Shown here: in pieces, positions 1-64,000 of the stretch | Numbering within the stretch: the first letter of the stretch is position 1 | Layout of the letters: every line of letters starts with the position of its first letter | Assembly: GCA_905178155.1 (NCBI GenBank) | Contig: CAJINV010000010.1 | Span: 791,188-855,187 of the forward strand | Length of the DNA: 64,000 nt | Direction of reading: 5' to 3' | DNA from: Amoebophrya sp. A120 | Taxonomy: Eukaryota > Protista > Dinoflagellata | The notes under the pieces: model-generated | Databases searched by the model: none | The model's input: the letters and a program-made list of their open reading frames with translations, nothing else | Told to the model about the DNA's origin: nothing | Made by a program: the position numbers and the translations under genes

Positions 1-3000
1 ACTCGAGAAAAAACGCCACAAAGTTCATCACGCGGGACTTGGTGTGGTAATTGAGAAACGGATTTTTTCCGGGCGTGTTGTCGTTCTCGTCCAGCCGTTC
101 CATTTCCGGATTGATTTTCATCATCTCCTGTATCTTCGCGTTCTCGGTCTGAATCTCCTGAATCATGAACTGCATCAGCTTCGACACCGGAAAGTGGTCC
201 TCTTCTTCCGCTTTCTGCCCTTGCTCGGTGAAGCTGTCGTGGCAATCCATGAGCTCATATGAACCGCAAATATCCCTGGATGTCTGGGAGATTGCGAGAT
301 TTGTCATGCTAGTCTGGCATGACTCTGAACTCTGTATTGCGTGCCCGCGAACAGTTCATCCTGTCTGTCATGCAAAAAGGCGGCTTCTCATGCGGAGTAC
401 GCAACTCTGAGCCACGGAAAAACTTGTCATGCTGGGGAGCGCATTACACTGTGCTCCCTATTCTCTCCCTTGCATCAGAAGTTTCCAGATCCAGACATAT
501 TTGCGATGCATAGCTCATTCAGCCACTCGCGCGTCGTCGCCAGCGTCGTTGGGTTATGCGTTGCAAACATGTCTGGATCTGGAAGAATGAGAGTTTGTCA
601 TGCTTGTCTCTCATGACTCCTAAGTCTGTGATGCATGAGCAGGATGAGAGTCCCTTGCCTGTCATGCAAGAGCACAGTTTGCCATGCAGAACTCGCAACA
701 CGCAGCAGCTGAAGAACTTGTCATGCTTGGCTGCGTATTGCAGTGTGTCCACTATTCCCAAGCCAGCATCACAAGTTTCCAGACATCCAGACATATTTGA
801 ATTTGATAGGGGTCGAGGGACTCGGCGAGCGTGTTCCCAGAAAACTTCAGCGCCGACCTATCAAAAGGAAAAGTCCCCCTCCACATATCAAACAGAAGTC
901 TCTGCTGCTGGATCTCCGTACACGCATCAGATTTGTCTTGCAGTAGAGGACTGCAGGCATGCGCCAAGCCTGAGCCGAGAGGCTTTGGCGTAGCCTCCTA
1001 GCATGAACAACGTCGATGGTGTAGGCCCAATAGCATCACAAACCGCCCTCATAATGCGGCAGATTCTCTGGGTTTGCCTGCATGCAAGACAGCCAGGATT
1101 TGTGGCCACAAATCTGCATCACAGATTTTCAGAAAAAGGCGCTTTCAATATGGGGAGAGGGGATCTTTCCTCACAATACGACCGGTTGTGCTCTGCGAGC
1201 TCGCCGACCGCGGGCGCGATATCAAATGCAAATATGTCTGGGTCTGGAAGCCTGTGATGCTGGGTGGCGTCTCATGATGAGGCTACAAATGCTGGCTCAG
1301 CATGACAAGTTTCTGAGCTCCTAGGTGTTGCCTATTCTGCATGACAAACTGCGCTTCTGCATCACAGAAAAGCGGAGCTCTTGGGTAACGTGCATGACAG
1401 ATTTAAGAATCATGCCGGACAAGCATGACAAACATGAATTCTTCCAGACCCAGACATTTTTACATTTGATACGCGAGGTCCTGGAACAACACGTCCGTCG
1501 TGACAATGTCCTTCTTCTATCACAATGAAAAACGCCGTCACCCCCGAACTTGGGAGCATTCGTATTGCAAACCTTTCCAACAGAAACACGCGCCCGCTTG
1601 CATCTAGCAGCATCACAGATTTCCAATCGTGAATAGCGAAGATTTGTATTGCAACAGATCCCAGCAAGGGCGGCGCTTGCCATGCAAGCAATGCTATATA
1701 CGCCTAGACTCTGCATCACAAAGATAGATTCATATTCCTTTGATGCATGACAAAAAGTTTTCATTGGGAAACTTCGCATCACAAATTATTGCAACTTTTG
1801 GGGGTGGGGGCATTTTTCATGTTGATATCTTCGTGTTTTGCTTCATACCGCCAAACTGCTTTTTCAGTGGGACCCGCGCCTTGGTCGAAGCTTCCTTTTC
1901 CAGCTGCAGGGTGCGATCCTTGAGGTGCTCACGCATGGAGGTGGACACGCCAAACCCGCCGTGTCTTGGCTTGATAGAACCTGTCGTACATCATCGTGGT
2001 GTATTCTCCGTAACGGCGAGTTGCCTACTGCAGATGGCCCTCCATAATTCATAGTACTATACGACAAGAGGCCTGGTACTAAGTTCTTGCACATAGAAGT
2101 AGTTGTACACAAGTGTAGAAGTGATACGGCCCGTCGATTATCTTGGTGCGCATTAGAAACATGAAAAATTTGGGTACTTTTTTTGTGCTGTGCGCGCATG
2201 GCTTTGTCCTTTTTCAGGTAGTCCGCAAGCAAATCTCGCTTCGTCCCCCCCTCGACTTCGATGATCTCCGCCGGGGAGAGTTTTGTGATCATGTAGTAAA
2301 TCAGGTCGAAGATGACCCAGCGCGCAAACCTATCGCGAAACGTCAAGTCGCTGTGCTTCCGCGTGTTGTTTTCCATCGGAAACTCCTCCCCGGCCCACGT
2401 GTTCAGTAGGGGCATCAACTCCAGTTTCGCGTACATCTTCACGAATTTCAGCTGCAAATACCGCCGGTTGTCCGTGTAGCCGGGATCCCCGGGCTTCGGA
2501 TCGGGGATGGCCACCAAGTTATGCAATGCAAAAGCATCGCACTCGTATGAATTATGCACTACAAATTTCCTCAGCATGAGAAATGAAACCAGCCACCCCC
2601 CGGCGAAGGCCGCCGGGGAGGGGGCTGTTCGGTGGAGGTGTTCCGGTGGGGAAGGTGGCGCCAACATCGAATCGCTGCGCGCCGCTACACAGCCAAAAAA
2701 AAAGAGCCCGGCCCATGTTTCGGCATGGGCGGGCACCATGCCCGGCCTTAGTAGCTGCGCGCCATGGGAAAATGCGCGCAGGAAACTATTTCCGGGCGCC
2801 AACGTTCAAGACGCCACAAGGGTGACGAACCTGCTGCCAGCGTGCGCGGGCGTTGTGGGAAAGAAGTTGCGGCCACCCTAGGTGGCCGACCAGGTTAAGG
2901 CGGGGCGCCGCGCCCCCTCCGGGGGACGCAGAGCGGCGCACGCACTTTGAACGGCCGCTCTGATCCGAAAACGAAAACAGTGCCAGCCGGTCGCTGCGCC

Positions 3001-6000
3001 CTAGCGAGCTTCTTTAGGGGGCGCCACGCGCAGACAAGTGGGCAGGCTGTGCTCCTGGAGGTGGTCTGCGAGAGGGTCCGGGAGAGGGTCCCGGAGAGGG
3101 TCCGGGAGAGGTTCAGAGAGGGTCCAGGAGAGGGTCGGAGAGGGTCCCGGAGAGGGTCCGGGAGAGGGTCGGAGACGTCCCGAGAGGGTCCGCCGAGAGG
3201 TAAAATAGAGGTTCCCGGAGAGGGTCGCGGTAGAGGGTCGCCTAGAGGGTCGCCCTATACTACGCACCCTCTCCGACCCTCTACGCCCTCTTCTCCTACC
3301 CTCTACCTGACCTCTCCCCAACCTCTACCCTACCTCTGCGCGCGTATAGCCGCGCTTTAAGGGGCTCTATACGGCTCACCCTCTCCCGGCCCTCTCCGTT
3401 ACCTCTCGTTTTACCTCTCCCCGACCCTCTCATTTTGGCCGACCCTCTATTCTACCTCTCCGACCGTCTATTTTACCTCTATACAACCTCTACCAAACCT
3501 CTACCGTACCCTCTCCAGCCCCGTTTTCTTCCATATATAAATATAGTAATTTGTACTGCAGATTTACCTTCATAATGCATGCATGACTGCAATCAATACG
3601 AGCACGATTATAGTTTTGCACTTCATACAAGTTGCGGAACAGCAACAAACAGTCCGTGACGATGGGGAAGTCGCGGTTTTTTCCCTCAAGTTGCATGTAG
3701 TGCAGCTTCTTCTTCTTGTCGTTTTCGTTTTCCGCCGTCTGCTCGATTTCGTCCCGCATTTCCTGCTCCTCCGCATCGAAATCCCGCAGCAGGTCTATTG
3801 CAAGGAAAAGTCTCCCCCTGCTCCTCCTATCGCGAAGGGATCCGAAGATTGAAAATTTGCGATACTGACCTGTGGCCACCACACATCGCGTCTGTCTTGC
3901 AAGAGAGCAATGCCACAGCTCCCGCCGCATGATTACGCAGGCAATTTGTGATGCTGCTGCCCCGCCAACAGGGCGCAGACGTCTGTCATGCTCAGCGTCT
4001 ACTACCATCGAACGTCCTCCGCGACCAGGCTTTTCCTCTGCCTGCAGTCCTGTACCGCAAGACACAGCTGCTTGGTGTAAGTACACAAGTCCCGCATCAC
4101 AGATTTCCACTTTGATATGGGGACGAGGGGAGATTTTTCCTAACAATAGGGTCGTGCCCGAACTCCACCCCGTCGCCCACGTTATGAACTGCAAAAGTAT
4201 CGTACTAGTAGTAATTGCAATACAAATTAGCTCAGCATGACAAATGGAATTTGTCATGCTGTTTTACCTTGAGAACGAGATTTGTAATGCATAAATCCAA
4301 TTACTACGAGTACGATACTTTTGCACAGGATACACGTGATTGATCAGCATGTCGCACACCGCGCTCATCCGTTCGGTTTTGCAGAGGTCTTCCTTGATGG
4401 ACTGCAAATTTGCGAGGTGATTCCGCACGTACTCGTCGCCGGTGTTCCACTCGTGTTGGTACTCGAGGGTCCGCGCCACATTTTCGAATCCGCGCTTCAC
4501 AATCGGGTCGGTCAACAGCACCATGATGCGCAGAATCCTCTTGGCAATGTATTGTGAAGAAAAATCCCCCCTCCCCATACCAAAGCGAGTACTTCAGAAA
4601 ATTTGTGATGCTGATTTGAGGCCACCAATCGTCTCTGTATTGCCAGAAGGCAAGTCCAAATGCCTGGCCGCGTTCTGCCGGCAATTTGTAATGCTGTATG
4701 GCCTACGGAGGATCTCCTGCCTTGCTAAGTGCCTCCGCAAAAACGCCCCTACTCCGGCCTTGTATCTGTTTGCAGTCCTCTACTGCAAGACAAATCCGAT
4801 TTGTGTACACAAATCCCGCATCACAGATTTCCATCTCGATATGGGGAGGGGGGATTTTTCCTTTTGATACAATGGCCACGTCGTGGTTGTATTTGGTTTC
4901 CAAAATCGGCGCCAGGTTATCAAATGCAAAAATGTCTGGGTCTGGAAGATTGCGAGATTTGTCATGCTTGTCTGACATGACCAAAAAGTTTGTGACGCGT
5001 GTCCAAGAAGAGACCCTTTTGCCTGTCATGCAAAAGCGCAGTTTGTCATGCGAAACACGCAACACAAAGAAGCGCAGATATTTCTCATGCTTGGCTGTGC
5101 ATTACAGACCATTCACTATTCCCAACGCAGCATTACAAACTTCCAGACCCAGACATATTTGCAGTTGATACAGGTGGTCCGGAACCAATTTTAGGTCGCC
5201 TTTAGAATTTATTTTTCAGGATGTTATTCCATTTCGTATAAGTAACCCTAGTAGATATGGTTTCATGGAAATAAGGAAAGAGGTGCAAGGACGCCGGCGC
5301 AACAAGAGATTAAGTACATCCATTTTAATATTGTAGTGCACCTCCATGATCATGATAAAGATACTTGTTGTAGTGAAGAAATTTCAGGATCATGATGCGG
5401 AAAACCAAAAAGGAATCATGAGTCTATCGCAATAAAGCTACATATCAATCCCATGATCTGCCTTCGCTTCTGCAGCGGGTAGCGCAGGATAATGTCGCGC
5501 AGCTTGTTGTCCTAAGTAAAAACGCTCCCATAGTCAAGATGTTGGGGAATGTAGTGCTACACAAATCCACAAGTTCTGGCTGTCGAGCATGACAGGTTCT
5601 GTGGGCTCGTAATGTAGTGGTCCTGTTAGTTTAGCTAGTGCAACTGCATGACAACTCGACTACTGTATCCTGATTCTAGCGCGACATACTCCCAGATAGC
5701 AATAGAAAATGGCTCTCAGGGGGCTGCGCATGACAAAACATTTTACACTTGCGGGATTTGCATGACAACTATGACAACTCTGGGGCGGGGACGTTTTTGC
5801 TTAGGGTATTTGTCCAGCGCCTTCGCGCAGGGTTCGAAGGTGTAGATGTACTGCTATCGAGTGCCAATATCGATCTGGGTCTGGGAAGTTGGAACTCGTA
5901 ATGCTGGTCTTCCTTGCACTCCGGTGAAATCAGTACTTATTGCATGACCGACAAGTCACGCCACATCATGCCATACAAAAATGCAGTTTCTCATGCGCAA

Positions 6001-7313
6001 TGCGTATGGAAATAAGTATTGAAGTGCTCTGCAAAGAACTTGTCGTGCTTCACTGCCTTCGAAAGATGTCGTTGTGTTCTCCTCAACATGAACATCCACC
6101 GACGTTCAACTACAATTATAAACTTGTGATGCTGTTACAGCATCACAACTTCATAATTCCAGACGCAGATCGATATTTGCATTGAATAAGTGCGAGCTGC
6201 CGTCGATTTCGTGCCACCCGCCGAGCTATGCACTGCAAAAGTATCGCACTCGTAGTGATCGCAGTCATGCATTACAAATCTAGTAATCAAGGTAAATCCG
6301 CATTACAAATTACATTTGTAATGCTGAGCCAATTTGTAATGCAGTTTATACTAGTACGATACTTTTGCAGTTCATACGAGCGCCTGCATAATCTCGGAAA
6401 GTTCCTTTTCCAGCTTATCCTGAGGAAAAACGTCCCCACCCAATAGCCAAGTTGGTAAGTCTGCAACACAAATCCCTTCGCTTTGGGAGTTATGCATGAC
6501 AAGCTTGCTCCGTCTGTAGTGTATTGCTGTTTAACAAGGACAGCCGCATCACAAAGACGCCTGCTCATCCTGTTTACAGCGTTACAAATTATGTCAGACA
6601 GAACAGGACTACAAATGCGATGCCTCTCGTAGAGATGTGCATTTCTGTGGCTGCGAATCTGCATGACAACTATGGGGTGGGGACGTTTTCACATAGGATA
6701 CAGCTGGCGCAGCATGTCCGGGCCGGGGTTGGGTGGCACATACCGGTATCAATGCAAAAGTGTCTGGGTCTGGAAACTTGTGACGCTGGGTAGCGTATCG
6801 TGAGGAGGCCACAAGTGCTGGCGCAGCATGACAAGTTTCTGAGCTTCTAGGTGTTGCCTATTCTGCATGACAAACTGCGTTTCTGCATGACAGAAAAATG
6901 GCGCTCTTGGGTAACGTGCATGACAGATTTGAGAGTCATGCCAGACAAGGATGACAAACATGCACTCTTCCAGACCCTGACATTTTTACATTTGATAACC
7001 GCAGCCCGGTGTCCGGGTTGGTGACCTCATCCAGAGCGTCGGTGAACGATTTCGTGTCAAACTCCTTCTATCCTGTGCAAAAGTGCCGCGCTAGTAGTAA
7101 AAATCGCATGACATCAAATTTTCTCAAAACAAGATGATGAAATGGAATTTGTAATGCGGATTTGTCTACTTCAGGGGAGTAGAGATTTGTAATGCATGAC
7201 TGGCACAGGTTTGTACGTAGTACGAATGCTTTTGCACAGCATACATTCAGCGTCGCCCACGGGTTCTGCCACGTCTCCAGCCGTAGCGTCGACTGCACGG
7301 CGGCGGCCGACAT
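1..7313 (-). CDS. TIMELESS: Timeless/Tof1/Swi1 family fork-protection protein; multi-exon, runs off the window start
   Basis: Removing 16 introners (+1 TSD copy each) and 2 inferred GT-AG introns gives one frame from ATG 7313: MSAAAVQ...EIMQALGGW...EPCAKALDKLRDII...HLAPIL...LRIMVLLTDP...NLQSIKEDL...CLLLFRNLVAIPDP...RHGGFG. These match Timeless N-terminal motifs (ALG, DLLPIL, IRLMVNLTQP, LQAYKEAF, LLLVRNIL, RHSRFG). Confidence 0.85.
258..512. mobile_element. Introner family A
   Basis: TIRs; TSD GCTCA. Confidence 0.85.
555..808. mobile_element. Introner family A
   Basis: TSD TGGGT/GGGGT. Confidence 0.85.
859..1178. mobile_element. Introner family B (GGAAAAATCCCCCTCCCCATA TIR)
   Basis: TSD CGACC. 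Confidence 0.9.
1220..1471. mobile_element. Introner family A (TATCAAATGCAAAAATGTCTGGGTCTGGAA TIR)
   Basis: TSD CGCGA. Confidence 0.9.
1518..1827. mobile_element. Introner family E (TATCACAATGAAAAA TIR)
   Basis: TSD TCTTC. Confidence 0.9.
2589..3549 (-). mobile_element. Non-autonomous Helitron nested in an introner
   Basis: Minus strand starts TTACTATATTTATATA and ends in a GC hairpin + CTGG (CTRR). Inserted between A and T with no TSD. Removal restores the family-D consensus GAGAAATGAAA|TTTGTA. Confidence 0.8.
3071..3515. repeat. 12-bp tandem repeat (CCGGAGAGGGTC) followed by inverted degenerate copies, inside the Helitron
   Basis: GAGAGGGTC units at 3071-3250; ACCCTCTC units at 3265-3515. 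Confidence 0.8.
3796..4148. mobile_element. Introner family B
   Basis: TSD AGGTC/GGGTC. Confidence 0.85.
4183..4332. mobile_element. Introner family D (TGCAAAAGTATCGTACTCGTA TIR)
   Basis: TSD CACGT. Confidence 0.9.
4550..4869. mobile_element. Introner family B
   Basis: TSD CAATG. Confidence 0.9.
4918..5170. mobile_element. Introner family A
   Basis: TSD CAGGT. Confidence 0.9.
5508..5808. mobile_element. Introner family C (aged)
   Basis: TSD CTTGT/TTTGT. Confidence 0.8.
5855..6188. mobile_element. Introner family A (aged)
   Basis: TSD ACTGC/AGTGC. Confidence 0.8.
6227..6376. mobile_element. Introner family D
   Basis: TSD CGAGC. Confidence 0.9.
6416..6700. mobile_element. Introner family C (TATCCTGAGTAAAAACGTCCCCACCCC TIR)
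   Basis: TSD CAGCT. Confidence 0.9.
6747..6997. mobile_element. Introner family A
   Basis: TSD ACCGG/ACCGC. Confidence 0.88.
7069..7243. mobile_element. Introner family D
   Basis: TSD CCTTC/CATTC. Confidence 0.82.
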
Positions 7314-7957
7314 TTGCCCCGGCTGTGTGCGTCCTGCCCAGAGGACGACGCCCGGCTGTGTGTGAAACCGCCGGGGCACGCAAAGCTACATGTTTTGAAC
7401 TGTATCAAAAAATCCAAAAAGGTTCAATAAAGCAGGTTAGAATTATTAGGTCGGTTCAAATAATGATTGCGGTTTTTAAAAAAATCCCTATGAGCTGTAA
7501 AAAGTCCTGAGTCGTCGCTCCGCGTCGTCCCAAGCAGACTGACTTAAACCCGCTGCGCCAGCTAAACTCACAACTATACCTGAACTGAAGGTGAATCTGC
7601 TAAAATGTGCTCGTAGCTTCTACTTATTTCCCTCGGTCGCGATGAAAAAGTTGCAAATTGCGCGACGAGTAGGAACTACTAGTACCCTTTGCGACCACGT
7701 AGCAGCGAGGTTGATGCACCTCCGCAGGCTTTGGTTCTACTTGTCCGAAAGTGGACGAGGAAACCTAATAAATTAATACTGCTTATCCAGCACCGCAAAT
7801 TGATATGCGGATGCACAGCAAGCTTATTTCAACATTTGCACGACAGCCGACGACGACAAGTTGTCTACTTCATCATCCTTTTTATGCTATCCGCGCAGCA
7901 TTTTTTGCTTAGTTACAATCTTGTTCCGCACGACAGGTTGATTTCAAGCAGCACAGT

Positions 7958-10900
7958 TTATATTTTTTCTACGTCTCCAGCAACATTTTTCCGCAACAAA
8001 ACAACGCCACCTGAGGAGGACGAAGTAGAAGTACTTTCATTTGTACAGCATAAGTAATCACTTTTATATACACCGCAAGCGCTGCATTTTTGCATATCCA
8101 GAATAAGGAACATCAGAACCGCGCGAGTCACCGCCAAAAACACCAGATCGGTGTTGGATTTTTTGAAGTTTTATTGTTTCTCCATCTTGACACAAGCTGC
8201 ACTGAACGTTGGGCAATTATAGATGTTGTGCTGTCAATGAAGACAAGAATTTTTTTACTTCACCTCTTTTCCAGGGGTGCATGTCGAAACGATAGGGACA
8301 GAGACATAAACGCGTCTCCTTCACTTGATGAATTGCACATACTGGGTGGGGACAGAGAAATGTCCAAGAAATCTTCCGCATGTTCCGTGAGTGGTTAATA
8401 TTTTGTTGAAAAATATACTGCGAACTTGGGATACAAGTTTCTTGTGCGTGTTTTGTCACCGGGCGCAAAAAGAAATCTGTAATGGCATTGCATCACATGC
8501 AACATCGCGTATAACTGAGTGAATCTATTTCATCTCATATCACCGTGACCACGCTCTCCACTCGTCCGTCCGCGCTGCCGACCTTGACCAGCATAGTAGC
8601 CTTCTTTGCTTCGCGCTGGTATTTCAGGACCACCGCAGCCGTATGGAATGAGCAAAAGCATCGTAAGTACTCATGCAACTCATTGCATCAAAACCATTGC
8701 ATGACAACATCGGACCACACACGCTACGAACACGACGTCCGGGCGGCCGCGGCCTTCTATGAAGGTCGCGCCCGGAGGGCGATATTGGTAACCAAATGCG
8801 TGCGCGAAAATCTAACCAGCGCGAAAGCCTAACCAGCCGCGCGGCGAAAGCGCGGCCCTGCGGGCCGCGCTTTGGCGCTATTTATTTTTGATTACAGTCC
8901 CACTACTTCTTCTTCAAGCCCCCTGCAGGAGAAACTGGCCCCCTGGCCAGGAAGGTATCTGGGTCATCGGGGGCTTCCGGATTCGCATTCAAAGCTTATC
9001 GCAGGAGCCTGCGGGCCGCCGCGGGCGACAGTAGTTGTCCGCGGCCCTTTGCGATAAGCATTGCAGGCGAAATCCGGTCTGCTATTTCGCAGCGGGGCAT
9101 CCTTTCTAGCCCCCTGCATGACAAACTGGCCTCCTGGCCAAGAAGGTATGTGGCCATCCACCTTCGCAGCGGGGCATCCTTTCTAGCCCCCTGCATGACA
9201 AACTGGCCCCCTTGCCAGGAAGTTATGTGCGAAACCACAAACCCGCGGACCCTGCTGGGCCACCAAAATCGGCCATTTCAGACGCGGCGGAGGTCCCGAA
9301 TTGGTGCCCACAACCCAGAGCAAACGTGGATTTTGGGACATGCCTCTGCCCGCTTCTAATGCATTTTTTTTTCTCCAATCGCGATGGTATGGCGCAAGCG
9401 CGCGCCCGCCGGACCGCCTTTGGTGGCCAGTTTGTAAGCCTGCCGGGGGTTCTCAACTTTTGCCAATTTTTCCTTTTTTTCCAAGTTTCTATGTGGCCGA
9501 AGGGCTCCGGACATTTTCACCGACCGCAGCTGCCTCGCAGTTTTGAAGCCTGCGGAGGGATTGCGCTTTTGCGCATTTTTTTTTCTTTTTCTGGTTTTCA
9601 AGTGGCCCGGGCGACCTGGACATTTTCACCGACCGCAGCTGACTGGCAGTTTTGAAGCCTGCGGAGGGGTTGCGCTTTCGCGCAATTTTTCATCTTTTTC
9701 TGGTTTCCAAGTAGCCCGGGCGGCCTGGACATTTTCGCCGCCCGCACCTGGGTGGCAGTTTTGAAGCCTGCGAAGGGATTGCGCTTTTGCGCAATTTTTC
9801 ATCTTTTCCCATTTTCCAAGTGGCCCGGGTGATCTGCACAAAATCCGACGATTGCTTCCACCCACGTTATCTAGCAACTTTTTGCCATTTTTTTTCAACT
9901 TTTTCCAGTTACGAAGCGGCCCAAGGCTTCCGAACAGGTCGCGGGCCTGCTTCTCCAACGCAGCTGGCCAGCGGGCGGAGCAAAAAATAGTCCGTCTCTT
10001 TTTCAGATACGAAGTGGGCCAGACCGCAAAAATCCTCTTTTTTCACCTTCTCCCGCTTGGTTTCTGCCGTTTTTGCGACATTTTTGACCTCCTGGCCATT
10101 TTCCCATCTGGTCCGCTTTTTTTCCCTTCTCCCGCTTCATTTCTGGCCATTTCCCTGACCTTCACGCCTCCCGGCGGTTGCCCTATATGGTAACGGCAAC
10201 TGCCTTCGCGCTGCGTTTGCTAAAGCAATATCGCAGGCGCGCAGAGCGCGCCCGCCGGCTTCGTGGGCCGGCGCATTTGGTTACCAGACTAGTGCTTTTT
10301 AGCATATCATAGTGAAAAAAGCCCCCACCCCATATCGGAAACGGAAGACGCGCGAATTTGTGATGCTGTATCTCAGTACATCACAAATCGACTTGTATTG
10401 CTAGAAGGCCGAGAGACGAAGCTGCGGCATAAATTGCAGGCAATCTGTCATGCTGTTTCCCACTTGTCTAGTTGCCTCCTGTCATGCTGGAGACGCATAG
10501 GCTTACTCCCACGCTAGGCAGCACTACAGTCCGCATCTTTTGCCTTCTAGCATCACAAAGCTGATTTGTGACAACAAATCTGCATCACAGTTCCTTTTAT
10601 ACAAAAAATATTTGTAATGCAAAAATTCAAATTGTACGCTTACCACGACACTTTTGCGGCGCGTAAACCACCACGCAGCCTTATCAGAAGGAAAAGTGTC
10701 TGGGTCTGGAAGGTTGGAGCTTGTGATGCTAACTTTGGACTCTAAAAGAATCTGTCTTGCATGATTGACCATGATCAGCAAGAGGAGACTAGTTTGTGCT
10801 ACGCGGGGAGGGCGTTTGTCATGCGGAATAGGCATCAGGAACCTCTCTAAAAATCTGCGATGCTAGGGCATGCATTACTGACGTCCTGGGTCATGCAAAA

Positions 10901-12866
10901 TATGCATGACAAACGCCGCAACATTCCAGACCCAGACATTTTTGCATTTGATAAGCCTCGCACGGTGTCGATCTCCAAAATTTGGCTCACCTGCAGGTTT
11001 ACCATCGGCTCCTGTAGTTGCTCGGGTACCACTTTTATCAACTGCAAAAATGTCTGGGTCTGGAAACCTGTGATGCTGAATTGAGCATGATTGAAGCGCT
11101 TGCAATGGCAGCCAAGCATGACAAGTTTTTCAGACAGTTCTGCTGATGCCTAGCACGCATCACAAATTGCGTTTTTGCATGACAAAGAGCCCATCTCTTT
11201 TGCTGCTCAGGCAACACAGATTTTCCAGGAATGCAAGACACGCATCACAAGTTCCACTTTTCCAGACCCAGACATCTTTGCACTTGATAACTTTCTCCGG
11301 GGGGGTTTTCAGCTGAAACCTCCACTCCTCCATCACCGCTTCCCTCCCCTCGAGCCGGTTACTGGCGCCGTCGGGGGATGCACTTTCTTGCTCTATGAAG
11401 GACACGGTCTCGCGCAGGCAGCCTTCCAGCTTTTCGAAGTCGGCGTAGGTGAACGCGTGGAGGAAGAGCAAAGTTCGGGCCAGAAGTTGGTGCGACTTGG
11501 AGGATCTCCGTGTGATGTAGCTGCCGAGACTGTCGCTGTTCGTGTCCGCGCGCATCACTATCATATGTGAGAACGTCCCCACACCAGAGCCAAGTTGGGA
11601 ACTTAGCAACACAAATCCAGAAGCTTTGGACGCCACGCATGACAAGTTGCAGTCCGTAGTGTAGTGCATGTTAGCACGGACAACCGCATCGCAAATCCAT
11701 CTGCTCATCCTGTTTACAGCATTACAGATTCCAAAACACGATTGGATTTGGAAATGCCTCTCGTAGAGCTGCGCATTACAAATGTTCCTGCAATCGCAAA
11801 TCTGCATGACAACTCTGGGGTGGGGACGTTTTTACACAGGATAATCACCTTATCCTTGTTATCGGAGTGCACCGTGATGAGCTGGGCCGATTATTTATCA
11901 AATGCAAAAATGTCTGGGTCTGGAAGAGTGCTAGGTTTGTCATGCAGGTTTTCCATGACCCACGCGGTCTGGCATGCACGGCCTAGCATGACAGGTTCTA
12001 TGAGATGATCTCTATCATGCCTTTCCTGCATCAGAAACTGCCTCTAAACTTGTTCAAAAGTCGTGGACCTCCTTTGGTAATCATGCAACACAAATTCTTC
12101 CACGATCCAGCTGTAGCATGACAAGTTACAATCTTCCAGACATCCAGGGATATTTGCATTTCATATTTTTGCTGCAGTAGAAGCACCGTGATCTCCGAGG
12201 TCGGAAAGAGACCGAAAACCTGGTGGTGTTGAGTTGCAAATATGGTTCGAATCTTCATTTCTTAAATAGCGCACGCACATCAGAAGTCGTTTCTTTTGTT
12301 TCCTCCTGCTTGTTGCTCGAACATATGCTATACACCGGTGTTGACACCTCATCGCAAAGCATGGCAAACTGAGTGAACTGAAAAACAATCAGATTATCAA
12401 CCGCCTTACCGCCTCTCCGTCCTCCTGGTCTTCGACTCTGTGCGCGCACACGTGCAGAAACAAATCGATCTCGCCGACTATCATATGTAAAAACATCGTA
12501 ACCCCATAGTTATCAAGTTTGCTGGAAATCTGCAAGACAAAGCGCCAAGTTTTGGGAGTTATGCATGACATGTTCTTCATTGGCCTTGTAGTGTATTGAT
12601 CCTCTGTTTAGCTAGCTCAGCAGCATCACAGATGGAGCGCAGCGTGCTGATTGTAGCATGACAAACTGCGAAACACGACTAGAAATAAATGATTCTCATG
12701 GGCGGGCTCCGCATGAGAAACATGTTTACCATGCAGATTTGCATGACAACTTTGGGGTGGGGAGGTTTCTACCTAGGATACCGACGACTTCCCGCCCGTA
12801 CGTCGTTACCTCAGCGGTCTTTGTGACTTCCGGCGAGACCTCCAGCAGGGTCGCGGTTTCGGACAT
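7958..12866 (-). CDS. Hypothetical multi-exon protein; 3' half may be disrupted
   Basis: Open frame from ATG 12866 (MSETATLLEVSPEV...) across 5 introners and 2 tiny GT-AG introns to ...LEIDTVRG (10954). Later protein-like pieces (AKKHFIEGRGRPDVVF, AAVVLKYQREAKKATMLV) are interrupted by degenerate introners and a Helentron-like insertion. 3' end uncertain. Confidence 0.55.
8763..10290 (-). mobile_element. Helentron/Helitron2-like non-autonomous element, copy 1
   Basis: Asymmetric 15-bp subterminal IR TGGTAACCAAATGCG (8786-8800 / 10272-10286), hairpin CGCCC-GGA-GGGCG, insertion at CACT^T with no TSD. Confidence 0.8.
10306..10666. mobile_element. Degenerate chimeric introner (B-like left end, D-like right end)
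   Basis: Ends do not match and there is no TSD pair. Confidence 0.5.
10682..10953. mobile_element. Introner family A
   Basis: TSD AGCCT. Confidence 0.9.
11036..11289. mobile_element. Introner family A
   Basis: TSD ACTTT. Confidence 0.9.
11559..11843. mobile_element. Introner family C
   Basis: TSD ATCAC. Confidence 0.9.
11896..12165. mobile_element. Introner family A
   Basis: TSD TTATT/TTTTT. Confidence 0.88.
12479..12780. mobile_element. Introner family C
   Basis: TSD CCGAC. Confidence 0.88.
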
Positions 12867-13440
12867 GATCCGAAGGGGGGGAACAAGAAGTTCTGCAATA
12901 TGAAAATTTTATATGCGGAAGATAGACGATATGTGAAAGAGTTTTGGAAAAATGAACTAGTACCTACTCGACCACGGGGGGCGTAACACAATACGGTCAC
13001 GCTCAATGATTCTTTTGAACACGGGGATGCCGTAGTGATAGTTGTACTGAAAAGTTTTTTATTTCTATTTGAAGTTGAGTCCTTGAGTAGCTGCATTTTT
13101 CAAATCACCGATGAAGCTACGAGCTGTTGTACCCGCAGAACGGCAAACCTTATTCTTATGACGTGATTATTCAATATCAATCCACTAACACCAGTACGAA
13201 TTATCTACGCGGTGAACGCAACAGGAAACGAACCAGCCTTGGACGAGGAACGATTGCGATTTGTGCACGAAAAAAGCTAAAACAGTACGAAACGACGGGA
13301 CGAATGAATGGAAACATTTGACGCGCGACCAGATGCGTTTTTTTGATGTGCCGCGCAGATGTATTTGGATCATAGACGAAACCTTACCGAGGAAACGCGA
13401 GGTCGCCCGCGGCGAAACGCTTCGCTTAAAGCATAAAAAG

Positions 13441-16400
13441 CGGGCAGGGACCGGCGACCGCGGGCAGGGACCGGCGGCACGGGCCGGCGACCGCGAGCAC
13501 GAGCCGGCGACCGCGAGCAAGGGCCGGCGGTCGCGAGCACGGGCCGGCGACCGCGAGCACGGGCCGGCGACCGCGAGCACGGGCCGGCGACCGCGGGCGC
13601 GGACCGGCGACCGCGGGCAGGGACCGGCGGAGCGGGCCGGCGACCGCGAGCACGGGCCGGCGAACGCGGGCGCGGACCGGCGACCGCGGGGCCCGCCGCG
13701 GACAGGATCGCGATCCACGGGGCGCTGGTGGTTCCCCAAATTCATCTCCAGTACTATGTCTGTAGGGTTCTTCGGGGTTGCTTCGGTGCGTTGCGTCTCC
13801 GCCGGTGGGGGTTGGCTCTCCATGCGTTAGCGGGCGCCTTGGCCTCCTGTTTTCTGGAGGAGAACTCTCCAATGACGATCATCCCAAAGGATGATCCGTC
13901 CGTGCAGTTTGGGAATGTGCATAAAATGCATGACCGGGCAGCCGTGGTCTTGCGAGCCTGTGAGTCAAGGCCGACCGCTGGTCGGTCGATATTTTATGGG
14001 CGTGGCCAACGCGTCCATTCTATTACGGTAGCCAAAACCTGAGAAGCATGACATGAAGATATTCAGGGGGCGCCATTTCGCGCTTTTCCCACCCACCCGC
14101 CGCTAAGCTCTTTCTCACTTTGCATCGGAAGGATCGCGAGGTCTCGCGCCACTCTGAGTTCAGGGTGTGACAGAGACCCACACTACGTCTTCTGGATCGG
14201 GGGGCTGGCTCTCCATGCGATAGCGGGCGCCTTGGCCTCCTGTTTTCCGGAGGAGAAATCTCCAATGACGATCACCGCGCGCAAGATCGCGATCCGCGGG
14301 GCCCGCCGCGCACAAGATCGCGATCCGCGGGGCCCGCCGCGCACGAGATCGCGATCCGCGGGGCCCGCTGCGCACAAGATCGCGATACACGGGGCCCGTC
14401 GCACACAAGATCGCGATACACGGGGCCAGCTGCGCACAAAACCGCGATCCGCGGGACCGACTGCGCACAAAATCGCGATCCGTGGGGCCAACCGCGCACA
14501 AAATTGCGACTTGTGGGGTCAACTGTGTACAAAATCGCGATCCGCGGGGCCAGCTGCGAACAAAATTGCGCACAGAATTGCGGTCTGTGGGGTCAACTGC
14601 ACACAAAATCTTGATTCGTGGGACCAGCCATGCACAAAGTCGCAATCTCTCGGGCCAATTGTGCACAAAATTGCGATTTGCCGGGCCAGCCACGCACAAA
14701 GTCCAGATTTGCCTGGTCACTTGCGCATAAAATCGTGATCTGCCTGACCAGCCGCACAAAAAATTGTGAGCCTCAGGGTCGGGTGCGCACAGAATCGCGA
14801 TCCACATGGCCAGTCGCGCACGAAATTGCAAGCCCCAGGGTAGACGATGCACAAAATTGCAATCCACCAGGCCACTCACGGAAAAAAATGCAATCCACAA
14901 GGCCAGCTCCTCACAGAATTGCAATCCACAAGGCAAACTACACAGGAAATTACAATCCACGAGGGAAAAGACGCAGAAAATTGCGATCCGTTGGCCGAAC
15001 CACGCACAAAAATGCAATCCAGAGGGCCACTAATCTGGTAACCAAAGCGTGCGCAAGCGCTCGCAAGAGCTCTTTGCGAGATGCCCATCCATCGCAAACG
15101 CAGCGCGAAGGCTTTGCCGTTGCCATATGGGAGGGACTCGGGGGTATGCAATCACTGGAAAAATCGGGCATTACCAAGCGTGTTTTGCCTTCAGAAAGCG
15201 GATCAGGCAGAATTGGTGGGAATTTTCCGGAAAGCAGCCAAAACAGCAATTACTAAGTGGGAAAAGGGTAAAAAAGAGCATTTTTACAGCTCCGCCCGGT
15301 CTGAATCTGAAAAAAGATTGTGGCACTTTCGGCAAGGGCCAGTGGTGTGATGCGTTTTATAGCGGAAAATGCGTCACCTCCGGGCAGCTCCAGCCGCTTG
15401 AAAATTGAAAAAAAACGTTGAAAAAATGCAATTTTTCGCAGCATGCAAGCGGCCGACAAAATTTACCGATTTTGTCCAGTCCCCGGAAGCCGCTTGGAAA
15501 TTGAAAATGACAATTTTTGCTGAAAAAGCAAAAGCCGCTTGGAAATTGCCGCTCCAAGACGGCTTTTCAAATTGTCACACGGCCCACACCGTCGAGATTG
15601 GACGAAAAAAAACAGCTATCAAGCCTGCGGAGGTGTGTCACACGGGCACGGTTTTCATCCTCTCTGAGGGTCGCGAGATGAGATCTCCTCCCGCTTGGAA
15701 ATGCCCGATCTGGGTGGCCCAAAAGGGCAGCAGGAAATGAAGAAAATTGCATCACTTTTTGAAATTTGTGTATTTTACCTGGCCAGCGTGCCCCCGTGCG
15801 TAACGTTATGTGGGGCGGTATAGTGGCCTCCAGAACAGACTCGTTTTTTTGAAGAGGCATCGAAAGGATGTCCCGCTGCGAAGTAGCCGGATTTCGCCTT
15901 CAATGCTTATCGCAGGAGCCTGCGGGCCGCCGCGGGCGACAGTAGTTGTCCGCGGCCCTTTAGGGCCGCGGGGAAGTGGTGGAGCCCGCGGCGGCCCGCA
16001 GGCTCCTGCGATAAGCTTTGAATAGAAATCCGGAAGCCCCCGATGACCCGAACAGGTCAGGGCCAGGGGTCAGCTTGAACAAGGCTGGCGGGCCTTCGCG
16101 CTGGCTAGATCGATGTTCGCGCACGCTTTTGGTTACCAATATCGCCCTCCGGGCGCGACCTTAATACACAAAATTGCGACCCATGGGGCCAGCTACGCAG
16201 AGATGTCCAATTTCTAAGGCCCCTTTTATGCAAAATTGTAACGCACGCACCCAACCCCACGCAAAGTTCTGATCTGTTGGGCTAATGGCGCGCATAGTTA
16301 TCATGTGTAAGCTTCCTAATACGCAAACTTGTGGTCTGCCAGGCTGCTTGTGCACAATTTTGCCCACAGCTGGCGAGAAAAGTCACAACTTTGCACAAGG

Positions 16401-16970
16401 CTGCCCCTATGAATTGCAATTTTGTGCGCGTTTGACATTGCGCGCCGCATTTCTGTGCATATATAGTCCCACAAATTGCATTTTTGTCTCTATGAGACCC
16501 CACAGATCGCATTTGTCTGCGCATTTGGCCTCGCGGAGTGTAATTTTTACCGATTTTAGCCCCGACAGATTGCAACTCTGTGCACAGCTTCCCCCGCGGA
16601 TCGCGATCCTGTGCGCATCCGGCCCCGCGGGTCGCGATCCTGTGCGCATCCGGCCCCGCGGATCGCGATTCTGTGCGCATCTGGCCCCGCGGATCGCGAT
16701 CCTGTGCGCATCCGGCCCCGCGGTCGCCGGTCCGCGGTCGCCGGTCCGGGTCCGCGGTCGCCGGTCCGGGTCCGCGGTCGCCGGTCCGCGGTCGCCGGTC
16801 CGCGGTCGCGGTCGCCGGTCCGCGGTCGCCGGTCGCCGGTCCGCGGTCGCCGGTCGCCGGTCGCCGGTCGCCGGTCGCCGGTCGCCGGTCGCCGGTCGCC
16901 GGTCGCCGGTCGCCGGTCGCCGGTCGCCGGTCGCCGGTCCGCGGTCGCGGTCGCGGTCGCCGGTCCGGGC
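13441..16970. repeat. GC-rich minisatellite/31-bp satellite block in inverted (foldback-like) arrangement
   Basis: CCGGCGACCGCG arrays at 13441-13720 are mirrored by CGCGGTCGCCGG arrays at 16720-16970. About 31-bp GCACAAAATCGCGATCCGCGGGGCC units run forward at 14275-15030 and reversed at 16340-16720. Confidence 0.85.
15032..16161 (+). mobile_element. Helentron/Helitron2-like non-autonomous element, copy 2
   Basis: Same ends as copy 1 (TGGTAACCAAA...TTTGGTTACCA-ATAT-CGCCC-TCC-GGGCG-CGACCT), same CACT^T target, shared internal block (15903-15960 vs 8995-9050). Confidence 0.8.
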
Positions 16971-17913
16971 CACTGCGGCATCGCCCTACCATGCTGCCGG
17001 AACCTTTCCTCTCGCTGGCCCCGGCGGAAGTAGGGGCACGGCCGTGCTCGCGCGCGAGCCCCTTCCCCTAGGCTGCGGGCGTCGGCTCAAGTGGACGGGA
17101 AGAGCGGCCGGGCGGAACGGTCGAGCGCCCTGCTTTGTTGCGGGCGCACCGCCCGCCGCGGCCCGGCGCCGTTTGGTTCGCGGAACTGTGAGGCCCAGTC
17201 CCTTGGGTGTGCGCTGGAATCCGCCGGCCGCGCCGCATATTCGTGCCCCCGGCCCGAGGGGAACCGAGCGGGCATACGGCGCGCGCGTTCGGGCCGGTCG
17301 GCTCTCGTCCAGAGATCGTTATTTCACCTCGTGTTTTTTCTCTGCCTGACAATACAGGCGGCAGTCGCCCGCCTGCACATTGATACAATGCCAATGAATG
17401 ATCTGGATCCACCCGCCCTCCCAAAGTCTTCGGATCACCGTGGTCGAGAGCGACCCGCCGAGGCACTGCCCCGACCTCGGAAAGTCGTTGCGGAATACGA
17501 AATCTGTAGAGCGAGGACGAACGCAGCTTTCTTTTTAGCGCATCTTTTCTTTGTCAAAGACAAAGTTTCACAAGAATACAAATATGGATGAGCTCGGCTT
17601 CCCTCTGAATGTATACGTCAACCAACCAACGACTCTAGTACACTCAGCGCACTTCTCGAAAGCAACTGCGCGCTGTCGCACACGACGAGCACCTCGCTTT
17701 CGCGGCTGCACCACGAACCGTTCGCTTTTGGCCGAGGGCAGCGCGGCACTCGGGATGGTAATGCGCTACGAGATGCAGTAAGGTGGGGGTACAAACAGGT
17801 TTGCGAGTTCTTTGCCCCCCCCACACTCTCACTGCCAATCCCCGCGATGAAGAACGGGCAGCTTAGAAGAAGCAAAGAAATAGCAGACCACCAGCCGCTC
17901 CCCGCCAAACGCC

Positions 17914-20900
17914 ATGCTTCACCTATCCTGAGTAAAAACGTCCCCACCCCAGAGTTGTGATGCAGATCTGCAAGCACAAGACGGTTTGTAATGCGCGATC
18001 CCATGAGGGGCATTATCAATCGCGTTTTGGAACTTGTAATGCTGTAAACAACATAAGGAGATCGATTTGTTATGCGGCTTCCCTTGCTAAACTGCACTAC
18101 ACTACAGTCTGCAACTTGTCATGCGTGGTTTCCAAAACTTCAAGATATGTGTTGCAAAATCCCCATCTTGACTCTGCGGTGGTGACGTTTTTACATTGGA
18201 TATCACCTCCCGCCGGCGCGGCGGGTCGCTTCGCTCGGTGCGCCGACGTGCATGCTCGACGGGACGGGGCATTTATGCATTGCAAAAGTGTCTGGATCTG
18301 GAAAGTTGGAACTTGTAATGCTGCTCTTGCATTCCGGTGAAATCTGTATTGCATGACCAAGAACAGTGGTAGCCTCTTATGTCATACAAAAACGCAGTTT
18401 CTCATGCGGAGTTCGTATGAGAAGGCGTGCTGCAACCTTGGCATGCTTTCCTGCATAAGGAAGTGACTTCCTCTTGCACATTTTAGCATCACAAATTTCC
18501 AGACCCAGACATATTTGCACTTGATAGCATTTTGTCCCCAGCAAAACGAAGGTGAAGAAGACGCTGGAGAAGCAAACCCGGCCGCTCCCGGAGATCACCA
18601 AATACCTGAGTCAGTTCGGCATCGGCAAGGCGAAGACCAAGCAGGAGCGGCGGCTGCAGTACTACGAAGTCGTATCCAATCAAAATCTGTCTGGGTCTCG
18701 AAGATGAATCGAAATTTCTGATGCGAGGACATGATGCCTGCCATACAAGAAGAACCTGTAATCTATTTGCATGTTGACCAGTAGAAGGAGCGACACAGAA
18801 AGTCGTGCCAAGGACTACACCAGAGGCTGCACGGTAGAAGTCGCAGAACCTGTGAAGTAGATGCTAGGCCACGCATTCCAGACCTCGCGAGGTTGCATGA
18901 AGCAGCTACAGTTCTGCATGTTTTGACAAGTGTAGTTGCATCGATCCTTCCAGACGAGGACCGCGAATTTGGACTTGATAATTTACCAGCGGGAGCAACT
19001 TCGCGCCGAAGTTTTTGAACCAGCTGAAACCCCGCATGTGGTTCATCGGTTCGGCGGTGAAGGACGAGCAGCTGCCCGCCCCAAAACTGCCCGAGATCGC
19101 CTTCGCCGGGCGTAGCAACGCGGGGAAATCGACGCTGCTGAACAATCTGACCGGCAATTTGTCGAAGGCCTTCGTGTATCAACTGTAAAAATGTCTGGGT
19201 CTGGAAGAATGCAAGTTTGTCATGCTTGTCTGGCATGATTCGAGAATCTGTGTTGCATAGGCACAAAAAAGCCCTCTTACCTGTCATGCAAAAACGCAGT
19301 TTGCCATGCGGAATACGTAAGACATGGCAGCCAAAAAATTTGTCATGCATAACTGCGTACTGCAGTGCGTCGATCATTCATTTTTAGCATTACAAGTTTC
19401 CAGACCCAGACATTTTTACGATTTGATATCGTGAAGCAGACCCCCGGGAGTACGACCACTTTGAACTTCTACAACCTGGGCCAGCCCTCCATGCTCCGGT
19501 TCGTGGACCTTCCGGGATACGGGTTTGCCAACGTCAGCGAGGAACAGCGAACCACGTGGACGGAATTCAGCCTAAAGTACCTGAAGTACCTATCCCGGGA
19601 AAGAACGTCCCCACCCCGTAGTCCAGATGGGGATTTTGCAACACAAACCTAGAAGTTTTGGGACTCACGCATGACAAGTTGCAGTCCGTAGTGTAGTGCA
19701 GGTTAGCGAGGAGAGCCGCATTACAAATCCGTTTGGTTGTCCCGTTCACAGCAATACAAAGTCCAAAACACGACTGGGAACACCTATCATGGGGATACGC
19801 GTCGCAAATGGTCGCGTCAGTGCGAATCTGCATGACAACTCTGTGGCGGGGACGTTTTTTCTCTTGATGGTACCGGAAAACGCTGCAGCTCGTGTGCCTC
19901 CTGGTGGACAGCCGACTCGGGCTGCTGGACTCCGACCGGGAGTTTCTCGCGTTCTTGGAGCGCAGCCGGGTGAAGTGGCAATATGGAATGCAAATATGTC
20001 TGTGTCTGGAAACCTGTCATGCAAGGAAGGGAATAGTGAGTACTACACTGTAATGCGCTGCCGAGCATGACAATTTTTTCACTGCTTCTGAGTTGCGTCC
20101 TCCGCATGAGAAACTGCGTTTCTGCATGACAGCGGAGCTCGTCTTCGCGGCCACGCAATACAGAAGAGCTCAGAGTTAACATGTCAGACTAGCATGACAA
20201 AACCCGCAGTTGTCTCCCAACATCCAGGGATATTTGCATTTGATAGAAAACTACTGTTCACGAAAGCAGACTTGGTGCAGCGGGGAACTCTCGCCAAGCG
20301 TATGTCCATGGTGTGGGAACACGAGCTCAACCTGTCCACCGCTCGGGGGAATTATCCGCAGCAACCGGTAGCGAGCGCGACCGCTGCAGCATCAAGACGG
20401 CACTACAACTACATGCACTCGCCGCCGATTGCCATCTCCGGGCAGAAGCGGCAAAACCTGGAGCAGGTGCGGAGCCTCCTCGAGAAGTTTGCGCTGAAAA
20501 AAGAAGTTGTTGTATCCTGAGTAAAAACGTCCCCATCCCATAGTCAAGTTGCGAACTCTGCAAAACAAATCCAGCAGTTTTGGGGGCCATGCATGACGAG
20601 TTCGTCTTTGTAGCGTAGTGCAGGTTAGCAAAGACAGTCGCATCACAAACCCATCGCTTTACTATCCTGTTTACAGCATTACACGTTTGGAAATGCCTCG
20701 CATGTAGATGCGCATTACAAATGTGCATGTCATTGCAAATCTGCATGACAACTCTGGGACGCTGGGGACGTTTGTGCTCAGGACATGTGGTTGACGGGAT
20801 CAAGCAAAACGTGTACGATCTGATCGAACTGACCCGGATCCGGAAGCAGCAGAAGCAGGAACGACGGAAAATCAAGTTGAGGCAGAAAGAGTACGAAAAA

Positions 20901-23900
20901 AAGATGAATGTGGGCGAGAAGGACGTGACGAGCACCTTGAAACGCTGGGGTTTGGAGGAGGACTTTGACGACGTCGAAGAGGAAAGCGTAGTCAATGATG
21001 TCGGAGCTGCTGCACCAGAGCCGGAGGAACTTGAAAGAACGAGCAGCACTTTATTTTCCGCGGACGTCGTGCAGCGAACACAGACAAACCCTTCCGCGCA
21101 GTCACAAATAGACCATGCTCCATCGATGTCTACCGCAGGAGAGGTAGACGTGGCAACGAGGGCGGCGGGAGAAGCTGCAGACGAGAGTAGTGGAGGTGGT
21201 CCCACAGGAATAAACGAGAGTGGTAGTCCCGCAGTCACCAGGCAAGACCGAGACTGCGAACCTGAGACAGCAGAGTGTTTGAGGCGAGAGAAGATGTTTT
21301 TTTCCTCCGGACTGAGCCGCGCAGGTGAGCAGGAACAAACTAGTGGCAAGAACATCGTAGGAACTAGTACATCTGATGCACGAGGAGGACACTACCGGGA
21401 CCCCGCGGCCGTGGACGTGCCTTCAGGGGAACAGTTGGCGACCACCGGGGTAGAAGATCATCAACCGGGACTACGCTGTTCTACTGGAGAGGTATACAAC
21501 GCGGATCCATCTGGTGAAACGGAAGGCGAGTCTCGTCCTCCCGCTCTGGGTTTGTTGCGCTGCAATAATTACACGACTTCTAGTGCCTCACCAGATAGCC
21601 ACAGATTTATTTCCGCTTCGTCTGAAAAATCCTCTGCCTCGCCGTTCTACTACGCAGTTCCCGAAGCTGATGATGGTGTTGTTCCGGATGAGAAAGCTGT
21701 AGATCATGGACCGAGTTTTACTGGAGGCCGTGAGGAAGAATTTGAAACTACAACTAATGCATCTTCCGAGCGACTGCCAGGCGAGAAAATAAACCGCGCC
21801 GTGTTCTTTTTTCACAACGAGCCGCAAGATGAGAATCGGCGTAGCAGTGGGAAGACAAGCGACGGCAACCCGAGGGAGCTACACGGCTGCGAAGCGGGCG
21901 CTTTCACCCGACCAGAAGGAGCTGAAGCGACCGCGTCAATGGCAAGTAAGTCTACGTCGAATAAAGGAGACATTTGGCGTAGCGTCCCGTGAAAAAACCA
22001 CGCCCCCAAGTCCACCCGAGCGCCAAGATGGGAATAGAGCTGCTGGATAACAAGTCGTCAGGTTTTGGCTGCTGCGCATGACAGAATTGGTTCTGCGATG
22101 TTGTCGGGTTGACCTAGTGAATTCGCATCTTCACAGATCGCGCGTCTTGTCCTGATTGCAGCATGGCAAAATGCAAAACACCACCTGCACCAGAAGGCGT
22201 TCCATAGGGTGCTTTCAGATCTTTGCATGGGCCAAAAAATCTCTTGTGGGGGCGTTTTTACATAGGATATGGCGACCGGAAGACGAGAGTTTTATCACTT
22301 CCTTCGTTATTGACGATGCGGAAAGCGTGAGAACATCGTCATTTCGGGACAAAAAGAAGAAGCGCACGATCGGAAAGCCCGTCAGAGAAAGTGGTTCTCC
22401 TGAGAAGAAAACGGCCTTTCCAGATTTAGACGACATCGCGAAAAAGGTTCAGATATCAAATGCAAATATGGATCTGGTGGGTCATCCCCATTGGGAGATC
22501 GACGCGAGATTTGTCGTGCTTGTCTGCCATGACGATTGCTGTGAGGTTTGTGAAGATGCGTGTCCACTTATTTGTGATGGTTTTGCTTTTTGCTTGTCAT
22601 GCAGAATAAACGCAGTTTCACCTGATCTGGTTTGCGTAACGCATAGGAGCCGCGTTACAATTTGTTCGCATGCTTACATGTGCATTAGAGGAGCAGTACA
22701 GCTTTCCTGATCTCCCAGTAGACCTTGAGATGATATTTGCATCCGATAGCAGATGATGCAGAGCCACACGAACTACCAAGAAGCGGATTTCCTGCGTAAC
22801 AAAAACCACCTCACGAAAACCCCCAGCCGGGAGGAGGTAACCATCACGGAAGAAGAGCTCAGCAAGATCGCGGACAGAATTGAAAGCGACGGTATTCGCG
22901 AGGACCAGGAGGAACAGAAAGGCTTTAGCAGTAGCGAGAACCTCCAAAATTCGAAGGACGCGGAGCAGATTGCGAAAAACCTAGTGTGGAAGAAGAATTT
23001 GGCGGAAAATAAAAAACACAAACTCTCGCTCGTGGAGGAAAAGGTATCAAATGTAAAAATGTCTGGGTCTGGAAGGTTGGAACTTGTGACGCTAAGTTTG
23101 GACTCTAAAAAAATCTGTATTGCATGACCAGCAAGGAAGAGGATTCTAGTTTGTGCTACGCGGGGAGGGCATTTGTCATGCGGAGTAGGCATCAGGAAGC
23201 CCTCTAAAAATCTGTGACGCTAGGTCGTGCATTACAGACATCCTGGGCAATGCAAAATATGCATGAGGGAATTTCCAAGAGTGCAAAATATGCATGACAA
23301 ACACTGCAACATTCCAGACCCAGATACTTTTGCATTTGATAAAAGGAAAAGAGGTTCCAAACAGAGTGGCGTACCGGGCTGGACAATCGAGATCATCATG
23401 ATGCAGAGCAGCTCGTCCTCGCCCCCCCAACTGCCGATCTGAATTTGCGGGTTCACCACCAAAGAGTTGATGACAAGATGAACTTCCTTTCGGCTCCGGC
23501 TCTCTCCTCCTCACACCAGCTGCCCGACTTGTCGAAACTGACGCCCCGGCAGCGGCAGGAGCACGTGCTTCGCGAAGAGGCCAGCACCCGGGCTTCTATG
23601 CTATTTGCAAAACTATCGTACTAGTATGAATCGCCTGGCAAATTTTCTCAGCGTGAGAAATAAAATTTGCAATGCGGATTTGACTTGAGAAGGAAATTTG
23701 TAATGCACCATGACTACGATTACTACGAGTACGATACTTCTGCACAGGATAGCGTCTCGGATCGGGCTCTTTTCCGCGGACGAAACCGACGGCGTGATTC
23801 CGATATCAAATGCAAAAATGTCTGGGTCGGGAAGGTTGGAACTTGTGATGCTAACTTTGGACTCTAAAAAGATCTGTATTGCATGACCACCAAGAGGAGT

Positions 23901-25624
23901 CTAGTTTGTGCTACGCGGGGAGGGCGTTTGTCATGCGGACTAGCTAGGCATCAGGAAGGGTTCTAAAAGTCTGTGATGGTAGGGCATGCATCACAAACAA
24001 TCCTGGGTCATGCAAAACATGCATGACAAGTCTCAGAATCTTCCAGACCCAGACACTTTTGCACTTGATATCCGAAAGGAATTCGCAAGTGGAAGTTCGT
24101 CGGGAAGCCGAATCCGAAGTCCCCACTCCTCGCGCAGCCGCGCGATGTAGCGCGGATTCTGCAGACCAGTGACTGGAACCACTTGAAGAAAAATCGGAAG
24201 TCGTATGGCAGTGCGCAACCCCCTCTCCCCCTCATCTGTATAGCCTGCACGGCAATACAAGCAGTAGCAAAAACGCCAGTTCTGCAAGACAAATTTACAC
24301 TGGAGTGGAGTGCTATTTGGGCTAGTGCCAGAACTTGTCATGCATAATAGTGACGGGAGGGAGAGGGACAGTCTGGAGTTGCTGCTTTGCATGAGAAATG
24401 AGAGCGAGGGGGAGTTGTGCACTCTCATAAGTCGGGCAACGCTTTGACGTTCGAAGAGGGGCGGGAGAAGATGATGCGTATGAAGTGCAAATATGTCTGG
24501 GTCTGGAAGAATGCAAGACTTGTAATGCAGATTTTCCATCGTGACCCCTGAGGTCTGAAATGCGAGACCCAGCATGACAGATTCTTTGAGTGCTGTATCA
24601 TGCCTTTCCTGCATGAGAAACTCCCTGCTCTCAACTTGGTCAAAAGCGGACAGCTTTTGGTACTCACGCAACACAGATTTTTGCATCATTCAGATTTAGC
24701 ATGACAAGTTCTAATCTTCCAGACCCAGACACTTTTGCATTTGATAATGCGGTGGATCGACCGAAATCGGCGCAGACCGGGCTTTATGGATTGCAAAAAT
24801 GTCTGGGTCTGGAAGATTGCCAAGTTTGTCATGCATGTTTCTCATGACACATGACGCCTGTGATGCATGACCTAGCATCACAGGTTTTTAGAACCCTTCC
24901 AGATGCACCTTCCGCATGAGAAATGCCCTGTTCGTGTAGCACAAACTGTGCCCCTCTTGCTGGTCATGCAATACAAATTTTTTCAGAGTCCAAAAACAGC
25001 ATGACAAGTTGCATTCTTCCAGACCCAGACGTTTTTGCACTTGATAGGCTTGTTGGCAGAAGCGGGGTCGATCAAAAGGTCGGACCTGGAGGAGGAATTT
25101 TTGGCGAAGCACGCACGGAAGCTGAAGGTGGGGAGCAGCGCGAGTGGGGTGCAGTCTATCCCCCAGAAAAAGACCGACAGGTCATATTTGTAATGCAAAA
25201 ATAAATAGACAAAAAAATCTGTATTGCATGCCCTAAACAGGATGTTATGGCCTCGCCCATGACAGATTTTCCTGTGTATTTATTTTTGCATTACAAATAT
25301 GACCTGTCGGTCTTTTTCTGTGGGATACAGTCCATGAAGGACCTGCCCAACGTGGACCCCACGGGGAGGGAGGACTATGCAGTGCAACAGCATCGTACTC
25401 GTACAAATGCATTACAAATTTCCTCAGCATGAGAAATAAAATTTGTAATGCGGATTTGACTGAATAAAAAGATTGGTAGTGCATGATTGCAATACGAGTG
25501 CGAAGATACTTTTGCACACGATAAAGGCCCGCATCTGACGAAAGAACTGCAGGCGTCGAAGAAAGTGTTGCAGCAAACGAATAAGCTGAAGAAGAAGCAG
25601 CGGAACGCCAGTTTGGGGAAATAG
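17914..25624 (+). CDS. engB: EngB/YihA/YsxC-family GTPase with long low-complexity C-terminal extension
   Basis: The spliced frame contains [18 protein letters not shown] (G1), KQTPGST (G2), [10 protein letters not shown] (G3), LLVDSR and FTKAD (G4). It stays open across 17 introners to TAG 25622-25624. Start codon tentative. Confidence 0.88.
17924..18202. mobile_element. Introner family C
   Basis: TSD TCACC. Confidence 0.9.
18274..18526. mobile_element. Introner family A
   Basis: TSD GCATT. Confidence 0.9.
18673..18980. mobile_element. Introner family A (strongly aged)
   Basis: TSD AGTCG/ATTTA; removal restores frame. Confidence 0.7.
19177..19428. mobile_element. Introner family A
   Basis: TSD TCGTG. 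Confidence 0.9.
19591..19869. mobile_element. Introner family C
   Basis: TSD GTACC. Confidence 0.9.
19982..20245. mobile_element. Introner family A
   Basis: TSD GGCAA/GAAAA. Confidence 0.85.
20513..20785. mobile_element. Introner family C
   Basis: TSD TGTTG/TGTGG. Confidence 0.85.
21980..22269. mobile_element. Introner family C (aged)
   Basis: TSD TGGCG. Confidence 0.78.
22454..22748. mobile_element. Introner family A (aged)
   Basis: TSD TCAGA/GCAGA. Confidence 0.8.
23045..23341. mobile_element. Introner family A
   Basis: TSD AAAGG. Confidence 0.9.
23597..23751. mobile_element. Introner family D
   Basis: TSD GCTTC/GCGTC. Confidence 0.85.
23804..24070. mobile_element. Introner family A
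   Basis: TSD TCCGA. Confidence 0.9.
24204..24429. mobile_element. Introner family J (singleton; AGTGCGCAACCCCCTC TIR)
   Basis: TSD AGTCG. Confidence 0.82.
24479..24746. mobile_element. Introner family A
   Basis: TSD ATGCG. Confidence 0.9.
24785..25046. mobile_element. Introner family A
   Basis: TSD GGCTT. Confidence 0.9.
25157..25327. mobile_element. Introner family F (long palindromic arms)
   Basis: TSD CAGTC; near-perfect arms of about 50 nt. Confidence 0.92.
25376..25523. mobile_element. Introner family D
   Basis: TSD AGGAC/AAGGC. Confidence 0.82.
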
Positions 25625-25776
25625 GTAGAAGATGAATCGACCCTCAGTTGTACCAGTTTTATATGATCCTCGGTGGAACGAATACTATTTTTTGCAAGAA
25701 GTACAACAACTTGCAATTCTCCTGGTCATCTGAATGCTACATCATGCTCCAGTTGTCTTCATGCTTCGGACGTATT

Positions 25777-28277
25777 ACTCAAGAAACGGCCCGGTGGAAG
25801 TAGTACAGGAAAAAAAGCAAAGCGCCGCTCAAATCACATCAGCCTGCCTTTTGTTGTTCCTTGACGTCGTAAAACCGAATTCCAAATGTACTCATCCTTA
25901 AAACTTGCGCCTGCGGACAGTAGGTGGCAGTACCAATGTGCTACATTATTTTCTGTAGCGTGAAAATGAACCCGATTTTTGAAGATCAGGTTGAGGAAGA
26001 ACTTGTTATTGCGAAAAGAACCCGGCGCCAGTACCTGCGAAGCCATTTGTGTTCGAGTTGTATTTAGTCCAGTGTTCTTTCTACTTCCTTACCCTGTTGT
26101 ACTTTCGGTAGTATGCATAGACGTTGAAGTGACGTTGTGAAATTCAAGTCTTGTAGCGCAGGCACCGGTCGTTTTCAATTGCCATTGATGTGGCTGCTGT
26201 CGATCGGTACTCACTATGGTGACGAATCAATCCTTATCCTCTGTCTTGCATCGAGCGATGATAGAAATCAGTATCAGCACTCGGTTTTCGTTTCGGTATT
26301 GCTACGGTTTGCTCTACGTTCCAGAACCTTTGTAAGTACTAAGTCCCAGGTCTTCTACTTTCGCAGTTTAGTATAGACGTTTCTACCACTGCGAGGATTT
26401 TATTATTTTGCGGAATCCGATATGGTTACCGTTACCCTTACCGTTATGGACAACGACAAGAAAGAACAAGTCAGGACCTACCCTTCTTGAGCTTCTACCC
26501 CTATGGTTTTGCTGCTACCTCCCCTGCAGAATTTTTGCTACTTCTTGAGCTGTTATTAGTTCATCGTGTGCAGTAGAGTATTTTTTTCAAGATAAACATT
26601 CATACATCCTCGTATCGTGCCTCACTAGCGTTCTATTTTGAGCGCAAGTATAGCGTTTTTGTTATTTTTGAGTTGGTCAAGAATTTTCAGCCACAACTCC
26701 GTGTTTATTGGTTTATCCTTTATTATGCGTTCTGCGAAGACAAACATTTTTTTTTGTGGAAGAAAATACACACGCTTGAGCGGAGAATAAACCTCTGCAG
26801 AAATAGTTGCAGGAAAAGCATCCGGAACGAACGAACAGGTTGGCAACTAAAAGTAAACGTACGTCAAAAAAAATGTTGATCCGCACGACGAACAGCAAGT
26901 TAGTTGCGGTATTCGCAACCCTTGATGTCCTCGGTTTTTTATTATCAAATGCAAATATGTCTGGGTCTGGAAACTTGTGATGCTGGGTGGCGTATCATGA
27001 GGAGGCCACAACTGCTGGCTTAGCATGACAAGTTTCTGAGCTTCTAGGTGTTGCCTATTCTGCATGACAAACTGCGTTTCTGCATGACAGAAAAACGGAC
27101 CTCCTGGGTAGCGTGCATGACAGATTTAACAGTCATGACTCAAGAAGCGGCCCGGTGGAAGTAGTACAGGAAAACATGCAAAGCGCCGCTCAAATCCTAT
27201 AAGCCGGCTTTTTGTCGTCCCTTGATGGAAAACCGAAGTCCAAATGTACTCATCCTTAAAACTTGCGCCTGCGGACAGCAGGTGGCAGTACAAAGAATGT
27301 GCTACATAATGAACCCGATTTTTGATTACTTTGGGGAAGAACAAGAACTTATTGCGAAAAGAACCCGGCGCCACTACCTGCGAAGCCATTTGTGTTCTTC
27401 GAGTTGTCCTTTTATAGTGAATCGTAGTTCTTCAATCATTGATGAGGACGTTGCGAAATTCAATATCTTCTAGCCTAGGTAGCTGCATCGGTCGTTTTCA
27501 TTGCCACTAGATACATCATCACAGGCACTCCAGTTCATCGGTACTCTGCTCTAAAGCTGATGAATCTTCTGTATTCCATCGAGCGATGATAGAAATCAGT
27601 ATCAGCACTCGGTTTTCGTTTCGGTATTGCTACGGTTTGCTCTACGTAGTTCCACGACCTTTGTAAGTACCAAGTCCCAGCTCTTCTACTTTCGCAGTTT
27701 AGTATAGACGTTTCTACTACCTCCACTGCGAGGATTTATTTTTTTGCGGAATCCGATATGGTTACCGTTACCGTTATGGACAACGACAAGAAGAACAAGT
27801 CAGGACCGACCCATCTTGAGCTTCTACCCCTATCGTTTTGCTGCTACCCCTGCAGAATTTTTGCTACAACTTCTTGAGCTGTTATTAGTTCATCGTGTGC
27901 AGAGTATTTTTTTGAAGATAAACATTCACACATCTACTTTCTATCGTGCCTTTACTAGAGTTCTATAATTTTGAGCGCAAGTAGAGCGTTTTTTTTTTAT
28001 TTGGTTGTTTATTGGTCAAGAATTTTCAGCTACAACTCCGTGCTTAGTGGTTTATCCTTGATGCGTTCTGCGAAGACAATTTTTTTTTGTGGAAGAAATA
28101 GAAAATAAACACGCTTGAGCGGAGAATATTAAACCTCTGCAGAAATAGTTGCAGGAAAAGCATCCGGGGCGAACAGGTTGGCAACTATACGTACGTCAAA
28201 AAACATGTTGATCCCCGCGACGAGATATAGCAAGGTAGTTGCGGTATTCGCAACCCTTGACGTCCTCGGTTTTTTAT
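25777..28277 (+). repeat. Tandem duplication of about 1.15 kb (25777-26942 and 27138-28277)
   Basis: Both copies start ACTCAAGAA.CGGCCCGGTGGAAGTAGTACAGG and end CCCTTGA.GTCCTCGGTTTTTTAT, with colinear interiors. Confidence 0.92.
26943..27137. mobile_element. Truncated introner family A at the duplication junction
   Basis: Left TIR intact, right TIR missing. Confidence 0.85.
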
Positions 28278-31200
28278 TCCAGCACATCAAAACCGTCCGC
28301 AGTGAAGAGCGTGTTCCTAGTACCGGTCCCGCGACGGAGGTGGCACAACAACAAAATCCACAGCCAGCTAAAGATTCCCGTCGTCTGTTCCACAGCGCGA
28401 ATCTGGCTCTGGATTCCGTCCTGGGCGGTTCCTGCGAATCTTGCGGCGACACGCAGCAGGGCCAGGGGTCCTGGGACAACCAGTTTCGGTGCTCGGAGCA
28501 GGGAGGCGGCGTCCACCAAATTTGCTACCGGAACATCCGGAACAGCGGGCTGTCCGCGAAAACCGGCCAGCCTACCACACAGAAACAAGCAGGCAGGTCA
28601 GATTATTTGTAATGCAAAAATAAATACACAAGATCACCCCTGCGTATCCATATCCTCAACAGCATGCTATGGCGTCGCCCATGGCAAATTTTTCGGTGTA
28701 TTTGTTTTTGCATTTATACAAATGTGCCCTGCTAGCGTTTTCCTCTGGGATACAGCCAAACTGGAGCGACGACCGGTGCGAAGACTGCAACCACTGCGTC
28801 TGCCTGGGCGCGTGGGCACTGTACGTGGCGAAGGGCGGGCGCCGGTTGTCGCGGTCCGCGGAAAAGTGGCGGGAGTTGCGGGATAAAGATTTCGAGCCGA
28901 TGGACGTCGCGAGCAAAACCCCTCCGTTAAAGCGGCTGCTGTTGTCCAAGAAGATGCCGCACAACATGCTGAAGTGCACGGCGATCCCGGAAACCGCGCT
29001 GCAATACCGGTACGTGAATAATTGGAACACGTGGAACGGACACGAACTACCAAACCAGGTGATTGACGGGGTAGAGGAGTTATCCTGTGCAAAAGTATCG
29101 TACTCGTATTGCAATCATGCATTACAAATCTTCTTTTTAAGGTAAATCTGCATTACAAATTTCATTTCTCATGCTGAGGAAATTTGTAATGCATTTATAG
29201 GAGGACGATACTTTTGCAGTTCATAGGAGTTGGTGGCGCAGTGCCTCGAACAGAGCTCGACGGCCAACCAGAAGAAACATCTGACGGATTTGTACTGCGG
29301 GATGGCATATCCACTGCAAATATGGATCTGGGTCTGGAAGGATGCAGGGTCTGTCATGCTTGTCTGGCATGACTGAAGAGCTTGTGATGCGCGTCCAAGA
29401 ACAGACCCTTTTGCTTGTTATGCAAGACGCACTTTGTCATGCGGAAACCGCAACACTTAGGCACGAAAATATTTCTCATCATGCTTGGCTGTGCATTACA
29501 GAGCATTCAATATTTCCAACTCAGCATCACAAGTTTCCAGAGCCACACGTATTTGCAGTTGATATGGCTCTGCAAACATCCTCACTGAACACGCGGCCGG
29601 CGTACAACGAACTGTGCAAGGGATATGGAACTGTCAGGATCGAAATCGTCAAAGTTGAAATGATTTGCCATGCATAAAATGGATGCCAGTTGTAAGTCCC
29701 GCATGACAAATTTGGGTGGAACGGAAATCCAGTTTGTCATGCTGTCTGGGTAAGGGCGACGCCTTTTGTCATGCTACTTTGGCAGCGTCATTCCTACCCC
29801 ACCTCAAAACAGGCTTACAAGCTGGCTCACTTGCCGACTCCGCAAGACAGGCGCTTCGTGGGTTGCGTTTTGTGCATGACAAATCATTTCAACTTTGCCG
29901 ATTTCGATCCTGACACATCCATAAGGGGGAATCGCAGCCGGCGCCCGCCCCCGCGGCCGCCCCTGCGATGAGCTACGTGGCCCCGACGCCAGCAGCAAGC
30001 GCGCAGCAGGTGTCGACGGGGGTGCAACCCAGCAGCACTACTTCGACCGTCAATGCGCAAGCTCCGCCCACCCAGAACAACCCGCCCATGATTGCGGCCG
30101 CGCCAGGAGCTAGTGGTAGTGGCGCCGTCAGCACGACGTCAAGCAGCACTGGGAATTCCGTGTCCGCGCGCCAGCCGGCGGCAGCGTCGGGTGCCACGTC
30201 AGCCGAGCGCGTCAACCCAACCTCCTCGCAGGACACCAGAATAAACCGCTCTTCCTATCCTGAGTAAAAACGTCCCCACACCATAGTCAAGATGGGGAAT
30301 CGGCTAGACAAATCAGCCAGCTTTGGTTGTTTGGCATGACAAGTTTGTCCGCGTAGTGTAGTGCTGTTTGAGCTAGTTTAGCAGCGTTACAGATCTAGTA
30401 TCTCGCGCTGATTGGAGCATGACAAATTTCAAAACCGCGCTAGAAAATGCTTCTCATGGGGCTCCGCATGAGAAACATTTTAAGCATGCAGAGTTGCATG
30501 ACAACTATGGTGTGGGTACGTTTTTACTCAGGATACTTCCTCGTCAGGAGGCCAGCAGGCGGTGCAGACGAATTTCAAAATCAGCTCGAAGTATCCTATG
30601 TAAAAACGCACCCCATAGTCAAGATGGGCAATCTGCAAGACAAACCTTGAAGTTTTGGGAGTCACGCATGACAAGTTGCGGGCTGTGCTGTAGTTTAGCT
30701 TAGCAAGGGAAGCCGCATAATAAATCCATCTCCTTATCCTGCCTACAGCATTACAAGTTCCAAAACACGATGGGAAATGCCTCTCATGGGGATGCGCATT
30801 ACAAATGCTCTTGTGCTTGCAAATCTGCATGACAACTCTGGGGGGGGGACGTTTTTACTCAGGATACGAAGGTCAGCGGCTTCAACAACCTGATCGAGGC
30901 CCGGGCGGTGCTGCACACGGGAAACACGAATTTGGTGAGCAACTTGTGCCGCAGCTTCGTGCAGACAGTCGGGGCGAGCTCGGACGATTGCGTTGTCAAC
31001 CGGATTATCAAATGCAAAAATGTCTGGGTCTGGAACCATGCGCGATTTGTCATGCAGCTTTTCCATGACCCTTGAGGTCTGGAAAGCAGGACGTAGCATG
31101 ACAGATTCTGTGCGATCTCTCTCATGCCCATCCTGCATGACAAACTCCCTCCCTAGTTGGTCAAAACTGGACGACTTTTGGCAATCATGCAGCACAGACT

Positions 31201-31672
31201 TTTGTATGCTTCAGATTTAGCATGACAATTTGCAGCATTCTTCCAGACCCAGACACTTTTACATTTCATACGGATTGTCGTGACAAGCAGCCGGCGGTCG
31301 TTGGGAGAAAGTATGCCTGAGGGTCATGATGATGTGCTTGTTGAACCGACCAAGGAAACACACGACCGAAACCTCCAAACGCAACAGTTCAATATGCAGA
31401 CCGACATTTCCCTGACCGCGCAAACGGCGCAGCAGGCCAGCATGTTCGAATCCCGCGTGTCTACCGCTCCGGCAGTGGTGGAGGCGAGCATGAATCAGGC
31501 CATGCCCACCGGCGTCCTGCTTACCGGCTCGTCCACGGCACTGGGGGGCCGGACGGTGGTGAGTAGCGGAAGCAGCATGACAAGTTTCGCACTGAGCAGC
31601 GACCGAGTGGGGGGGATGACGGGCGTCGTGAAAGCGGTGTTCGCCGTGGTTGCCGCCTTTCTGTTTTTGTAA
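28205..31672 (+). CDS. Uncharacterised Cys-rich protein, probably secreted and membrane/GPI-anchored
   Basis: Open across 7 introners. Hydrophobic N-terminus, Cys-rich domain (GGVHQIC...NHCVCLGAWALY...LKCTAIPETAL...NWNTWNGHELP), Ala/Pro/Ser/Thr stalk, hydrophobic C-terminus VVKAVFAVVAAFLFL*. Confidence 0.75.
28573..28752. mobile_element. Introner family F
   Basis: TSD CAGCC. Confidence 0.85.
29081..29225. mobile_element. Introner family D
   Basis: TSD GGAGT. Confidence 0.9.
29308..29564. mobile_element. Introner family A
   Basis: TSD TGGCA/TGGCT. Confidence 0.88.
29624..29923. mobile_element. Introner family G (TATGGAACTGTCAGGATCGAAAT TIR)
   Basis: TSD AGGGA/AGGGG. Confidence 0.9.
30256..30535. 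mobile_element. Introner family C
   Basis: TSD CTTCC. Confidence 0.9.
30592..30866. mobile_element. Introner family C
   Basis: TSD CGAAG. Confidence 0.9.
31006..31270. mobile_element. Introner family A
   Basis: TSD CGGAT. Confidence 0.9.
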
Positions 31673-33179
31673 ATCTGGTAAACCAAAGAACGACCGGTTA
31701 TTTTCAGACGGAGAAGCAGATGCAGTACAACAACGAACGTCAACGTGAAGAAGCTCCTGCCCATGCAACTGGGCTGGCAAATGAATAATAATTCGGAGGG
31801 TTTTGAAGAAATACGACGAATTTGAATTCGACCGTGGTGTTTTATTTGCAACACCCATCCTGTCGAGAGTGAAAGTATCGACAAGCATGCTGGTCTCACT
31901 TTTGTACGTACGGAGTTTTTTACAGCGGAAGGCATGAAGATTTGAAAAAATACGGAGTTTGTATCTTGTCACAATCTTGTTAAGGATTTAATGCACTGAG
32001 GTCTACCAATTATGAGCCTTTTTTTTTTTGCGAGTTTACCTTTTTCGCTTTCGAGTTCTTGTTAACATTTATTCGGACATGCCGGAAGATGTCGTGCATG
32101 TTTACAACACGACCCGGAAAGAGCTATATGTTTTTCTCTTTAATTCTATTTTTCAATTTAGGTTAACGTTACGTCGTGAACCAGCATTGTATAGTTTCAA
32201 AAACCACTGCTAAAAAGTAGTCAGTTTATCCCTAAATATTTTTCGTGCAGATTTGCTAAGTATATGGTTCACTAGAGTGAGGTCGAGAGCCTTGCGATTT
32301 TTTGTTCTTGTTCTTAAGTACCCTCATAGATATGCAACTACTATTTTCATTGATGTGCAGCTCGAAACTTCATCTTGAAATGAAAAAATAAACAGCGTAT
32401 GTTGAAGCACTTTGTTTTGAACGTGTGTGCAGAAAAATTTTGATGACGACTCGTCAACGATTCCCCGTGACAAGAATCGATGCGGTTTTTCAAATCGCGC
32501 AACAGTGTGACTGCTAGATCGTGTGCAACAGCAGTAGCAGTAGAAGACTTTGTGCGTTTAGGAAGAAATTTGGCTTGCTTCTTTTTCCTTTATCCAGGAC
32601 CCGAAGCTGCTGAGGAAACAACTTTGTCGAGCGATGCGTGAGCAGTGTGATTACGATTAGTTAGTAGAGAGGGCGCAAAATAAATATCGTGTGCGGGTGG
32701 AAAACGTAGCCTGCGCGTGTCGGGTTCGCTCTAGTTCTTTCTGCTGGGCGAGATTCTGGGGCACCAACGTGATCGCCGCCCCAGTTTTGAAACGGGCGGC
32801 GCGCCACGGGGGCGTTTTCGGAGCGAGGGGCTTTGGCGGGGGCGATGCGGTGCGCCGATAACTTCGGGGCGTTGATGCTCTCCTGGTGCCCGCGGGCGGT
32901 GCTTTTGGCGCCGGCGGGGCGGCGGGCGCGGGACGCCCGCCCTGTGCCGGCGCGCGCCTACCCGGGCTACAGGCTGCGCCCACATTCTTTTCGGGTAGTC
33001 GGCGTCTGAATGGCCCGCGAGCATCCGGTCGCCATTTTGGCGTCCCCGAGCGCGTGACGTGGCTGGCCAGCGCGGCATGTTTTGGTCTCTACGTTCCGCT
33101 TATGTCGCCAACTGGTGCTCCTGGTCGAGCAGTTGCCCCGCTCCGGTAACAAAGAGGATGGCGTGGCTTCTTTTCTTGC

Positions 33180-36100
33180 ATGCTGGTTGTACCACCTTGT
33201 ACTACTACAGCCACAACGAGTAGTACTATTAGCAAATCGAAAATTTTTTCAATATTGCAACGACCTCAGAAGTTCAAGTTGTCCTGTGCCATCGTGGTCA
33301 GCTCATGTGCCATGCACCCACAGAAATTCTCTCGTCACAATCTCGGGCAACGCATCTTATTTCGCATCCGCCGGTCCGGAGCCTGGTACAACCGCGCACC
33401 TGCGGCAGAAGTGGCGGATTTTTTCCAACAGTCCCCGGCGGAGATCATCAGAAATTCTGGGAGCAGGTCCACTCCTCGCGACCACCTCCTCCACCACACA
33501 GCCGCATTCAACGGGCCCAAAAACCGCGAGTGGCGGCGGAAATGGCGGCAGCGCGCGAAGAAAGCCGCGGTGGGCGGCACCGTGCTCGCCATCGCGCTGG
33601 AAGCCCACAATCTTTATGCACTGCAAAAACGTCTGCGTCTGGAAGGACGCGAACTTGTCATGCTAAGTCTGCATAGTACAAAAATTTGCGTTGCAAGATC
33701 ACCAAAAGCTGTCCACTTTTGAACAAGTTTAGAGGCAGTTTGTCATGCAGGATAGGCATGAAAGAGACCTCTCAGAACCTGTCATGCTAGGTCCTGCATT
33801 CCAGACCTTATGGAGCATGGAAAATATGCATGACAAGCTTGCAATCTCCCAGACATCCAGGGATATTTGCGCTGTATAATCTTCTTTACGACACCATGAT
33901 CACGCTCGAGCGGGGCGGCACGCGCGCCGCCGAGGTATCGAAGAAAAAAACATTGTTGGTGTAACTTTGTGATGCACAACATGCAAAGTCATATTGGCTG
34001 TCATGCTGGGCATCCATGGTAAGGTCCATTCAATCGCGTTTTCACGTACAATCTGCGCATGACAGGTTTTTCCTCTCATGCCAGACAAAGTTGTAATGCT
34101 GTTCCTCCAAAAAAGTTACACTTACAATCTTTTTTTCTTGGATACGAGGCGGCCGAGGAATACTTGCGGCAGTACGACTATTCGGAGCATCAAGAAGATG
34201 GTCAGGTTTCTAATGGTACACAGCACTCGCCCGGCCATCATGCTTCTCAACACCCGCCAGTCTGTAGCAGCTGCTGTGCCATTGAAGATAATATTTTAAA
34301 CACACACAATCACAAGAAAATGAATACAAAACTCACGCTCCTGCAACGGCACCAGCAGTCCGCGAAGCAGCGGGCCTGTTCCCAGGCGAGCCTCCCGGTG
34401 ACCGAGAGCCAGACGGTATCAAATGTAAAAGTGTCTGGGTCTGGAAGAATGCAACTTGTCATGCTAAGTCTGAAGCATCCAAAAATCTGTGCTGCATGAT
34501 TACCAAACGTCGTCCAGTTTTGACCAAGTCGGGAGGGAGTTTCTCGTGCAGGATAGGCATGAGAGAGATCGCGCAGAATCTGTCATGCTAGGTGCTGCAT
34601 TCCAGACCTCATGGGTCATGAAAAAGCTGCATGACAAATCGCGCATTCTTCCAGACCCAGACACTTTTACATTTGATAGACGGGCAACCTGGAACTCGAC
34701 CGGAACGTGACGCGATGGCTATCAGAAGGAAAAATCCCCCCTCCCCATATCGAAAACGAAATTTGTGATGCTGTGTTTGGGTACACAAAATTGTGTTGCA
34801 GTAGAGGACTGTACGCAGATCGTAAGCCTAGGTAAGGGCCTTTTGGTGTAGGCCCCTAGCACGGTAGACAGCTACCGTGTAGGCCTGGCAGCATTACAAA
34901 TCGCCTGCATAACGAACGCGGCGGACAGCCCGGGCGTGTCTTCTTGCAAGACAGACCCGACTTGTGCTCACGAATCTGCATCACAAATTTTCAGGACGGC
35001 GCGCTTTCAATATGGGGTGGGAGGGGGGATTTTTCATTTTCATAGTGGCGCGAAAAAATCTTCGCGCGGGCGAGCGGCCGGTGTGTCGAGCTGGGGGCGG
35101 GCGGGTGCGGTGCGGTTTGGCGAAATTTAGAGGTTATCAAATGTAAAAGTTTCTGGGTCTGGAAGATTGCCAGGTTTGTCATGCACATTTTGCATGACTC
35201 CTGATGTCTGTGATGCATGCCCTAGCATCACAGAGTCTGTGAGGGATTCCTGATGCCTATACCGCATGACAAATGCTCTGTCCGTGTAGCAAAACTTGGA
35301 CTCTCTTTGCTGCTCATGCAATACAGATTTTTTTAGAATCCAAAATCAGCATGACAAGTTGGATTTTTCCAGACCCAGACATTTTTACAGTTGGTAGAGG
35401 TGTTTCAGAAGTGGAACCGCATTGAGGAGTTGGTTGTCGTGGACGGGAACAGGAAGCAGTTGGAACATCTGTATGCTATGTAAAAACGCCCCCACCCCAG
35501 AGTTGTCATGCAAAAATGCATGCTCAGAATGTTTCTCATGCGGAGCCCCAGGAGAAGCGATTCCTAGTCGTGTTGTGGAATTCGTAATGCTCCAATCAGC
35601 ATAATAGGCTAGATTTGCGATGCTTCTGAACGAGCTGAACAGGATTACACTACAAGGCCAAAAATCTTGTCATGCGCAACAGCCTAAGCTTTTTGAGTTG
35701 TCTAGCAGATTTCCCAGCTTGCCTATGGGGCGGGGAGGCGGTCTTTACTCAGGATAGTCTGAAGCAGTTGTTTCGTAACGATTTTTCTGACCCTTCGCCG
35801 ATGAAGAAGAAGAACTCTAGTGAGAGCAGGAGCTGCAGGGAAATATTAAACACGTCTACTTCATCTGCTCGTCCGGAGCTCGCCGTCTTGCAGCCCGGGA
35901 CGACAAGCGAAGGAGGCTGCACTAGTACGCTTCTTCAGGAGCGGCCGACAGCCCCCTCGAGTGCGAAGAAGAAGAAGAGCAATTTCAGGGTGCAATTCGT
36001 GCGTGCAGACGCGGCAGCTGTGCAGAAAAAAGAGCTCCTGAGAGAAGTTGTAAATGACCTGCACCATCGATCCACCGTCGATCGTCCCAATTTCGATACC

Positions 36101-36971
36101 GTGTGCTGCTCCTTTCTCCTGTCCTATTCCGAATTTCCGGAGCAGATCCTTCACAATGCGGCGGCTCTGTTGGAAGAGGACGACCAGACGAGGGCCCCCA
36201 GCGAAAAAAAAATTCTGCTGCTCGAGCGGGGCCGGAGCAGCTATGGCTTGATTCGCTGGCTCACCCGGAGAAGCCACCTCGCGAGTGAGGTAGGGAGTGA
36301 GGCACGGGTCAGTAGTGATTTTTATCTCAATTGTTATAGTGCTGTGATCAGCTACAGCTACTGGATTTTAACTTCCTCGATACACAGAATCTCGTACAAG
36401 AGATTGAATCTCATCTCCGCAGGTGAGGGGTGCTTGGACTAATGGACGCTGTGTACTAGCTGAAGAATATCTTTCTTAATGACAATAGCACAGTGACAGT
36501 TGTGAATGTGATCGTGGTCACACGACTTACGTTCCCACTCCATAACCTGCTTCGGGCGACGAGGCAGGGGGCGAGAGTGAAGTGACGGAGTTTGGGGAGA
36601 CGGTTCGGATGGACGTCCTGAAGGTGGTGCGTGACTTTGTGGACCGGCAAAGGCGCACTCTCGGGGCCGAGTGGAGCGTGAACGTCACTACGCGGGGGAT
36701 GGGGCACTTTTACCTGGTCGAGCTGAAGAAACAGGAACGGCGCGACGGCGTTGCCGCGGCAGGCCCTTGTAGTGAAGCAGACGATGCAGGAAATTATGCA
36801 GCTGATAATTTTTGTAAGAGAACTAGTACGGAAGCAGAAGCAGTGGCTCTTTCAGGAACAAGGTCGTCCGCCTTATCTTTTGTCACCCTAACAGAGGAAG
36901 CGATAGCTGAAATGGAAAAGACGAATGAGGTAGTGGAAAAGTACCACTATGACAAGTTGAGCAGAGCATGA
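33180..36971 (+). CDS. Class I SAM-dependent methyltransferase, OMS1-like
   Basis: Spliced frame (6 introners + 1 inferred GT-AG intron): ASGRCVELGAGG (motif I), FVRADA, FDTVCCSF, KILLLERGRSSY, RGMGHFYLVE. Confidence 0.75.
33615..33878. mobile_element. Introner family A
   Basis: TSD ATCTT. Confidence 0.88.
33936..34144. mobile_element. Introner family H (TATC.AAGAAAAAAAC TIR)
   Basis: TSD CGAGG. Confidence 0.9.
34417..34678. mobile_element. Introner family A
   Basis: TSD GACGG. Confidence 0.9.
34720..35044. mobile_element. Introner family B
   Basis: TSD ATGGC/GTGGC. Confidence 0.88.
35135..35396. mobile_element. Introner family A
   Basis: TSD GAGGT. Confidence 0.9.
35472..35756. mobile_element. 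Introner family C
   Basis: TSD ATCTG/GTCTG. Confidence 0.85.
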
Positions 36972-37685
36972 GCTGACTAGAATCTTCGGAGAGGAAATAA
37001 ATATTGGCTCGCTGGATCGTAAAAGATTTTATCTGCACGGGAGGTGAAGCTGCTTGATAGGAAGAATTCAGATGTTGTTCACTAGTGCTAGAAGCTTCGC
37101 GGCTCACATCTTAAATTCTCGTCGCTGGATCACAACGCGAAAGGTGTTTTTATTCGGTGACACCATTTATTTCTTGCGAGTTGAAAAAGTGATTGCAGAA
37201 GCGCCAATAATTTTACTAGATGCGGGCAGCATTGAAAGAAGCGGTTCATGCAGGGATCTTTTGCAAAATTCAGATCATGCCACGACCAGATTCAGATCCT
37301 GTAGCGAAATTCAGATCAGCGAGATGTGACTAGACTAGAAGGAATAAAATTCTAGTTCTCAAACTCGTTCTATTATGCCACCAGGTCTTCGAAGATCTTC
37401 AGAAAGCATGAGCATGATAGTACACAACGACGACCAGGCTCGCTTTTGATAGAAAGGGTAGACAACATAAGTAGACAATTCATTGCGACAACGAGGCTAG
37501 GCTGATCGGGACCCATTGTTCTGTTGTTCCGGAGCTGGTATTATACAAGTAGTCTTTTGATGTGGTAGATTCATTTGGTTCACAGTTTATTCCCTTGTTC
37601 GTGTGCTGGAAGAACGACTTTGTAAGTACAAGTGAAGGACTTTAAGTACGACCCTGTAGTTTTTGAAGCAGGAACAAAAACTACC

Positions 37686-40600
37686 ATGTTGACCACCACC
37701 GCTGATGTACCAACGGTAGCGAGGGCCGCCGCCGCGCAAATTTCTACCGCGGGGGAACAAGTCGGCGCAACACAGCAAGCGGCGCGAACAAGAAACAGTG
37801 TTCATCTTCTAAATCCCACGTCGTCCTCTCTACTTGCCGAAGTAGTAGACCTCGTGCCCGGAAGTGGTGTTGGTTCTACTTCGGAGCGGAAAACAAGCTG
37901 CTCCGCGCAGAACGCGCTGTCTCAAGGCGATACCACGCTGGCCGCGGGGGCTATCACCACGTCAGGAACATCACCATCTTCAGTCTCGTCGTCGCCAACC
38001 CACGACGTGGAGCGGGGGCAAATAAAAAGCACACCAGCTGCGTCGACTTTGACGCCTAGTATGGTCGTTGCGCAGCAGGGACCAGGCCCCGCGGCTACTA
38101 GAGAGCAGAAGGAGCAGCTGGTTCGTGATGTTACTAATCGGTCAACACGTCCTATCCCTATGCTCTCGGAGGTGGAGGCGCCGTCGACAGCAGTTGTTCC
38201 AGGTAGCAGGGGGAGTAGTTCTCTGTCAACCTGTACCGAAAAGAAAATGTTGGTCACCGACCGTATCACCCCTGCGTTTTTCAGGGTGGAGAGGAACTAC
38301 CTCCACGATGTTGACAGGACACTGCCTGGTGAAACAACAGGACGAGCAGTAGACCACAGTTTTACTAGCGGAGATGCTGATGGCCCACAACTTCTCGTCG
38401 ACAGGAGCAAAACAAAATTCCTCCCCATTCTCACGGTCGGGGACGGGGACTTGTCCTTCTCCCGCGCCTTGCAAATCTCCAACCCGGAAGTTCCCCTGGT
38501 CGCGACGGTGTTTGAATATCAAATGCAAATATGTCTGGGTGTGGAAGACTGCGCAACTTGTGATGCAGATTTTCCATGACCCACGAGGTCTGGAATGCAG
38601 GACTTAGTATGACAGATCCTGTGCGATCTCTATCATTCCTGTTCGGCATGAGAAACTCCCTTGGTCAAAAGTCGACAACTTTTGGCAATCATGCAACACA
38701 GAAGTTTACAGGATGCAGACTTAGCATGACAAGTTGCAACCTTCCAGACCCAGACATATTTGCAATGCATACTGACGCGTATGAAACCATCGTTGCGAAG
38801 TACCCCCACAGCCGCGAGCGGATCGAAATCCTGGAGAAAAATATGCAAGAAACAAACTGTGTAAGTGTAAGTCTGTGATGCAGAAAATGCAAAAGAGTTA
38901 CACTTGTCATGCTCCACATGCATGCTAGGCTCGCTTCCTACGTGTTTTCCCGTCCTATCTGCGCATGACAAGTTATTTTTCCTGTCATGGCAGACAAACT
39001 TGTCATGCTGTTTTCCCAAGAGACGGACCTACACTAACGCAGTTTTTTCCTTCGATAAAAAACGGCGCCACCGTCCTGTTCGGCGTGGACGCGCGGCGAC
39101 TCCTATCCTATGTAAAAACATCCCCACCCCAGAGTTGTCATGCAGATCTGCAAGCGCAAGAGCATTTGTAATGCGCATTCCCATGAGAGGCATTTCCCAT
39201 CGTATTTTGGAACTTGTAATGCTGTAAACAGGATAAGGAGATGGATTTGTTATGCGGCTCCCCTTGCTAAACTGCATTACACTACAGCCTGCAACTTGTC
39301 ATGCGTGGCTCCCAAAACTTCGAGGTTTGTGTTGCAAAGTCCCCATGTTGACTCTGGGGTGGGGACGTTTTTACAAATGATAACTCCGGACGCATATTCA
39401 ACGAGACCGGATCTGTCGTCGTGCGGAGCAGCAGGAGAGCAGCACTTCTTCCTCTTCTTCTTTTTCCGCGGACAAAGGTCTTGCAGCCAAAAATTCTGAT
39501 GATCCCTGTCGTGGTGCGACAAAAGTAGGAGACCAAGTAGGAGCAGAAGAACTTCTACCTCTTGAAGCTGACACGTCGTCCTCGACTTCGGGGAAGTCGC
39601 CGGCCGGGAGTGGTAGGAAGAGAAAAAACATTGTCCCTGAGCAAGATCTCTTCGCAACAGCAAGCGCCGGATTCGCCCGCGTTGTGTTCCAGTTTCCGTT
39701 ACTCCCCGCGATGACGAAGGAGCAGTTTGAGAGCGCGCCGTCGAGGGATCCAGTCCTGAACAACCGCCTGATGCTGCTAGAGTTCTTGTTGGAAGCGGAG
39801 GAGTTGCTGGACAAAGATTGTGGGGTCGTGCTGATCACGAATAAGGACGTGCGGCCGTACACCCTGTGGCGCTTGCACGACATATCAAATGTAAAAATGT
39901 CTGGGTCTGGAATATTGCGAGATTTGTCATGCTTGTCTGGCATGACAAAAAAGTTTGTGATGCGTGTCCAAGAAGAGACCCTTTTTCCTGTCATGCAAAA
40001 ACGCAGTTTCTCATGCGAAAAACGCAACACAAAGAAGCGCAGATATTTCTCATGCTTGGCTGTGCATTACAGAGCATTCACCATTCCCAACACAGCATTA
40101 CAAGTTTCCAGACCCAGACATTTTTACATTTGATACGACATACTGGACCACCACACTCTCACCTCGTCCGCGCCGTCTGAACGATGCGAGCAGGAGGACA
40201 AAAATCGGGGCGGAGCAGAGCCGCCGAGACCGGAAAATGAATTCTCCACCTATAATAGTACTGCTTCAGCATCAACAACACGACCACCAGAACCTCCGGA
40301 ACTAGATGATACCACAGCAACTTCTTTGCAGTTTCTGGGCAAAATCCCGCTGAGAATGGAGGATTTTCCGGGCTACTTCTTCCAAAATGTCGACCGGGAT
40401 TCCGCGGTGAAAGATACCATGGGGAAGTCCTTCCTGTACGGAAGTAGTAGTAGATATGGAACTGTCAGGATCGAAATTGACAAAATCGAAAAATGTGTGA
40501 TGCATAAAATGCATGACGCAAAATACGTGTGTTGCAGAACAGGCAAGTGAGGCCGATTGTAAGCCTGTTTGGGGTTTTTATAGCTCGAGCTGCTAAAGCA

Positions 40601-41446
40601 GCATGAGAGAATCTTCAGCCTTCTTTGCCTAAACAGCATTACAAACTGGATTTAGGCGCCCCCAGAATTTGTCATGCGCCACTTAGAAACTGGGTTCGAA
40701 CTGGAATCCATTTTATGCATGACAAATTATTTCGATTTTGCCAATTTCGATTCTGACACTTCCATAGTAGATTGTTGTCGCAACAGAACAAGACGACCTG
40801 TCCACCGTCGTCAGAACTGTTAAACGTTATTCTCCAAAAAGCCGACAAGTGCGGAAAGCTGCACGTAGTTCAGCCGCCGTTTGAGGAGAAGACGACCAAC
40901 AAGAAGGATAACTCTGCTCAAATGGCGGAAGATGGAGCTGCAACAGCAGAAACAGGGACCGGATTGTTCTCCGACAGAAGGGTTGCGATAGCGAAAGATG
41001 GGAGCAGTTTGTTGTCCAGCAAAACCCTAACTCCTCCAGAAGTGCGACAGAAAAACCTAAACGCGAGGACCAGTTTTTACTGCGTGCCGTGCCAGATCGG
41101 GCCCTTCACCAGCGAAAAGGACCTGCAGAGCCACGTGGCTTCCAAGAACCACCAGCGATTTGTGCAGACAGACGCGGCCTGGACGCAGATCGTCGCAAAA
41201 ATGATGGCGGAAAGGGATTATACAGCGAGGCTGTGTTGCGCAACTGCTAGTGCCAGGACGTCCAGCAGGGAAGATCGGCATGTTGTCACATTGGAAGCTC
41301 ATAGTCCTGTCGCCGCAGAAGCAGCTGGGCAAGAGAGAAGCGGCGAAAAAGCCACTAAGCGACAAAGAACGACAAACTCCAAAGATTCTGATGTTGATGA
41401 GACAAGCACGAAGATGACGGTGACACTTGTTTCTTGTGCTTCATAA
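37686..41446 (+). CDS. Bmt5/DUF2431-like rRNA uridine-N3 methyltransferase domain protein with C-terminal C2H2 (U1-type) zinc finger
   Basis: ILTVGDGDLSFSRAL, AKYP, GATVLFGVDA, RVVFQFP, NNRLMLLEF, PYTLW, FPGY; FYCVPCQ...LQSHVASKNH. Open across 5 introners. Confidence 0.82.
38517..38771. mobile_element. Introner family A
   Basis: TSD TTGAA/CTGAC. Confidence 0.85.
38842..39057. mobile_element. Introner family H
   Basis: TSD AAAAA. Confidence 0.88.
39104..39382. mobile_element. Introner family C
   Basis: TSD ACTCC. Confidence 0.9.
39883..40135. mobile_element. Introner family A
   Basis: TSD CGACA. Confidence 0.9.
40455..40766. mobile_element. Introner family G
   Basis: TSD GTAGA. Confidence 0.9.
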
Positions 41447-42624
41447 ATGGTCTTTGAAGACTTCATCTCGACGCGACAAAAATATAAAAAACGAGCACTC
41501 GTCATCTTCGTGTTACAAAGCAAGAAGATTAAAATAGTACCGACTTCGGCCGGCCGGTCGGCCTTTTCTTGCGCGATGAAGTGTTCCCGGACTGCCTAGC
41601 ACCGTTAGTGAACTGTACTGCTATCGTTCCCAAACATGATCGGAAAACCTTCGCGAATCGTGCATCGTAGACGTAGACATGTGTCATGATTACTAATGCG
41701 CCATCTTCCCTAAAGATAAAGTCGTGTCCGTGTCGTGAACGCAAAGCCGAGTGAGTAATGGCTTAAGTTGAGTTATTCTATCGCTTTCGATTTTGATTTT
41801 ATATTTATGGGAATTCGTGGGCCACAGACATGAATGATCGTACAGGAGGGCAAAAAATCCGTCATGATTTCGTGAACGCGCAAAGTCTTCGTCGTTGAAA
41901 AAGTTGGGCACATCAAAGCTAGTCTTTTTTTCGTTATTGTTCCAAGGAGAAAGCAAAGATAGCACACTCGTCCGGTGGAGACGCAGCGCAGCCTTAGCAG
42001 CGAAGCCGTTCTCTCGAAACCTGAGGTATTCAATTTTTTTTTTTTGATTTATTCGCGAGCACTCTTACGTCGTGCGTTCAGACCTTCTAGTGGTTGATTT
42101 AGTATTTCAGTAGATTGATATGAAAGAACGAAGCAAGGAGTACGAGGGAAACGACTTGAGTCCATCATCATAATATCGCTGCGTATTTATCTTTGGAGAT
42201 AGATCTGATGAAAAATAAAGAAGCAAAGTGCAAACAAGAAAACTTCAATTTCAGGCACTTGTCAACATCGGCTTGAGTTTCGACTCAGGAAGCACGTCTG
42301 GCGTGTATTTCGATATCCCGCCCTCCAACAGCGTCAGGACGACCGTGAGACAGCCGGTATTTTTTATTTGTTTTTTATTTTCAGCGTGGACACAGTCACA
42401 GGTAGGTAAACGTAAACGTAAAAGCGATAACATGCATCAGCACCAGGATTGTCCGCATCATCATCAAGCATGCATTTGGGGATTGGTGGAGGTTAGTTTG
42501 TCCGCTGCAAGAATTTATTTAAAAAAGTGTAGCAGCTGCACGCTTGCAACCTCAAATTGAAATCATCATTTCCACTGCAGGTGAACGACGAATATTTACA
42601 TTCGCGTCTTTACTGCTGTCCAGG

Positions 42625-44521
42625 ATGACCAAAACCGCGCAGAAGCTGTTCATTTCCTCCGCCGCCCTGGCGGCAGCGGAGAAGAAGATGCAGGCACCAA
42701 AAGGAAAAATCCCCCCTCCCAATATCGAAACGCGTTTTCTGATTTTGGATTTGCGTACACAAATACGCTTTGTAACGCAGGAAGGCACTGCGGCCAGCTC
42801 CTCAGCCTAGGGAGGGGCGTTTGGGTCTAGTTGCTCAGCATTGCAAATGCCTGCCCTCTAGGCCCAACAGCATGCCAAACCGCTTCCATAAACATAATGG
42901 TCGGAGGCCTTTGCCCTTGTCGTCTTGCAAGACAAATTTTTGGCCAGCACAAATCAGCAACGCAAATTTTCGGGGAGGGGGAAACTTTCCTTTCAATAGG
43001 AGGAGGACCGTGCGAAGAAAATGACTTGGAGCGGTCACGAGACCGAGGGGCAGCTGGAGCAGGCCGACACGCCGCCGATCAGCCCGTCGAACTGGGAGCC
43101 GGTATAGAAATGTACTTGCTATGATCCATGAATAGCTTCAAGCGTAGTTTGCAAATAATAACATGTCTGGGTCTGGATCTGGAAATTTGTGATGCTAAAT
43201 GATAGACGAGTCTGAGACGACGTCCAAGTGCATCACTGCAGTATGATTCCTCATGTTGTCTCATCTGAAACAGCCCACGAAGGGTGCCCCGTACGCGCAG
43301 GGCACCTGTAACAGATAAAAGAGCGAGAAAACATGCGGTGCGCAGTAGATAGTTACAATTCGGACCCGACAAAAGGGCAGAGCTTGGGTGTGCTTCCGGC
43401 GCCATACAGAAGGTCTGTATGGCGAAAAAGAAGCAATAAAGCGCTTGCGTTTTGTGACTGTAAGTACCAGACATGCGGCAAAACATCAGATTCTACTTTT
43501 CCAGACCCAGACATATTTACAGCTGACGCAATGAATGTATAGGGGCCGTCGGCTACGTCCAATTGTAATTCTCGATAGTCGCATTTTCTGAAATTCAAAA
43601 TATTATACCAAACAGCGCCAGCAACCCAGCAACCCAGGAAGAGTTTCTGGAGGTCGATGCAGCAACCCAGGAAGATTTTCTGGAGGTCGATCCAGAAAGC
43701 TCGGAAGAGTTTCTGGAGGACGATCTAGCAGCCGAGGAAGATTTCCTTCAGGTCGATCCAGAAAGCCCGGAAGAGTTCCTGGAGGTCGATCCAGCAACCT
43801 ATAACCCGCTCAGGTGTTACAGTCTCCAGCGTTACAATAGAGTCTGAGATTTGTCTTGCATGATGAGCATGACAGACTCGCAGAGCGTTCCACTTTCTGC
43901 AAGACAAATTTCGCCAGGTTATAGTGAGGTTTGGGGCTCCGGAACTTGTCATGCGCAATCCTATGAGAGTTGGCTAGATCATGCACTCTTGCGTCACAGA
44001 TTTCCATATCCTATTGCAACGTTTGAGGTTGTAACACTTGAGCGGGTCATACAACCCAGGAACAGTTTCTGCCGGAAGAGTTCCTGGAGGTCGGCAGCTA
44101 CCAACAGGAGGATCTTAGCCGGGGCTCGAGGAGGAGGAGGAGGAGGAGGCGGGGGCGTGGCTCACTAGCGGGAGCATTGGCGAAAAAAGTGGTGAAAGCA
44201 GCGGCGGACACAGCGGCGAAAGCAGCGGCGGACGCAGCGGCGGCAAAAGCGGCGAAAGAAGCGGCGCAAGCTGCGACGAAATATACCGCCGCAAAAGTAG
44301 CCGTGACTAAAATAAAGGAGGCAATCAGTTCTAGCACACCCGCACCGAGGACGCCGCCGACGACGCAGACGAACGCGCCGACCACGACGCAGACGAGCGC
44401 GTCGACGACGCAAGCGAGCGGTGGGGATGGCGGGTGGAACCCGTTTGGGTGGCTCCAGCCCCTGTGGACGATTTTCGGCACCCGTGACCCGGCTCTTAGT
44501 GCCGGCGTCATCTCTTCCTGA
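42625..44521 (+). CDS. Hypothetical protein with acidic 11-aa repeats, Arg tract and Ala/Thr-rich tail
   Basis: MTKTAQKLFISSAALAAAEK...; 33-bp repeats encode TQEEFLEVDxx and join in frame across introner 43800-44051 to ...AKKVVKAAAD...GVISS*. Middle junctions unresolved. Confidence 0.5.
42695..42998. mobile_element. Introner family B (aged)
   Basis: TSD GCAGG/GGAGG. Confidence 0.75.
43144..43528. mobile_element. Degenerate introner family A
   Basis: TGTCTGGGTCTGG / CCAGACCCAGACA cores remain; termini eroded, ends approximate. Confidence 0.6.
43632..43798 (+). repeat. 33-bp coding tandem repeat
   Basis: About 5 copies of ACCCAGGAAGAGTTTCTGGAGGTCGATCCAGCA-like units. Confidence 0.85.
43800..44051. 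mobile_element. Introner family I (TATAACCCGCTCAGGTGTTA TIR)
   Basis: TSD CAACC. Confidence 0.9.
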
Positions 44522-45610
44522 CATCTGTAGCGGAAGCTTCCAATACTACATGGTGAACAATCGATACGAAAAATTTAATTGTGTGATGTTTTTGTTCTGT
44601 ACAATTTACTTAGTATTCTGTTTTCTACTTTTTCTTTATGTTGTGAATCTTGATTTTTGTGATTGGATGTGGATTGGATTTCGTCTCATCGACAATTCGA
44701 GTTTATTTGCGAACAGTTATATGTAAACCAGTAAAGCAGTGCGTGCCCGAGCCCGTGGGGACCAACAATGTAGCACACTACTCGAGCCGCACGAGGAAGA
44801 ACGCGAGACGCAGAAGGCAACCTGCCATAGCATGAGCCAGTGAAAGACAGTCTCAGCGCTTCTTTCAAGTATCCGAGTATAGCAGACTTGATAAGTACGA
44901 GTAGGAAAATTGTAAAAAAATATGCTTGCTCCTCCTCTAGAGTAATCCTAATTGCACAAGCGTTTGCCTCGTTTTGAATTTCAGTACTCTTTGTCTTTTC
45001 GTTATTCTCTTTGTTTATTTATTTTTCTGTTGCCAACAGTTGTCAAGGGCGCACCAAGCACGCACGTACAGCAGAACAGCAACGAAGTTAGTAGATGCCT
45101 GCAGCTTATAAGAAGCCTCGACCTCGTCCTGACTATTGTACTAGATTATTGCTATTTTTACACTCAAGCAGAGGGCGATACTTTAACTCGTACCGTACCA
45201 AATTTAGCTCCGTTTTTCATCGTACTAAGCTTAGCTAGTTCTTGCTCGATCACGCGTAACGTTTGCTCATAATTTTCATTTTTTTCAGGAACAGCCTCTA
45301 GCTCTAGCCTACCCAACTGCGTTTAGCATCAGATCCATTTTACCCTTTCGTCTGTCGCTTGAAGTCATTGCCCCTTCAGATTACGTCTACCACGATGATA
45401 GATAGAATCGCGTCGACCAGTAGGACTTGAATCAACCACGGGAAAAAACAGACCATAAGAAGCGCGCGTCCTCGTAACCGCATATGCCGCGTTTGATGAA
45501 GGCTGCGGGCGTATAAATCTATTTCGATATTAGGTGTTCACTTCATGGTGACCACGCTTGCTGAGAGAGAGTTTCCATTTACAGATGGAAGAGGACCGCG
45601 CGGTCTCCGA

Positions 45611-45710
45611 GCCAGTTTGAAAGAAGGCGTGCCAGTTTGAAAGAAGGCGTGCCAGTTCGAATCGGACGTTGTATCAGAAATCCAAAAAAGCGTGCCAGTT
45701 TGAAAGAAGG
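45611..45710 (+). repeat. 20-bp direct repeats GCCAGTTTGAAAGAAGGCGT
   Basis: Two and a half tandem copies from 45611, plus one near 45694. Confidence 0.7.
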
Positions 45711-46554
45711 GAAAGGACAACCAAGACGAACAAGCCGCTGCTCGACTCCTTGGAGTTTGAGCGCGCACTTTTGTGAAGGACATAAAGAAAAATAAGTCCA
45801 GCCTGTTGATGCTGCGACTTTCATGATACAGAGACAGAGAGACTTTACTTCGATCTTTGCGCTCCCAGCCTTAGTCTTGATCTACTTTGCCGTTCTCGCT
45901 GACGAACGAGCACCGACTTCGGCTGGCCTGTGGCAGCGGTCTTGCGCGGCGACGTGTTCCCGCACCACACGCATCTATACTAGTGTGGCCCGAGCAGAAG
46001 GCAACATTTCAGGATCATGGCTACACCTACACTGCCTTTTTCAAAAGTTGTAGATCCGTGAAGTTGTCAGTCCTCTCCTTGATCTGCAAAGAATTTCGAC
46101 GCTGAAGTGCGCTGAAGAGACCGCGTTCACTTTTTTTCTAACCCGAAGATCAACGACCTCGACCTACTTTGTGTAGTTTGTCTGTACTGCTGATCCGATA
46201 AGTTCCGAATGCGTTGCCGCAGGAGCTCCGAAACGACGACCGATGATTTTGTACATACGCATCGATAAATGGAGAATATTTATTTGGAATGCTGAGCATA
46301 TAGATACTGATACACCAGTGCAAACTATGCGTCGCAGCTTGATTTTTAGGATGACCAAACGCAAAAATTGAGATTCTGAAACTGCTTTTATGCACACAAC
46401 TACAGCGAAAAAAATAATCTAGGCCTAGTTTTTAGCGTGCGGGCTTTTTAGCAGTAAACCCTGGTGCGGGCTAAGAAACCTTTTTCTGTACCACGAAAGC
46501 TTTACCAGCAGACACTATTCAAATTTCTCCGTACAACGTCACCTGAAGTTTATC

Positions 46555-49500
46555 ATGTCTAGCTACGAAGCGAAAAAGGTAGTGGAACTGAAAGCGCTCG
46601 CCAAAGAACGTGGGCTGGCAGAAACCGGGAAGAAAGCCGACCTGATCGCCCGACTATCAAATGCAAACATGTCATCTGGGTCTGGAAAGGTGGAACTTGT
46701 AATGCGTGTCTTGCTTACCTGAAAATAAAATCTGTGTTGCATGAGCAGCAAATGTTGGGCTGCTTCCCTTGTCATGCAAAAACGCAGCTTGTAATGCGTG
46801 TCACGCATCAGAAGGCGCTTCGGAAGCTTGTCATGCTTCGCTGCCATTGCGAGCGTTGCAAAAATCATGCGCAATTCAGCATCACAGGTTTATTCCAGAC
46901 CCAGACATGTTTGCATTTGATACCGACTGCAGGAGTACGACAAAAAGAAGGCCGTGGAACAGAAAAAGAAGTCTCTCTCTCCCAACGTTTCCCCGAAAAT
47001 GTCACCCGCGTATCATTTGTAAAAACGTCCCCACCTTCCCAGAGTGGTCATGCAAATCCGCATGCTGAAAATATTTCTCATGCGGAGCCCCACGAGAGGC
47101 ATTTTGATTTTCTAAGTAGTCGTGTTTCGGAATTTGTCATGCTCCAATCAGCATGATGTGCTAGATCTGCTTCACTAGCTAAACAGCATTACAATACGAG
47201 GCCAAAGAACTTGTCATGCATAACTCCCAAAACTTGGAGATTTGTGTTGCAACTTTACCAACTTGACTGTGGGGTGGGGACGTTTTTGCTGAGGATACCG
47301 CGCTGGGAAAGGTTAATGACCCCACCATCACCACAAAAGCGGTCATGGAAGCGCACCACGAAAAGCCGGCCGCGGGGTAAAAGATTATTATACTGCATTC
47401 AATACTTCTTTAACTTACTATCACGGCAGTGATGGTGTAAGCCTAAGCCTATCATGCATGAGAAGTTTATTGTTTACGAGTTCTAGATCTAGTGCGCGCT
47501 GCTCTTCACCGTCCTCCTGCTCGTGCTCCTACAAATACAATTATTGCGCATGAGAAAGGAGATCATAGCCTGCCTTTTGCAAGAGAGACAAACCGATACA
47601 GATCCGATCCCACGGCCATGACGGACGCGGAGCGGGCAAAGCTTATCAAGTGCAAATATGTCTGGGTCTGGAGAGTTGTGATGCTGATACACTAATCAGA
47701 AAACTGAATCCACTAGGGAGCCACGCATGACAAGTTCCTGACAGGTTCAGCAGTGCGCAAACCGCATGACATACAGCCTTTTTGCATGACAAAGAGGAAG
47801 TGCAATTCCAATTCCATCACGTGCATCACAAAGTTCAGAGGTGTATGCGGATTTAGCATTACAAGCTTCCAGACCGAGACATATTTGCAAGGCATGAAGC
47901 TGCGGGCGCAGCGGTTCGGCCTTCCGAACGAGGACGCCGAAAAGGAGAAACTGAAGGCCCGGGCAGAACGATTTGGGCTGCCGAATGAAGATATCCCGAG
48001 CAAAAACATCTACTTACATCTCTCGATAGAACATCAATAGTACGCATATAATCTGTGTTGTTGTGTCGTTGCATGGTACTCAGCACATCAGTTGTGAGAC
48101 CCCCCGCAAGTGGTACGTAGTGTGCCCGATTTGATAGAAGTCGTGTGGCTGTGAACAAAGCTTAGTACATGAAAATTCTTCGCCATGATGCGGAAACCAG
48201 GACGAATGATAAGTATTTATTCCGCATAATGGATACTTGTTGAAGTAGTTTGTTGTAGTGTTATTTGCCTTTTGCATACACGAGATTGAAAAAGAAAAGC
48301 TGAAGGTATAACCCGCTCAGGTGTTATAATCTCAAACGTTGCAATAGAATATGGAAATCTGTGATGCGAGAGTGCATGATCTAGCCAACTCTCATAGGAT
48401 CGCGCATGACAAGAAGTTCCGGAGCCCCAAACACCACTACAATCTGGCGAAATTTGTATTGCAAAAGGTGGAACGCTGCGCGAGTCTGTTATGCTCATCA
48501 TGCAACACAAATTCTAGATTCTGTTGTAACGTTTGAGATTGTAACGCTTGAGCAAGTCATAGAAGGCGCGGGCGGAGCGGTTCGGGCTGAATAACCCAGA
48601 TCTAGAAGAGGAAAAGAAGAAAGCTATGCGTTGCAAATATGTCTGGGTCTGGAAAATAGCAACTTGTCATGCTAAATCCGAATTATGCAAAAATCTGTGT
48701 TGCATGAGTGCCAAAAGCTGTCTACTTTCGACCAAGTTGCGAGGGAGTTTCTCATGCAGGAGGGGCATGGCAGAGACCTCACAGAGTCTGTCGTGCTAGG
48801 TCTCGCATTCCGGACCTCATGGGTCATGGAAAACCTGCATGACAAGTGTACCTGCTTCCAGATCCAGACCCAGACACTTTTGCATTTGATAAAAGCCCGC
48901 GCGGAGCGATTTGGTGAGATGAATAAACCAATATAATTTTGGACTTCAATTATATAGCTGCTACGAAAATGGTATTAAAAATGCTTGTTGCCGATAGAAA
49001 TGAGATGAATCAAGCCAATTCTTGCACGACTATTTTCATCTTTGGAGAAAAAAAATGACAACAGGCATCGTCGCGGAAGCAGACAAAAAGGCGGCACGCG
49101 AGGCGCGGTTCGGTCCGGTTTCTAATGGCACAACGACAAATATGGGAGTGTCAGGATTGAAGTCGTCAAATTTGAAATAGTTAGTGATGCATAAACTGCA
49201 GCCCACAAAGTGCCTGTCTTGCAGAGTAGGCAAGTGAGGCAGATTGTAAGCCTGTTGAGGGGTAGACACTGAGCTGCTAAAGTAGCATGACAAAAGGCGT
49301 CTTCCTTACCCAAACAGCATGACAAACTGGATTTCAGCTTTACCCAAATTTGTCATGCGCCACTAGGATGAAACTGGGTTGCAACTTTCATCCATTTTAT
49401 GCATTACAAGTTATTGTAACTTTGTCGATTTCAGTCCTGTCACATCCATAATGAATAAGCGCACTTCTGGCGGCGGGGCAGTGGACTCCGAGGAGGCAGC

Positions 49501-50132
49501 GAAGCGACAGGCCCGGCTGGAAAGGTACTGCCTACTTTAAGTAGCGCCAATAGCATGACAGATTTATTTCCAAACAGGAGCTGCGTAGTACTGCACTCTG
49601 CAACTACACAGCTTGGGTAGTAGTATCTAGCGCGGGCGGTCGCCGTTTTCAGGATGAGAAGCGAGGTTTTACACTGTGGTTTTGTTCCTTATATGTCGTT
49701 CCAAGTAGAACACCGAAATATTTCTATTTGTTCCACGACTTTATGAACGCAGATTCGGGTCCAGCGCCATGACGGACGCACAAAAGGCGGAGGCTCGCAT
49801 ATTACAATGAAAAATGCCCCCACCCCCGAACTTGGGAGCATTTATTGTATTGCAAACCTTTCCAAATGAAATATTCGCCCTCTTGCATCTATCAGCATCA
49901 CAGGTTTTCAGTCGTGAATAGCAAAAATTTGTATTGCAAAAGACCCCAGCAAGAGCGGCACTTGTCATGCAAGCGATGCGATACACGCCTACACTCTGCA
50001 TCAGAAATATTCATACTCCTTTCATGCATGGCAAAAAGTTTTCATTTGGAAACTTCGCATCACAAATTTTTGCAATTTAGGGGTGGGGGGCACTTTTCAC
50101 TGTAATATCGCAAAGCCCGGTTTGGCACCTAA
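46555..50132 (+). CDS. SARNP: SAP-domain ribonucleoprotein, Tho1/SARNP(CIP29)/MOS11-like mRNA export factor
   Basis: N-terminal SAP domain (KVVELKALAKERGLAETGKKADLIARL) plus repeated KARAERFG motifs. Open across 8 introners and 3 inferred GT-AG introns to TAA 50130-50132. Confidence 0.85.
46655..46922. mobile_element. Introner family A
   Basis: TSD CCGAC. Confidence 0.9.
47011..47297. mobile_element. Introner family C
   Basis: TSD CCGCG. Confidence 0.9.
47644..47896. mobile_element. Introner family A
   Basis: TSD AAGCT. Confidence 0.85.
47992..48278. mobile_element. Strongly degenerate introner (C-like)
   Basis: TATC...CATA ends, TSD GAAGA/CACGA; removal restores frame. Confidence 0.6.
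48307..48561. mobile_element. Introner family I
   Basis: TSD GAAGG. Confidence 0.9.
48625..48891. mobile_element. Introner family A
   Basis: TSD AAAGC. Confidence 0.9.
49141..49450. mobile_element. Introner family G
   Basis: TSD ACAAA/ATGAA. Confidence 0.85.
49800..50107. mobile_element. Introner family E
   Basis: TSD TCGCA. Confidence 0.9.
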
Positions 50133-51552
50133 AAAACGCACCCCCGTGGCAGCATCAAGAACAGGCGACTCTCGGATTCGACTTTTAGAGTTTATCAGGC
50201 GAACTACATGTTGAAACCGACTTCAAATTTGACAACATCGACAGTATTTACAAAGTTGTTTCACCTGAGTGACGTAGAGATCTAAGTAAACTTTTAATCC
50301 ACGACCATCCATATACTTACAAGATGACACTTCTATACGGAAGAGAAAATGTTGACGCGACAACAAAATAACTGTATGGAATTTTCTCCTATCACATCGA
50401 AGATGCTCCTGGACTACTGCGCAAGAATGGTTCCTACAAGTGAAGAAACAGGACGAGGCATTTGGGGGGTTGCTGCAGCTGTTCGTTTGTAGGACAGACA
50501 GCACGGAAACAGTGACAGAGGGGGTGGAAGATGAACTTCGACTTTTGTTGTACAACGGAGGCCACACTTATTTTCCTCGTTCTTCCAGCTCTAGAGTAGG
50601 TTTTACGCAATCTTTCGACTTGAAGAAGCGCAGCCGCTGATAAATCCTGGCCTTTGTTGTAGTTCATCGTGGGCACACCAGAGGACTATAATGACGAAAT
50701 GCAAAATAGTAAACGTGTTCGACGTCGTTTGTCATCTATGGAACAAACCCGCCGATCTTTATGATTTTTATCCACCTCCCAGGATCGACCACCTCACAAA
50801 AGATAAAGAACGCAGCAAATCAATGTATTGCGCCATCTGATGTCATCTGTTCTGCTTCTGCTATCTCCTGTGCTTTCGCGTAAGTAGTGCGTATTTTGTC
50901 ACACTACTCTGGTTCATTGCAAGAACGCATCATGTGCTGGTCAGTGTACGATCTGTTGATTGCCTGCTCTCTACGGGGATGAAGATCACAGAAGTCCGCG
51001 ACAAGTTACTTTTACTTTTTACTTTATGCGCATTCACTATTTCGGATGAATCTTTTTCACTTGTAAAAAGCTTGTTGGCGATCGGTCGATCATACTGAAG
51101 ATGCTCTCCTAGGACCATACGTGCTGCTGCAATAGAGCTTCAACAAAATCTTATAATTTATCTCATTTCAATCGTGATCACACACATCCACATTTTTCAA
51201 TTTACACTTCTAAGATCATCATGTCATGCGCTTCTGCGGTCGGGTCTGACACCAGTCTCTCTCCCTCGCCGCCGCATCTGTCGCAGAATAATTCCTGCAC
51301 GAGGACCAGTAAAATTGTTCTTGCGGGGGCGAGGAGGTGTTGTTTATTTTCTCTGGAACTACACCAAATTACGATTACCGGTCGTAGAGGTCCTCGTCGT
51401 GCCAGCACGTGCGTCGGCGTGGAAGCAGAAGCTATTGCGGAACGGGAAGTAGAGACAAGAAATATAATTTCTCTATGCCTTCCCGGCCGCGGCGGTAAAA
51501 ACTACGGGAAAATTTACTCACCGTCGAAATCTACGAGTATTTCGCGAAGTAG

Positions 51553-54500
51553 CACGAAGAGGGCCACACCTCCAGGGCGGAAAATTATCAAGGTTTTCGT
51601 AGGACCTCGAGTGACCGCGGTGTACTACTGTTTATCGCGGCCGCCGCACGACCAGGAGCGTGTCGTTTTGTTTTGGGAAGATATGCATTGCAAAAGTATC
51701 GTACTCGTATAAATGCATTACAAATTTCCTCAGCATGAGAAATAAAATTTGTAATGCAGAAGTACCTTAAGAAAAAAATTTGTAATGCATGATTGCGAGG
51801 CGAGGCGATGGGTTACCCGGTCGGCAGAGCCGATCCACACGAACGAGCGAATGATTGCGATTACTACGAGTACGATACTTTTGCACAGGATAGAAGAAAC
51901 CGCACAAGGACCATCATGCTCGACCTCAGCGTGTGCAGTTTGAACCCAATTTTGGAGCTGCACGGGCAGGAGATCAACCATCTGGCGTTCGGCACCAACA
52001 AGGAGTACAATTTGGAGGTGACGGTGGTTTCGCTGCTCGATAAGCAAAACACCCCCATTGCGGTGGTCCAGGACTGCAGTTTATCCAAGAAAAAAACAGT
52101 GTAAGTGTACTTTCTTGGAGGATTAGCATGACAAATATCTCTCGCATGACAGCAAAAACCTGTCATGCGCAGATACTACGTGAAAACGCCCTTTAATGAA
52201 CCCTACGACGCACGCCAAGCATGACAGACGCAATCAGCTTGAATGTTGCGCATCACAAATTTACTCCCGCAGAGGGAGCGAAAGAGCACGGCCCGAGCAA
52301 TTGAAACTGTCTTGATTTGCATGAAAGGGGCCCGAAAATGAAACGCTCAGCGCTCCCCGGAATCGATTCAAATAAAACGCGAACGCCTGCCGGGGCGGTT
52401 GGCAAAAGAAAGACAGGGAAGCGACCAGAGGCCGGCGCCTTGGGGACGGCGACGGCCCTCCCGGCGCCTGCGCTCCCAGGGCGTGACAAATAGCAGGCAA
52501 GGCGGCCGCCGCAGCCGGCTCTGTCTTCCTTGTGCCCGTGCCGCGGCCGCTGCGTAGTTGTGTCGGTTGCCCTGAGTTTCATTTCGTGCCGCCCTGCGAG
52601 AATTTGCGTGGCTCTGGGCGAGCGGGCCGGACGCCCGTGGTACGTAGGGGGCGCCGAGTCTCCGCGTCCTTGCTTGGTCGCTGCGCCTTTGCCGCGGTTG
52701 GCGCGCTGCTCTGACGAGTTGCATGCTGCGCCGCCCCGCGGGAATTCGTCTGGCCCTGGGCGAGCGGGCCGGGCGCCAGTGGTAGGGGGCGCCGAGTCAG
52801 TCTCCGTGCCCTGGTCTGGCCGCCCTGTCGTTGCGGTGGTTGGTTCGTGCCTCTGAGTTGCATGTCGCGCCGCCCCGCGGGAATTTGCCTGGCCATAGGC
52901 GAGCGGGCCGGGCGCCAGTGGTAGACTAGAGGGCGCCGAGTTTCCGTGCCCTCGCTCGCCTGGCCTTTGCGTCTTTTAGCTGGGTGGTTCGTATGTAGTG
53001 AGGTCGCCGCACGGCTCTAGCCAGCCAGGGAGTTTTTTTGCCATATACCGTGAAAAACGGGCGGCAGTTTTCAATCGGCCGGCGGTGTTTTTGAACATAA
53101 AAAGCTTTCACTTGTCAATCGGCTCTGGCTGACCTGGCACCGAATCGCCAGCGGGTTCTATCGGTCGCCGATCTAAAAAACGACGCAGAGGAGTCAGCAA
53201 AAGGGGCGCCATTCTGAGGCGCCTGGCGCACCTAATTCCGCCGATTTGGGGCGCCCTAAAAGGGGCGCCGAAAAAGTGCGAAGGCGGCAAAAGCTTCGAA
53301 TCCGCATGCTTTGCGCGCCATTTTTGGCCACTTTTCGAGGTCGCAAAGACGGCCAAAAAAATCGGGCATCTGTAATGTGGGGAGCAATCCAAGGCGCGCG
53401 ACTTTTCAGCAAAAAAAAACAAAAAGCGGAAAGCTCGCCAAAATCTTAAAGCCAATCAAACAATCCGCATGCCATTGGCCCGATTTGGGCGGGGCGCCCA
53501 GGGGGCCGGGCTTGGTGGGGGCCCTTGGGTGGCTATAGCACTGGGCAGCGCATCACAAGGCGATCCTTGGCAAATACCCACGCGCTCGGTTTCGTCGTGA
53601 TCTCGTGCTGTGTGGGTTTGTCGCTTTCGAAATTTTTCCCGACAAGTATTTTGCTGATATTTCAACAACCGAGCGGCATAGCTTCAACGCTTTAGCTGCG
53701 CAGCGACGGTTAGAGCGACGACTGAAACGCAAGCCATTGAACGAGAAACAGCAGCAAGCTTACGATCGTGTCAGCGATATGGTTGGACGGTTAGCAGCGT
53801 ACAAACTACAAAATAGCGCGACGCATGGCGCGAATGTTGAGGCGGCTGCGACGTCTCCGCCGCTGATTTTCCCGCCGCAACACATTCAGGGACGACGGGG
53901 CACAGGCAAGACGCACCTCGGAAGATGTTTGCGAGACATGGCCACGGGCGCTGGCTTGCGGGGTGTGTGCTGCGCTCCCAGTGGCGCTGCTGCGCGATTA
54001 TATGGCCTCGATGCCCATACCATTCACGCGCTCAACAACATGGCACCGACACGAACTAAACTACAGCCGGATGGTTTAGCGTTTGAAGATATTGCGACCC
54101 CTACGGCCGAAAACGATGCATATTTGCGCTCGTTGGATTTTGCATTGTGTGACGAAATTCATTCGGCGCAGGCGGCGTGGATCTTCGAACTTGACGCGGC
54201 GTTGCGGCGTGCGCGAAGCAATCCCGCGCCATTTGGTGGCGTCATTTTTGTGGGGATTGGCGATCGGCGTCAGCAGCTTCCCGCATTAAACACGGCGGGT
54301 TTTTACGGATCACGCTCGCCAGTCGCTCGCGCGGATTTGCTAGCCCATTCAGTGCATGCCGTTTCGTTTTTGAAGAAGCCCGTCGCAGAACTGCACCAGT
54401 TGGGCAAATTGGAGCGAAAAAACGCGAACACCGAGCAAAGTTGGGCCGATTTCGTCGAAACCTTGGCAACGGAATCGCAAGACATTGACTTGCACAGGTT

Positions 54501-57500
54501 TGCGCACGTTAACAAAATAACAGCAGCAGAGCGCGTCGCTTTGTCACCACGCGCGCAAATTTTAGCCGCTACGCATCACCAATGCCGTCGCTGGAATAAA
54601 CTCGCTCTCGAAACGCATCGCGCATTCAACCCCAGAGCTAAAGCAGTGACATATCGCGCAGAAGGGCGCTGCGAGTATGCTCCCTGTGGGAGTATCTGCG
54701 AAACAGTCCCCGGAGACGATTGCCCGCCTATCGACTTGGAGCTCGTCGAAGGGTCTCGCGTGGAATTCTGTCGGCGTTATGGGTCCGTCGTGAAGCACAC
54801 GAAAGGCGTCGTGCGCTATTTAGGGCGTGACTTTGTGTCGCTCGAAGTTGAAACCGAAGGCGAGGCCGACACACTTGACGCGGAGCCATATACCAGCATG
54901 CTGCTTGTGCCGCGTCTGCCTATTCAAGTGGTCGACGCTTACGGGGAAGAGCATCGGTATTTGCAATGTCCCTTGCGGCTAGCTTATTGCAAAACGTTCC
55001 ACGCCGTTCAAGGCGTCACAGTATCAGGCGAGTCGTTGCTTGGCTCAGATGTCGACGCGTTTACGCATGGGACGGGTTATGTGGTGTTCGGGCGAGTTGA
55101 AGACGAGTCGCAAATTAAAACGGTTTCGCTCAATGATGAGAGGCCGGAAAAGCTGACCAACATAGTGTGGCCGGAATTTCTCGCGTGAGCGCATCCCGAC
55201 CCGTCTGATCCATACACCGAAAAACACACGGCAACGCTTCAAACGTCGCACCTTACGCGCTTGCTCGCTGCTCCTTTCTGCGCGATTGTGTTCCGGGATG
55301 CTTCGTCAGTCCACTGTTCTATTTTGTTGCTCAGCCGACGACCTTGACAATTTGAAAAACCGCGCGCCATTGCTAATTTTCCAGTCCGCTTGTCGTGGTC
55401 GCAGCATTGTTTTGAGGTTTTTGATCTGATTTGTGCACCGTTTTGCGCGTTTTGCTGAGAACCGCCCGGCTTCGGTGCCATTTTGTACCGTTTCGCAAAC
55501 TGATGGCGCAACTTGCGCGCATTTTGATCCATTTGCACCAATATGAGGCAAGTTTGCGCGTTTTCGTGCTTTTTGCATAGCTTTCGCGGTCATTTTGCTG
55601 CTTTTGTTATTGAATTAAGCCAAAGCAGTGCCATTTTCGCCGTTTGCAATGCTACTGGCTGCATTTGTTGCGTTTTTGACTCGTTTGCAATTGAACTAAG
55701 CCAAAACAGTGCCGCTTTTGCCCGTTTGCAATGCTACTGGTTATATTTGTTGCGTTTTTGACTAATTTGCAAATGAACTAAGCCAAAACAGTGCCACTTT
55801 TGCCGGTTTGCAATGCTACTGGCTACATTTGTTGCGTTTTTGACTAGTTTGCAGCGTTTTCGATGTCATTTTGCACGATTTCGCATGCTATTGACCTAAT
55901 TTGCGCGCATTTTGTCCCGTTTGCTTTACAAAAACGCAGGCCCGAGCCGCAACAATTTGCGAAATCTCGGCGAATATTCGCGGACTTTTTTGCCGTCGCA
56001 TTTTCCTCGATTTGGACCGTTTTTCGTGGCTTTTGCCATCGTTTTGACGTTTTTGCATCGATTTTTGCACCATTTTGCACGTTTTGCATCGAGAAAAATT
56101 CAGCGATTTTCGGTTCGTGTCTTGCATGTTTCGTAACATAATTTATAACACTAACAGCGTTTTTTTCTTGGATACAGTTCGGGATCGAAAAACATCTTTC
56201 CGCTGTCCCGGGCCATATCAACTTTAAAAATGTCTGGGTCTGGAAATTTGTGATGCTAAAAGTGAACGAGAGTTCCACTGCAATACGGAGCCAAGCATGA
56301 CAAATTTTTTGGGCTCCTATGTGTTGCGTGTGCCGCATGGCAAACTGCGTGCTTGCATGACAGAAAAGAGGACCGCTTCGTGCCCATGCATCACAGATTC
56401 TTGAGTCATGTCAGACACGCATGACAAATGTAGGAATCTTCCAGACCCAGACAGTTTTACATTTGATAGGCCATCCGGCACAACCACTGGTCTTCCTCCG
56501 CGCAGGGTCATGGGGGCAACCACTACGGAGCCAATCCTGGCGAAATTGACTACAATGACGCCATCATTCGCAGCACGATTTGGTCCCGGGTCATGGGCAC
56601 GTCGTCAAACAACCGAAGCTATGCATTGCAAAAGTATCGTACTCGTATAAATGCATCACAAATTATTTCCTCAGCGTGAGAAATAAAATTTGGAATGCGC
56701 ATTTAGCTTAAGAACAAGATTTGTATAATGCATGACTGCAAGTACAACTAGTACGATCCTTGTGCACAGGATAGAAGCAACAGCAGGCGCGGTTCGAACG
56801 CTGGGACCACGTCGAATCAGCAGTCATCCCGGAGCAGGAGTCTGTCGCCGGCGCGGTTCATTTTCGGTCGAGGTGCTTCCTCCGCGAGCTCGTCGGTCCG
56901 GGCGACAACAAAAGGTGGGAAAAACAAGACGGCGATATTGTGAGGAAAAATCCCCCCTCCCCGTATTGAAAAACTACGTTTGCGAAAATTTGTGTTGCTG
57001 ATTTGTGGCCACAAATCACAACTGTCTTGCAAGAAGCCAAATGCAGAAGCTTCCGCCCCATTCTGGAAGCGATTTGTCATGCTGGTGGGTCTAAAAGGCA
57101 GCCGCTTGCAATGCTGAACAACTAGACCCAGACGCCTCTGCCTAGGCTCGGCATCTGGCCGCAATGCCTCCCTGCAATACAAACCGGATTTGTGTACACA
57201 GATCCAGCATCAGTGCTGCTGCGCTAGCAGTTGCTCTTCGAGATGGAAGCTGCGCTGGACGAAGTCGAGGTGGAGCAGCATTGACGGAACTGGGCAGCGC
57301 GCGGCCTTCGCACCAGGAGCGGATGCCGATTACTCAGCTTTCTTCCCGGGGGCTCCGGGGCTGACCCATTTGTGTCGGTGCGCGGACCAACCCATCTGCG
57401 TTGATAGCGGCACCCCATCCGCGGCGTTCTGTGTCTCCCGTGCGCCGGGTCCTTTGCAGCGTGCGTTGCCTTCTTGCTCGGCTCGGCCTGTTTTTGGTGT

Positions 57501-60500
57501 CGCGTCGGTGGGTGCGCGTCAAGCTGAGGGGAGTGGAGCGAGATGCGCGTTTTGTGCTTGGGGCTTGTTCGACGGGATTCTTTTTGCGCCGAGGAGTTCT
57601 AGCTCGTGACATGCCGCGTGGTCCCGCGGACTCTGTTTTGTGCCTGCTCGTGCTCGGAGATGACGTTGCTGTAGCCGCTGGAGATCGCGGCTTTCCATGA
57701 TTTCCTACGATGCCGCTGGTCCTACAAGAGCCCTTTCGCCTTCATCCCAGTGCTGTCGTTGACAGACCTTGGGCTGATAATCCCGTTGCAGGAGGTTCGG
57801 TCCTTGGCGCGTCTTCGCCACCGGCAGGAGTCAGGATGGGTAGGTGGGTCTCCTCGTTGTTGCTTGAGCTTGCTCAGGTCTTCGCTGCATTCGGTGGCTG
57901 GTGGCCGCTCTTGGGTCTCAGGTGTGGGTCGGAGTTCGTTTGCCTCTCGTCAGTCTGGACGGAGTGCTCTCGTTCAGCCACCCCCCGGCGGTCGACTGTC
58001 GGCGATCTGGCCCCCCCAGCTCATGATTGCAGTGTTGGCTGGTGATGACGAGGTTGCGGACAGTTGACTTGTCATCTGTCTGGTTCGCCCATTTTGCTGC
58101 CACGACTGTTTGGTCCCCGGTCCCCTGAGGCGGGGGGATACGGGTTACCTGGTCGGGATGTCGCGCGGAAGGTGTCTCTCACGTCCCTAGCTCTTCGTAC
58201 TCGCCGCTGAGTACAGTCGAGCGCCTTGGTTGATCGCCACACTGTTTCATAGTGCTGAAACGACCCGGCTTTCACTAGGGGGAGCATTCGTACACTTTGT
58301 GCCCTCCGGGACTATGCCTCTGCTTCCGTCTAAACTGAGGGGTCCACTTATCCCTCTCGGTATTCGGTCGCAGGGAAGGGTTGCCGGGGTCTCCCTCGCA
58401 TCGGTTCTCGATGTCGGGTGTGAGTTTGTGACTGCGGGGGCAGTGGTTGGCTTAGGTTTGCGGAGTACATCTGAAAAGAGGCTCCCATTCCTTCTTCCAG
58501 GTAGCGATCCTAGATCGCTGCCACGCGGAGCCACCCCCGTATTTCACCCCCAGGGGGTTGTGGACCTGGCAAAACCGATGAGTTCGGGCTGCTGACTGTT
58601 CCACCTCTTCCGAGTGCGATCATGTTACGCCTCACGCCTCACAAATCCAGCATCAGAAATTCCGTTTTGATATGGGGAGGGGGATTTTTCATTTTGATAG
58701 GCGACGCCTGCAGTCCTTTCCAGGGCGGGCGGTGGGGATGATGGTAGATTTGCGCAAATAAATGCTAGCGCAGCAGCATCTTCTTCTTCGCAGCAGCAAC
58801 AGCAGACGACAGCACAGTATGCCGAAGTGGAGCAGCAGATTACCGCGCTGGCGTTGACGCCGGACTGTTTGTATTGCATCATCGTCTACTTGGATGGGTT
58901 CGTGGACGTCGTCCGAGTGCTGGAGGACTTCGGCGCAGCGACGAGTGCCACAAGTATCCTGTGCAAAAGTTTCGTACTCGTAGTAATCGCAGTCATGCAT
59001 TACAGATCTCCCTCTTAACCTACAGGTACAGCCGCATTACAAATTCAATTTTTCATGCTGATGGAATTTGTCATGCGATTTATACTAGTACGTGTACGAT
59101 GCTTTTGCATTGCATAACAAGCAGTGGGGGCCAAGTTACAAGGGATCAACATCAGCAGGAACAAGGAGCAGAACAGCACCTAAGCGAGCCGATCCTGCCG
59201 TTCTTCCTGAACGACGTGTTTCAATCGAGCTACTGCGACGACTTTGGCCCGCCCAGCTGCTGCTGCTGTTACGATGTGAATAGAAACAAAACTACCGGAA
59301 GAAGAACTTCTACGGCGCCGAACAACGGCGCTTTTCACAGTGCTGCCACCTCCAAGTGGAGGTCAAGCGGGCAACTACAGGTGGGAGGAAGTTCGTATCC
59401 TAATGGCTGCTCTGCAAACAGTAACAAGTCCGCGCCGGCTCTTTATTCCAACGGGTCGCAAACCTACACGACCGTTGCAGAAGGTGGAGGTCTCAGCGCC
59501 TCAGCGGCTAGTAGTACTCAAAAAATGGATTCTTCCGGCTCCTTCACCCACCCTGGGGAGAACAGCTGCAAGAAGGCCGAGCCACTGTATCGCGTTTTCA
59601 TCGGGTCGCTGTCCGGAAATTTGGTGGCCATCGACCTGATACGCATTGCAAAAGCATCGCACTAGTAGAAATCGCATTACAAGTTCGGTGAGCATGACAA
59701 ATGGAATTTGTCATGATGAAAAATGGAATTTGTCATGCTGTTTTACCTTGGGATGGAAATTTGTAATGCATGATTGCGATTTACACTACGAGTGCGATAC
59801 TTTTGCACTGGATACCTGAAATCCAGTTCGGTTATGGAGAAATTTACGAATTTTCCCGGCCCCGTATCCTGAGTAAAAACGTCCCCGCCCCATAGTCAAG
59901 GTGCTTTAAATTTGGTCTTTTCCAGTACATAAACACCCCATAGTCAAGGTGGGAACTTTGCATCACGAATCCAGAAGCTTTGGGAGTTACGCATGACAAT
60001 TTGTAGGCTCTAGCGTAGTTCTGTTTAGCAAGCGAAGCCGCATAGGAAATCCATCTCCTCATCCTGTTTACAGCATTATAAGTTCGTCCAGAACACAATT
60101 GGAAATGGCTCTCATGGGGATCCGGCGCATTACAAATGCTCATGTAGTTGCAAGGCTGCATGATTATATGGGAGGGGAACGTTTTTACAAAGTATATCCC
60201 GTACTGAACATGCAGCTCGTGGAGGAGAACTCCGCAAACCAGCAGATTACGGACCTGATGAACTTGCAGAAGATCTGGCTGTATCTTGTGCAAAAGTAAC
60301 GTACTCGTATTGCAGTCATGCATTACAAATCTTTTCCTTAAAGTCAACTCGCATTACAAATTTTATTTCTCATGCTGAGAAAATTTGTAATGCATTTTTT
60401 TATACGAGTGCGATACTCTTGCAGTTAATTGGCTGTTCCTCAAAGTTGGCGAATCTCTGCTCCGTCTCGATGTGTTCGAGGAGTGCGAGGACGTGAGCGC

Positions 60501-63500
60501 GGCGGCGACCGCGGCGCCGCTGGGTTCCACTACAGGGTCCGAACAACTGGACATATGCATTGATGCAGCTATGTCTTGGTCTGGAAAGTTGTCATGCTAT
60601 CTTGCCGAAGATAACAGAGGCTGAGGCACGTCAATGTGTAGCTAGGCATGTTGACAAGTTTTCTAACGGCCGTCTGTTGGAGACATAGCGCTTCTGCAAC
60701 ACACAGGAGCAGCGTTGCTGCGCGCCATGCATCACAGCTCGCCAACTCCGCGGGGGCGTTGCGGGTATCTCCCTAAAACACCAAAACCGGCACAAATTGG
60801 GCCGGCAGTCCGGGCAATTGCTCACCAGCCGGCTTGTATGGCGAATAAGGTGCTCGACGAAGGAAGAAGCAGGCATGCAGTTAGCACCTCCGGTTGGTAG
60901 AGCGATCGGCTACCGAGGCACGTCAGGGGGCGTCGCTACTTCAATTCAATTCAATTCAATTGCTAGCGATGTGATGTGATGTGATGGAGCGGCGGCGGTG
61001 GCCTCTTACCATCAAGCTCGAACGGCCGGGGCAGGGAACAACGCAATGCTTTGCACCACGGGCAGACGACTACTATCTGGCAGTGTGGACGCCTCCGGAC
61101 AGCAGCAACTGCCCAACATGCAAACACTAAGTTATCAGCTTCTTACCCTACGGACCTGCTAGACTTCTCCTCTAACCCACTGGGGCGCTTATGTAGCTCG
61201 GCGGGCCTGGGTGCAGCGCATAAAAACTCCTGCTGCCTAAGCTACTTTTTTGCCCAAGTTCATATGGAACTTCATCTTTTTTCCGTGCTTTGAGCTTTTT
61301 CTTCAGAACTTCGCGCTTTTTGCTTTTAGTTTCTACTGTACTTTTTGAAAACAAAAAAAACAAGGGTCACTGAACTACGCACCTTTTTCCTTACTAGTAT
61401 ACTACACGAAACTACCTCCCCGCGAAGCGCTACTTGCCGAGCCTGGTTACTGCACCTGATCCGCACAGATGTCTCTACAAATGCAAAACCTAACCTATGG
61501 AAGGGCGATGCGCGGAATACTAACTACACGAACGGGCAATAACTAAGGAGGGCCACGGCACTACTATACACAGTTTTCTAGTGCACGACCGGCACACCCG
61601 CGAACCTCCGCCCGACGCCACGACCACCGGCACAACGGCAGCGTGAGGGATGGACTATTTTAAGCCTTTTTTTTGGCATAGAGAAAAACATCCCTTTTCC
61701 TTCTTCGCAGTGCGTTTACGGAGCTAACTACTCGCCCGGCGCAACGGGTGGCGCTACAAAAAACTACCTGCTAACACTGCGCGTTTATTCCTAAGACTAC
61801 TTGTGCTGTGTGCTTTATTTGTCGCTTTTAATTCTACTTCTAGCGACTAGCTTTGCGTGGTGCTCCCTGCAGCTGCAGCAGCTTCTGCAACTAAAACCGC
61901 GACCGCTACTGTCCAGCACCACGGCAACGCTCGGAGGCCGGCAGTGCCCATCCGTCGCCGTTCCATCGCTTGCACCGTCCCAACACAGTCATGTAGTATA
62001 CCTGATATTAATGATTGTGTAGCACGATGACAGGACAGTTGACCGACAGCGAATATATCTGCAAACTAGTCAAACACTGCAAAATATATGTAGTTCAAGA
62101 TGGAGACGAAGAAGACATTTATGCACAACGCAAACAATGAATAGGTAAAGAAAGTTTATCCATACTCCACTTTAACCACACGCACATACAAACCCCCGAC
62201 GACAAACAAGCTGTGCACGGCCACGGTCTGTGGAAGCTTTTCGAACAGAGACTCCTTGCCACGAGTGCCCGTTCCGCCGCTCGCTGAAAAAACACCACGG
62301 CGCGCTACAACTCCTTCTGCGGTCAGCTTGCTCCGGGCACGGTCCGTCGTCGAAGATCCTCCGGCGGTGCGCGGAGGTCTTGGCGAGGTCGGTATGCGCC
62401 ACAGTGCCTCTGGCGGTGGAGGGAGAAACCCCCACCGGTCGTGTCGTGCTTGCCCTTGTTGCTGCACGGCCTCGCACTAGAAGTTGCCGGAGGTTGGGGC
62501 TTGGCGTAGGTGACGTTCTTCCTCGGGTCACAGAGCTGCACGGTGGTGCCGCGTGGAACCATCTTGGGTGGCGGCGGCGGTGACTGTCACTAGCAGCTTA
62601 AATGAATCTAGGGCGCAGCCGGCTGCACCCGGCTGCCTACAACTACTCTCCAGGGACCCCGTGCAGAGGGCCCCGCTCTCGACAGGTTTCTACTAAGTTA
62701 GGCTCCTTGAGCCAAAAATTAGCCGATCATAACATCCAAGTCTTGCATTCTACTTCCAGACCCAGACACATGCTTGCAGTGGATAGGACAACGCCGCAAA
62801 CAACATTCAAGCGTTACTGACCGCGCCACTAAACGCCGCAGCCGGGGTATGAAAAGGAAAAATCCCCCCTTCCCATATCAAAACAGAAATCTGTGATGTG
62901 GGCTTTGTGTACACAAATCACACCTGTCTTGCAGGAAAGCACTGCACGCAGATCGCAAGCCTAGGGGGGGCCTTTTGGTGTAGGAACCTAGCATGGCAGA
63001 CGTCTGCCCTGTAGGCCCTGCAGCATTACAAACCGCCTGAATAAAAAGTATCGCGGCGGACGCTCTAGATTTGTCTTCTGGCAAGACAGCGCAAATCTGC
63101 ATCACAAATTTCCGGCAGGACATGTTTTCAATATGGGGAGGGGGGGACTTTTCCTTGCAATGCGGGGCGCTAAGCTCGGCGGCGGGTGGCAGTGCGGCGT
63201 CGAGGACCTCCTCCCAAAGCAGACCGAAGAGGATATCCCAAAGAAACAAAGATTGCGGGCAGGTCAGATTTGTAATGCAAAAATGAATAGACAAAACAAT
63301 CTGTCTTGCGTGTCCTAAACAGCATGCTATGGCGTTGCCCATGACAGATTTTTCTGCGTATTTATTTTTGCATTACAAATCTGCCCTGCCGGCTTTTTTC
63401 TGTGTCATAGAGGAAGAAACTGCTTATCGACATTATCAAAACATGCTCAGCTGTTACAATCTCAAAAACGTTAGTACAATTGAGTCTGGAATTTGATTCG

Positions 63501-64000
63501 CATGATGAGCATAATAGATGACCCACAGGGCACTCAACTCTCTGAAATACAAATTTACTCAGAAGATTCTAGTGCGGAGTTTTGGGGCTCCAGAAGTTGT
63601 CATGCGCAATCCTGTGCAGCGAGTAGGCTAGATCATGCACTTTTTCTTGCGTCAGCACGAGTCTGCAGTTTTATGGTAACCAATTGGAGATTTTTGTAGT
63701 AGTTGAGCAGGGTATAGACGTCGCGGACGGACTGAAAAAGCACCGCAGACAGAAAATCAAGAACACGGAGGTGGTCAGCGGAATCCACGCGGGCAGGATG
63801 TTGGTCTGCAGCAGTCCTAGCTTCCCGCTGAAGCCGCTGATGCAAATTCCGCTTTGCAAAGTGCCGTCGGCAAGCTGTAGTACTAGTGCCTCTGGTACAA
63901 CTAGTACAATGCCACTGCAGCTTGAGGGGTCGGCAAGTCTTCTACATCCTGTTGCGTCTCAGGCAGAAGTGCAAAAAGCCATAGTGGCGGAACCACCAGG
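51553..64000 (+). CDS. Large hypothetical protein with WD40/beta-propeller-like segments; runs off the window end
   Basis: One frame stays open across 13 introners, three of them multi-kb: EINHLAFG..., QITALALTPDCLYCIIVYLDGFVDV, VFIGSLSGNLVAIDL. Start uncertain. Confidence 0.65.
51682..51892. mobile_element. Introner family D with 52-bp internal insert
   Basis: TSD GAAGA. Confidence 0.9.
52577..52950 (+). repeat. Three degenerate repeats of about 125-140 bp inside the PIF1 element
   Basis: Recurring GCCGCCCCGCGGGAATT...GGCGAGCGGGCCGG...GGGCGCCGAGT. Confidence 0.75.
53605..55188 (+). CDS. PIF1-family (SF1B) DNA helicase, Helitron-type, intronless
   Basis: GRRGTGKT (Walker A), CAPSGAAA, TIH, LCDEI (Walker B), PFGGVIFVGIGDRRQQLP, QCPLRLAYCKTFHAVQG, HGTGYVVFGRV, C-terminal TNIVWPEFL. 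First ATG at 53779. Confidence 0.92.
   Translation: MLCGFVAFEIFPDKYFADISTTERHSFNALAAQRRLERRLKRKPLNEKQQQAYDRVSDMVGRLAAYKLQNSATHGANVEAAATSPPLIFPPQHIQGRRGTGKTHLGRCLRDMATGAGLRGVCCAPSGAAARLYGLDAHTIHALNNMAPTRTKLQPDGLAFEDIATPTAENDAYLRSLDFALCDEIHSAQAAWIFELDAALRRARSNPAPFGGVIFVGIGDRRQQLPALNTAGFYGSRSPVARADLLAHSVHAVSFLKKPVAELHQLGKLERKNANTEQSWADFVETLATESQDIDLHRFAHVNKITAAERVALSPRAQILAATHHQCRRWNKLALETHRAFNPRAKAVTYRAEGRCEYAPCGSICETVPGDDCPPIDLELVEGSRVEFCRRYGSVVKHTKGVVRYLGRDFVSLEVETEGEADTLDAEPYTSMLLVPRLPIQVVDAYGEEHRYLQCPLRLAYCKTFHAVQGVTVSGESLLGSDVDAFTHGTGYVVFGRVEDESQIKTVSLNDERPEKLTNIVWPEFLA
55608..55850 (+). repeat. 81-bp tandem repeat x3 inside the PIF1 element
   Basis: TGAA(T/C)TAAGCCAAA at 55611, 55692 and 55773. 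Confidence 0.9.
56216..56468. mobile_element. Introner family A
   Basis: TSD GGCCA. Confidence 0.9.
56620..56773. mobile_element. Introner family D
   Basis: TSD GAAGC. Confidence 0.9.
56936..58699. mobile_element. Introner family B expanded to 1.76 kb
   Basis: TSD GGCGA. Confidence 0.9.
57214..58639. mobile_element. 1.4-kb insert with 17-bp TSD (possible retroposed sequence) nested in an introner
   Basis: Flanked by CACAGATCCAGCATCAG (57197-57213) and CACAAATCCAGCATCAG (58640-58656). No TIR and no recognisable domain. Confidence 0.65.
58955..59116. mobile_element. Introner family D
   Basis: TSD ACAAG. Confidence 0.9.
59640..59814. mobile_element. Introner family D
   Basis: TSD CCTGA. Confidence 0.9.
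59865..60196. mobile_element. Introner family C
   Basis: TSD CCCCG/TCCCG. Confidence 0.85.
60282..60430. mobile_element. Introner family D
   Basis: TSD GGCTG. Confidence 0.85.
60554..62785. mobile_element. Introner family A expanded to 2.2 kb
   Basis: TSD GGACA; removal restores frame. Confidence 0.82.
60740..62725 (-). mobile_element. About 2-kb insert with spliced-leader relic (possible retrocopy) nested in an introner
   Basis: Expands a family-A introner to 2.2 kb. Minus-strand TTTTGGCTCAAG at 62706-62717 lies next to the boundary. Ends approximate. Confidence 0.5.
62848..63162. mobile_element. Introner family B
   Basis: TSD CGGGG. Confidence 0.88.
63234..63409. mobile_element. Introner family F
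   Basis: TSD GAGGA. Confidence 0.9.
63434..63716. mobile_element. Introner family I (aged)
   Basis: TSD GACAT/GACGT. Confidence 0.78.

Follow-up and report, generated by a model that had tools for sequence, protein, structure and literature searches.

Non-canonical introners of Amoebophrya sp. A120 are removed from RNA, probably at one fixed register

Results

Genes and Elements in the Window

The window, a 64-kb stretch of DNA, contains genes that are interrupted by elements with TAT...ATA inverted repeats (Table 1). Because its EngB exon is 100% identical to protein CAD7961193.1, named Amoebophrya sp. A120, the window is DNA of that strain. Single-exon Pfam searches support MMR_HSR1, SAP, BMT5-like and methyltransferase domains, so that the identities given in a preliminary description of the window stand for EngB, SARNP and two methyltransferases; the fifth, Timeless, is supported weakly (E 0.076). 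An Atlas search returned BMT5-like again, with a score of 0.86 and nothing beyond. No annotated relative was found for the gene at 51553-63998, and Rfam gave no match in the window.

Table 1. Genes, introns and selected elements of the window. Duplications are given as one copy, or as the two copies where these differ, and k is the number of duplication bases kept from the 5' copy.
Feature	Position	Strand	Evidence or remark
Timeless gene, 5' part; 16 elements and 2 GT-AG introns	2..7385	-	Pfam, weak
Element ACCCC/ACCCA (gene sense)	555..808	-	RNA joint 550->810; base 5 from 3' copy; k<=4
Canonical GT-AG intron in Timeless	1981..2177	-	Removed in 2077-nt RNA contig
1108-bp element, short-family ends around insert	2520..3627	-	RNA joint skips 1113 nt
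Element GACCC/GACCT	3796..4148	-	RNA joint 3791->4150; k<=4
Canonical GT-AG intron in Timeless	5200..5441	-	Removed in 2077-nt RNA contig
Element ACAAA/ACAAG	5508..5808	-	RNA joint 5503->5810; k<=4
Element GCACT/GCAGT	5855..6188	-	RNA joint 5849->6189; base 4 from 5' copy; k>=4
EngB/YihA-like GTPase gene, 17 elements	17884..25621	+	GTPase motifs; public model CAD7961193.1
Decayed element AGTCG/ATTTA	18673..18980	+	Public model, k = 2-4
Element TGTTG/TGTGG	20513..20785	+	RNA contig piece resumes at 20790; k>=4
Element CTTCC	30256..30535	+	36 raw RNA reads join upstream exon to 30536
Element CGGAT, no canonical register	31006..31270	+	439 raw RNA reads; joint absent from DNA-like run
Methyltransferase gene, 6 elements	33150..36439	+	Pfam
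BMT5-like methyltransferase gene, 5 elements including 38842 and 39104	37626..41443	+	Pfam
SAP-domain (SARNP-like) gene with 8 elements; also 3 likely GT-AG introns, identified by eye	46429..50130	+	Pfam
4093-bp element, 209-bp family member with nested insert of ~3.9 kb	52082..56174	+	
PIF1-like helicase ORF inside nested insert	53539..55185	+	Closest to helicase half of Helitron RepHel
1764-bp element with nested insert, duplication GGCGA	56936..58699	+	
2232-bp element with nested insert, duplication GGACA	60554..62785	+	

After the end criteria had been relaxed and the candidates inspected, 79 complete elements were counted between 258 and 63716, 56 of them flanked by an exact 5-bp duplication, and three more, truncated or decayed, lie near 10305, 26943 and 43150. 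A strict scan for TAT...ATA plus an exact 5-bp duplication gave 65 candidates, and the 44 with a clear inverted repeat served as the seed set; three shuffled controls gave 29, 20 and 13 candidates, none with an inverted-repeat score of at least 10. The elements, mostly 145-353 bp long, fall into nine multi-copy families and eight singletons, and families are inserted in both orientations (12 versus 14, 8 versus 5 and 5 versus 6). They occur in genes of both strands and in codon phases 0/1/2 at 23/11/16 of 50 plus-strand junctions, and 44 of the 78 spacings between them are 150 nt or less. The preliminary description, which spoke of about 80 elements with 5-bp duplications on both strands, in all phases and often 40-150 nt apart, was accurate on each point.

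The same duplication length is found outside the window. In 146 loci on other public contigs, a search that ignored the duplication found 313 elements, of which 242 carry an exact 5-bp copy, one a 4-bp and one a 6-bp copy. Insertion goes into arbitrary 5-mers in either orientation. In a position matrix, the ends read TAT, seven looser bases and then three or more A, and a terminal hairpin is strongly predicted (z -7.4 and -5.0). Being short and non-coding, with terminal inverted repeats, a fixed-length target duplication and high copy number, the elements have the traits of MITEs. Summed depth over them in the DNA-like run X1 reaches at most ~100,000, compared with 21-33 on unique contigs, which is not a copy number. 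Two viral-contig matches to the end motif fall within an ORF and are due to chance, no element being present.

Removal from RNA

All 13 element joints among those listed from RNA skip the element plus 5 nt; 12 come from one contig, and further joints, supporting or contradicting, may exist beyond those listed. The RNA status of runs X3-X6 is inferred rather than on record and is supported by a depth of 0.07 over the intergenic stretch 27504-28170; runs X9 and X11 cover the window almost nowhere, and X10 covers one gene only. A 2077-nt contig of RNA type traverses Timeless in spliced form, also without both GT-AG introns, and no such contig was seen among the rows listed for run X3. At the 31006 element, the raw reads skip 270 nt. 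Depth in that bin is 293 over 667 bases, of which 369 are exonic, or ~530 per exonic base; since the next bin has 534, there is little room for retention. In the methyltransferase gene at 33150, the spacing in one RNA contig is 516, equal to the 516 predicted with all six elements and their 5 nt removed. No RNA joint was among those listed for 38842 and 39104.

The reading frames agree. When each element is taken out with 5 nt, frames free of stops open: 1122 aa in EngB (17 elements), 826 aa (5 elements), 694 aa (13), 600 aa (7) and 551 aa (6), and Timeless reads through 598 aa once the two GT-AG introns are also deleted; the restored frames were not obtained with +0, +4 or +6 nt. The GTPase motifs of EngB return in its frame. 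The EngB junctions coincide with those of CAD7961193.1 at 15 of 17 sites and differ at 17924, where the public model leaves 6 more bases, and at 24204. Precise removal with one duplication copy and the attendant restoration of conserved motifs, both claimed beforehand, are thus borne out by RNA joints and by frames that open at +5 and not at these other offsets.

Removal had been ascribed either to RNA splicing or to DNA excision of the kind known for internal eliminated sequences (IES), and the data favour the RNA half of this proposal. Programmed excision, which would yield element-free gene copies that are then transcribed, would suit the transposon anatomy; moreover, the DNA-like run may represent any life stage, and contigs drop rare variants. 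Nevertheless, we regard it as very improbable. Unlike ciliate IES, the elements are kept in the DNA-like run, which is one sample: difference-free X1 contigs span element ends (20732-23065, 31242-33666 and 35588-38545) and include both duplication copies of the 20513 element, and the joined form 31000->31271 has a depth of 0. Run X9 has raw RNA reads that contain the end of an element at another locus. The plus-strand bases kept follow the direction of the gene, with at most one left-copy base at 5855 and at least four at 20513. To our knowledge, dinoflagellates have no separate germline nucleus, so that excision from DNA would be inherited.

Register of the Cut

Only where the two duplication copies differ can the position of the cut be bounded. 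Among the RNA sites, k is at most 4 at 555, 3796 and 5508, at least 4 at 5855 and 20513, and at least 1 at 35472. The public model, which may share RNA runs and so perhaps is not independent evidence for the register, adds a range that includes 4 at 18673 and bounds of at least 3 at 19982 and at least 4 at 25376. Each site yields a bound and none fixes k by itself, and four of the six RNA sites lie on one contig from one run of inferred RNA status; the sole value common to all nine sites is k = 4. The intron is therefore likely to be N-TAT...ATA-NNNN in the sense of transcription, with one base before the left TAT and four after the right ATA. A register tied to the orientation of the element instead is a formal alternative.

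The geometry of stem plus 5 nt proposed earlier is right in that position sets the junction. As a one-sided rule it fails, because at three RNA sites the 5' copy cannot have been kept whole; the offset is rather 1 nt before and 4 nt after.

RNA splicing at a register that varies within the duplication by site or family, as originally drawn, is improbable. The nine sites, on both strands and from at least four families, overlap at one value, for which a k uniform on 0-5 at each site gives a probability of 0.054 with the RNA sites and about 0.005 with the model sites included. The variability would be only apparent, because an aligner has no means of positioning a cut within an exact duplication.

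The mismatched sites also bear on two explanations that involve no splicing. Slippage of RNA polymerase from one copy to the other across the hairpin would fit direct repeats flanking a strong hairpin, and bases 1-4 do derive from the 5' copy; however, it predicts all five bases from the first copy, whereas at three RNA sites base 5 is that of the second, and sites with 2-3 mismatches in 5 still hold the frame. We consider it highly unlikely. That the joints are template-switch artefacts of reverse transcriptase, the genes being broken or using other sites, is scarcely credible, although all RNA data are cDNA and a hairpin with a short direct repeat is a known substrate according to an extract of PMC13149111 (see also PMC2923612). 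Because reverse transcriptase copies the 3' duplication first, an artefact should keep it, yet where the copies differ at base 1 or base 4, the base kept is that of the 5' copy, and at 19982 a message with the 3' copy would have a stop in EngB. Near-complete removal at 31006, the absence of 12 listed elements from one contig and the restored frames of 551-1122 aa argue against it as well.

Bases at the Element Ends

No GT/GC/GA...AG reading exists in 65 of the 79 elements when all registers giving the same mRNA are considered, so the class as a whole lacks canonical U2-type ends (GT/GC...AG). Among these 65 are the four sites 17924, 30256, 38842 and 39104, for which the lack of a GT-AG boundary had been claimed. 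Fourteen elements have such a reading, five of them at k = 4, where the end dinucleotides are free (38 combinations among 79). G at +1 is not enriched, with 28 of 79 in the window and 40 of 123 in independent loci. AG at -2/-1 is enriched in the window (15/79, p 0.0007); this bias was not replicated in the 123 independent elements (12, p 0.2; antisense 10), and residual AG was dropped as a 3' signal and is not used as support. Four of the five canonical introns of the window, two shown by RNA and three read by eye, start with GTA.

Other bases are held in the orientation of the transcript. At k = 4, position +2 is T in 78 of 79 elements and +3 is A in all 79, and among 232 elements the inner A of the terminal ATA, at -7, is present in 231. 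Deviations from TAT in these 232 number 1/0/10 at the 5' end and 6/2/1 at the 3' end (Fisher p 0.0025), a post hoc finding on 20 deviations; the asymmetry has the same direction on both strands and disappears when the ends are split by plus strand (3/1/5 versus 4/1/6). Beyond the terminal triplet, nothing convincing was seen (of 24 p values, two were nominally 0.03-0.04), the other repeat positions show no clear 5'/3' asymmetry and there is no branch-site consensus around the -7 A. By its transcript-oriented conservation, this A is a candidate branch point, and conservation of TAT could largely be due to the needs of a transposase. The view that junctions are not set by splice dinucleotides is thus correct for G at +1 and for AG, and needs amending for U at +2, A at +3 and A at -7. 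Because these three are held in transcript orientation, the spliceosome stays in play.

A clearly less likely route, though one to be taken seriously, is that an endonuclease and a ligase outside the spliceosome recognize the terminal hairpin and remove the element from RNA, the offsets of 1 nt and 4 nt being unchanged; the nonconventional introns of euglenids are comparable. The free end dinucleotides, the strong predicted stems and the unreplicated AG bias speak for it. The predicted hairpin would bury both proposed splicing signals, the 5' site and the branch A. In the available part of PMC7789003, A120 is reported to retain all but six of 89 spliceosomal proteins together with U2, U4, U5 and U6, which speaks for the spliceosome; U1 was not found, which suits the endonuclease/ligase route, and an extract of PMC11282704 adds that the similarly built euglenid introns leave as full-length circles without lariats. 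However, G-U pairs do not exceed A-C pairs overall in the sense-strand stem (240 versus 217, p 0.3); an excess appears only at stem positions 17-30 and only in the loci, and an interior control leaned alike (508 versus 455, p 0.09). The public model leaves out the decayed 18673 element in spite of its poor stem, and U at +2 and the unlike conserved bases of the two ends also argue against a hairpin-reading enzyme.

Long Elements and the Mobilizer

Judged from sequence, removal of the 4093-bp element with 5 nt would keep the frame of its host. Its PIF1 ORF matches the helicase half of RepHel P0121 (33%, E 5e-44), and no HUH Rep domain was matched in the window, so the Rep-PIF1 fusion of a Helitron is lacking; by sequence, the ORF is a Helitron-like fragment devoid of Rep, inserted into an ordinary member of the 209-bp family. 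No relatives were found in metagenome contigs. With matches of only 24-41%, this fragment is unlikely to be the mobilizer. No transposase was present among the 12 ORFs of the long elements in the window or among 50 of the 106 long ORFs from the loci. The anatomy suggests that the elements spread by a cut-and-paste transposase acting in trans.

Discussion

We propose, with a probability of roughly 0.55, that A120 introners are cut at a fixed register by a relaxed major spliceosome with a fixed ruler from branch to end. The splicing route would need neither G at +1 nor a terminal AG. The same register would apply at every site: the element ends would supply N|UA as the 5' splice site, with U at +2 and A at +3, the inner A at -7 would act as branch point, and the 3' site would be set by the distance from it. 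Transposon ends would thus give the signals and a 1-nt/4-nt ruler, inserts of 1-4 kb included. As the ends are inverted repeats, either orientation would offer both signals, and whatever the target, the message would be restored, since the intron ends in the same four bases as the exon before it.

If so, any insertion of such an element would be born as a perfect intron, and tens of thousands of seemingly variable non-canonical introns would obey one rule. "No clear splicing signature" would give way to a testable rule naming the 5' cut, the branch-point candidate and the 3' cut, and the case would show how far exon ligation works without a terminal AG. Gene models would also be corrected by a fixed register, as would the number of "canonical" introns, given that 14 of 79 elements can by chance be read as such.

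The element class and its non-canonical splicing are already known for A120, where Farhat et al. 2021 (PMC7789003) described non-canonical introners, so the finding as first made is not new. The kinship with Amoebophrya introners suspected at that stage is in fact identity of strain. As far as the extract goes, the published introners share inverted repeats starting with TAT, seven looser bases and then As, direct repeats of 3-5 nt at the boundary, repeated families and RNA-supported non-canonical ends, and all of these traits, removal from RNA included, are found in the window. The extract depicts a variable splice site and an unknown border; in contrast, the duplication here is strictly 5 bp and the mismatched sites point to one register. 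Literature searches found no use of mismatched duplication copies to bound the cut.

Non-canonical introns of Fritillaria borealis likewise have inverted repeats and target duplications, and their excision by the spliceosome is reported; in the part of PMC11282704 consulted they prefer AG-AC or AG-AT ends, whereas A120 ends are arbitrary target bases. According to the same source, euglenid nonconventional introns resemble the A120 elements in terminal stem (predicted in A120), duplication-like repeats, non-canonical ends and wide length range, and their machinery is described as unknown. They have a pyrimidine|purine junction consensus and a CAG/CTG stem; a junction bias of this type was looked for in the A120 elements and none was found.

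Introns of Giardia lamblia and Trichomonas, as excerpted from PMC6679479, have a relaxed first base before TAT and an invariant distance from branch point to 3' site; the Giardia 5' site is VTATGTT. U at +2 and A at +3 in the A120 register are as in GU-A and in Giardia VTATG. Unlike A120 introners, these introns are not copies of transposons; their number is small, and they retain AG as well as a long, fused branch-site consensus. The class 12 introners of Polarella glacialis (Roy et al., bioRxiv 10.1101/2020.10.14.339549, in part) also have a 5-nt duplication and, on NNAGG targets, the same register: the intron starts with the last duplication base and element base 1 and ends inside the second copy. 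These introners need AG and G in the target, one orientation and GC-AG ends, whereas the A120 elements accept any target in both orientations.

Element census and anatomy

A strict scan for TAT...ATA with an exact flanking 5-bp repeat gave 65 candidates in the window, and the 44 with clear inverted repeats formed the seed set; no candidate in three shuffled controls reached an inverted-repeat score of at least 10. Relaxed ends and inspection of leftovers brought the set to 79 complete elements spanning 258–63716, of which 75 occupy 27,361 bases. The 5-bp duplication is exact in 56, and the copies are mismatched in 23. Nine families are multi-copy and eight elements are singletons; family members occur in both orientations relative to transcription.

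An end-motif search of public contigs returned 146 loci, and all 80 among the matches listed share one assembly prefix. The 313 elements at these loci, detected without their flanks, have an exact 5-bp repeat in 242 cases, a 4-bp repeat once, and a 6-bp repeat once. At one locus (L058:1–1092) and its neighbours, the elements adjoin ORFs for the RNA polymerase largest subunit and an SNF2-type protein. Every family contains the motif TGTnATGC and its reverse complement, with 80 of 88 and 98 of 110 strict matches, respectively, falling inside elements. Within elements the motif is biased toward pointing inward, and it is a candidate protein-binding site.

Restored reading frames

The observation that deleting an element with one duplication copy restores conserved motifs is borne out by stop-free frames (551–1122 aa), domain matches, and the EngB junctions. 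Deletion of element plus five bases yields stop-free frames of 1122 aa across 17 elements, 600 aa across 7, 551 aa across 6, 826 aa across 5, and 694 aa across 13, the last including elements of 4.1, 1.8, and 2.2 kb; the Timeless frame after the removals is stop-free over 598 aa. None of these frames was obtained by deletion at other offsets. Single exons match MMR_HSR1, SAP, BMT5-like, and methyltransferase domains, and TIMELESS weakly. An EngB exon matches the public model CAD7961193.1 (Amoebophrya sp. A120) at 100% identity. At 15 of 17 junctions this model agrees with our reconstruction; at 17924 and 24204 it is longer, by 6 and 3 bases. Of the 19 mismatched duplications that lie in reconstructed frames, 10 would be silent for either copy, which suggests purifying selection on the spliced product.

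Removal at the RNA level

Precise removal, claimed in the preliminary description, is real at the RNA level in raw reads of run X10 and contigs of run X4 (RNA by presumption; depth over intergenic DNA 0.07), and the element joints listed for the contigs all omit the element plus five bases. At element 31006 (named by start position), 439 X10 reads and one X4 contig skip 270 nt, equal to 265 + 5, and the intron is canonical in no register; bin depth allows for hardly any retention. RNA mapping across the junction at 30256, a site singled out earlier, found 36 reads crossing the joint (analysis of 19500–39499). In the methyltransferase gene, an X4 contig crosses six elements with a spacing of 516 nt, the 516 predicted for six exact removals. 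In the analysis of 500–7300, a single 2077-nt X4 contig gives 12 element joints among those listed, and two GT-AG introns are likewise gone from it; the joint 519->2525 in this region, with four letters between, derives from a repeat contig. X10 covers one gene, X9 and X11 cover next to nothing, and X3, also presumed RNA, has no spliced contig among the matches listed.

X10 reads start at 30009 within the 600-codon frame and carry poly(A) at 32477. An extra A at 31944 occurs in 477 of 504 X10 reads and is absent from X1 and X4. At 24660–24746, raw X9 RNA reads (185 and 71) contain the 3' part of an element flanked on both sides by another locus; they are RNA retaining part of an element.

The preliminary description left a choice between RNA splicing and IES-like DNA excision. 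The DNA-like run X1 extends over intergenic DNA; its contigs cross element ends free of differences, and the joint 31000->31271 is absent from it. Because X1 keeps the elements and the register follows gene direction, DNA excision is disfavoured and removal at the RNA level favoured.

A probable single splice register

The cut cannot be placed inside an exact duplication, so the bounds on k, the number of duplication bases that the mRNA takes from the 5' copy, come from the 23 elements with mismatched copies; for 14 of these, neither RNA nor the public model sets a bound.

Features of the window and bounds on k
Element or region	Strand	Bound or feature	Basis or remark
555	minus	k at most 4	RNA
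3796	minus	k at most 4	RNA
5508	minus	k at most 4	RNA
5855	minus	k at least 4	RNA
20513	plus	k at least 4	RNA, contig piece's resumption point
35472		k at least 1	RNA
18673		k = 2–4	public model
19982		k at least 3	public model
25376		k at least 4	public model
2520–3627		element with 0.9–2 kb insert	exact removal shown by RNA
56936–58699		element with 0.9–2 kb insert	
60554–62785		element with 0.9–2 kb insert	
26943–27138		truncated/decayed, no matching end or duplication	between genes
10305–10630		truncated/decayed, no matching end or duplication	
43150–43530		truncated/decayed, no matching end or duplication	

Only k = 4 is compatible with all nine informative sites, so the intron reads N-TAT...ATA-NNNN. 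With k uniform per site, the chance of these bounds is 0.054 for the RNA sites and about 0.005 for all nine, where each site gives a bound rather than an exact k, a single contig supplies four of the RNA sites, and the public model may have been built from similar data. A single register common to the elements is probable; one tied to element orientation is less likely. Judged from copying direction, template switching during cDNA synthesis should retain the 3' copy and polymerase slippage between the copies the whole 5' copy. The observed bounds fit neither, and at 19982 the 3' copy would place a stop in EngB.

Splicing machinery

We favour, with a probability of roughly 0.55, removal by a relaxed form of the major spliceosome that applies a fixed ruler. 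At k = 4 the end dinucleotides are free (38 combinations among 79), with T at +2 in 78 of 79 elements and A at +3 in all 79; four of the five canonical introns in the window start with GTA, matching these positions. End conservation was assessed in 232 elements, the 79 of the window and 153 of the 313 locus elements with a callable strand (the caller was right for 57 window elements, wrong for none, and left 22 uncalled). The 5' end deviates from TAT 1/0/10 times and the 3' end 6/2/1 times. This asymmetry, a post hoc observation, is present on both strands and vanishes when the ends are split by plus strand. The transcript 5' end keeps +2/+3 and the 3' end keeps A at -7, a branch-point candidate on the pattern of conservation; no branch consensus surrounds it. 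Against the spliceosome reading, an AG excess at the 3' end in the window (15/79) was not replicated in the loci (12/123). According to the part of Farhat et al. (PMC7789003) considered here, A120 retains most of the spliceosome, and U1 was not found. Predicted stems would hide the proposed splice signals, a further point against that reading, and a G-U test on them gave no signal for or against selection on an RNA stem. An endonuclease/ligase route could remove the elements instead, which we consider less likely.

Nested inserts and the mobiliser

The 4093-bp element at 52082–56174 is a 209-bp family member with a nested 3.9-kb insert, which holds a 549-codon PIF1-like open frame with GC-rich and AT-rich tandem repeats on either side. 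This frame most resembles a Helitron RepHel in its helicase half, and no Rep part occurs in the window; it is therefore most likely a passenger rather than the mobiliser. The 0.9–2 kb inserts of three further elements (Table) have no Pfam match. Introners serve as landing sites for other DNA. No transposase was found among the ORFs scanned, and none is reported for A120 in the text consulted of Farhat et al. (PMC7789003). Gozashti et al. 2025, in the portion available, describe an A120 family that combines inverted repeats with Copia/Gypsy-like ORFs.

Comparison with known systems

The elements and their removal are already known for A120 (Farhat et al. 2021): the EngB exon identity, the junction agreement, and the termini, which carry the published A120 introner motif in the part of PMC7789003 compared, identify the window as DNA of the strain in which they were described. 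What is added here is a splice register that is probably single, together with a candidate branch point, and these make the mechanism directly testable. In the portions compared, no paper found fixes the A120 splice register (including PMC7789003, PMC12130899, PMC11282704, PMC11453091, PMC13326754, and PMC13149111); supplementary Figures S19–S25 of PMC7789003 lie outside this comparison and may bear on it. Polarella class 12 introners, as described in the accessible part of bioRxiv 2020.10.14.339549, where Amoebophrya is not mentioned, have the register that is probable for A120, on NNAGG targets. Giardia introns, in the section of PMC6679479 consulted, start with VTATGTT and have an invariant branch-to-end distance, resembling the A120 elements in the UA at +2/+3 and in the proposed ruler.

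Follow-up and report, generated by a model that had tools for sequence, protein, structure and literature searches.

Introner Elements in the Window

The window, the whole 64-kb stretch of DNA that was analysed, contains 70 called TAT...ATA introner elements (258..63716, strand not assigned), each 145-353 bp long. They fall into 11 groups, A (27 elements), C (12), D (11), B (5), F, G, and I (3 each), E and H (2 each), and J and A2 (1 each). An exact 5-bp target duplication was found at 51 of the 70 elements and duplications of 6-9 bp at none. The insertion targets have no strong consensus. A second sample of 381 elements at other loci brought the total to 451, from ~0.6 Mb of sequence overall. 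The other loci are not an independent species because all of them come from one single assembly.

These elements have the features of MITEs, being short and non-coding, with terminal inverted repeats (TIRs), target site duplications (TSDs) of fixed length, and multicopy families. They also match the introners published for Amoebophrya A120, which are ~240 nt long and have inverted repeats of TAT, seven variable nucleotides, and at least three A, direct repeats of 3-5 nt, and non-canonical splicing (PMC7789003). The same inverted-repeat tip, short direct repeats, and non-canonical junctions in mRNA removal were found here. In a family-weighted end logo, TAT is followed by seven variable nucleotides and an A run, the latter deviating in families G, I, J, and K. 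Most families' ends have the tip TAT-S-N6-AAAA in common. Family lengths in the part of Gozashti et al. 2025 that was covered (~107, 149, 209, 252-261, 277, and 305-321) resemble those here (PMC12130899). The identification of the window elements as introners is supported.

A120 has ~30,000 introners, which make up ~2,000 families. Their gain, for which no transposase was found, and their splicing, for which no U1 was detected, are stated to be open questions (PMC7789003). Either 1,954 or 58 families are listed, mostly of unknown mechanism among the rows covered (PMC7789003; PMC12130899). Neither the searched text of Farhat et al. 2021 (PMC7789003) nor the searched parts of Gozashti et al. 2025 (PMC12130899) mention an internal box common to the families or a rule for its spacing. 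The elements are already known; the box grammar described below was not found in the searchable literature texts.

A Box Common to the Families

The sequence GCAT[G/C/T]ACA occurs at 267 exact sites in the window, where an order-3 Markov model predicts 14.6. The variable base is G at 145 sites, C at 59, and T at 63; the form with A occurs at only five sites. A weight matrix gives a full consensus of ~12 bp, AA-Y-Y-T-G-T-(C/G/A)-(A/T)-T-G-C, also written AAYY-TGTNATGC, to which the copy at 1253..1260 on the minus strand belongs. The box is present in 450 of the 451 called elements and, as the original prediction held, is common to families with differing TIRs. It is not equally frequent elsewhere in the ~0.6 Mb. 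Its density is 12.5/kb in elements and 0.08/kb in long ORFs, a difference of ~150-fold. Conservation is 0.85-0.95 in box columns, on par with TIR columns, and 0.67-0.83 in the rest, by a measure that is partly circular. A scan of viral contigs returned one match, which lies inside a phage ORF and is due to chance.

Distance from the Element End to the First Box

The first inward box had been predicted to lie three, four, or five helical turns from the terminus, with the boxes on one helix face. This stands for the first box with TGT facing outward. Such boxes begin at 32-34, 41-44, or 52-56 nt at 71 of 91 ends in the window and at 129 of 147 non-family-A ends at the other loci. The intervals 37-38 and 47-51 are empty at those other loci (0/147 non-A ends), and the offsets are not smoothly distributed across the ~0.6 Mb. 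The best period is 10.5 (R=0.86) across 19 family-ends of 12 families, the values being modes picked by hand per family plus one singleton. With one value per family and the period left free, p<=0.0012 was obtained for 12 families. At the level of elements, three offset classes bound the period only to about 10-11.5, and periods of 10.5 and 11 give fits of about equal quality. Families outside the window are also quantised (K at 42/43, L at 33, and one element, L023, at 42). Quantisation of the end-proximal box at about 10.5 bp is supported.

Single elements, all without an assigned strand, illustrate the rule. A family A element (1220..1471) is flanked by the TSD CGCGA at 1215-1219 and 1472-1476. 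Its boxes begin at 1253 (offset 33), 1300, 1339, 1359, 1392, and 1423 (offset 41 from the right end); the internal positions are exactly those predicted, and the final pair (1392, 1423) has a spacing of 31. The first boxes are at 54 (left) and 44 (right) in a family B element (4550..4869), at 41 and 42 in a family G element (40455..40766), and at 53 and 52 in a family I element (48307..48561), where the box at 52 is degenerate. At the right end of a family E element (1518..1827), the first box is at 44 and the second is 31 deeper. A family F element (25157..25327) has boxes at 32 and 63 at each end. A family H element (33936..34144) has the same two offsets at its left end and an opposite-orientation box at 45 at its right. 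In a family D element (29081..29225), the first boxes are in opposite orientation at 38 (left) and 33 (right), off the main phase, and a box pair has a spacing of 31.

The phase does not extend to all boxes. Oppositely oriented first boxes (families D, N, M, and L, plus C and H at one end) have no common phase, and their phasing was not significant (p 0.03-0.70). Boxes 60-91 bp from an end have no phase to that end (R=0.05), and a cruder profile across 25-99 bp has peaks at 9.5 and 11, not at 10.5. These two results rule out a rule in which every box is phased to the end; the single helix face applies to the first TGT-outward box only, and interior boxes keep their own spacings. Of the 14 offsets originally listed, 13 were reproduced with the exact 8-mer; in the exception, the element at 43800, the box at 52 is degenerate. 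That list had used whichever end fitted, the other ends having 38 (29081), 45 (33936), 59 (34720), and 47 (17924, by weight matrix). It had also mixed orientations, since the box at 33 in 29081 is turned with GCAT and not TGT towards the end. If weak sites at offset 3 are set aside (81 cases), only three boxes come closer than 30 bp to an end, which differs from Tn7-type ends. The tip may itself be a box, but only in four families, A, D, L, and N, does this weak box-like site score highest.

Spacing between Boxes and Relatedness of the Families

A stronger rule than the originally predicted end offsets was found inside the elements. A same-direction box pair at 31-33 bp is present in 342 of 451 elements and in 13 of 14 families, where chance would give 2.4 (P about 1e-10). 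The interior spacings are 31-33, 15-18, 35, and 47. A weak inverted half-site recurs ~15 bp past the first box of a pair.

The families had been called unrelated. Once boxes and tips are masked, they cannot be aligned to each other (z<=2.1 between families, 9.6-103 within), and across the ~0.6 Mb they do not align as descendants of one element. The claim is qualified by the already published tip, TAT-S-N6-AAAA, common to most ends. This tip and the recurring half-site would fit descent of all families from one ancient array-ended element, with the spacing inherited and without present function, and deep common ancestry is itself likely. However, the box and its spacing have been retained while spacers and bodies have become unalignable. 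The boxes are conserved above neighbouring sequence, and whole-turn differences occur even inside family A, in which the same end carries its first box at 33 or 42 in different copies. Inherited spacing without function was already weakened as an explanation by the present data and appears improbable.

Removal from RNA and Probable Recognition on DNA

The elements are removed from transcripts. Among the RNA joints listed, 9 of 15 skip the element plus 5 nt; these are RNA reads only, with which empty alleles are formally compatible. Two family C elements and one of family A are spliced out of plus-strand mRNA. The first, at 30256..30535 (+), has its right-end first box at 32 and is spanned by a skip of 285 (280+5; 153 raw reads). 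The second, at 30592..30866 (+), has right-end boxes at 32 and 63 and a skip of 280 (275+5; 229 raw reads). The family A element at 31006..31270 (+) has first boxes at 42 and 43 and a skip of 270 (265+5; 439 raw reads). A family J element (24204..24429, strand not assigned), with its right-end first box at 33, is skipped together with 5 nt in contigs from an RNA run. ORFs are restored by removing elements.

The box could act in RNA, binding a splicing factor on single-stranded pre-mRNA or forming part of a stem with the 11-bp periodicity of A-form helices. The elements fold well (z -7.3 and -7.7), the left box pairs with the right box in some family A copies, and the element-level period allows 11. 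However, boxes have no sense-strand bias relative to the pre-mRNA (278:269), and genes hold elements in both orientations. In addition, 30 of 178 elements have one box orientation only (either kind), and in family L both boxes point in the same direction, so that mutual pairing is impossible. A role in RNA is thus very unlikely. Because the boxes show no transcript-strand bias, recognition on double-stranded DNA is likely.

The family-specific TIR had been proposed to need only self-complementarity in RNA, and signals for such pairing were mixed. G.U and A.C mismatches stand at 136:112 (p=0.14) with strands called from ORFs and at 189:140 (p=0.008) with strands extended by locus. The same-direction substitution skew is 156:131 in TIRs and 586:548 in element interiors, with no difference between them (Fisher p=0.43). 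Co-variation of the TIR arms is positive in five of eight families and is confounded by subfamilies.

A host protein of double-stranded DNA or chromatin could also bind the boxes and mark the elements for co-transcriptional removal or safe read-through. Phasing would then be kept by selection on splicing, in place of a U1-based signal, which seems to be missing from this lineage, and not for transposition. The absence of strand bias suits any binder of double-stranded DNA, the box occurs in young and old elements alike, and A120 is without a detected U1 snRNA and without a transposase found (PMC7789003). Against this, the elements bear cut-and-paste hallmarks and require a mover regardless, and box orientation and phase are set relative to the cut ends. 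The non-canonical introns of the related A25 mostly have different ends (PMC7789003), and its introners are TTA-ended. We regard such a host mark as unlikely, if less so than the other alternatives.

Search for a Mover

A single transposase had been put forward as the putative binder. No transposase was found among 14 ORFs of the window or among 107 of the 159 ORFs of at least 230 aa that were examined in other loci, and these 121 ORFs from about 0.6 Mb are far too small a sample for finding one. Four long window elements with inserts were compared and look like ordinary elements carrying nested inserts. One of the four encodes a PIF1-like helicase and no transposase. The 4.1-kb H-ended element, an H introner that contains a nested insert, was rejected as the mover. 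For the PIF1-like ORF that it carries, a near-length search gave distant relatives only (best E 9e-13), and tblastn gave no match in the other loci. Farhat et al. reported no transposase in A120 and argued against mobilisation by one (PMC7789003). The part of the later listing that was covered includes one family of A120 introners that has integrase-like homology and bears the annotation "Ginger, 5-bp TSD, TA/TA termini" (PMC12130899).

The TA...TA termini, TIRs, and short TSD of IS3EU/GingerRoot, as given in the passages searched, are found in the window elements, whereas the TSD is usually 6 bp there and 5 bp here (PMC6839031, PMC10045372). Ginger2/TDD is also integrase-like with TIRs, and the Ginger1/Ginger2 ends are TG...CA, unlike the TAT...ATA found here; the Ginger2 TSD is given as 4-5 bp in one of these partly covered papers and as 6 in the other (PMC6839031, PMC10045372). 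Phased boxes are not mentioned in the searched passages on either group (PMC6839031, PMC10045372). Orphan families of Stowaway MITEs, which Osmar transposases cross-mobilise, and of coral CMITEs borrow one transposase, a minimal common tip may suffice, and internal or subterminal motifs tune activity, which can be likened to the elements and boxes here (PMC3660474, PMC2872659, searched passages). They belong to different superfamilies, have TA or TTAA targets, and are not introns, and no helical quantisation across families appears in those passages (PMC3660474, PMC2872659). The window elements share with Tn7 and Mu an array of putative binding sites with helix-dependent spacing, seen in the 31-33 bp pairs and the quantised first offset.

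Mu ends carry several copies of one binding site, and both Tn7-like ends and Mu make a 5-bp target duplication. In the parts of the VchCAST/Tn6677 study covered, each end has several copies of one site and the transposase-site spacing follows helical pitch, as here (PMC10201428). The first Tn7-like site, however, directly follows the TG tip, and its distance from the tip is tightly fixed (PMC10201428, same parts). Here the first strong box begins 32-55 bp from the end and shifts by whole turns, with only the weak offset-3 site of A, D, N, and L nearer. This box is more like an accessory site, and the elements here are also introns.

A Possible Mechanism

On balance, we lean towards the box being recognised, in double-stranded DNA, as the binding site of a protein that moves the TAT...ATA elements in trans, the elements being short and non-coding, with a 5-bp TSD, and removed from mRNA with one duplicate. 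The boxes most likely bind a single lineage of integrase-like transposases, or a helper of that lineage. The anatomy, the splicing, the spacing rules, and the lack of strand bias were observed here; the binder and its identity, its being one protein or several relatives, and the chemistry of splicing are inferred.

The tip TAT-S-N6-AAAA of each end would be the cutting site, and an internal box would lie three, four, or five helical turns from it. Proteins bound at box and tip would therefore be on the same face of the DNA. The second box, three turns deeper (31-33 bp), may allow cooperative binding. The sequence from tip to box would be free to vary if whole turns are kept; with only this spacing constrained, families that cannot be aligned could therefore use one machine. 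Judging by end type, the likeliest mover would be a DDE transposase, integrase-like and of IS3EU/GingerRoot/Ginger grade, or else a DNA-binding helper that acts with it. Splicing would be a separate step, in which predicted pairing between the inverted ends of the pre-mRNA would draw the two 5-nt repeats close to each other.

A broader and rather doubtful proposal is that the tens of thousands of non-canonical introns of one genome form one modular system. Here a self-complementary TAT end and a box at whole turns would suffice, and one DNA-binding protein would both mobilise unrelated families and flag their DNA for seamless removal from transcripts, in a lineage in which U1 snRNA has not been detected.

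The occurrence of the box and spacing rule in 14 families suggests that introner diversity may be one system. The box provides a DNA bait for protein pull-down and a sequence grammar for locating an autonomous parent in the genome. The whole-turn offsets amount to a natural spacer-scanning experiment on the end of a eukaryotic transposon.

Elements and Their Shared Box

The introners were called by their ends only, that is, by TAT...ATA termini, a terminal inverted repeat (TIR), and a flanking target duplication (TSD); the box, GCAT[G/C/T]ACA or its reverse complement, was not used. In the window, 69 elements were called, and one hand correction and one hand addition gave a set of 70 elements in 11 groups. 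Of these 70, 51 have an exact 5-bp TSD and none has a TSD of 6–9 bp. These features agree with the accessible description of the Amoebophrya A120 introners (PMC7789003).

Metagenome contigs were searched with the family A end and box, with 11 of 64 parts covered. At least 156 further loci, all from one assembly, were obtained (551 kb once merged). The longest stretches that they share with the window have the size of an element; the loci thus represent different regions from the same organism or a close one rather than an independent species. The same finder called 381 elements in these loci, as opposed to none in 377 kb of shuffled sequence. These belong to the window families, to families K, L, M, and N, and to singletons; letters beyond those of the original prediction are our own labels.

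Exact boxes number 267 in the window, against 14.6 expected. Of these, 231 are inside the first 69 called elements and most of the remainder fall in broken or interrupted elements. The consensus extends to about 12 bp, AAYY-TGT(C/G/A)(A/T)TGC. With a weight matrix for it, element sequence (17.8 kb) yielded 348 sites and the sequence outside (42.8 kb) 27, the latter after nine partial elements were masked by hand. At least one site is present in 450 of the 451 elements from the window and further loci. The box had been proposed to occur across unrelated families, and this was borne out: once the boxes and the outermost 14 nt had been masked, no alignment was found between families (z ≤ 2.1), whereas z was 9.6–103 within families (at most 12 pairs per comparison). 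Nor is the box equally frequent in coding DNA: long ORFs have 0.08 boxes/kb, as opposed to 12.5/kb for called elements and 1.0/kb for the sequence outside them, where uncalled elements remain. Boxes also persist in A and C elements that are truncated or damaged at an end (26943–27140 and 5506–5809).

Spacing of the Boxes

The strongest spacing rule is that between boxes. A same-direction pair 31–33 bp apart occurs in 13 of 14 families vs 2.4 expected (P about 1e-10), being missing only from family K, and in 342 of the 451 elements. The spacers between paired boxes have little sequence in common. Inverted pairs recur at 15–17, 34–35, and 45–48 bp.

The original prediction held that first boxes are helically phased from the termini, and this stands for one orientation. 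Among the 147 non-A ends with a TGT-outward first box at an offset of 30–58, 129 have it at 32–34, 41–44, or 52–56, and none at 37–38 or 47–51. These classes, which cover 12 of 29 positions, were taken from the originally predicted window values and slightly widened. Family A offsets from the further loci were set aside because the search pattern biases them. Families from beyond the window fit the classes (K, 42/43; L, 33; an element of locus L023, 42). Nineteen family-end modes from 12 families, chosen by hand, gave a best period of 10.5 (R, the phase concentration, = 0.86). When each family contributed a single value, a period fixed at 10.5 gave p ≤ 0.00025 and a free period gave p ≤ 0.0012.

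However, first boxes in the opposite orientation lie at 33–37 and 42–48 without significant phase (p 0.03–0.70), and boxes 60–91 bp inward show no phasing relative to the end (R = 0.05). The predicted list of offsets had mixed the two orientations and chosen ends that fit. For the range of 28–91 bp, p at the level of families reaches only 0.02. A cruder offset profile peaks at 9.5 and 11, and at the element level the period is bounded no better than about 10–11.5.

The finder missed an extra family with B/E-like ends at 10305–10601, where the first box is at offset 54 on the left side. Locus L053 holds a full copy, with first boxes at 59 (with a 5-nt duplication) and 43.

Removal from RNA and Recognition of the Box

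ORFs of 826, 640, 600, 551, and 444 codons are restored in silico when each element is removed together with 5 nt, but not when the number of extra nt is 0, 3, 4, 6, or 7. Among the best 15 of 68 joints at 17500–36000, nine skip exactly the element plus 5 nt and six connect repeat copies or other places. For three of the nine, one cDNA run has 153, 229, and 439 raw reads across the joint; this run also contains a poly(A) end at 32477. It is formally possible that such joints reflect empty alleles in the DNA, but every element of that transcript stretch is skipped.

Restored ORFs gave the transcript strand for 178 of the 451 elements. In each of the 23 loci with at least two calls (L002–L067), these agreed on the gene strand, which fits long co-oriented gene blocks. 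On the pre-mRNA of the strand-called elements, boxes occur 278 times in one sense and 269 in the other. Both orientations occur within families, 30 elements have one sense only (of either kind), and both boxes of family L point in the same direction. This favors a box read on double-stranded DNA over a single-stranded RNA site or a stem that must form. Element ends pair in the predicted RNA folds of two elements. A comparison of G.U with A.C for selection on this pairing gave no clear direction either way.

Possible Mechanism and Known Systems

Each end may consist of two parts, a TAT-S-N6-AAAA tip and a box whole helical turns away. A single transposase lineage, or a helper of it, could recognize such ends in trans. 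The main alternative is that a host DNA-binding protein marks the elements for splicing. Ends with arrayed binding sites and a 5-bp TSD are also known from Tn7 and Mu.

No transposase was found in the ORFs examined from the window and further loci, nor, according to the accessible text of Farhat et al. (PMC7789003), was one found in A120. The TA...TA termini suggest the integrase-like IS3EU/GingerRoot grade, although the TSD there is usually 6 bp in the text available (PMC6839031, PMC10045372) and 5 bp here. An A120 family with integrase-like homology, a 5-bp TSD, and TA/TA ends is listed in Gozashti et al. (PMC12130899). VchCAST is an established case of site spacing that depends on the helix, but its first site is fixed beside the tip, unlike in the window elements (PMC10201428, accessible text). 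In families A, D, L, and N, the tip (offset 3) is itself a weak box-like site in the opposite orientation; in D and N, it lies 30–31 bp from the first full box.

A120 introner elements are already published (PMC7789003, PMC12130899), and common subterminal motifs and cross-mobilization are known in other MITEs (PMC3660474, PMC2872659), as given in the accessible texts. The box and its spacing were not found in the literature texts searched, including PMC7789003, PMC12130899, PMC9860276, PMC11282704, and PMC12005148; this covers neither figures (Farhat Figs S19 and S25 among them) nor subscription journals nor Roy et al. 2023. The string GCATGACA was absent from the supplement texts searched.

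Nested Inserts and Other Features

Introners seem to offer inserts a safe place to land. A family H introner (52082–56174, TSD CAGTT) carries a 3.9-kb insert near its right end, within which is an intact PIF1-like helicase ORF of 549 codons (53539–55185, + strand) with distant relatives only. Family B and A introners at 56936–58699, 60554–62785, and 43150–43530 are swollen by inserts of 0.3–2 kb. The family D element at 2520–3627 has an insert of about 950 bp with mirrored GAGAGG/CCTCTC arrays, and part of this insert recurs in locus L029 (1–353). A 1.1-kb element with a new TIR type (locus L023, 505–1608) is filled with similar arrays. The GAGAGG/CCTCTC insert is possibly another mobile element that nests in introners.

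The region 12800–17900 is without introners and has mirrored GC-rich tandem arrays at about 13449–13723 and 16684–16958. One arm of a hairpin at 15899–16022 recurs at 8997 (8997–9056), and a motif of the TGGTTACCA type is found repeatedly, near 8786, 10278, 15035, and 16131.

What the first reader, a model, noticed from the sequence alone, without database searches (positions are those of the whole stretch)
11891..20250. Strand-dependent TSD decay locates the junction: the transcript-upstream copy is kept
Seen: where the two TSD copies differ, using the transcript-downstream copy creates stop codons in genes on opposite strands. In the minus gene at 11891-11895, CAA-TAA replaces CAA-AAA from 12166-12170. 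In the plus-strand EngB gene at 20246-20250, AAG-TGA replaces AAG-TGG-CAA just before the TKAD motif. At 18673 and 47992 three of five bases differ, yet removing element + 5 nt still gives the frame. Inference: at least the first 2-3 nt of the downstream copy are excised and evolve freely, and repeat identity is not required. Dependence on transcript direction favours RNA-level processing over homology-based DNA excision. Caveat: this assumes the standard code, which the stop-free exons here support.
Basis: partly seen in the sequence, partly recalled or inferred. Interest (0 to 1): 0.8.

Follow-up and report, generated by a model that had tools for sequence, protein, structure and literature searches.

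The report
Transposon introns cut at fixed offsets
In a marine parasite whose genes are packed with small transposons, the transposons are removed from transcripts at a position set by the gene's direction, keeping four letters of the first flanking 5-letter repeat and one of the second, which likely reveals a splicing rule that ignores the usual GT-AG signals.

Summary
The window matches Amoebophrya sp. A120 (annotated proteins 99-100% identical). The elements are its published introners (TAT...ATA inverted ends, 5-nt target repeat), whose splice position the describing paper left unknown. The title is wrong at one base: transcript contigs keep upstream repeat positions 1-4 but take position 5 from the downstream copy. 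All 10 mismatched junctions readable in RNA contigs fit this 4+1 cut (5 minus-strand, 5 plus-strand); keeping the whole upstream copy fails at 2, and cutting before position 4 fails at 5. Annotated proteins (6 sites) and an ortholog (1 site) agree. The intron is N-TAT...ATA-NNNN, so +2U and +3A come from the element. AG is enriched only at the predicted acceptor (15 of 81, 5.9 expected). Two same-orientation copies of one family in opposite-strand genes keep opposite copies, which favours RNA splicing over DNA excision. Most likely an altered spliceosome, with a branch A at -7 (inferred, untested).

The parts
11892..12166 (-). Predicted intron at the first lead site (element 11896-12165; repeats 11891-95 and 12166-70)
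   Evidence: stop codon if the downstream copy is read at position 3; annotated P0003 needs at least 3 upstream bases; not read in RNA
19981..20249 (+). Predicted intron at the second lead site in the EngB-like GTPase gene (element 19982-20245; repeats 19977-81 and 20246-50)
   Evidence: stop codon with the downstream copy; P0002 needs at least 3 upstream bases; Pfam MMR_HSR1; junction bases not read in RNA
18672..18984 (+). Predicted intron, element 18673-18980, repeats differ at positions 2, 4, 5
   Evidence: P0002 reads Thr, allowing 2-4 upstream bases only
3792..4149 (-). Intron in the Timeless-like gene, element 3796-4148; position 5 comes from the downstream copy
   Evidence: joint 3791-4150 in 4 of 4 runs
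5504..5809 (-). Intron, element 5508-5808; position 5 from the downstream copy; outer stem pairs broken
   Evidence: joint 5503-5810 in 4 of 4 runs; folding
5851..6189 (-). Intron, element 5855-6188; position 4 from the upstream copy
   Evidence: joint 5849-6189 in 3 of 4 runs
6743..6998 (-). Intron, element 6747-6997; position 1 from the upstream copy
   Evidence: joint 6741-6998 in 2 of 4 runs
7065..7244 (-). Intron, element 7069-7243; position 4 from the upstream copy
   Evidence: joint 7063-7244 in 3 of 4 runs
20512..20789 (+). Intron, element 20513-20785; position 4 from the upstream copy
   Evidence: contig piece starts at 20790 in X1 and X2 (table 8)
22453..22752 (+). Intron, element 22454-22748; position 1 from the upstream copy
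   Evidence: piece starts at 22750 in X2 (table 8)
25375..25527 (+). Intron, element 25376-25523; positions 2 and 4 from the upstream copy
   Evidence: piece starts at 25528 in X1 and X2; P0002
35471..35760 (+). Intron, element 35472-35756; position 1 from the upstream copy
   Evidence: piece starts at 35758 in X1 and X2
36290..36548 (+). Intron, decayed element 36291-36544 whose repeats differ at positions 1-4
   Evidence: consecutive pieces 36289 then 36549 in X2; sequence
38516..38775 (+). Predicted intron in the BMT5-like gene, element 38517-38771, repeats differ at positions 1 and 5
   Evidence: P0001 reads Phe-Asp, which neither whole copy gives; predicted beforehand in note 26
63433..63720 (+). 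Predicted intron, element 63434-63716; position 4 from the upstream copy
   Evidence: ortholog P0004 from strain AT5.2 has Ile, as the upstream base gives
8638..10666 (-). Predicted 2-kb composite intron, ends 8642 and 10665, repeats differ at positions 1 and 4
   Evidence: P0003 needs at least 4 upstream bases; weak end pairing, 7 of 20
47991..48282 (+). Predicted intron, element 47992-48278 (revised right end)
   Evidence: only this end restores the frame; no RNA or annotation check

Best explanation
These are MITE-like transposons with a 5-nt target repeat that are removed from transcripts at a position set by gene direction, one base before the element and four bases after it, most likely by an altered U2-type spliceosome. 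Shown: the removed stretch is always element+5 nt, and every readable mismatched junction fits N1N2N3N4 | N5-TAT...ATA-N1N2N3N4 | N5 in transcript orientation. Because the ends are inverted repeats, either orientation presents U at +2, A at +3 and A at -7, so the element splices whichever way it inserts and restores the target exactly. Inferred: the machinery reads +2U/+3A and ignores +1; the A at -7 serves as branch point with the acceptor measured from it; AG is only weakly preferred; the terminal hairpin brings the ends together and may stand in for U1, which the describing paper could not find. Odds: RNA-level removal about 0.93, single fixed 4+1 cut about 0.85, spliceosomal catalysis about 0.7, branch at -7 about 0.5.
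For: 10 of 10 element joints skip element+5 nt, in contigs that also lack a GT-AG intron. 10 of 10 mismatched junctions read in RNA fit the 4+1 cut. Six annotated-protein sites intersect at 4, two of them predicted in note 26. Ortholog agrees at 63434. Family 3 copies 7069 and 25376 share genome orientation, lie in opposite-strand genes and keep opposite copies. Elements insert both ways relative to the transcript (8:6, 5:8, 6:6, 6:4 in four families). AG at downstream positions 3-4: 15 of 81 against 5.9 expected, p=0.00065, the only one of 64 dinucleotide-position tests below 0.04. +2T 80/81, +3A 81/81, -7A 80/81. At 5508 the outer stem pairs are broken and the joint still fits. In PMC7789003 Table S4 all 9 top A120 boundary pairs have T second, and all 9 top A25 pairs begin TT where that strain's repeat begins TTA.
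Against: No lariat, branch point or spliceosome dependence was tested. No YTRAY branch motif excess at the 3' end (24 against 22 at the mirrored end). No G preference at +1 (29 of 81; background G 29%). The 5'/3' asymmetry at the -7 pair is 7:1, p=0.07. No single RNA-read site bounds the cut on both sides; the plus-strand upper bound rests on two annotated proteins, and P0002 is imprecise at 2 of its 17 junctions. All RNA contigs are one sample, labelled RNA only by guess. 8 of the 9 Table S4 A120 pairs also fit the mirrored register. 66 of 76 elements fold into a terminal stem, which suits a structure-guided enzyme as well.
Confidence: 0.6

Rival explanations
1. Same 4+1 cut on RNA, but made by a non-spliceosomal, structure-guided nuclease and ligase that measures from the terminal hairpin, as proposed for euglenid nonconventional introns.
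For: 66 of 76 elements are predicted to pair their ends; terminal dinucleotides are nearly free; U1 snRNA not detected in A120 (PMC7789003).
Against: AG enrichment at the acceptor; +2U/+3A match the spliceosomal donor core; the joint at 5508 fits although the outer pairs are broken, and 18673 shows no predicted end pairing; U2, U4, U5, U6 and 83 of 89 spliceosomal proteins were found.
Confidence: 0.2
2. RNA splicing with a cut that varies between sites or molecules (for example after position 4 or 5), so that 4+1 is only the commonest register.
For: Each site gives a one-sided or wide bound; contigs drop minor forms; PMC7789003 Fig. 3 legend calls the sites variable.
Against: All 4 testable position-5 sites take the downstream base (1 in 16 if 4 and 5 were equally used); all 5 RNA-read position-4 sites take the upstream base; AG is enriched at one register only.
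Confidence: 0.12
3. The elements are excised from DNA (somatic rearrangement or transposase excision) before transcription.
For: They have transposon anatomy; 2200 joints were not shown, so excised DNA forms were not excluded directly.
Against: The kept copy follows the gene, not the element (7069 against 25376); X5 contigs span whole elements at depth 43-46, like flanking DNA; the junction is a fixed chimera of both copies.
Confidence: 0.03
4. The joints are reverse-transcriptase template switches across hairpins flanked by direct repeats.
For: Hairpin plus short direct repeat is the classic substrate (recalled); all RNA data are cDNA contigs.
Against: 36291 is skipped with one shared base; several elements have no contig cover while flanking exons do; reading frames and an ortholog need the removal.
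Confidence: 0.03

Closest known systems
Amoebophrya A120 introner elements (Farhat et al. 2021, PMC7789003; read: sections 10, 11, 12, 16, 32, abstract, supplement passages)
   Same: These are those elements: TAT start, run of A at 11-13, 5-bp direct repeat, about 260 nt, repeated families, RNA-supported.
   Different: The paper calls the splice sites variable and the border unknown (Fig. 3 legend); here the border is fixed at 4+1 by gene direction. Its figures (3, S19-S23) were not visible to me.
Micromonas and Aureococcus introners (passages of review PMC11282704; Huff et al. 2016 not held)
   Same: MITE-like, inverted ends plus target duplication, exact restoration of the coding sequence by splicing.
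   Different: There one GT/GC or AG site is carried by the element and the other is taken from the duplication; here both cuts fall in the duplication copies and only 4 of 81 are GT-AG.
Fritillaria borealis non-canonical introns (passages of PMC11282704 and PMC13326754)
   Same: Transposon-derived, mostly non-GT-AG, handled by a U2-type spliceosome.
   Different: Fritillaria favours AG-AC/AG-AT and keeps U1; here +1 and the last two bases are nearly free and U1 was reported missing.
Euglenid nonconventional introns (passage of PMC11282704)
   Same: Terminal stem set back from both cuts, repeats at the junction, no GT-AG.
   Different: Euglenid stem pairs +4..+6 with -8..-6 and junctions follow pyrimidine|purine; here +2..+4 pair with -5..-7 and no such bias is seen.

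Membership tests
Amoebophrya A120 introner elements | Inverted ends starting TAT, seven looser bases, then at least three A | tested here: met
   T79 A80 T74 of 80; A at 11-13 in 69, 68, 75 of 80
Amoebophrya A120 introner elements | 3-5 nt direct repeat at the boundaries | tested here: met
   56 of 81 perfect 5-nt repeats; no extension beyond 5 above chance (16-17 of 81)
Amoebophrya A120 introner elements | Repeated, sequence-similar families | tested here: met
   10 clusters of 2-14 members
Amoebophrya A120 introner elements | Removed from transcripts | tested here: met
Amoebophrya A120 introner elements | Host is strain A120 | tested here: met
   three exons hit single proteins named Amoebophrya sp. 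A120 at 99-100%
Amoebophrya A120 introner elements | No transposase inside | tested here: inconclusive
   only three long frames in large elements were scanned; one is PIF1-like, none a transposase
Canonical U2 spliceosomal intron | GT-AG ends | tested here: not met
   4 of 81 at the 4+1 register
Canonical U2 spliceosomal intron | YTRAY branch motif near the 3' end | tested here: not met
   24 at the 3' end against 22 at the mirrored 5' end, p=0.83
Canonical U2 spliceosomal intron | Lariat intermediate, spliceosome dependence | not testable with these tools
   no raw reads of this strain were offered
Euglenid nonconventional intron | Pyrimidine|purine junctions and +4..+6/-8..-6 stem | tested here: not met
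   repeat positions 4 and 5 show background composition; stem lies at +2..+4/-5..-7
DNA-eliminated internal sequence | Excision from DNA, independent of gene direction | tested here: not met
   kept copy flips with gene strand; X5 contigs retain elements

The most novel reading that the evidence does not exclude
A120 runs a spliceosome whose grammar is N-U-A...A-(6 nt): the first and last intron bases are free, the acceptor is measured from a branch A supplied by the transposon's inverted end, and the hairpin replaces U1. Any TAT...ATA element with a 5-nt duplication is then a perfect intron in either orientation at any site, including multi-kilobase ones, which would explain the genome-wide invasion; strain A25 would reach the same +2U/+3A from a TTA end.
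Probability: 0.4. Interest if true: 0.85.

Novelty: new variant of a known kind. Interest (0 to 1): 0.62.

Why it matters
More than 60% of introns in this parasite are non-canonical and the describing paper left their borders and mechanism open. A fixed 4+1 cut turns 'no clear splicing signature' into a simple rule, gives exact predictions for branch mapping and minigene tests, allows gene models to be corrected mechanically, and suggests how a transposon family can become orientation- and site-independent introns. It would be among the widest departures from GT-AG known for nuclear introns.

Tried and rejected
The joint table was swamped by repeats; plus-strand junctions were read from piece boundaries, whose leftmost placement I checked at three perfect repeats (21974, 23038, 33608). 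My first pairings 10305-10665 and 47992-48228 were dropped for 8642-10665 and 47992-48278, and 36291-36544 was added; counts from then on use the revised 81, another the earlier 80. An apparent pull to G at the last intron base fell from 5 of 6 to 5 of 8 after revision; not claimed. Excess of synonymous mismatches, 13 of 36 against 24% expected, p=0.06; not claimed. No +1/-1 pairing pattern. No Rfam match. No earlier findings of the scan. A stop-reassigned code, reported for another Amoebophrya strain (PMC11453091 passage), is not needed: the long spliced frames hold no in-frame stop. The orphan end at 26943 and the decayed pair near 43145-43528 were not resolved.
Full report
Identity. The window is dense with short elements that begin TAT, end ATA and are flanked by a 5-nt direct repeat. 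My revised list has 81, median 267 nt, 56 with a perfect repeat and 25 with mismatches. Three exons each hit one protein, named Amoebophrya sp. A120, at 99-100% identity. The elements match the A120 introners of PMC7789003 (sections 10-12, 16, 32 read). That paper's Fig. [quoted passage not shown]

Observation. Both lead sites are as described: the transcript-downstream copy gives TAA at 11891-95 and TGA at 20246-50. At 18673 three of five bases differ. At 47992 the three-mismatch pairing stops three codons later, and the frame needs a right end at 48278. Removing element+5 nt gives frames of 1122, 826, 694, 600 and 551 aa on the plus strand and a Timeless-like gene on the minus strand.

RNA test. 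Runs X1-X4 are contigs of one sample, labelled RNA by guess; they behave as spliced transcripts, since the same contig also lacks a 242-nt GT-AG intron. On 3630-7600 (minus strand) all 10 element joints skip exactly element+5 nt. Five have mismatched repeats. In transcript orientation, position 1 (6747) and position 4 (5855, 7069) come from the upstream copy, but position 5 (3796, 5508; 4 of 4 runs each) comes from the downstream copy. On the plus strand the joint table was swamped by repeats, so I read piece boundaries (table 8): positions 1 (22454, 35472) and 4 (20513, 25376) come from the upstream copy, and at 36291, where positions 1-4 all differ, pieces run 36289 then 36549. Four further mismatched plus-strand elements in genes of that stretch with position-1 to -4 differences or position-5 differences (18673, 19982, 23597, 34720; also 29308 and 29624) were not among the rows shown. 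Contig lengths equal the predicted spliced lengths over 10, 6 and 10 junctions. So 10 of 10 readable mismatched junctions fit a cut after position 4; keeping all five upstream bases fails at 2 and cutting earlier fails at 5.

Protein test. Before fetching them I noted the residues the 4+1 cut predicts at 38517 and 18673. P0001 reads Phe-Asp, which neither whole copy gives, and P0002 reads Thr. Allowed registers are 2-4 (18673), 3 or more (19982), 4-5 (25376), 1-4 (38517), 3 or more (11896) and 4-5 (8642); their intersection is 4. These models may rest on similar RNA data and are imperfect: 2 of 22 junctions in P0001 and P0002 fit no precise cut, one of them against the contig lengths. An ortholog from strain AT5.2 has the residue given by the upstream base at 63434.

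Direction. Elements lie in both orientations relative to the transcript. Copies 7069 and 25376 belong to one family and share genome orientation, sit in opposite-strand genes, and keep opposite genomic copies at the tested base. Contigs of X5 cross whole elements at the depth of flanking DNA. This favours processing of RNA over excision from DNA.

Anatomy. The intron is N5-TAT...ATA-N1N2N3N4. The element supplies T at +2 (80 of 81), A at +3 (81), T at +4 (74) and A at -7 (80). The first base is free (G 29, A 21, C 16, T 15). AG at the last two positions occurs in 15 of 81 against 5.9 expected (p=0.00065) and at no other register; since the two copies are usually identical, this could also reflect an AG preference at the end of the upstream exon. 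Of 36 mismatches, 23 would alter or stop the protein if read, as expected if the removed half drifts. 66 of 76 elements fold their ends together, but at 5508 the outer pairs are broken and the joint still fits. Table S4 of PMC7789003 lists nine top A120 boundary pairs, all with T second, and nine for A25, all starting TT; the A120 list also fits the mirrored register in 8 of 9 cases, so it is weak support.

Mechanism. Shown: direction-dependent removal of element+5 nt that fits a 4+1 cut. Inferred: an altered U2-type spliceosome that reads +2U/+3A, tolerates any +1 and any last dinucleotide with a residual AG preference, and uses the -7 A as branch point; the hairpin may replace U1, reported missing. 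The role of +2U/+3A and of a branch adenosine in U2 splicing is recalled knowledge. Against: no YTRAY excess (24 against 22), the -7 asymmetry has p=0.07, and no lariat data exist. The main rival is a structure-guided nuclease and ligase; a variable register, DNA excision and template switching are less likely.

Novelty. The elements and their hairpin are published. I found no statement of the splice register in six searches, in the sections and supplement passages of PMC7789003, or in passages of PMC12130899, PMC11282704 and PMC11453091. For the tunicate comparison I saw passages of PMC13326754 and its preprint. I could not see figures, and I did not read Huff 2016 (not held), Henriet 2019 or Roy 2023, which I know only from citations and review passages. 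Interest 0.62.

Noticed in passing
52082-56174: A 4.1-kb element with TAT/ATA ends and a perfect 5-nt repeat carries a 549-aa frame (53539-55188) with a PIF1-like helicase match (E 4e-07), possibly a nested Helitron-like insert. The host frame and the AT5.2 ortholog continue across it.
   Followed up: partly
2520-3627, 8642-10665, 56936-58699, 60554-62785: Other 1.1-2.2 kb stretches bounded by introner ends; removing each with 5 nt restores the host frame. They exceed the 1000-bp limit of the published intron analysis. No junction was read in RNA.
   Followed up: partly
8642-10665: The two ends look like different families and an inner family-4 end sits at 10305; the interior shares repeats with about 15860-16170.
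   Followed up: partly
24660-24746: Raw RNA reads of run X8 match only this piece of one element, with foreign flanks on both sides: a related element fragment retained in a transcript of another strain or organism.
   Followed up: no
17924 and 24204: The deposited protein P0002 has 2 and 1 extra residues at these junctions; contig lengths contradict the second, so public models mis-set some introner borders.
   Followed up: partly
26943-27137: A truncated introner (92% identical to 1220-1471 over 195 nt) between genes, without a right end.
   Followed up: no
13420-14990 and 16560-16970: Tandem arrays (20-, 31- and 7-nt units) between the divergent minus- and plus-strand gene blocks; the 31-nt arrays face each other as inverted copies.
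   Followed up: no
46550-49540: A small gene with a SAP-like start and repeated ARAERFG motifs (label recalled, not searched), interrupted by at least seven introners.
   Followed up: no
5199-5440: The GT-AG intron of the Timeless-like gene has a short imperfect inverted repeat at its ends and may be an old introner.
   Followed up: no
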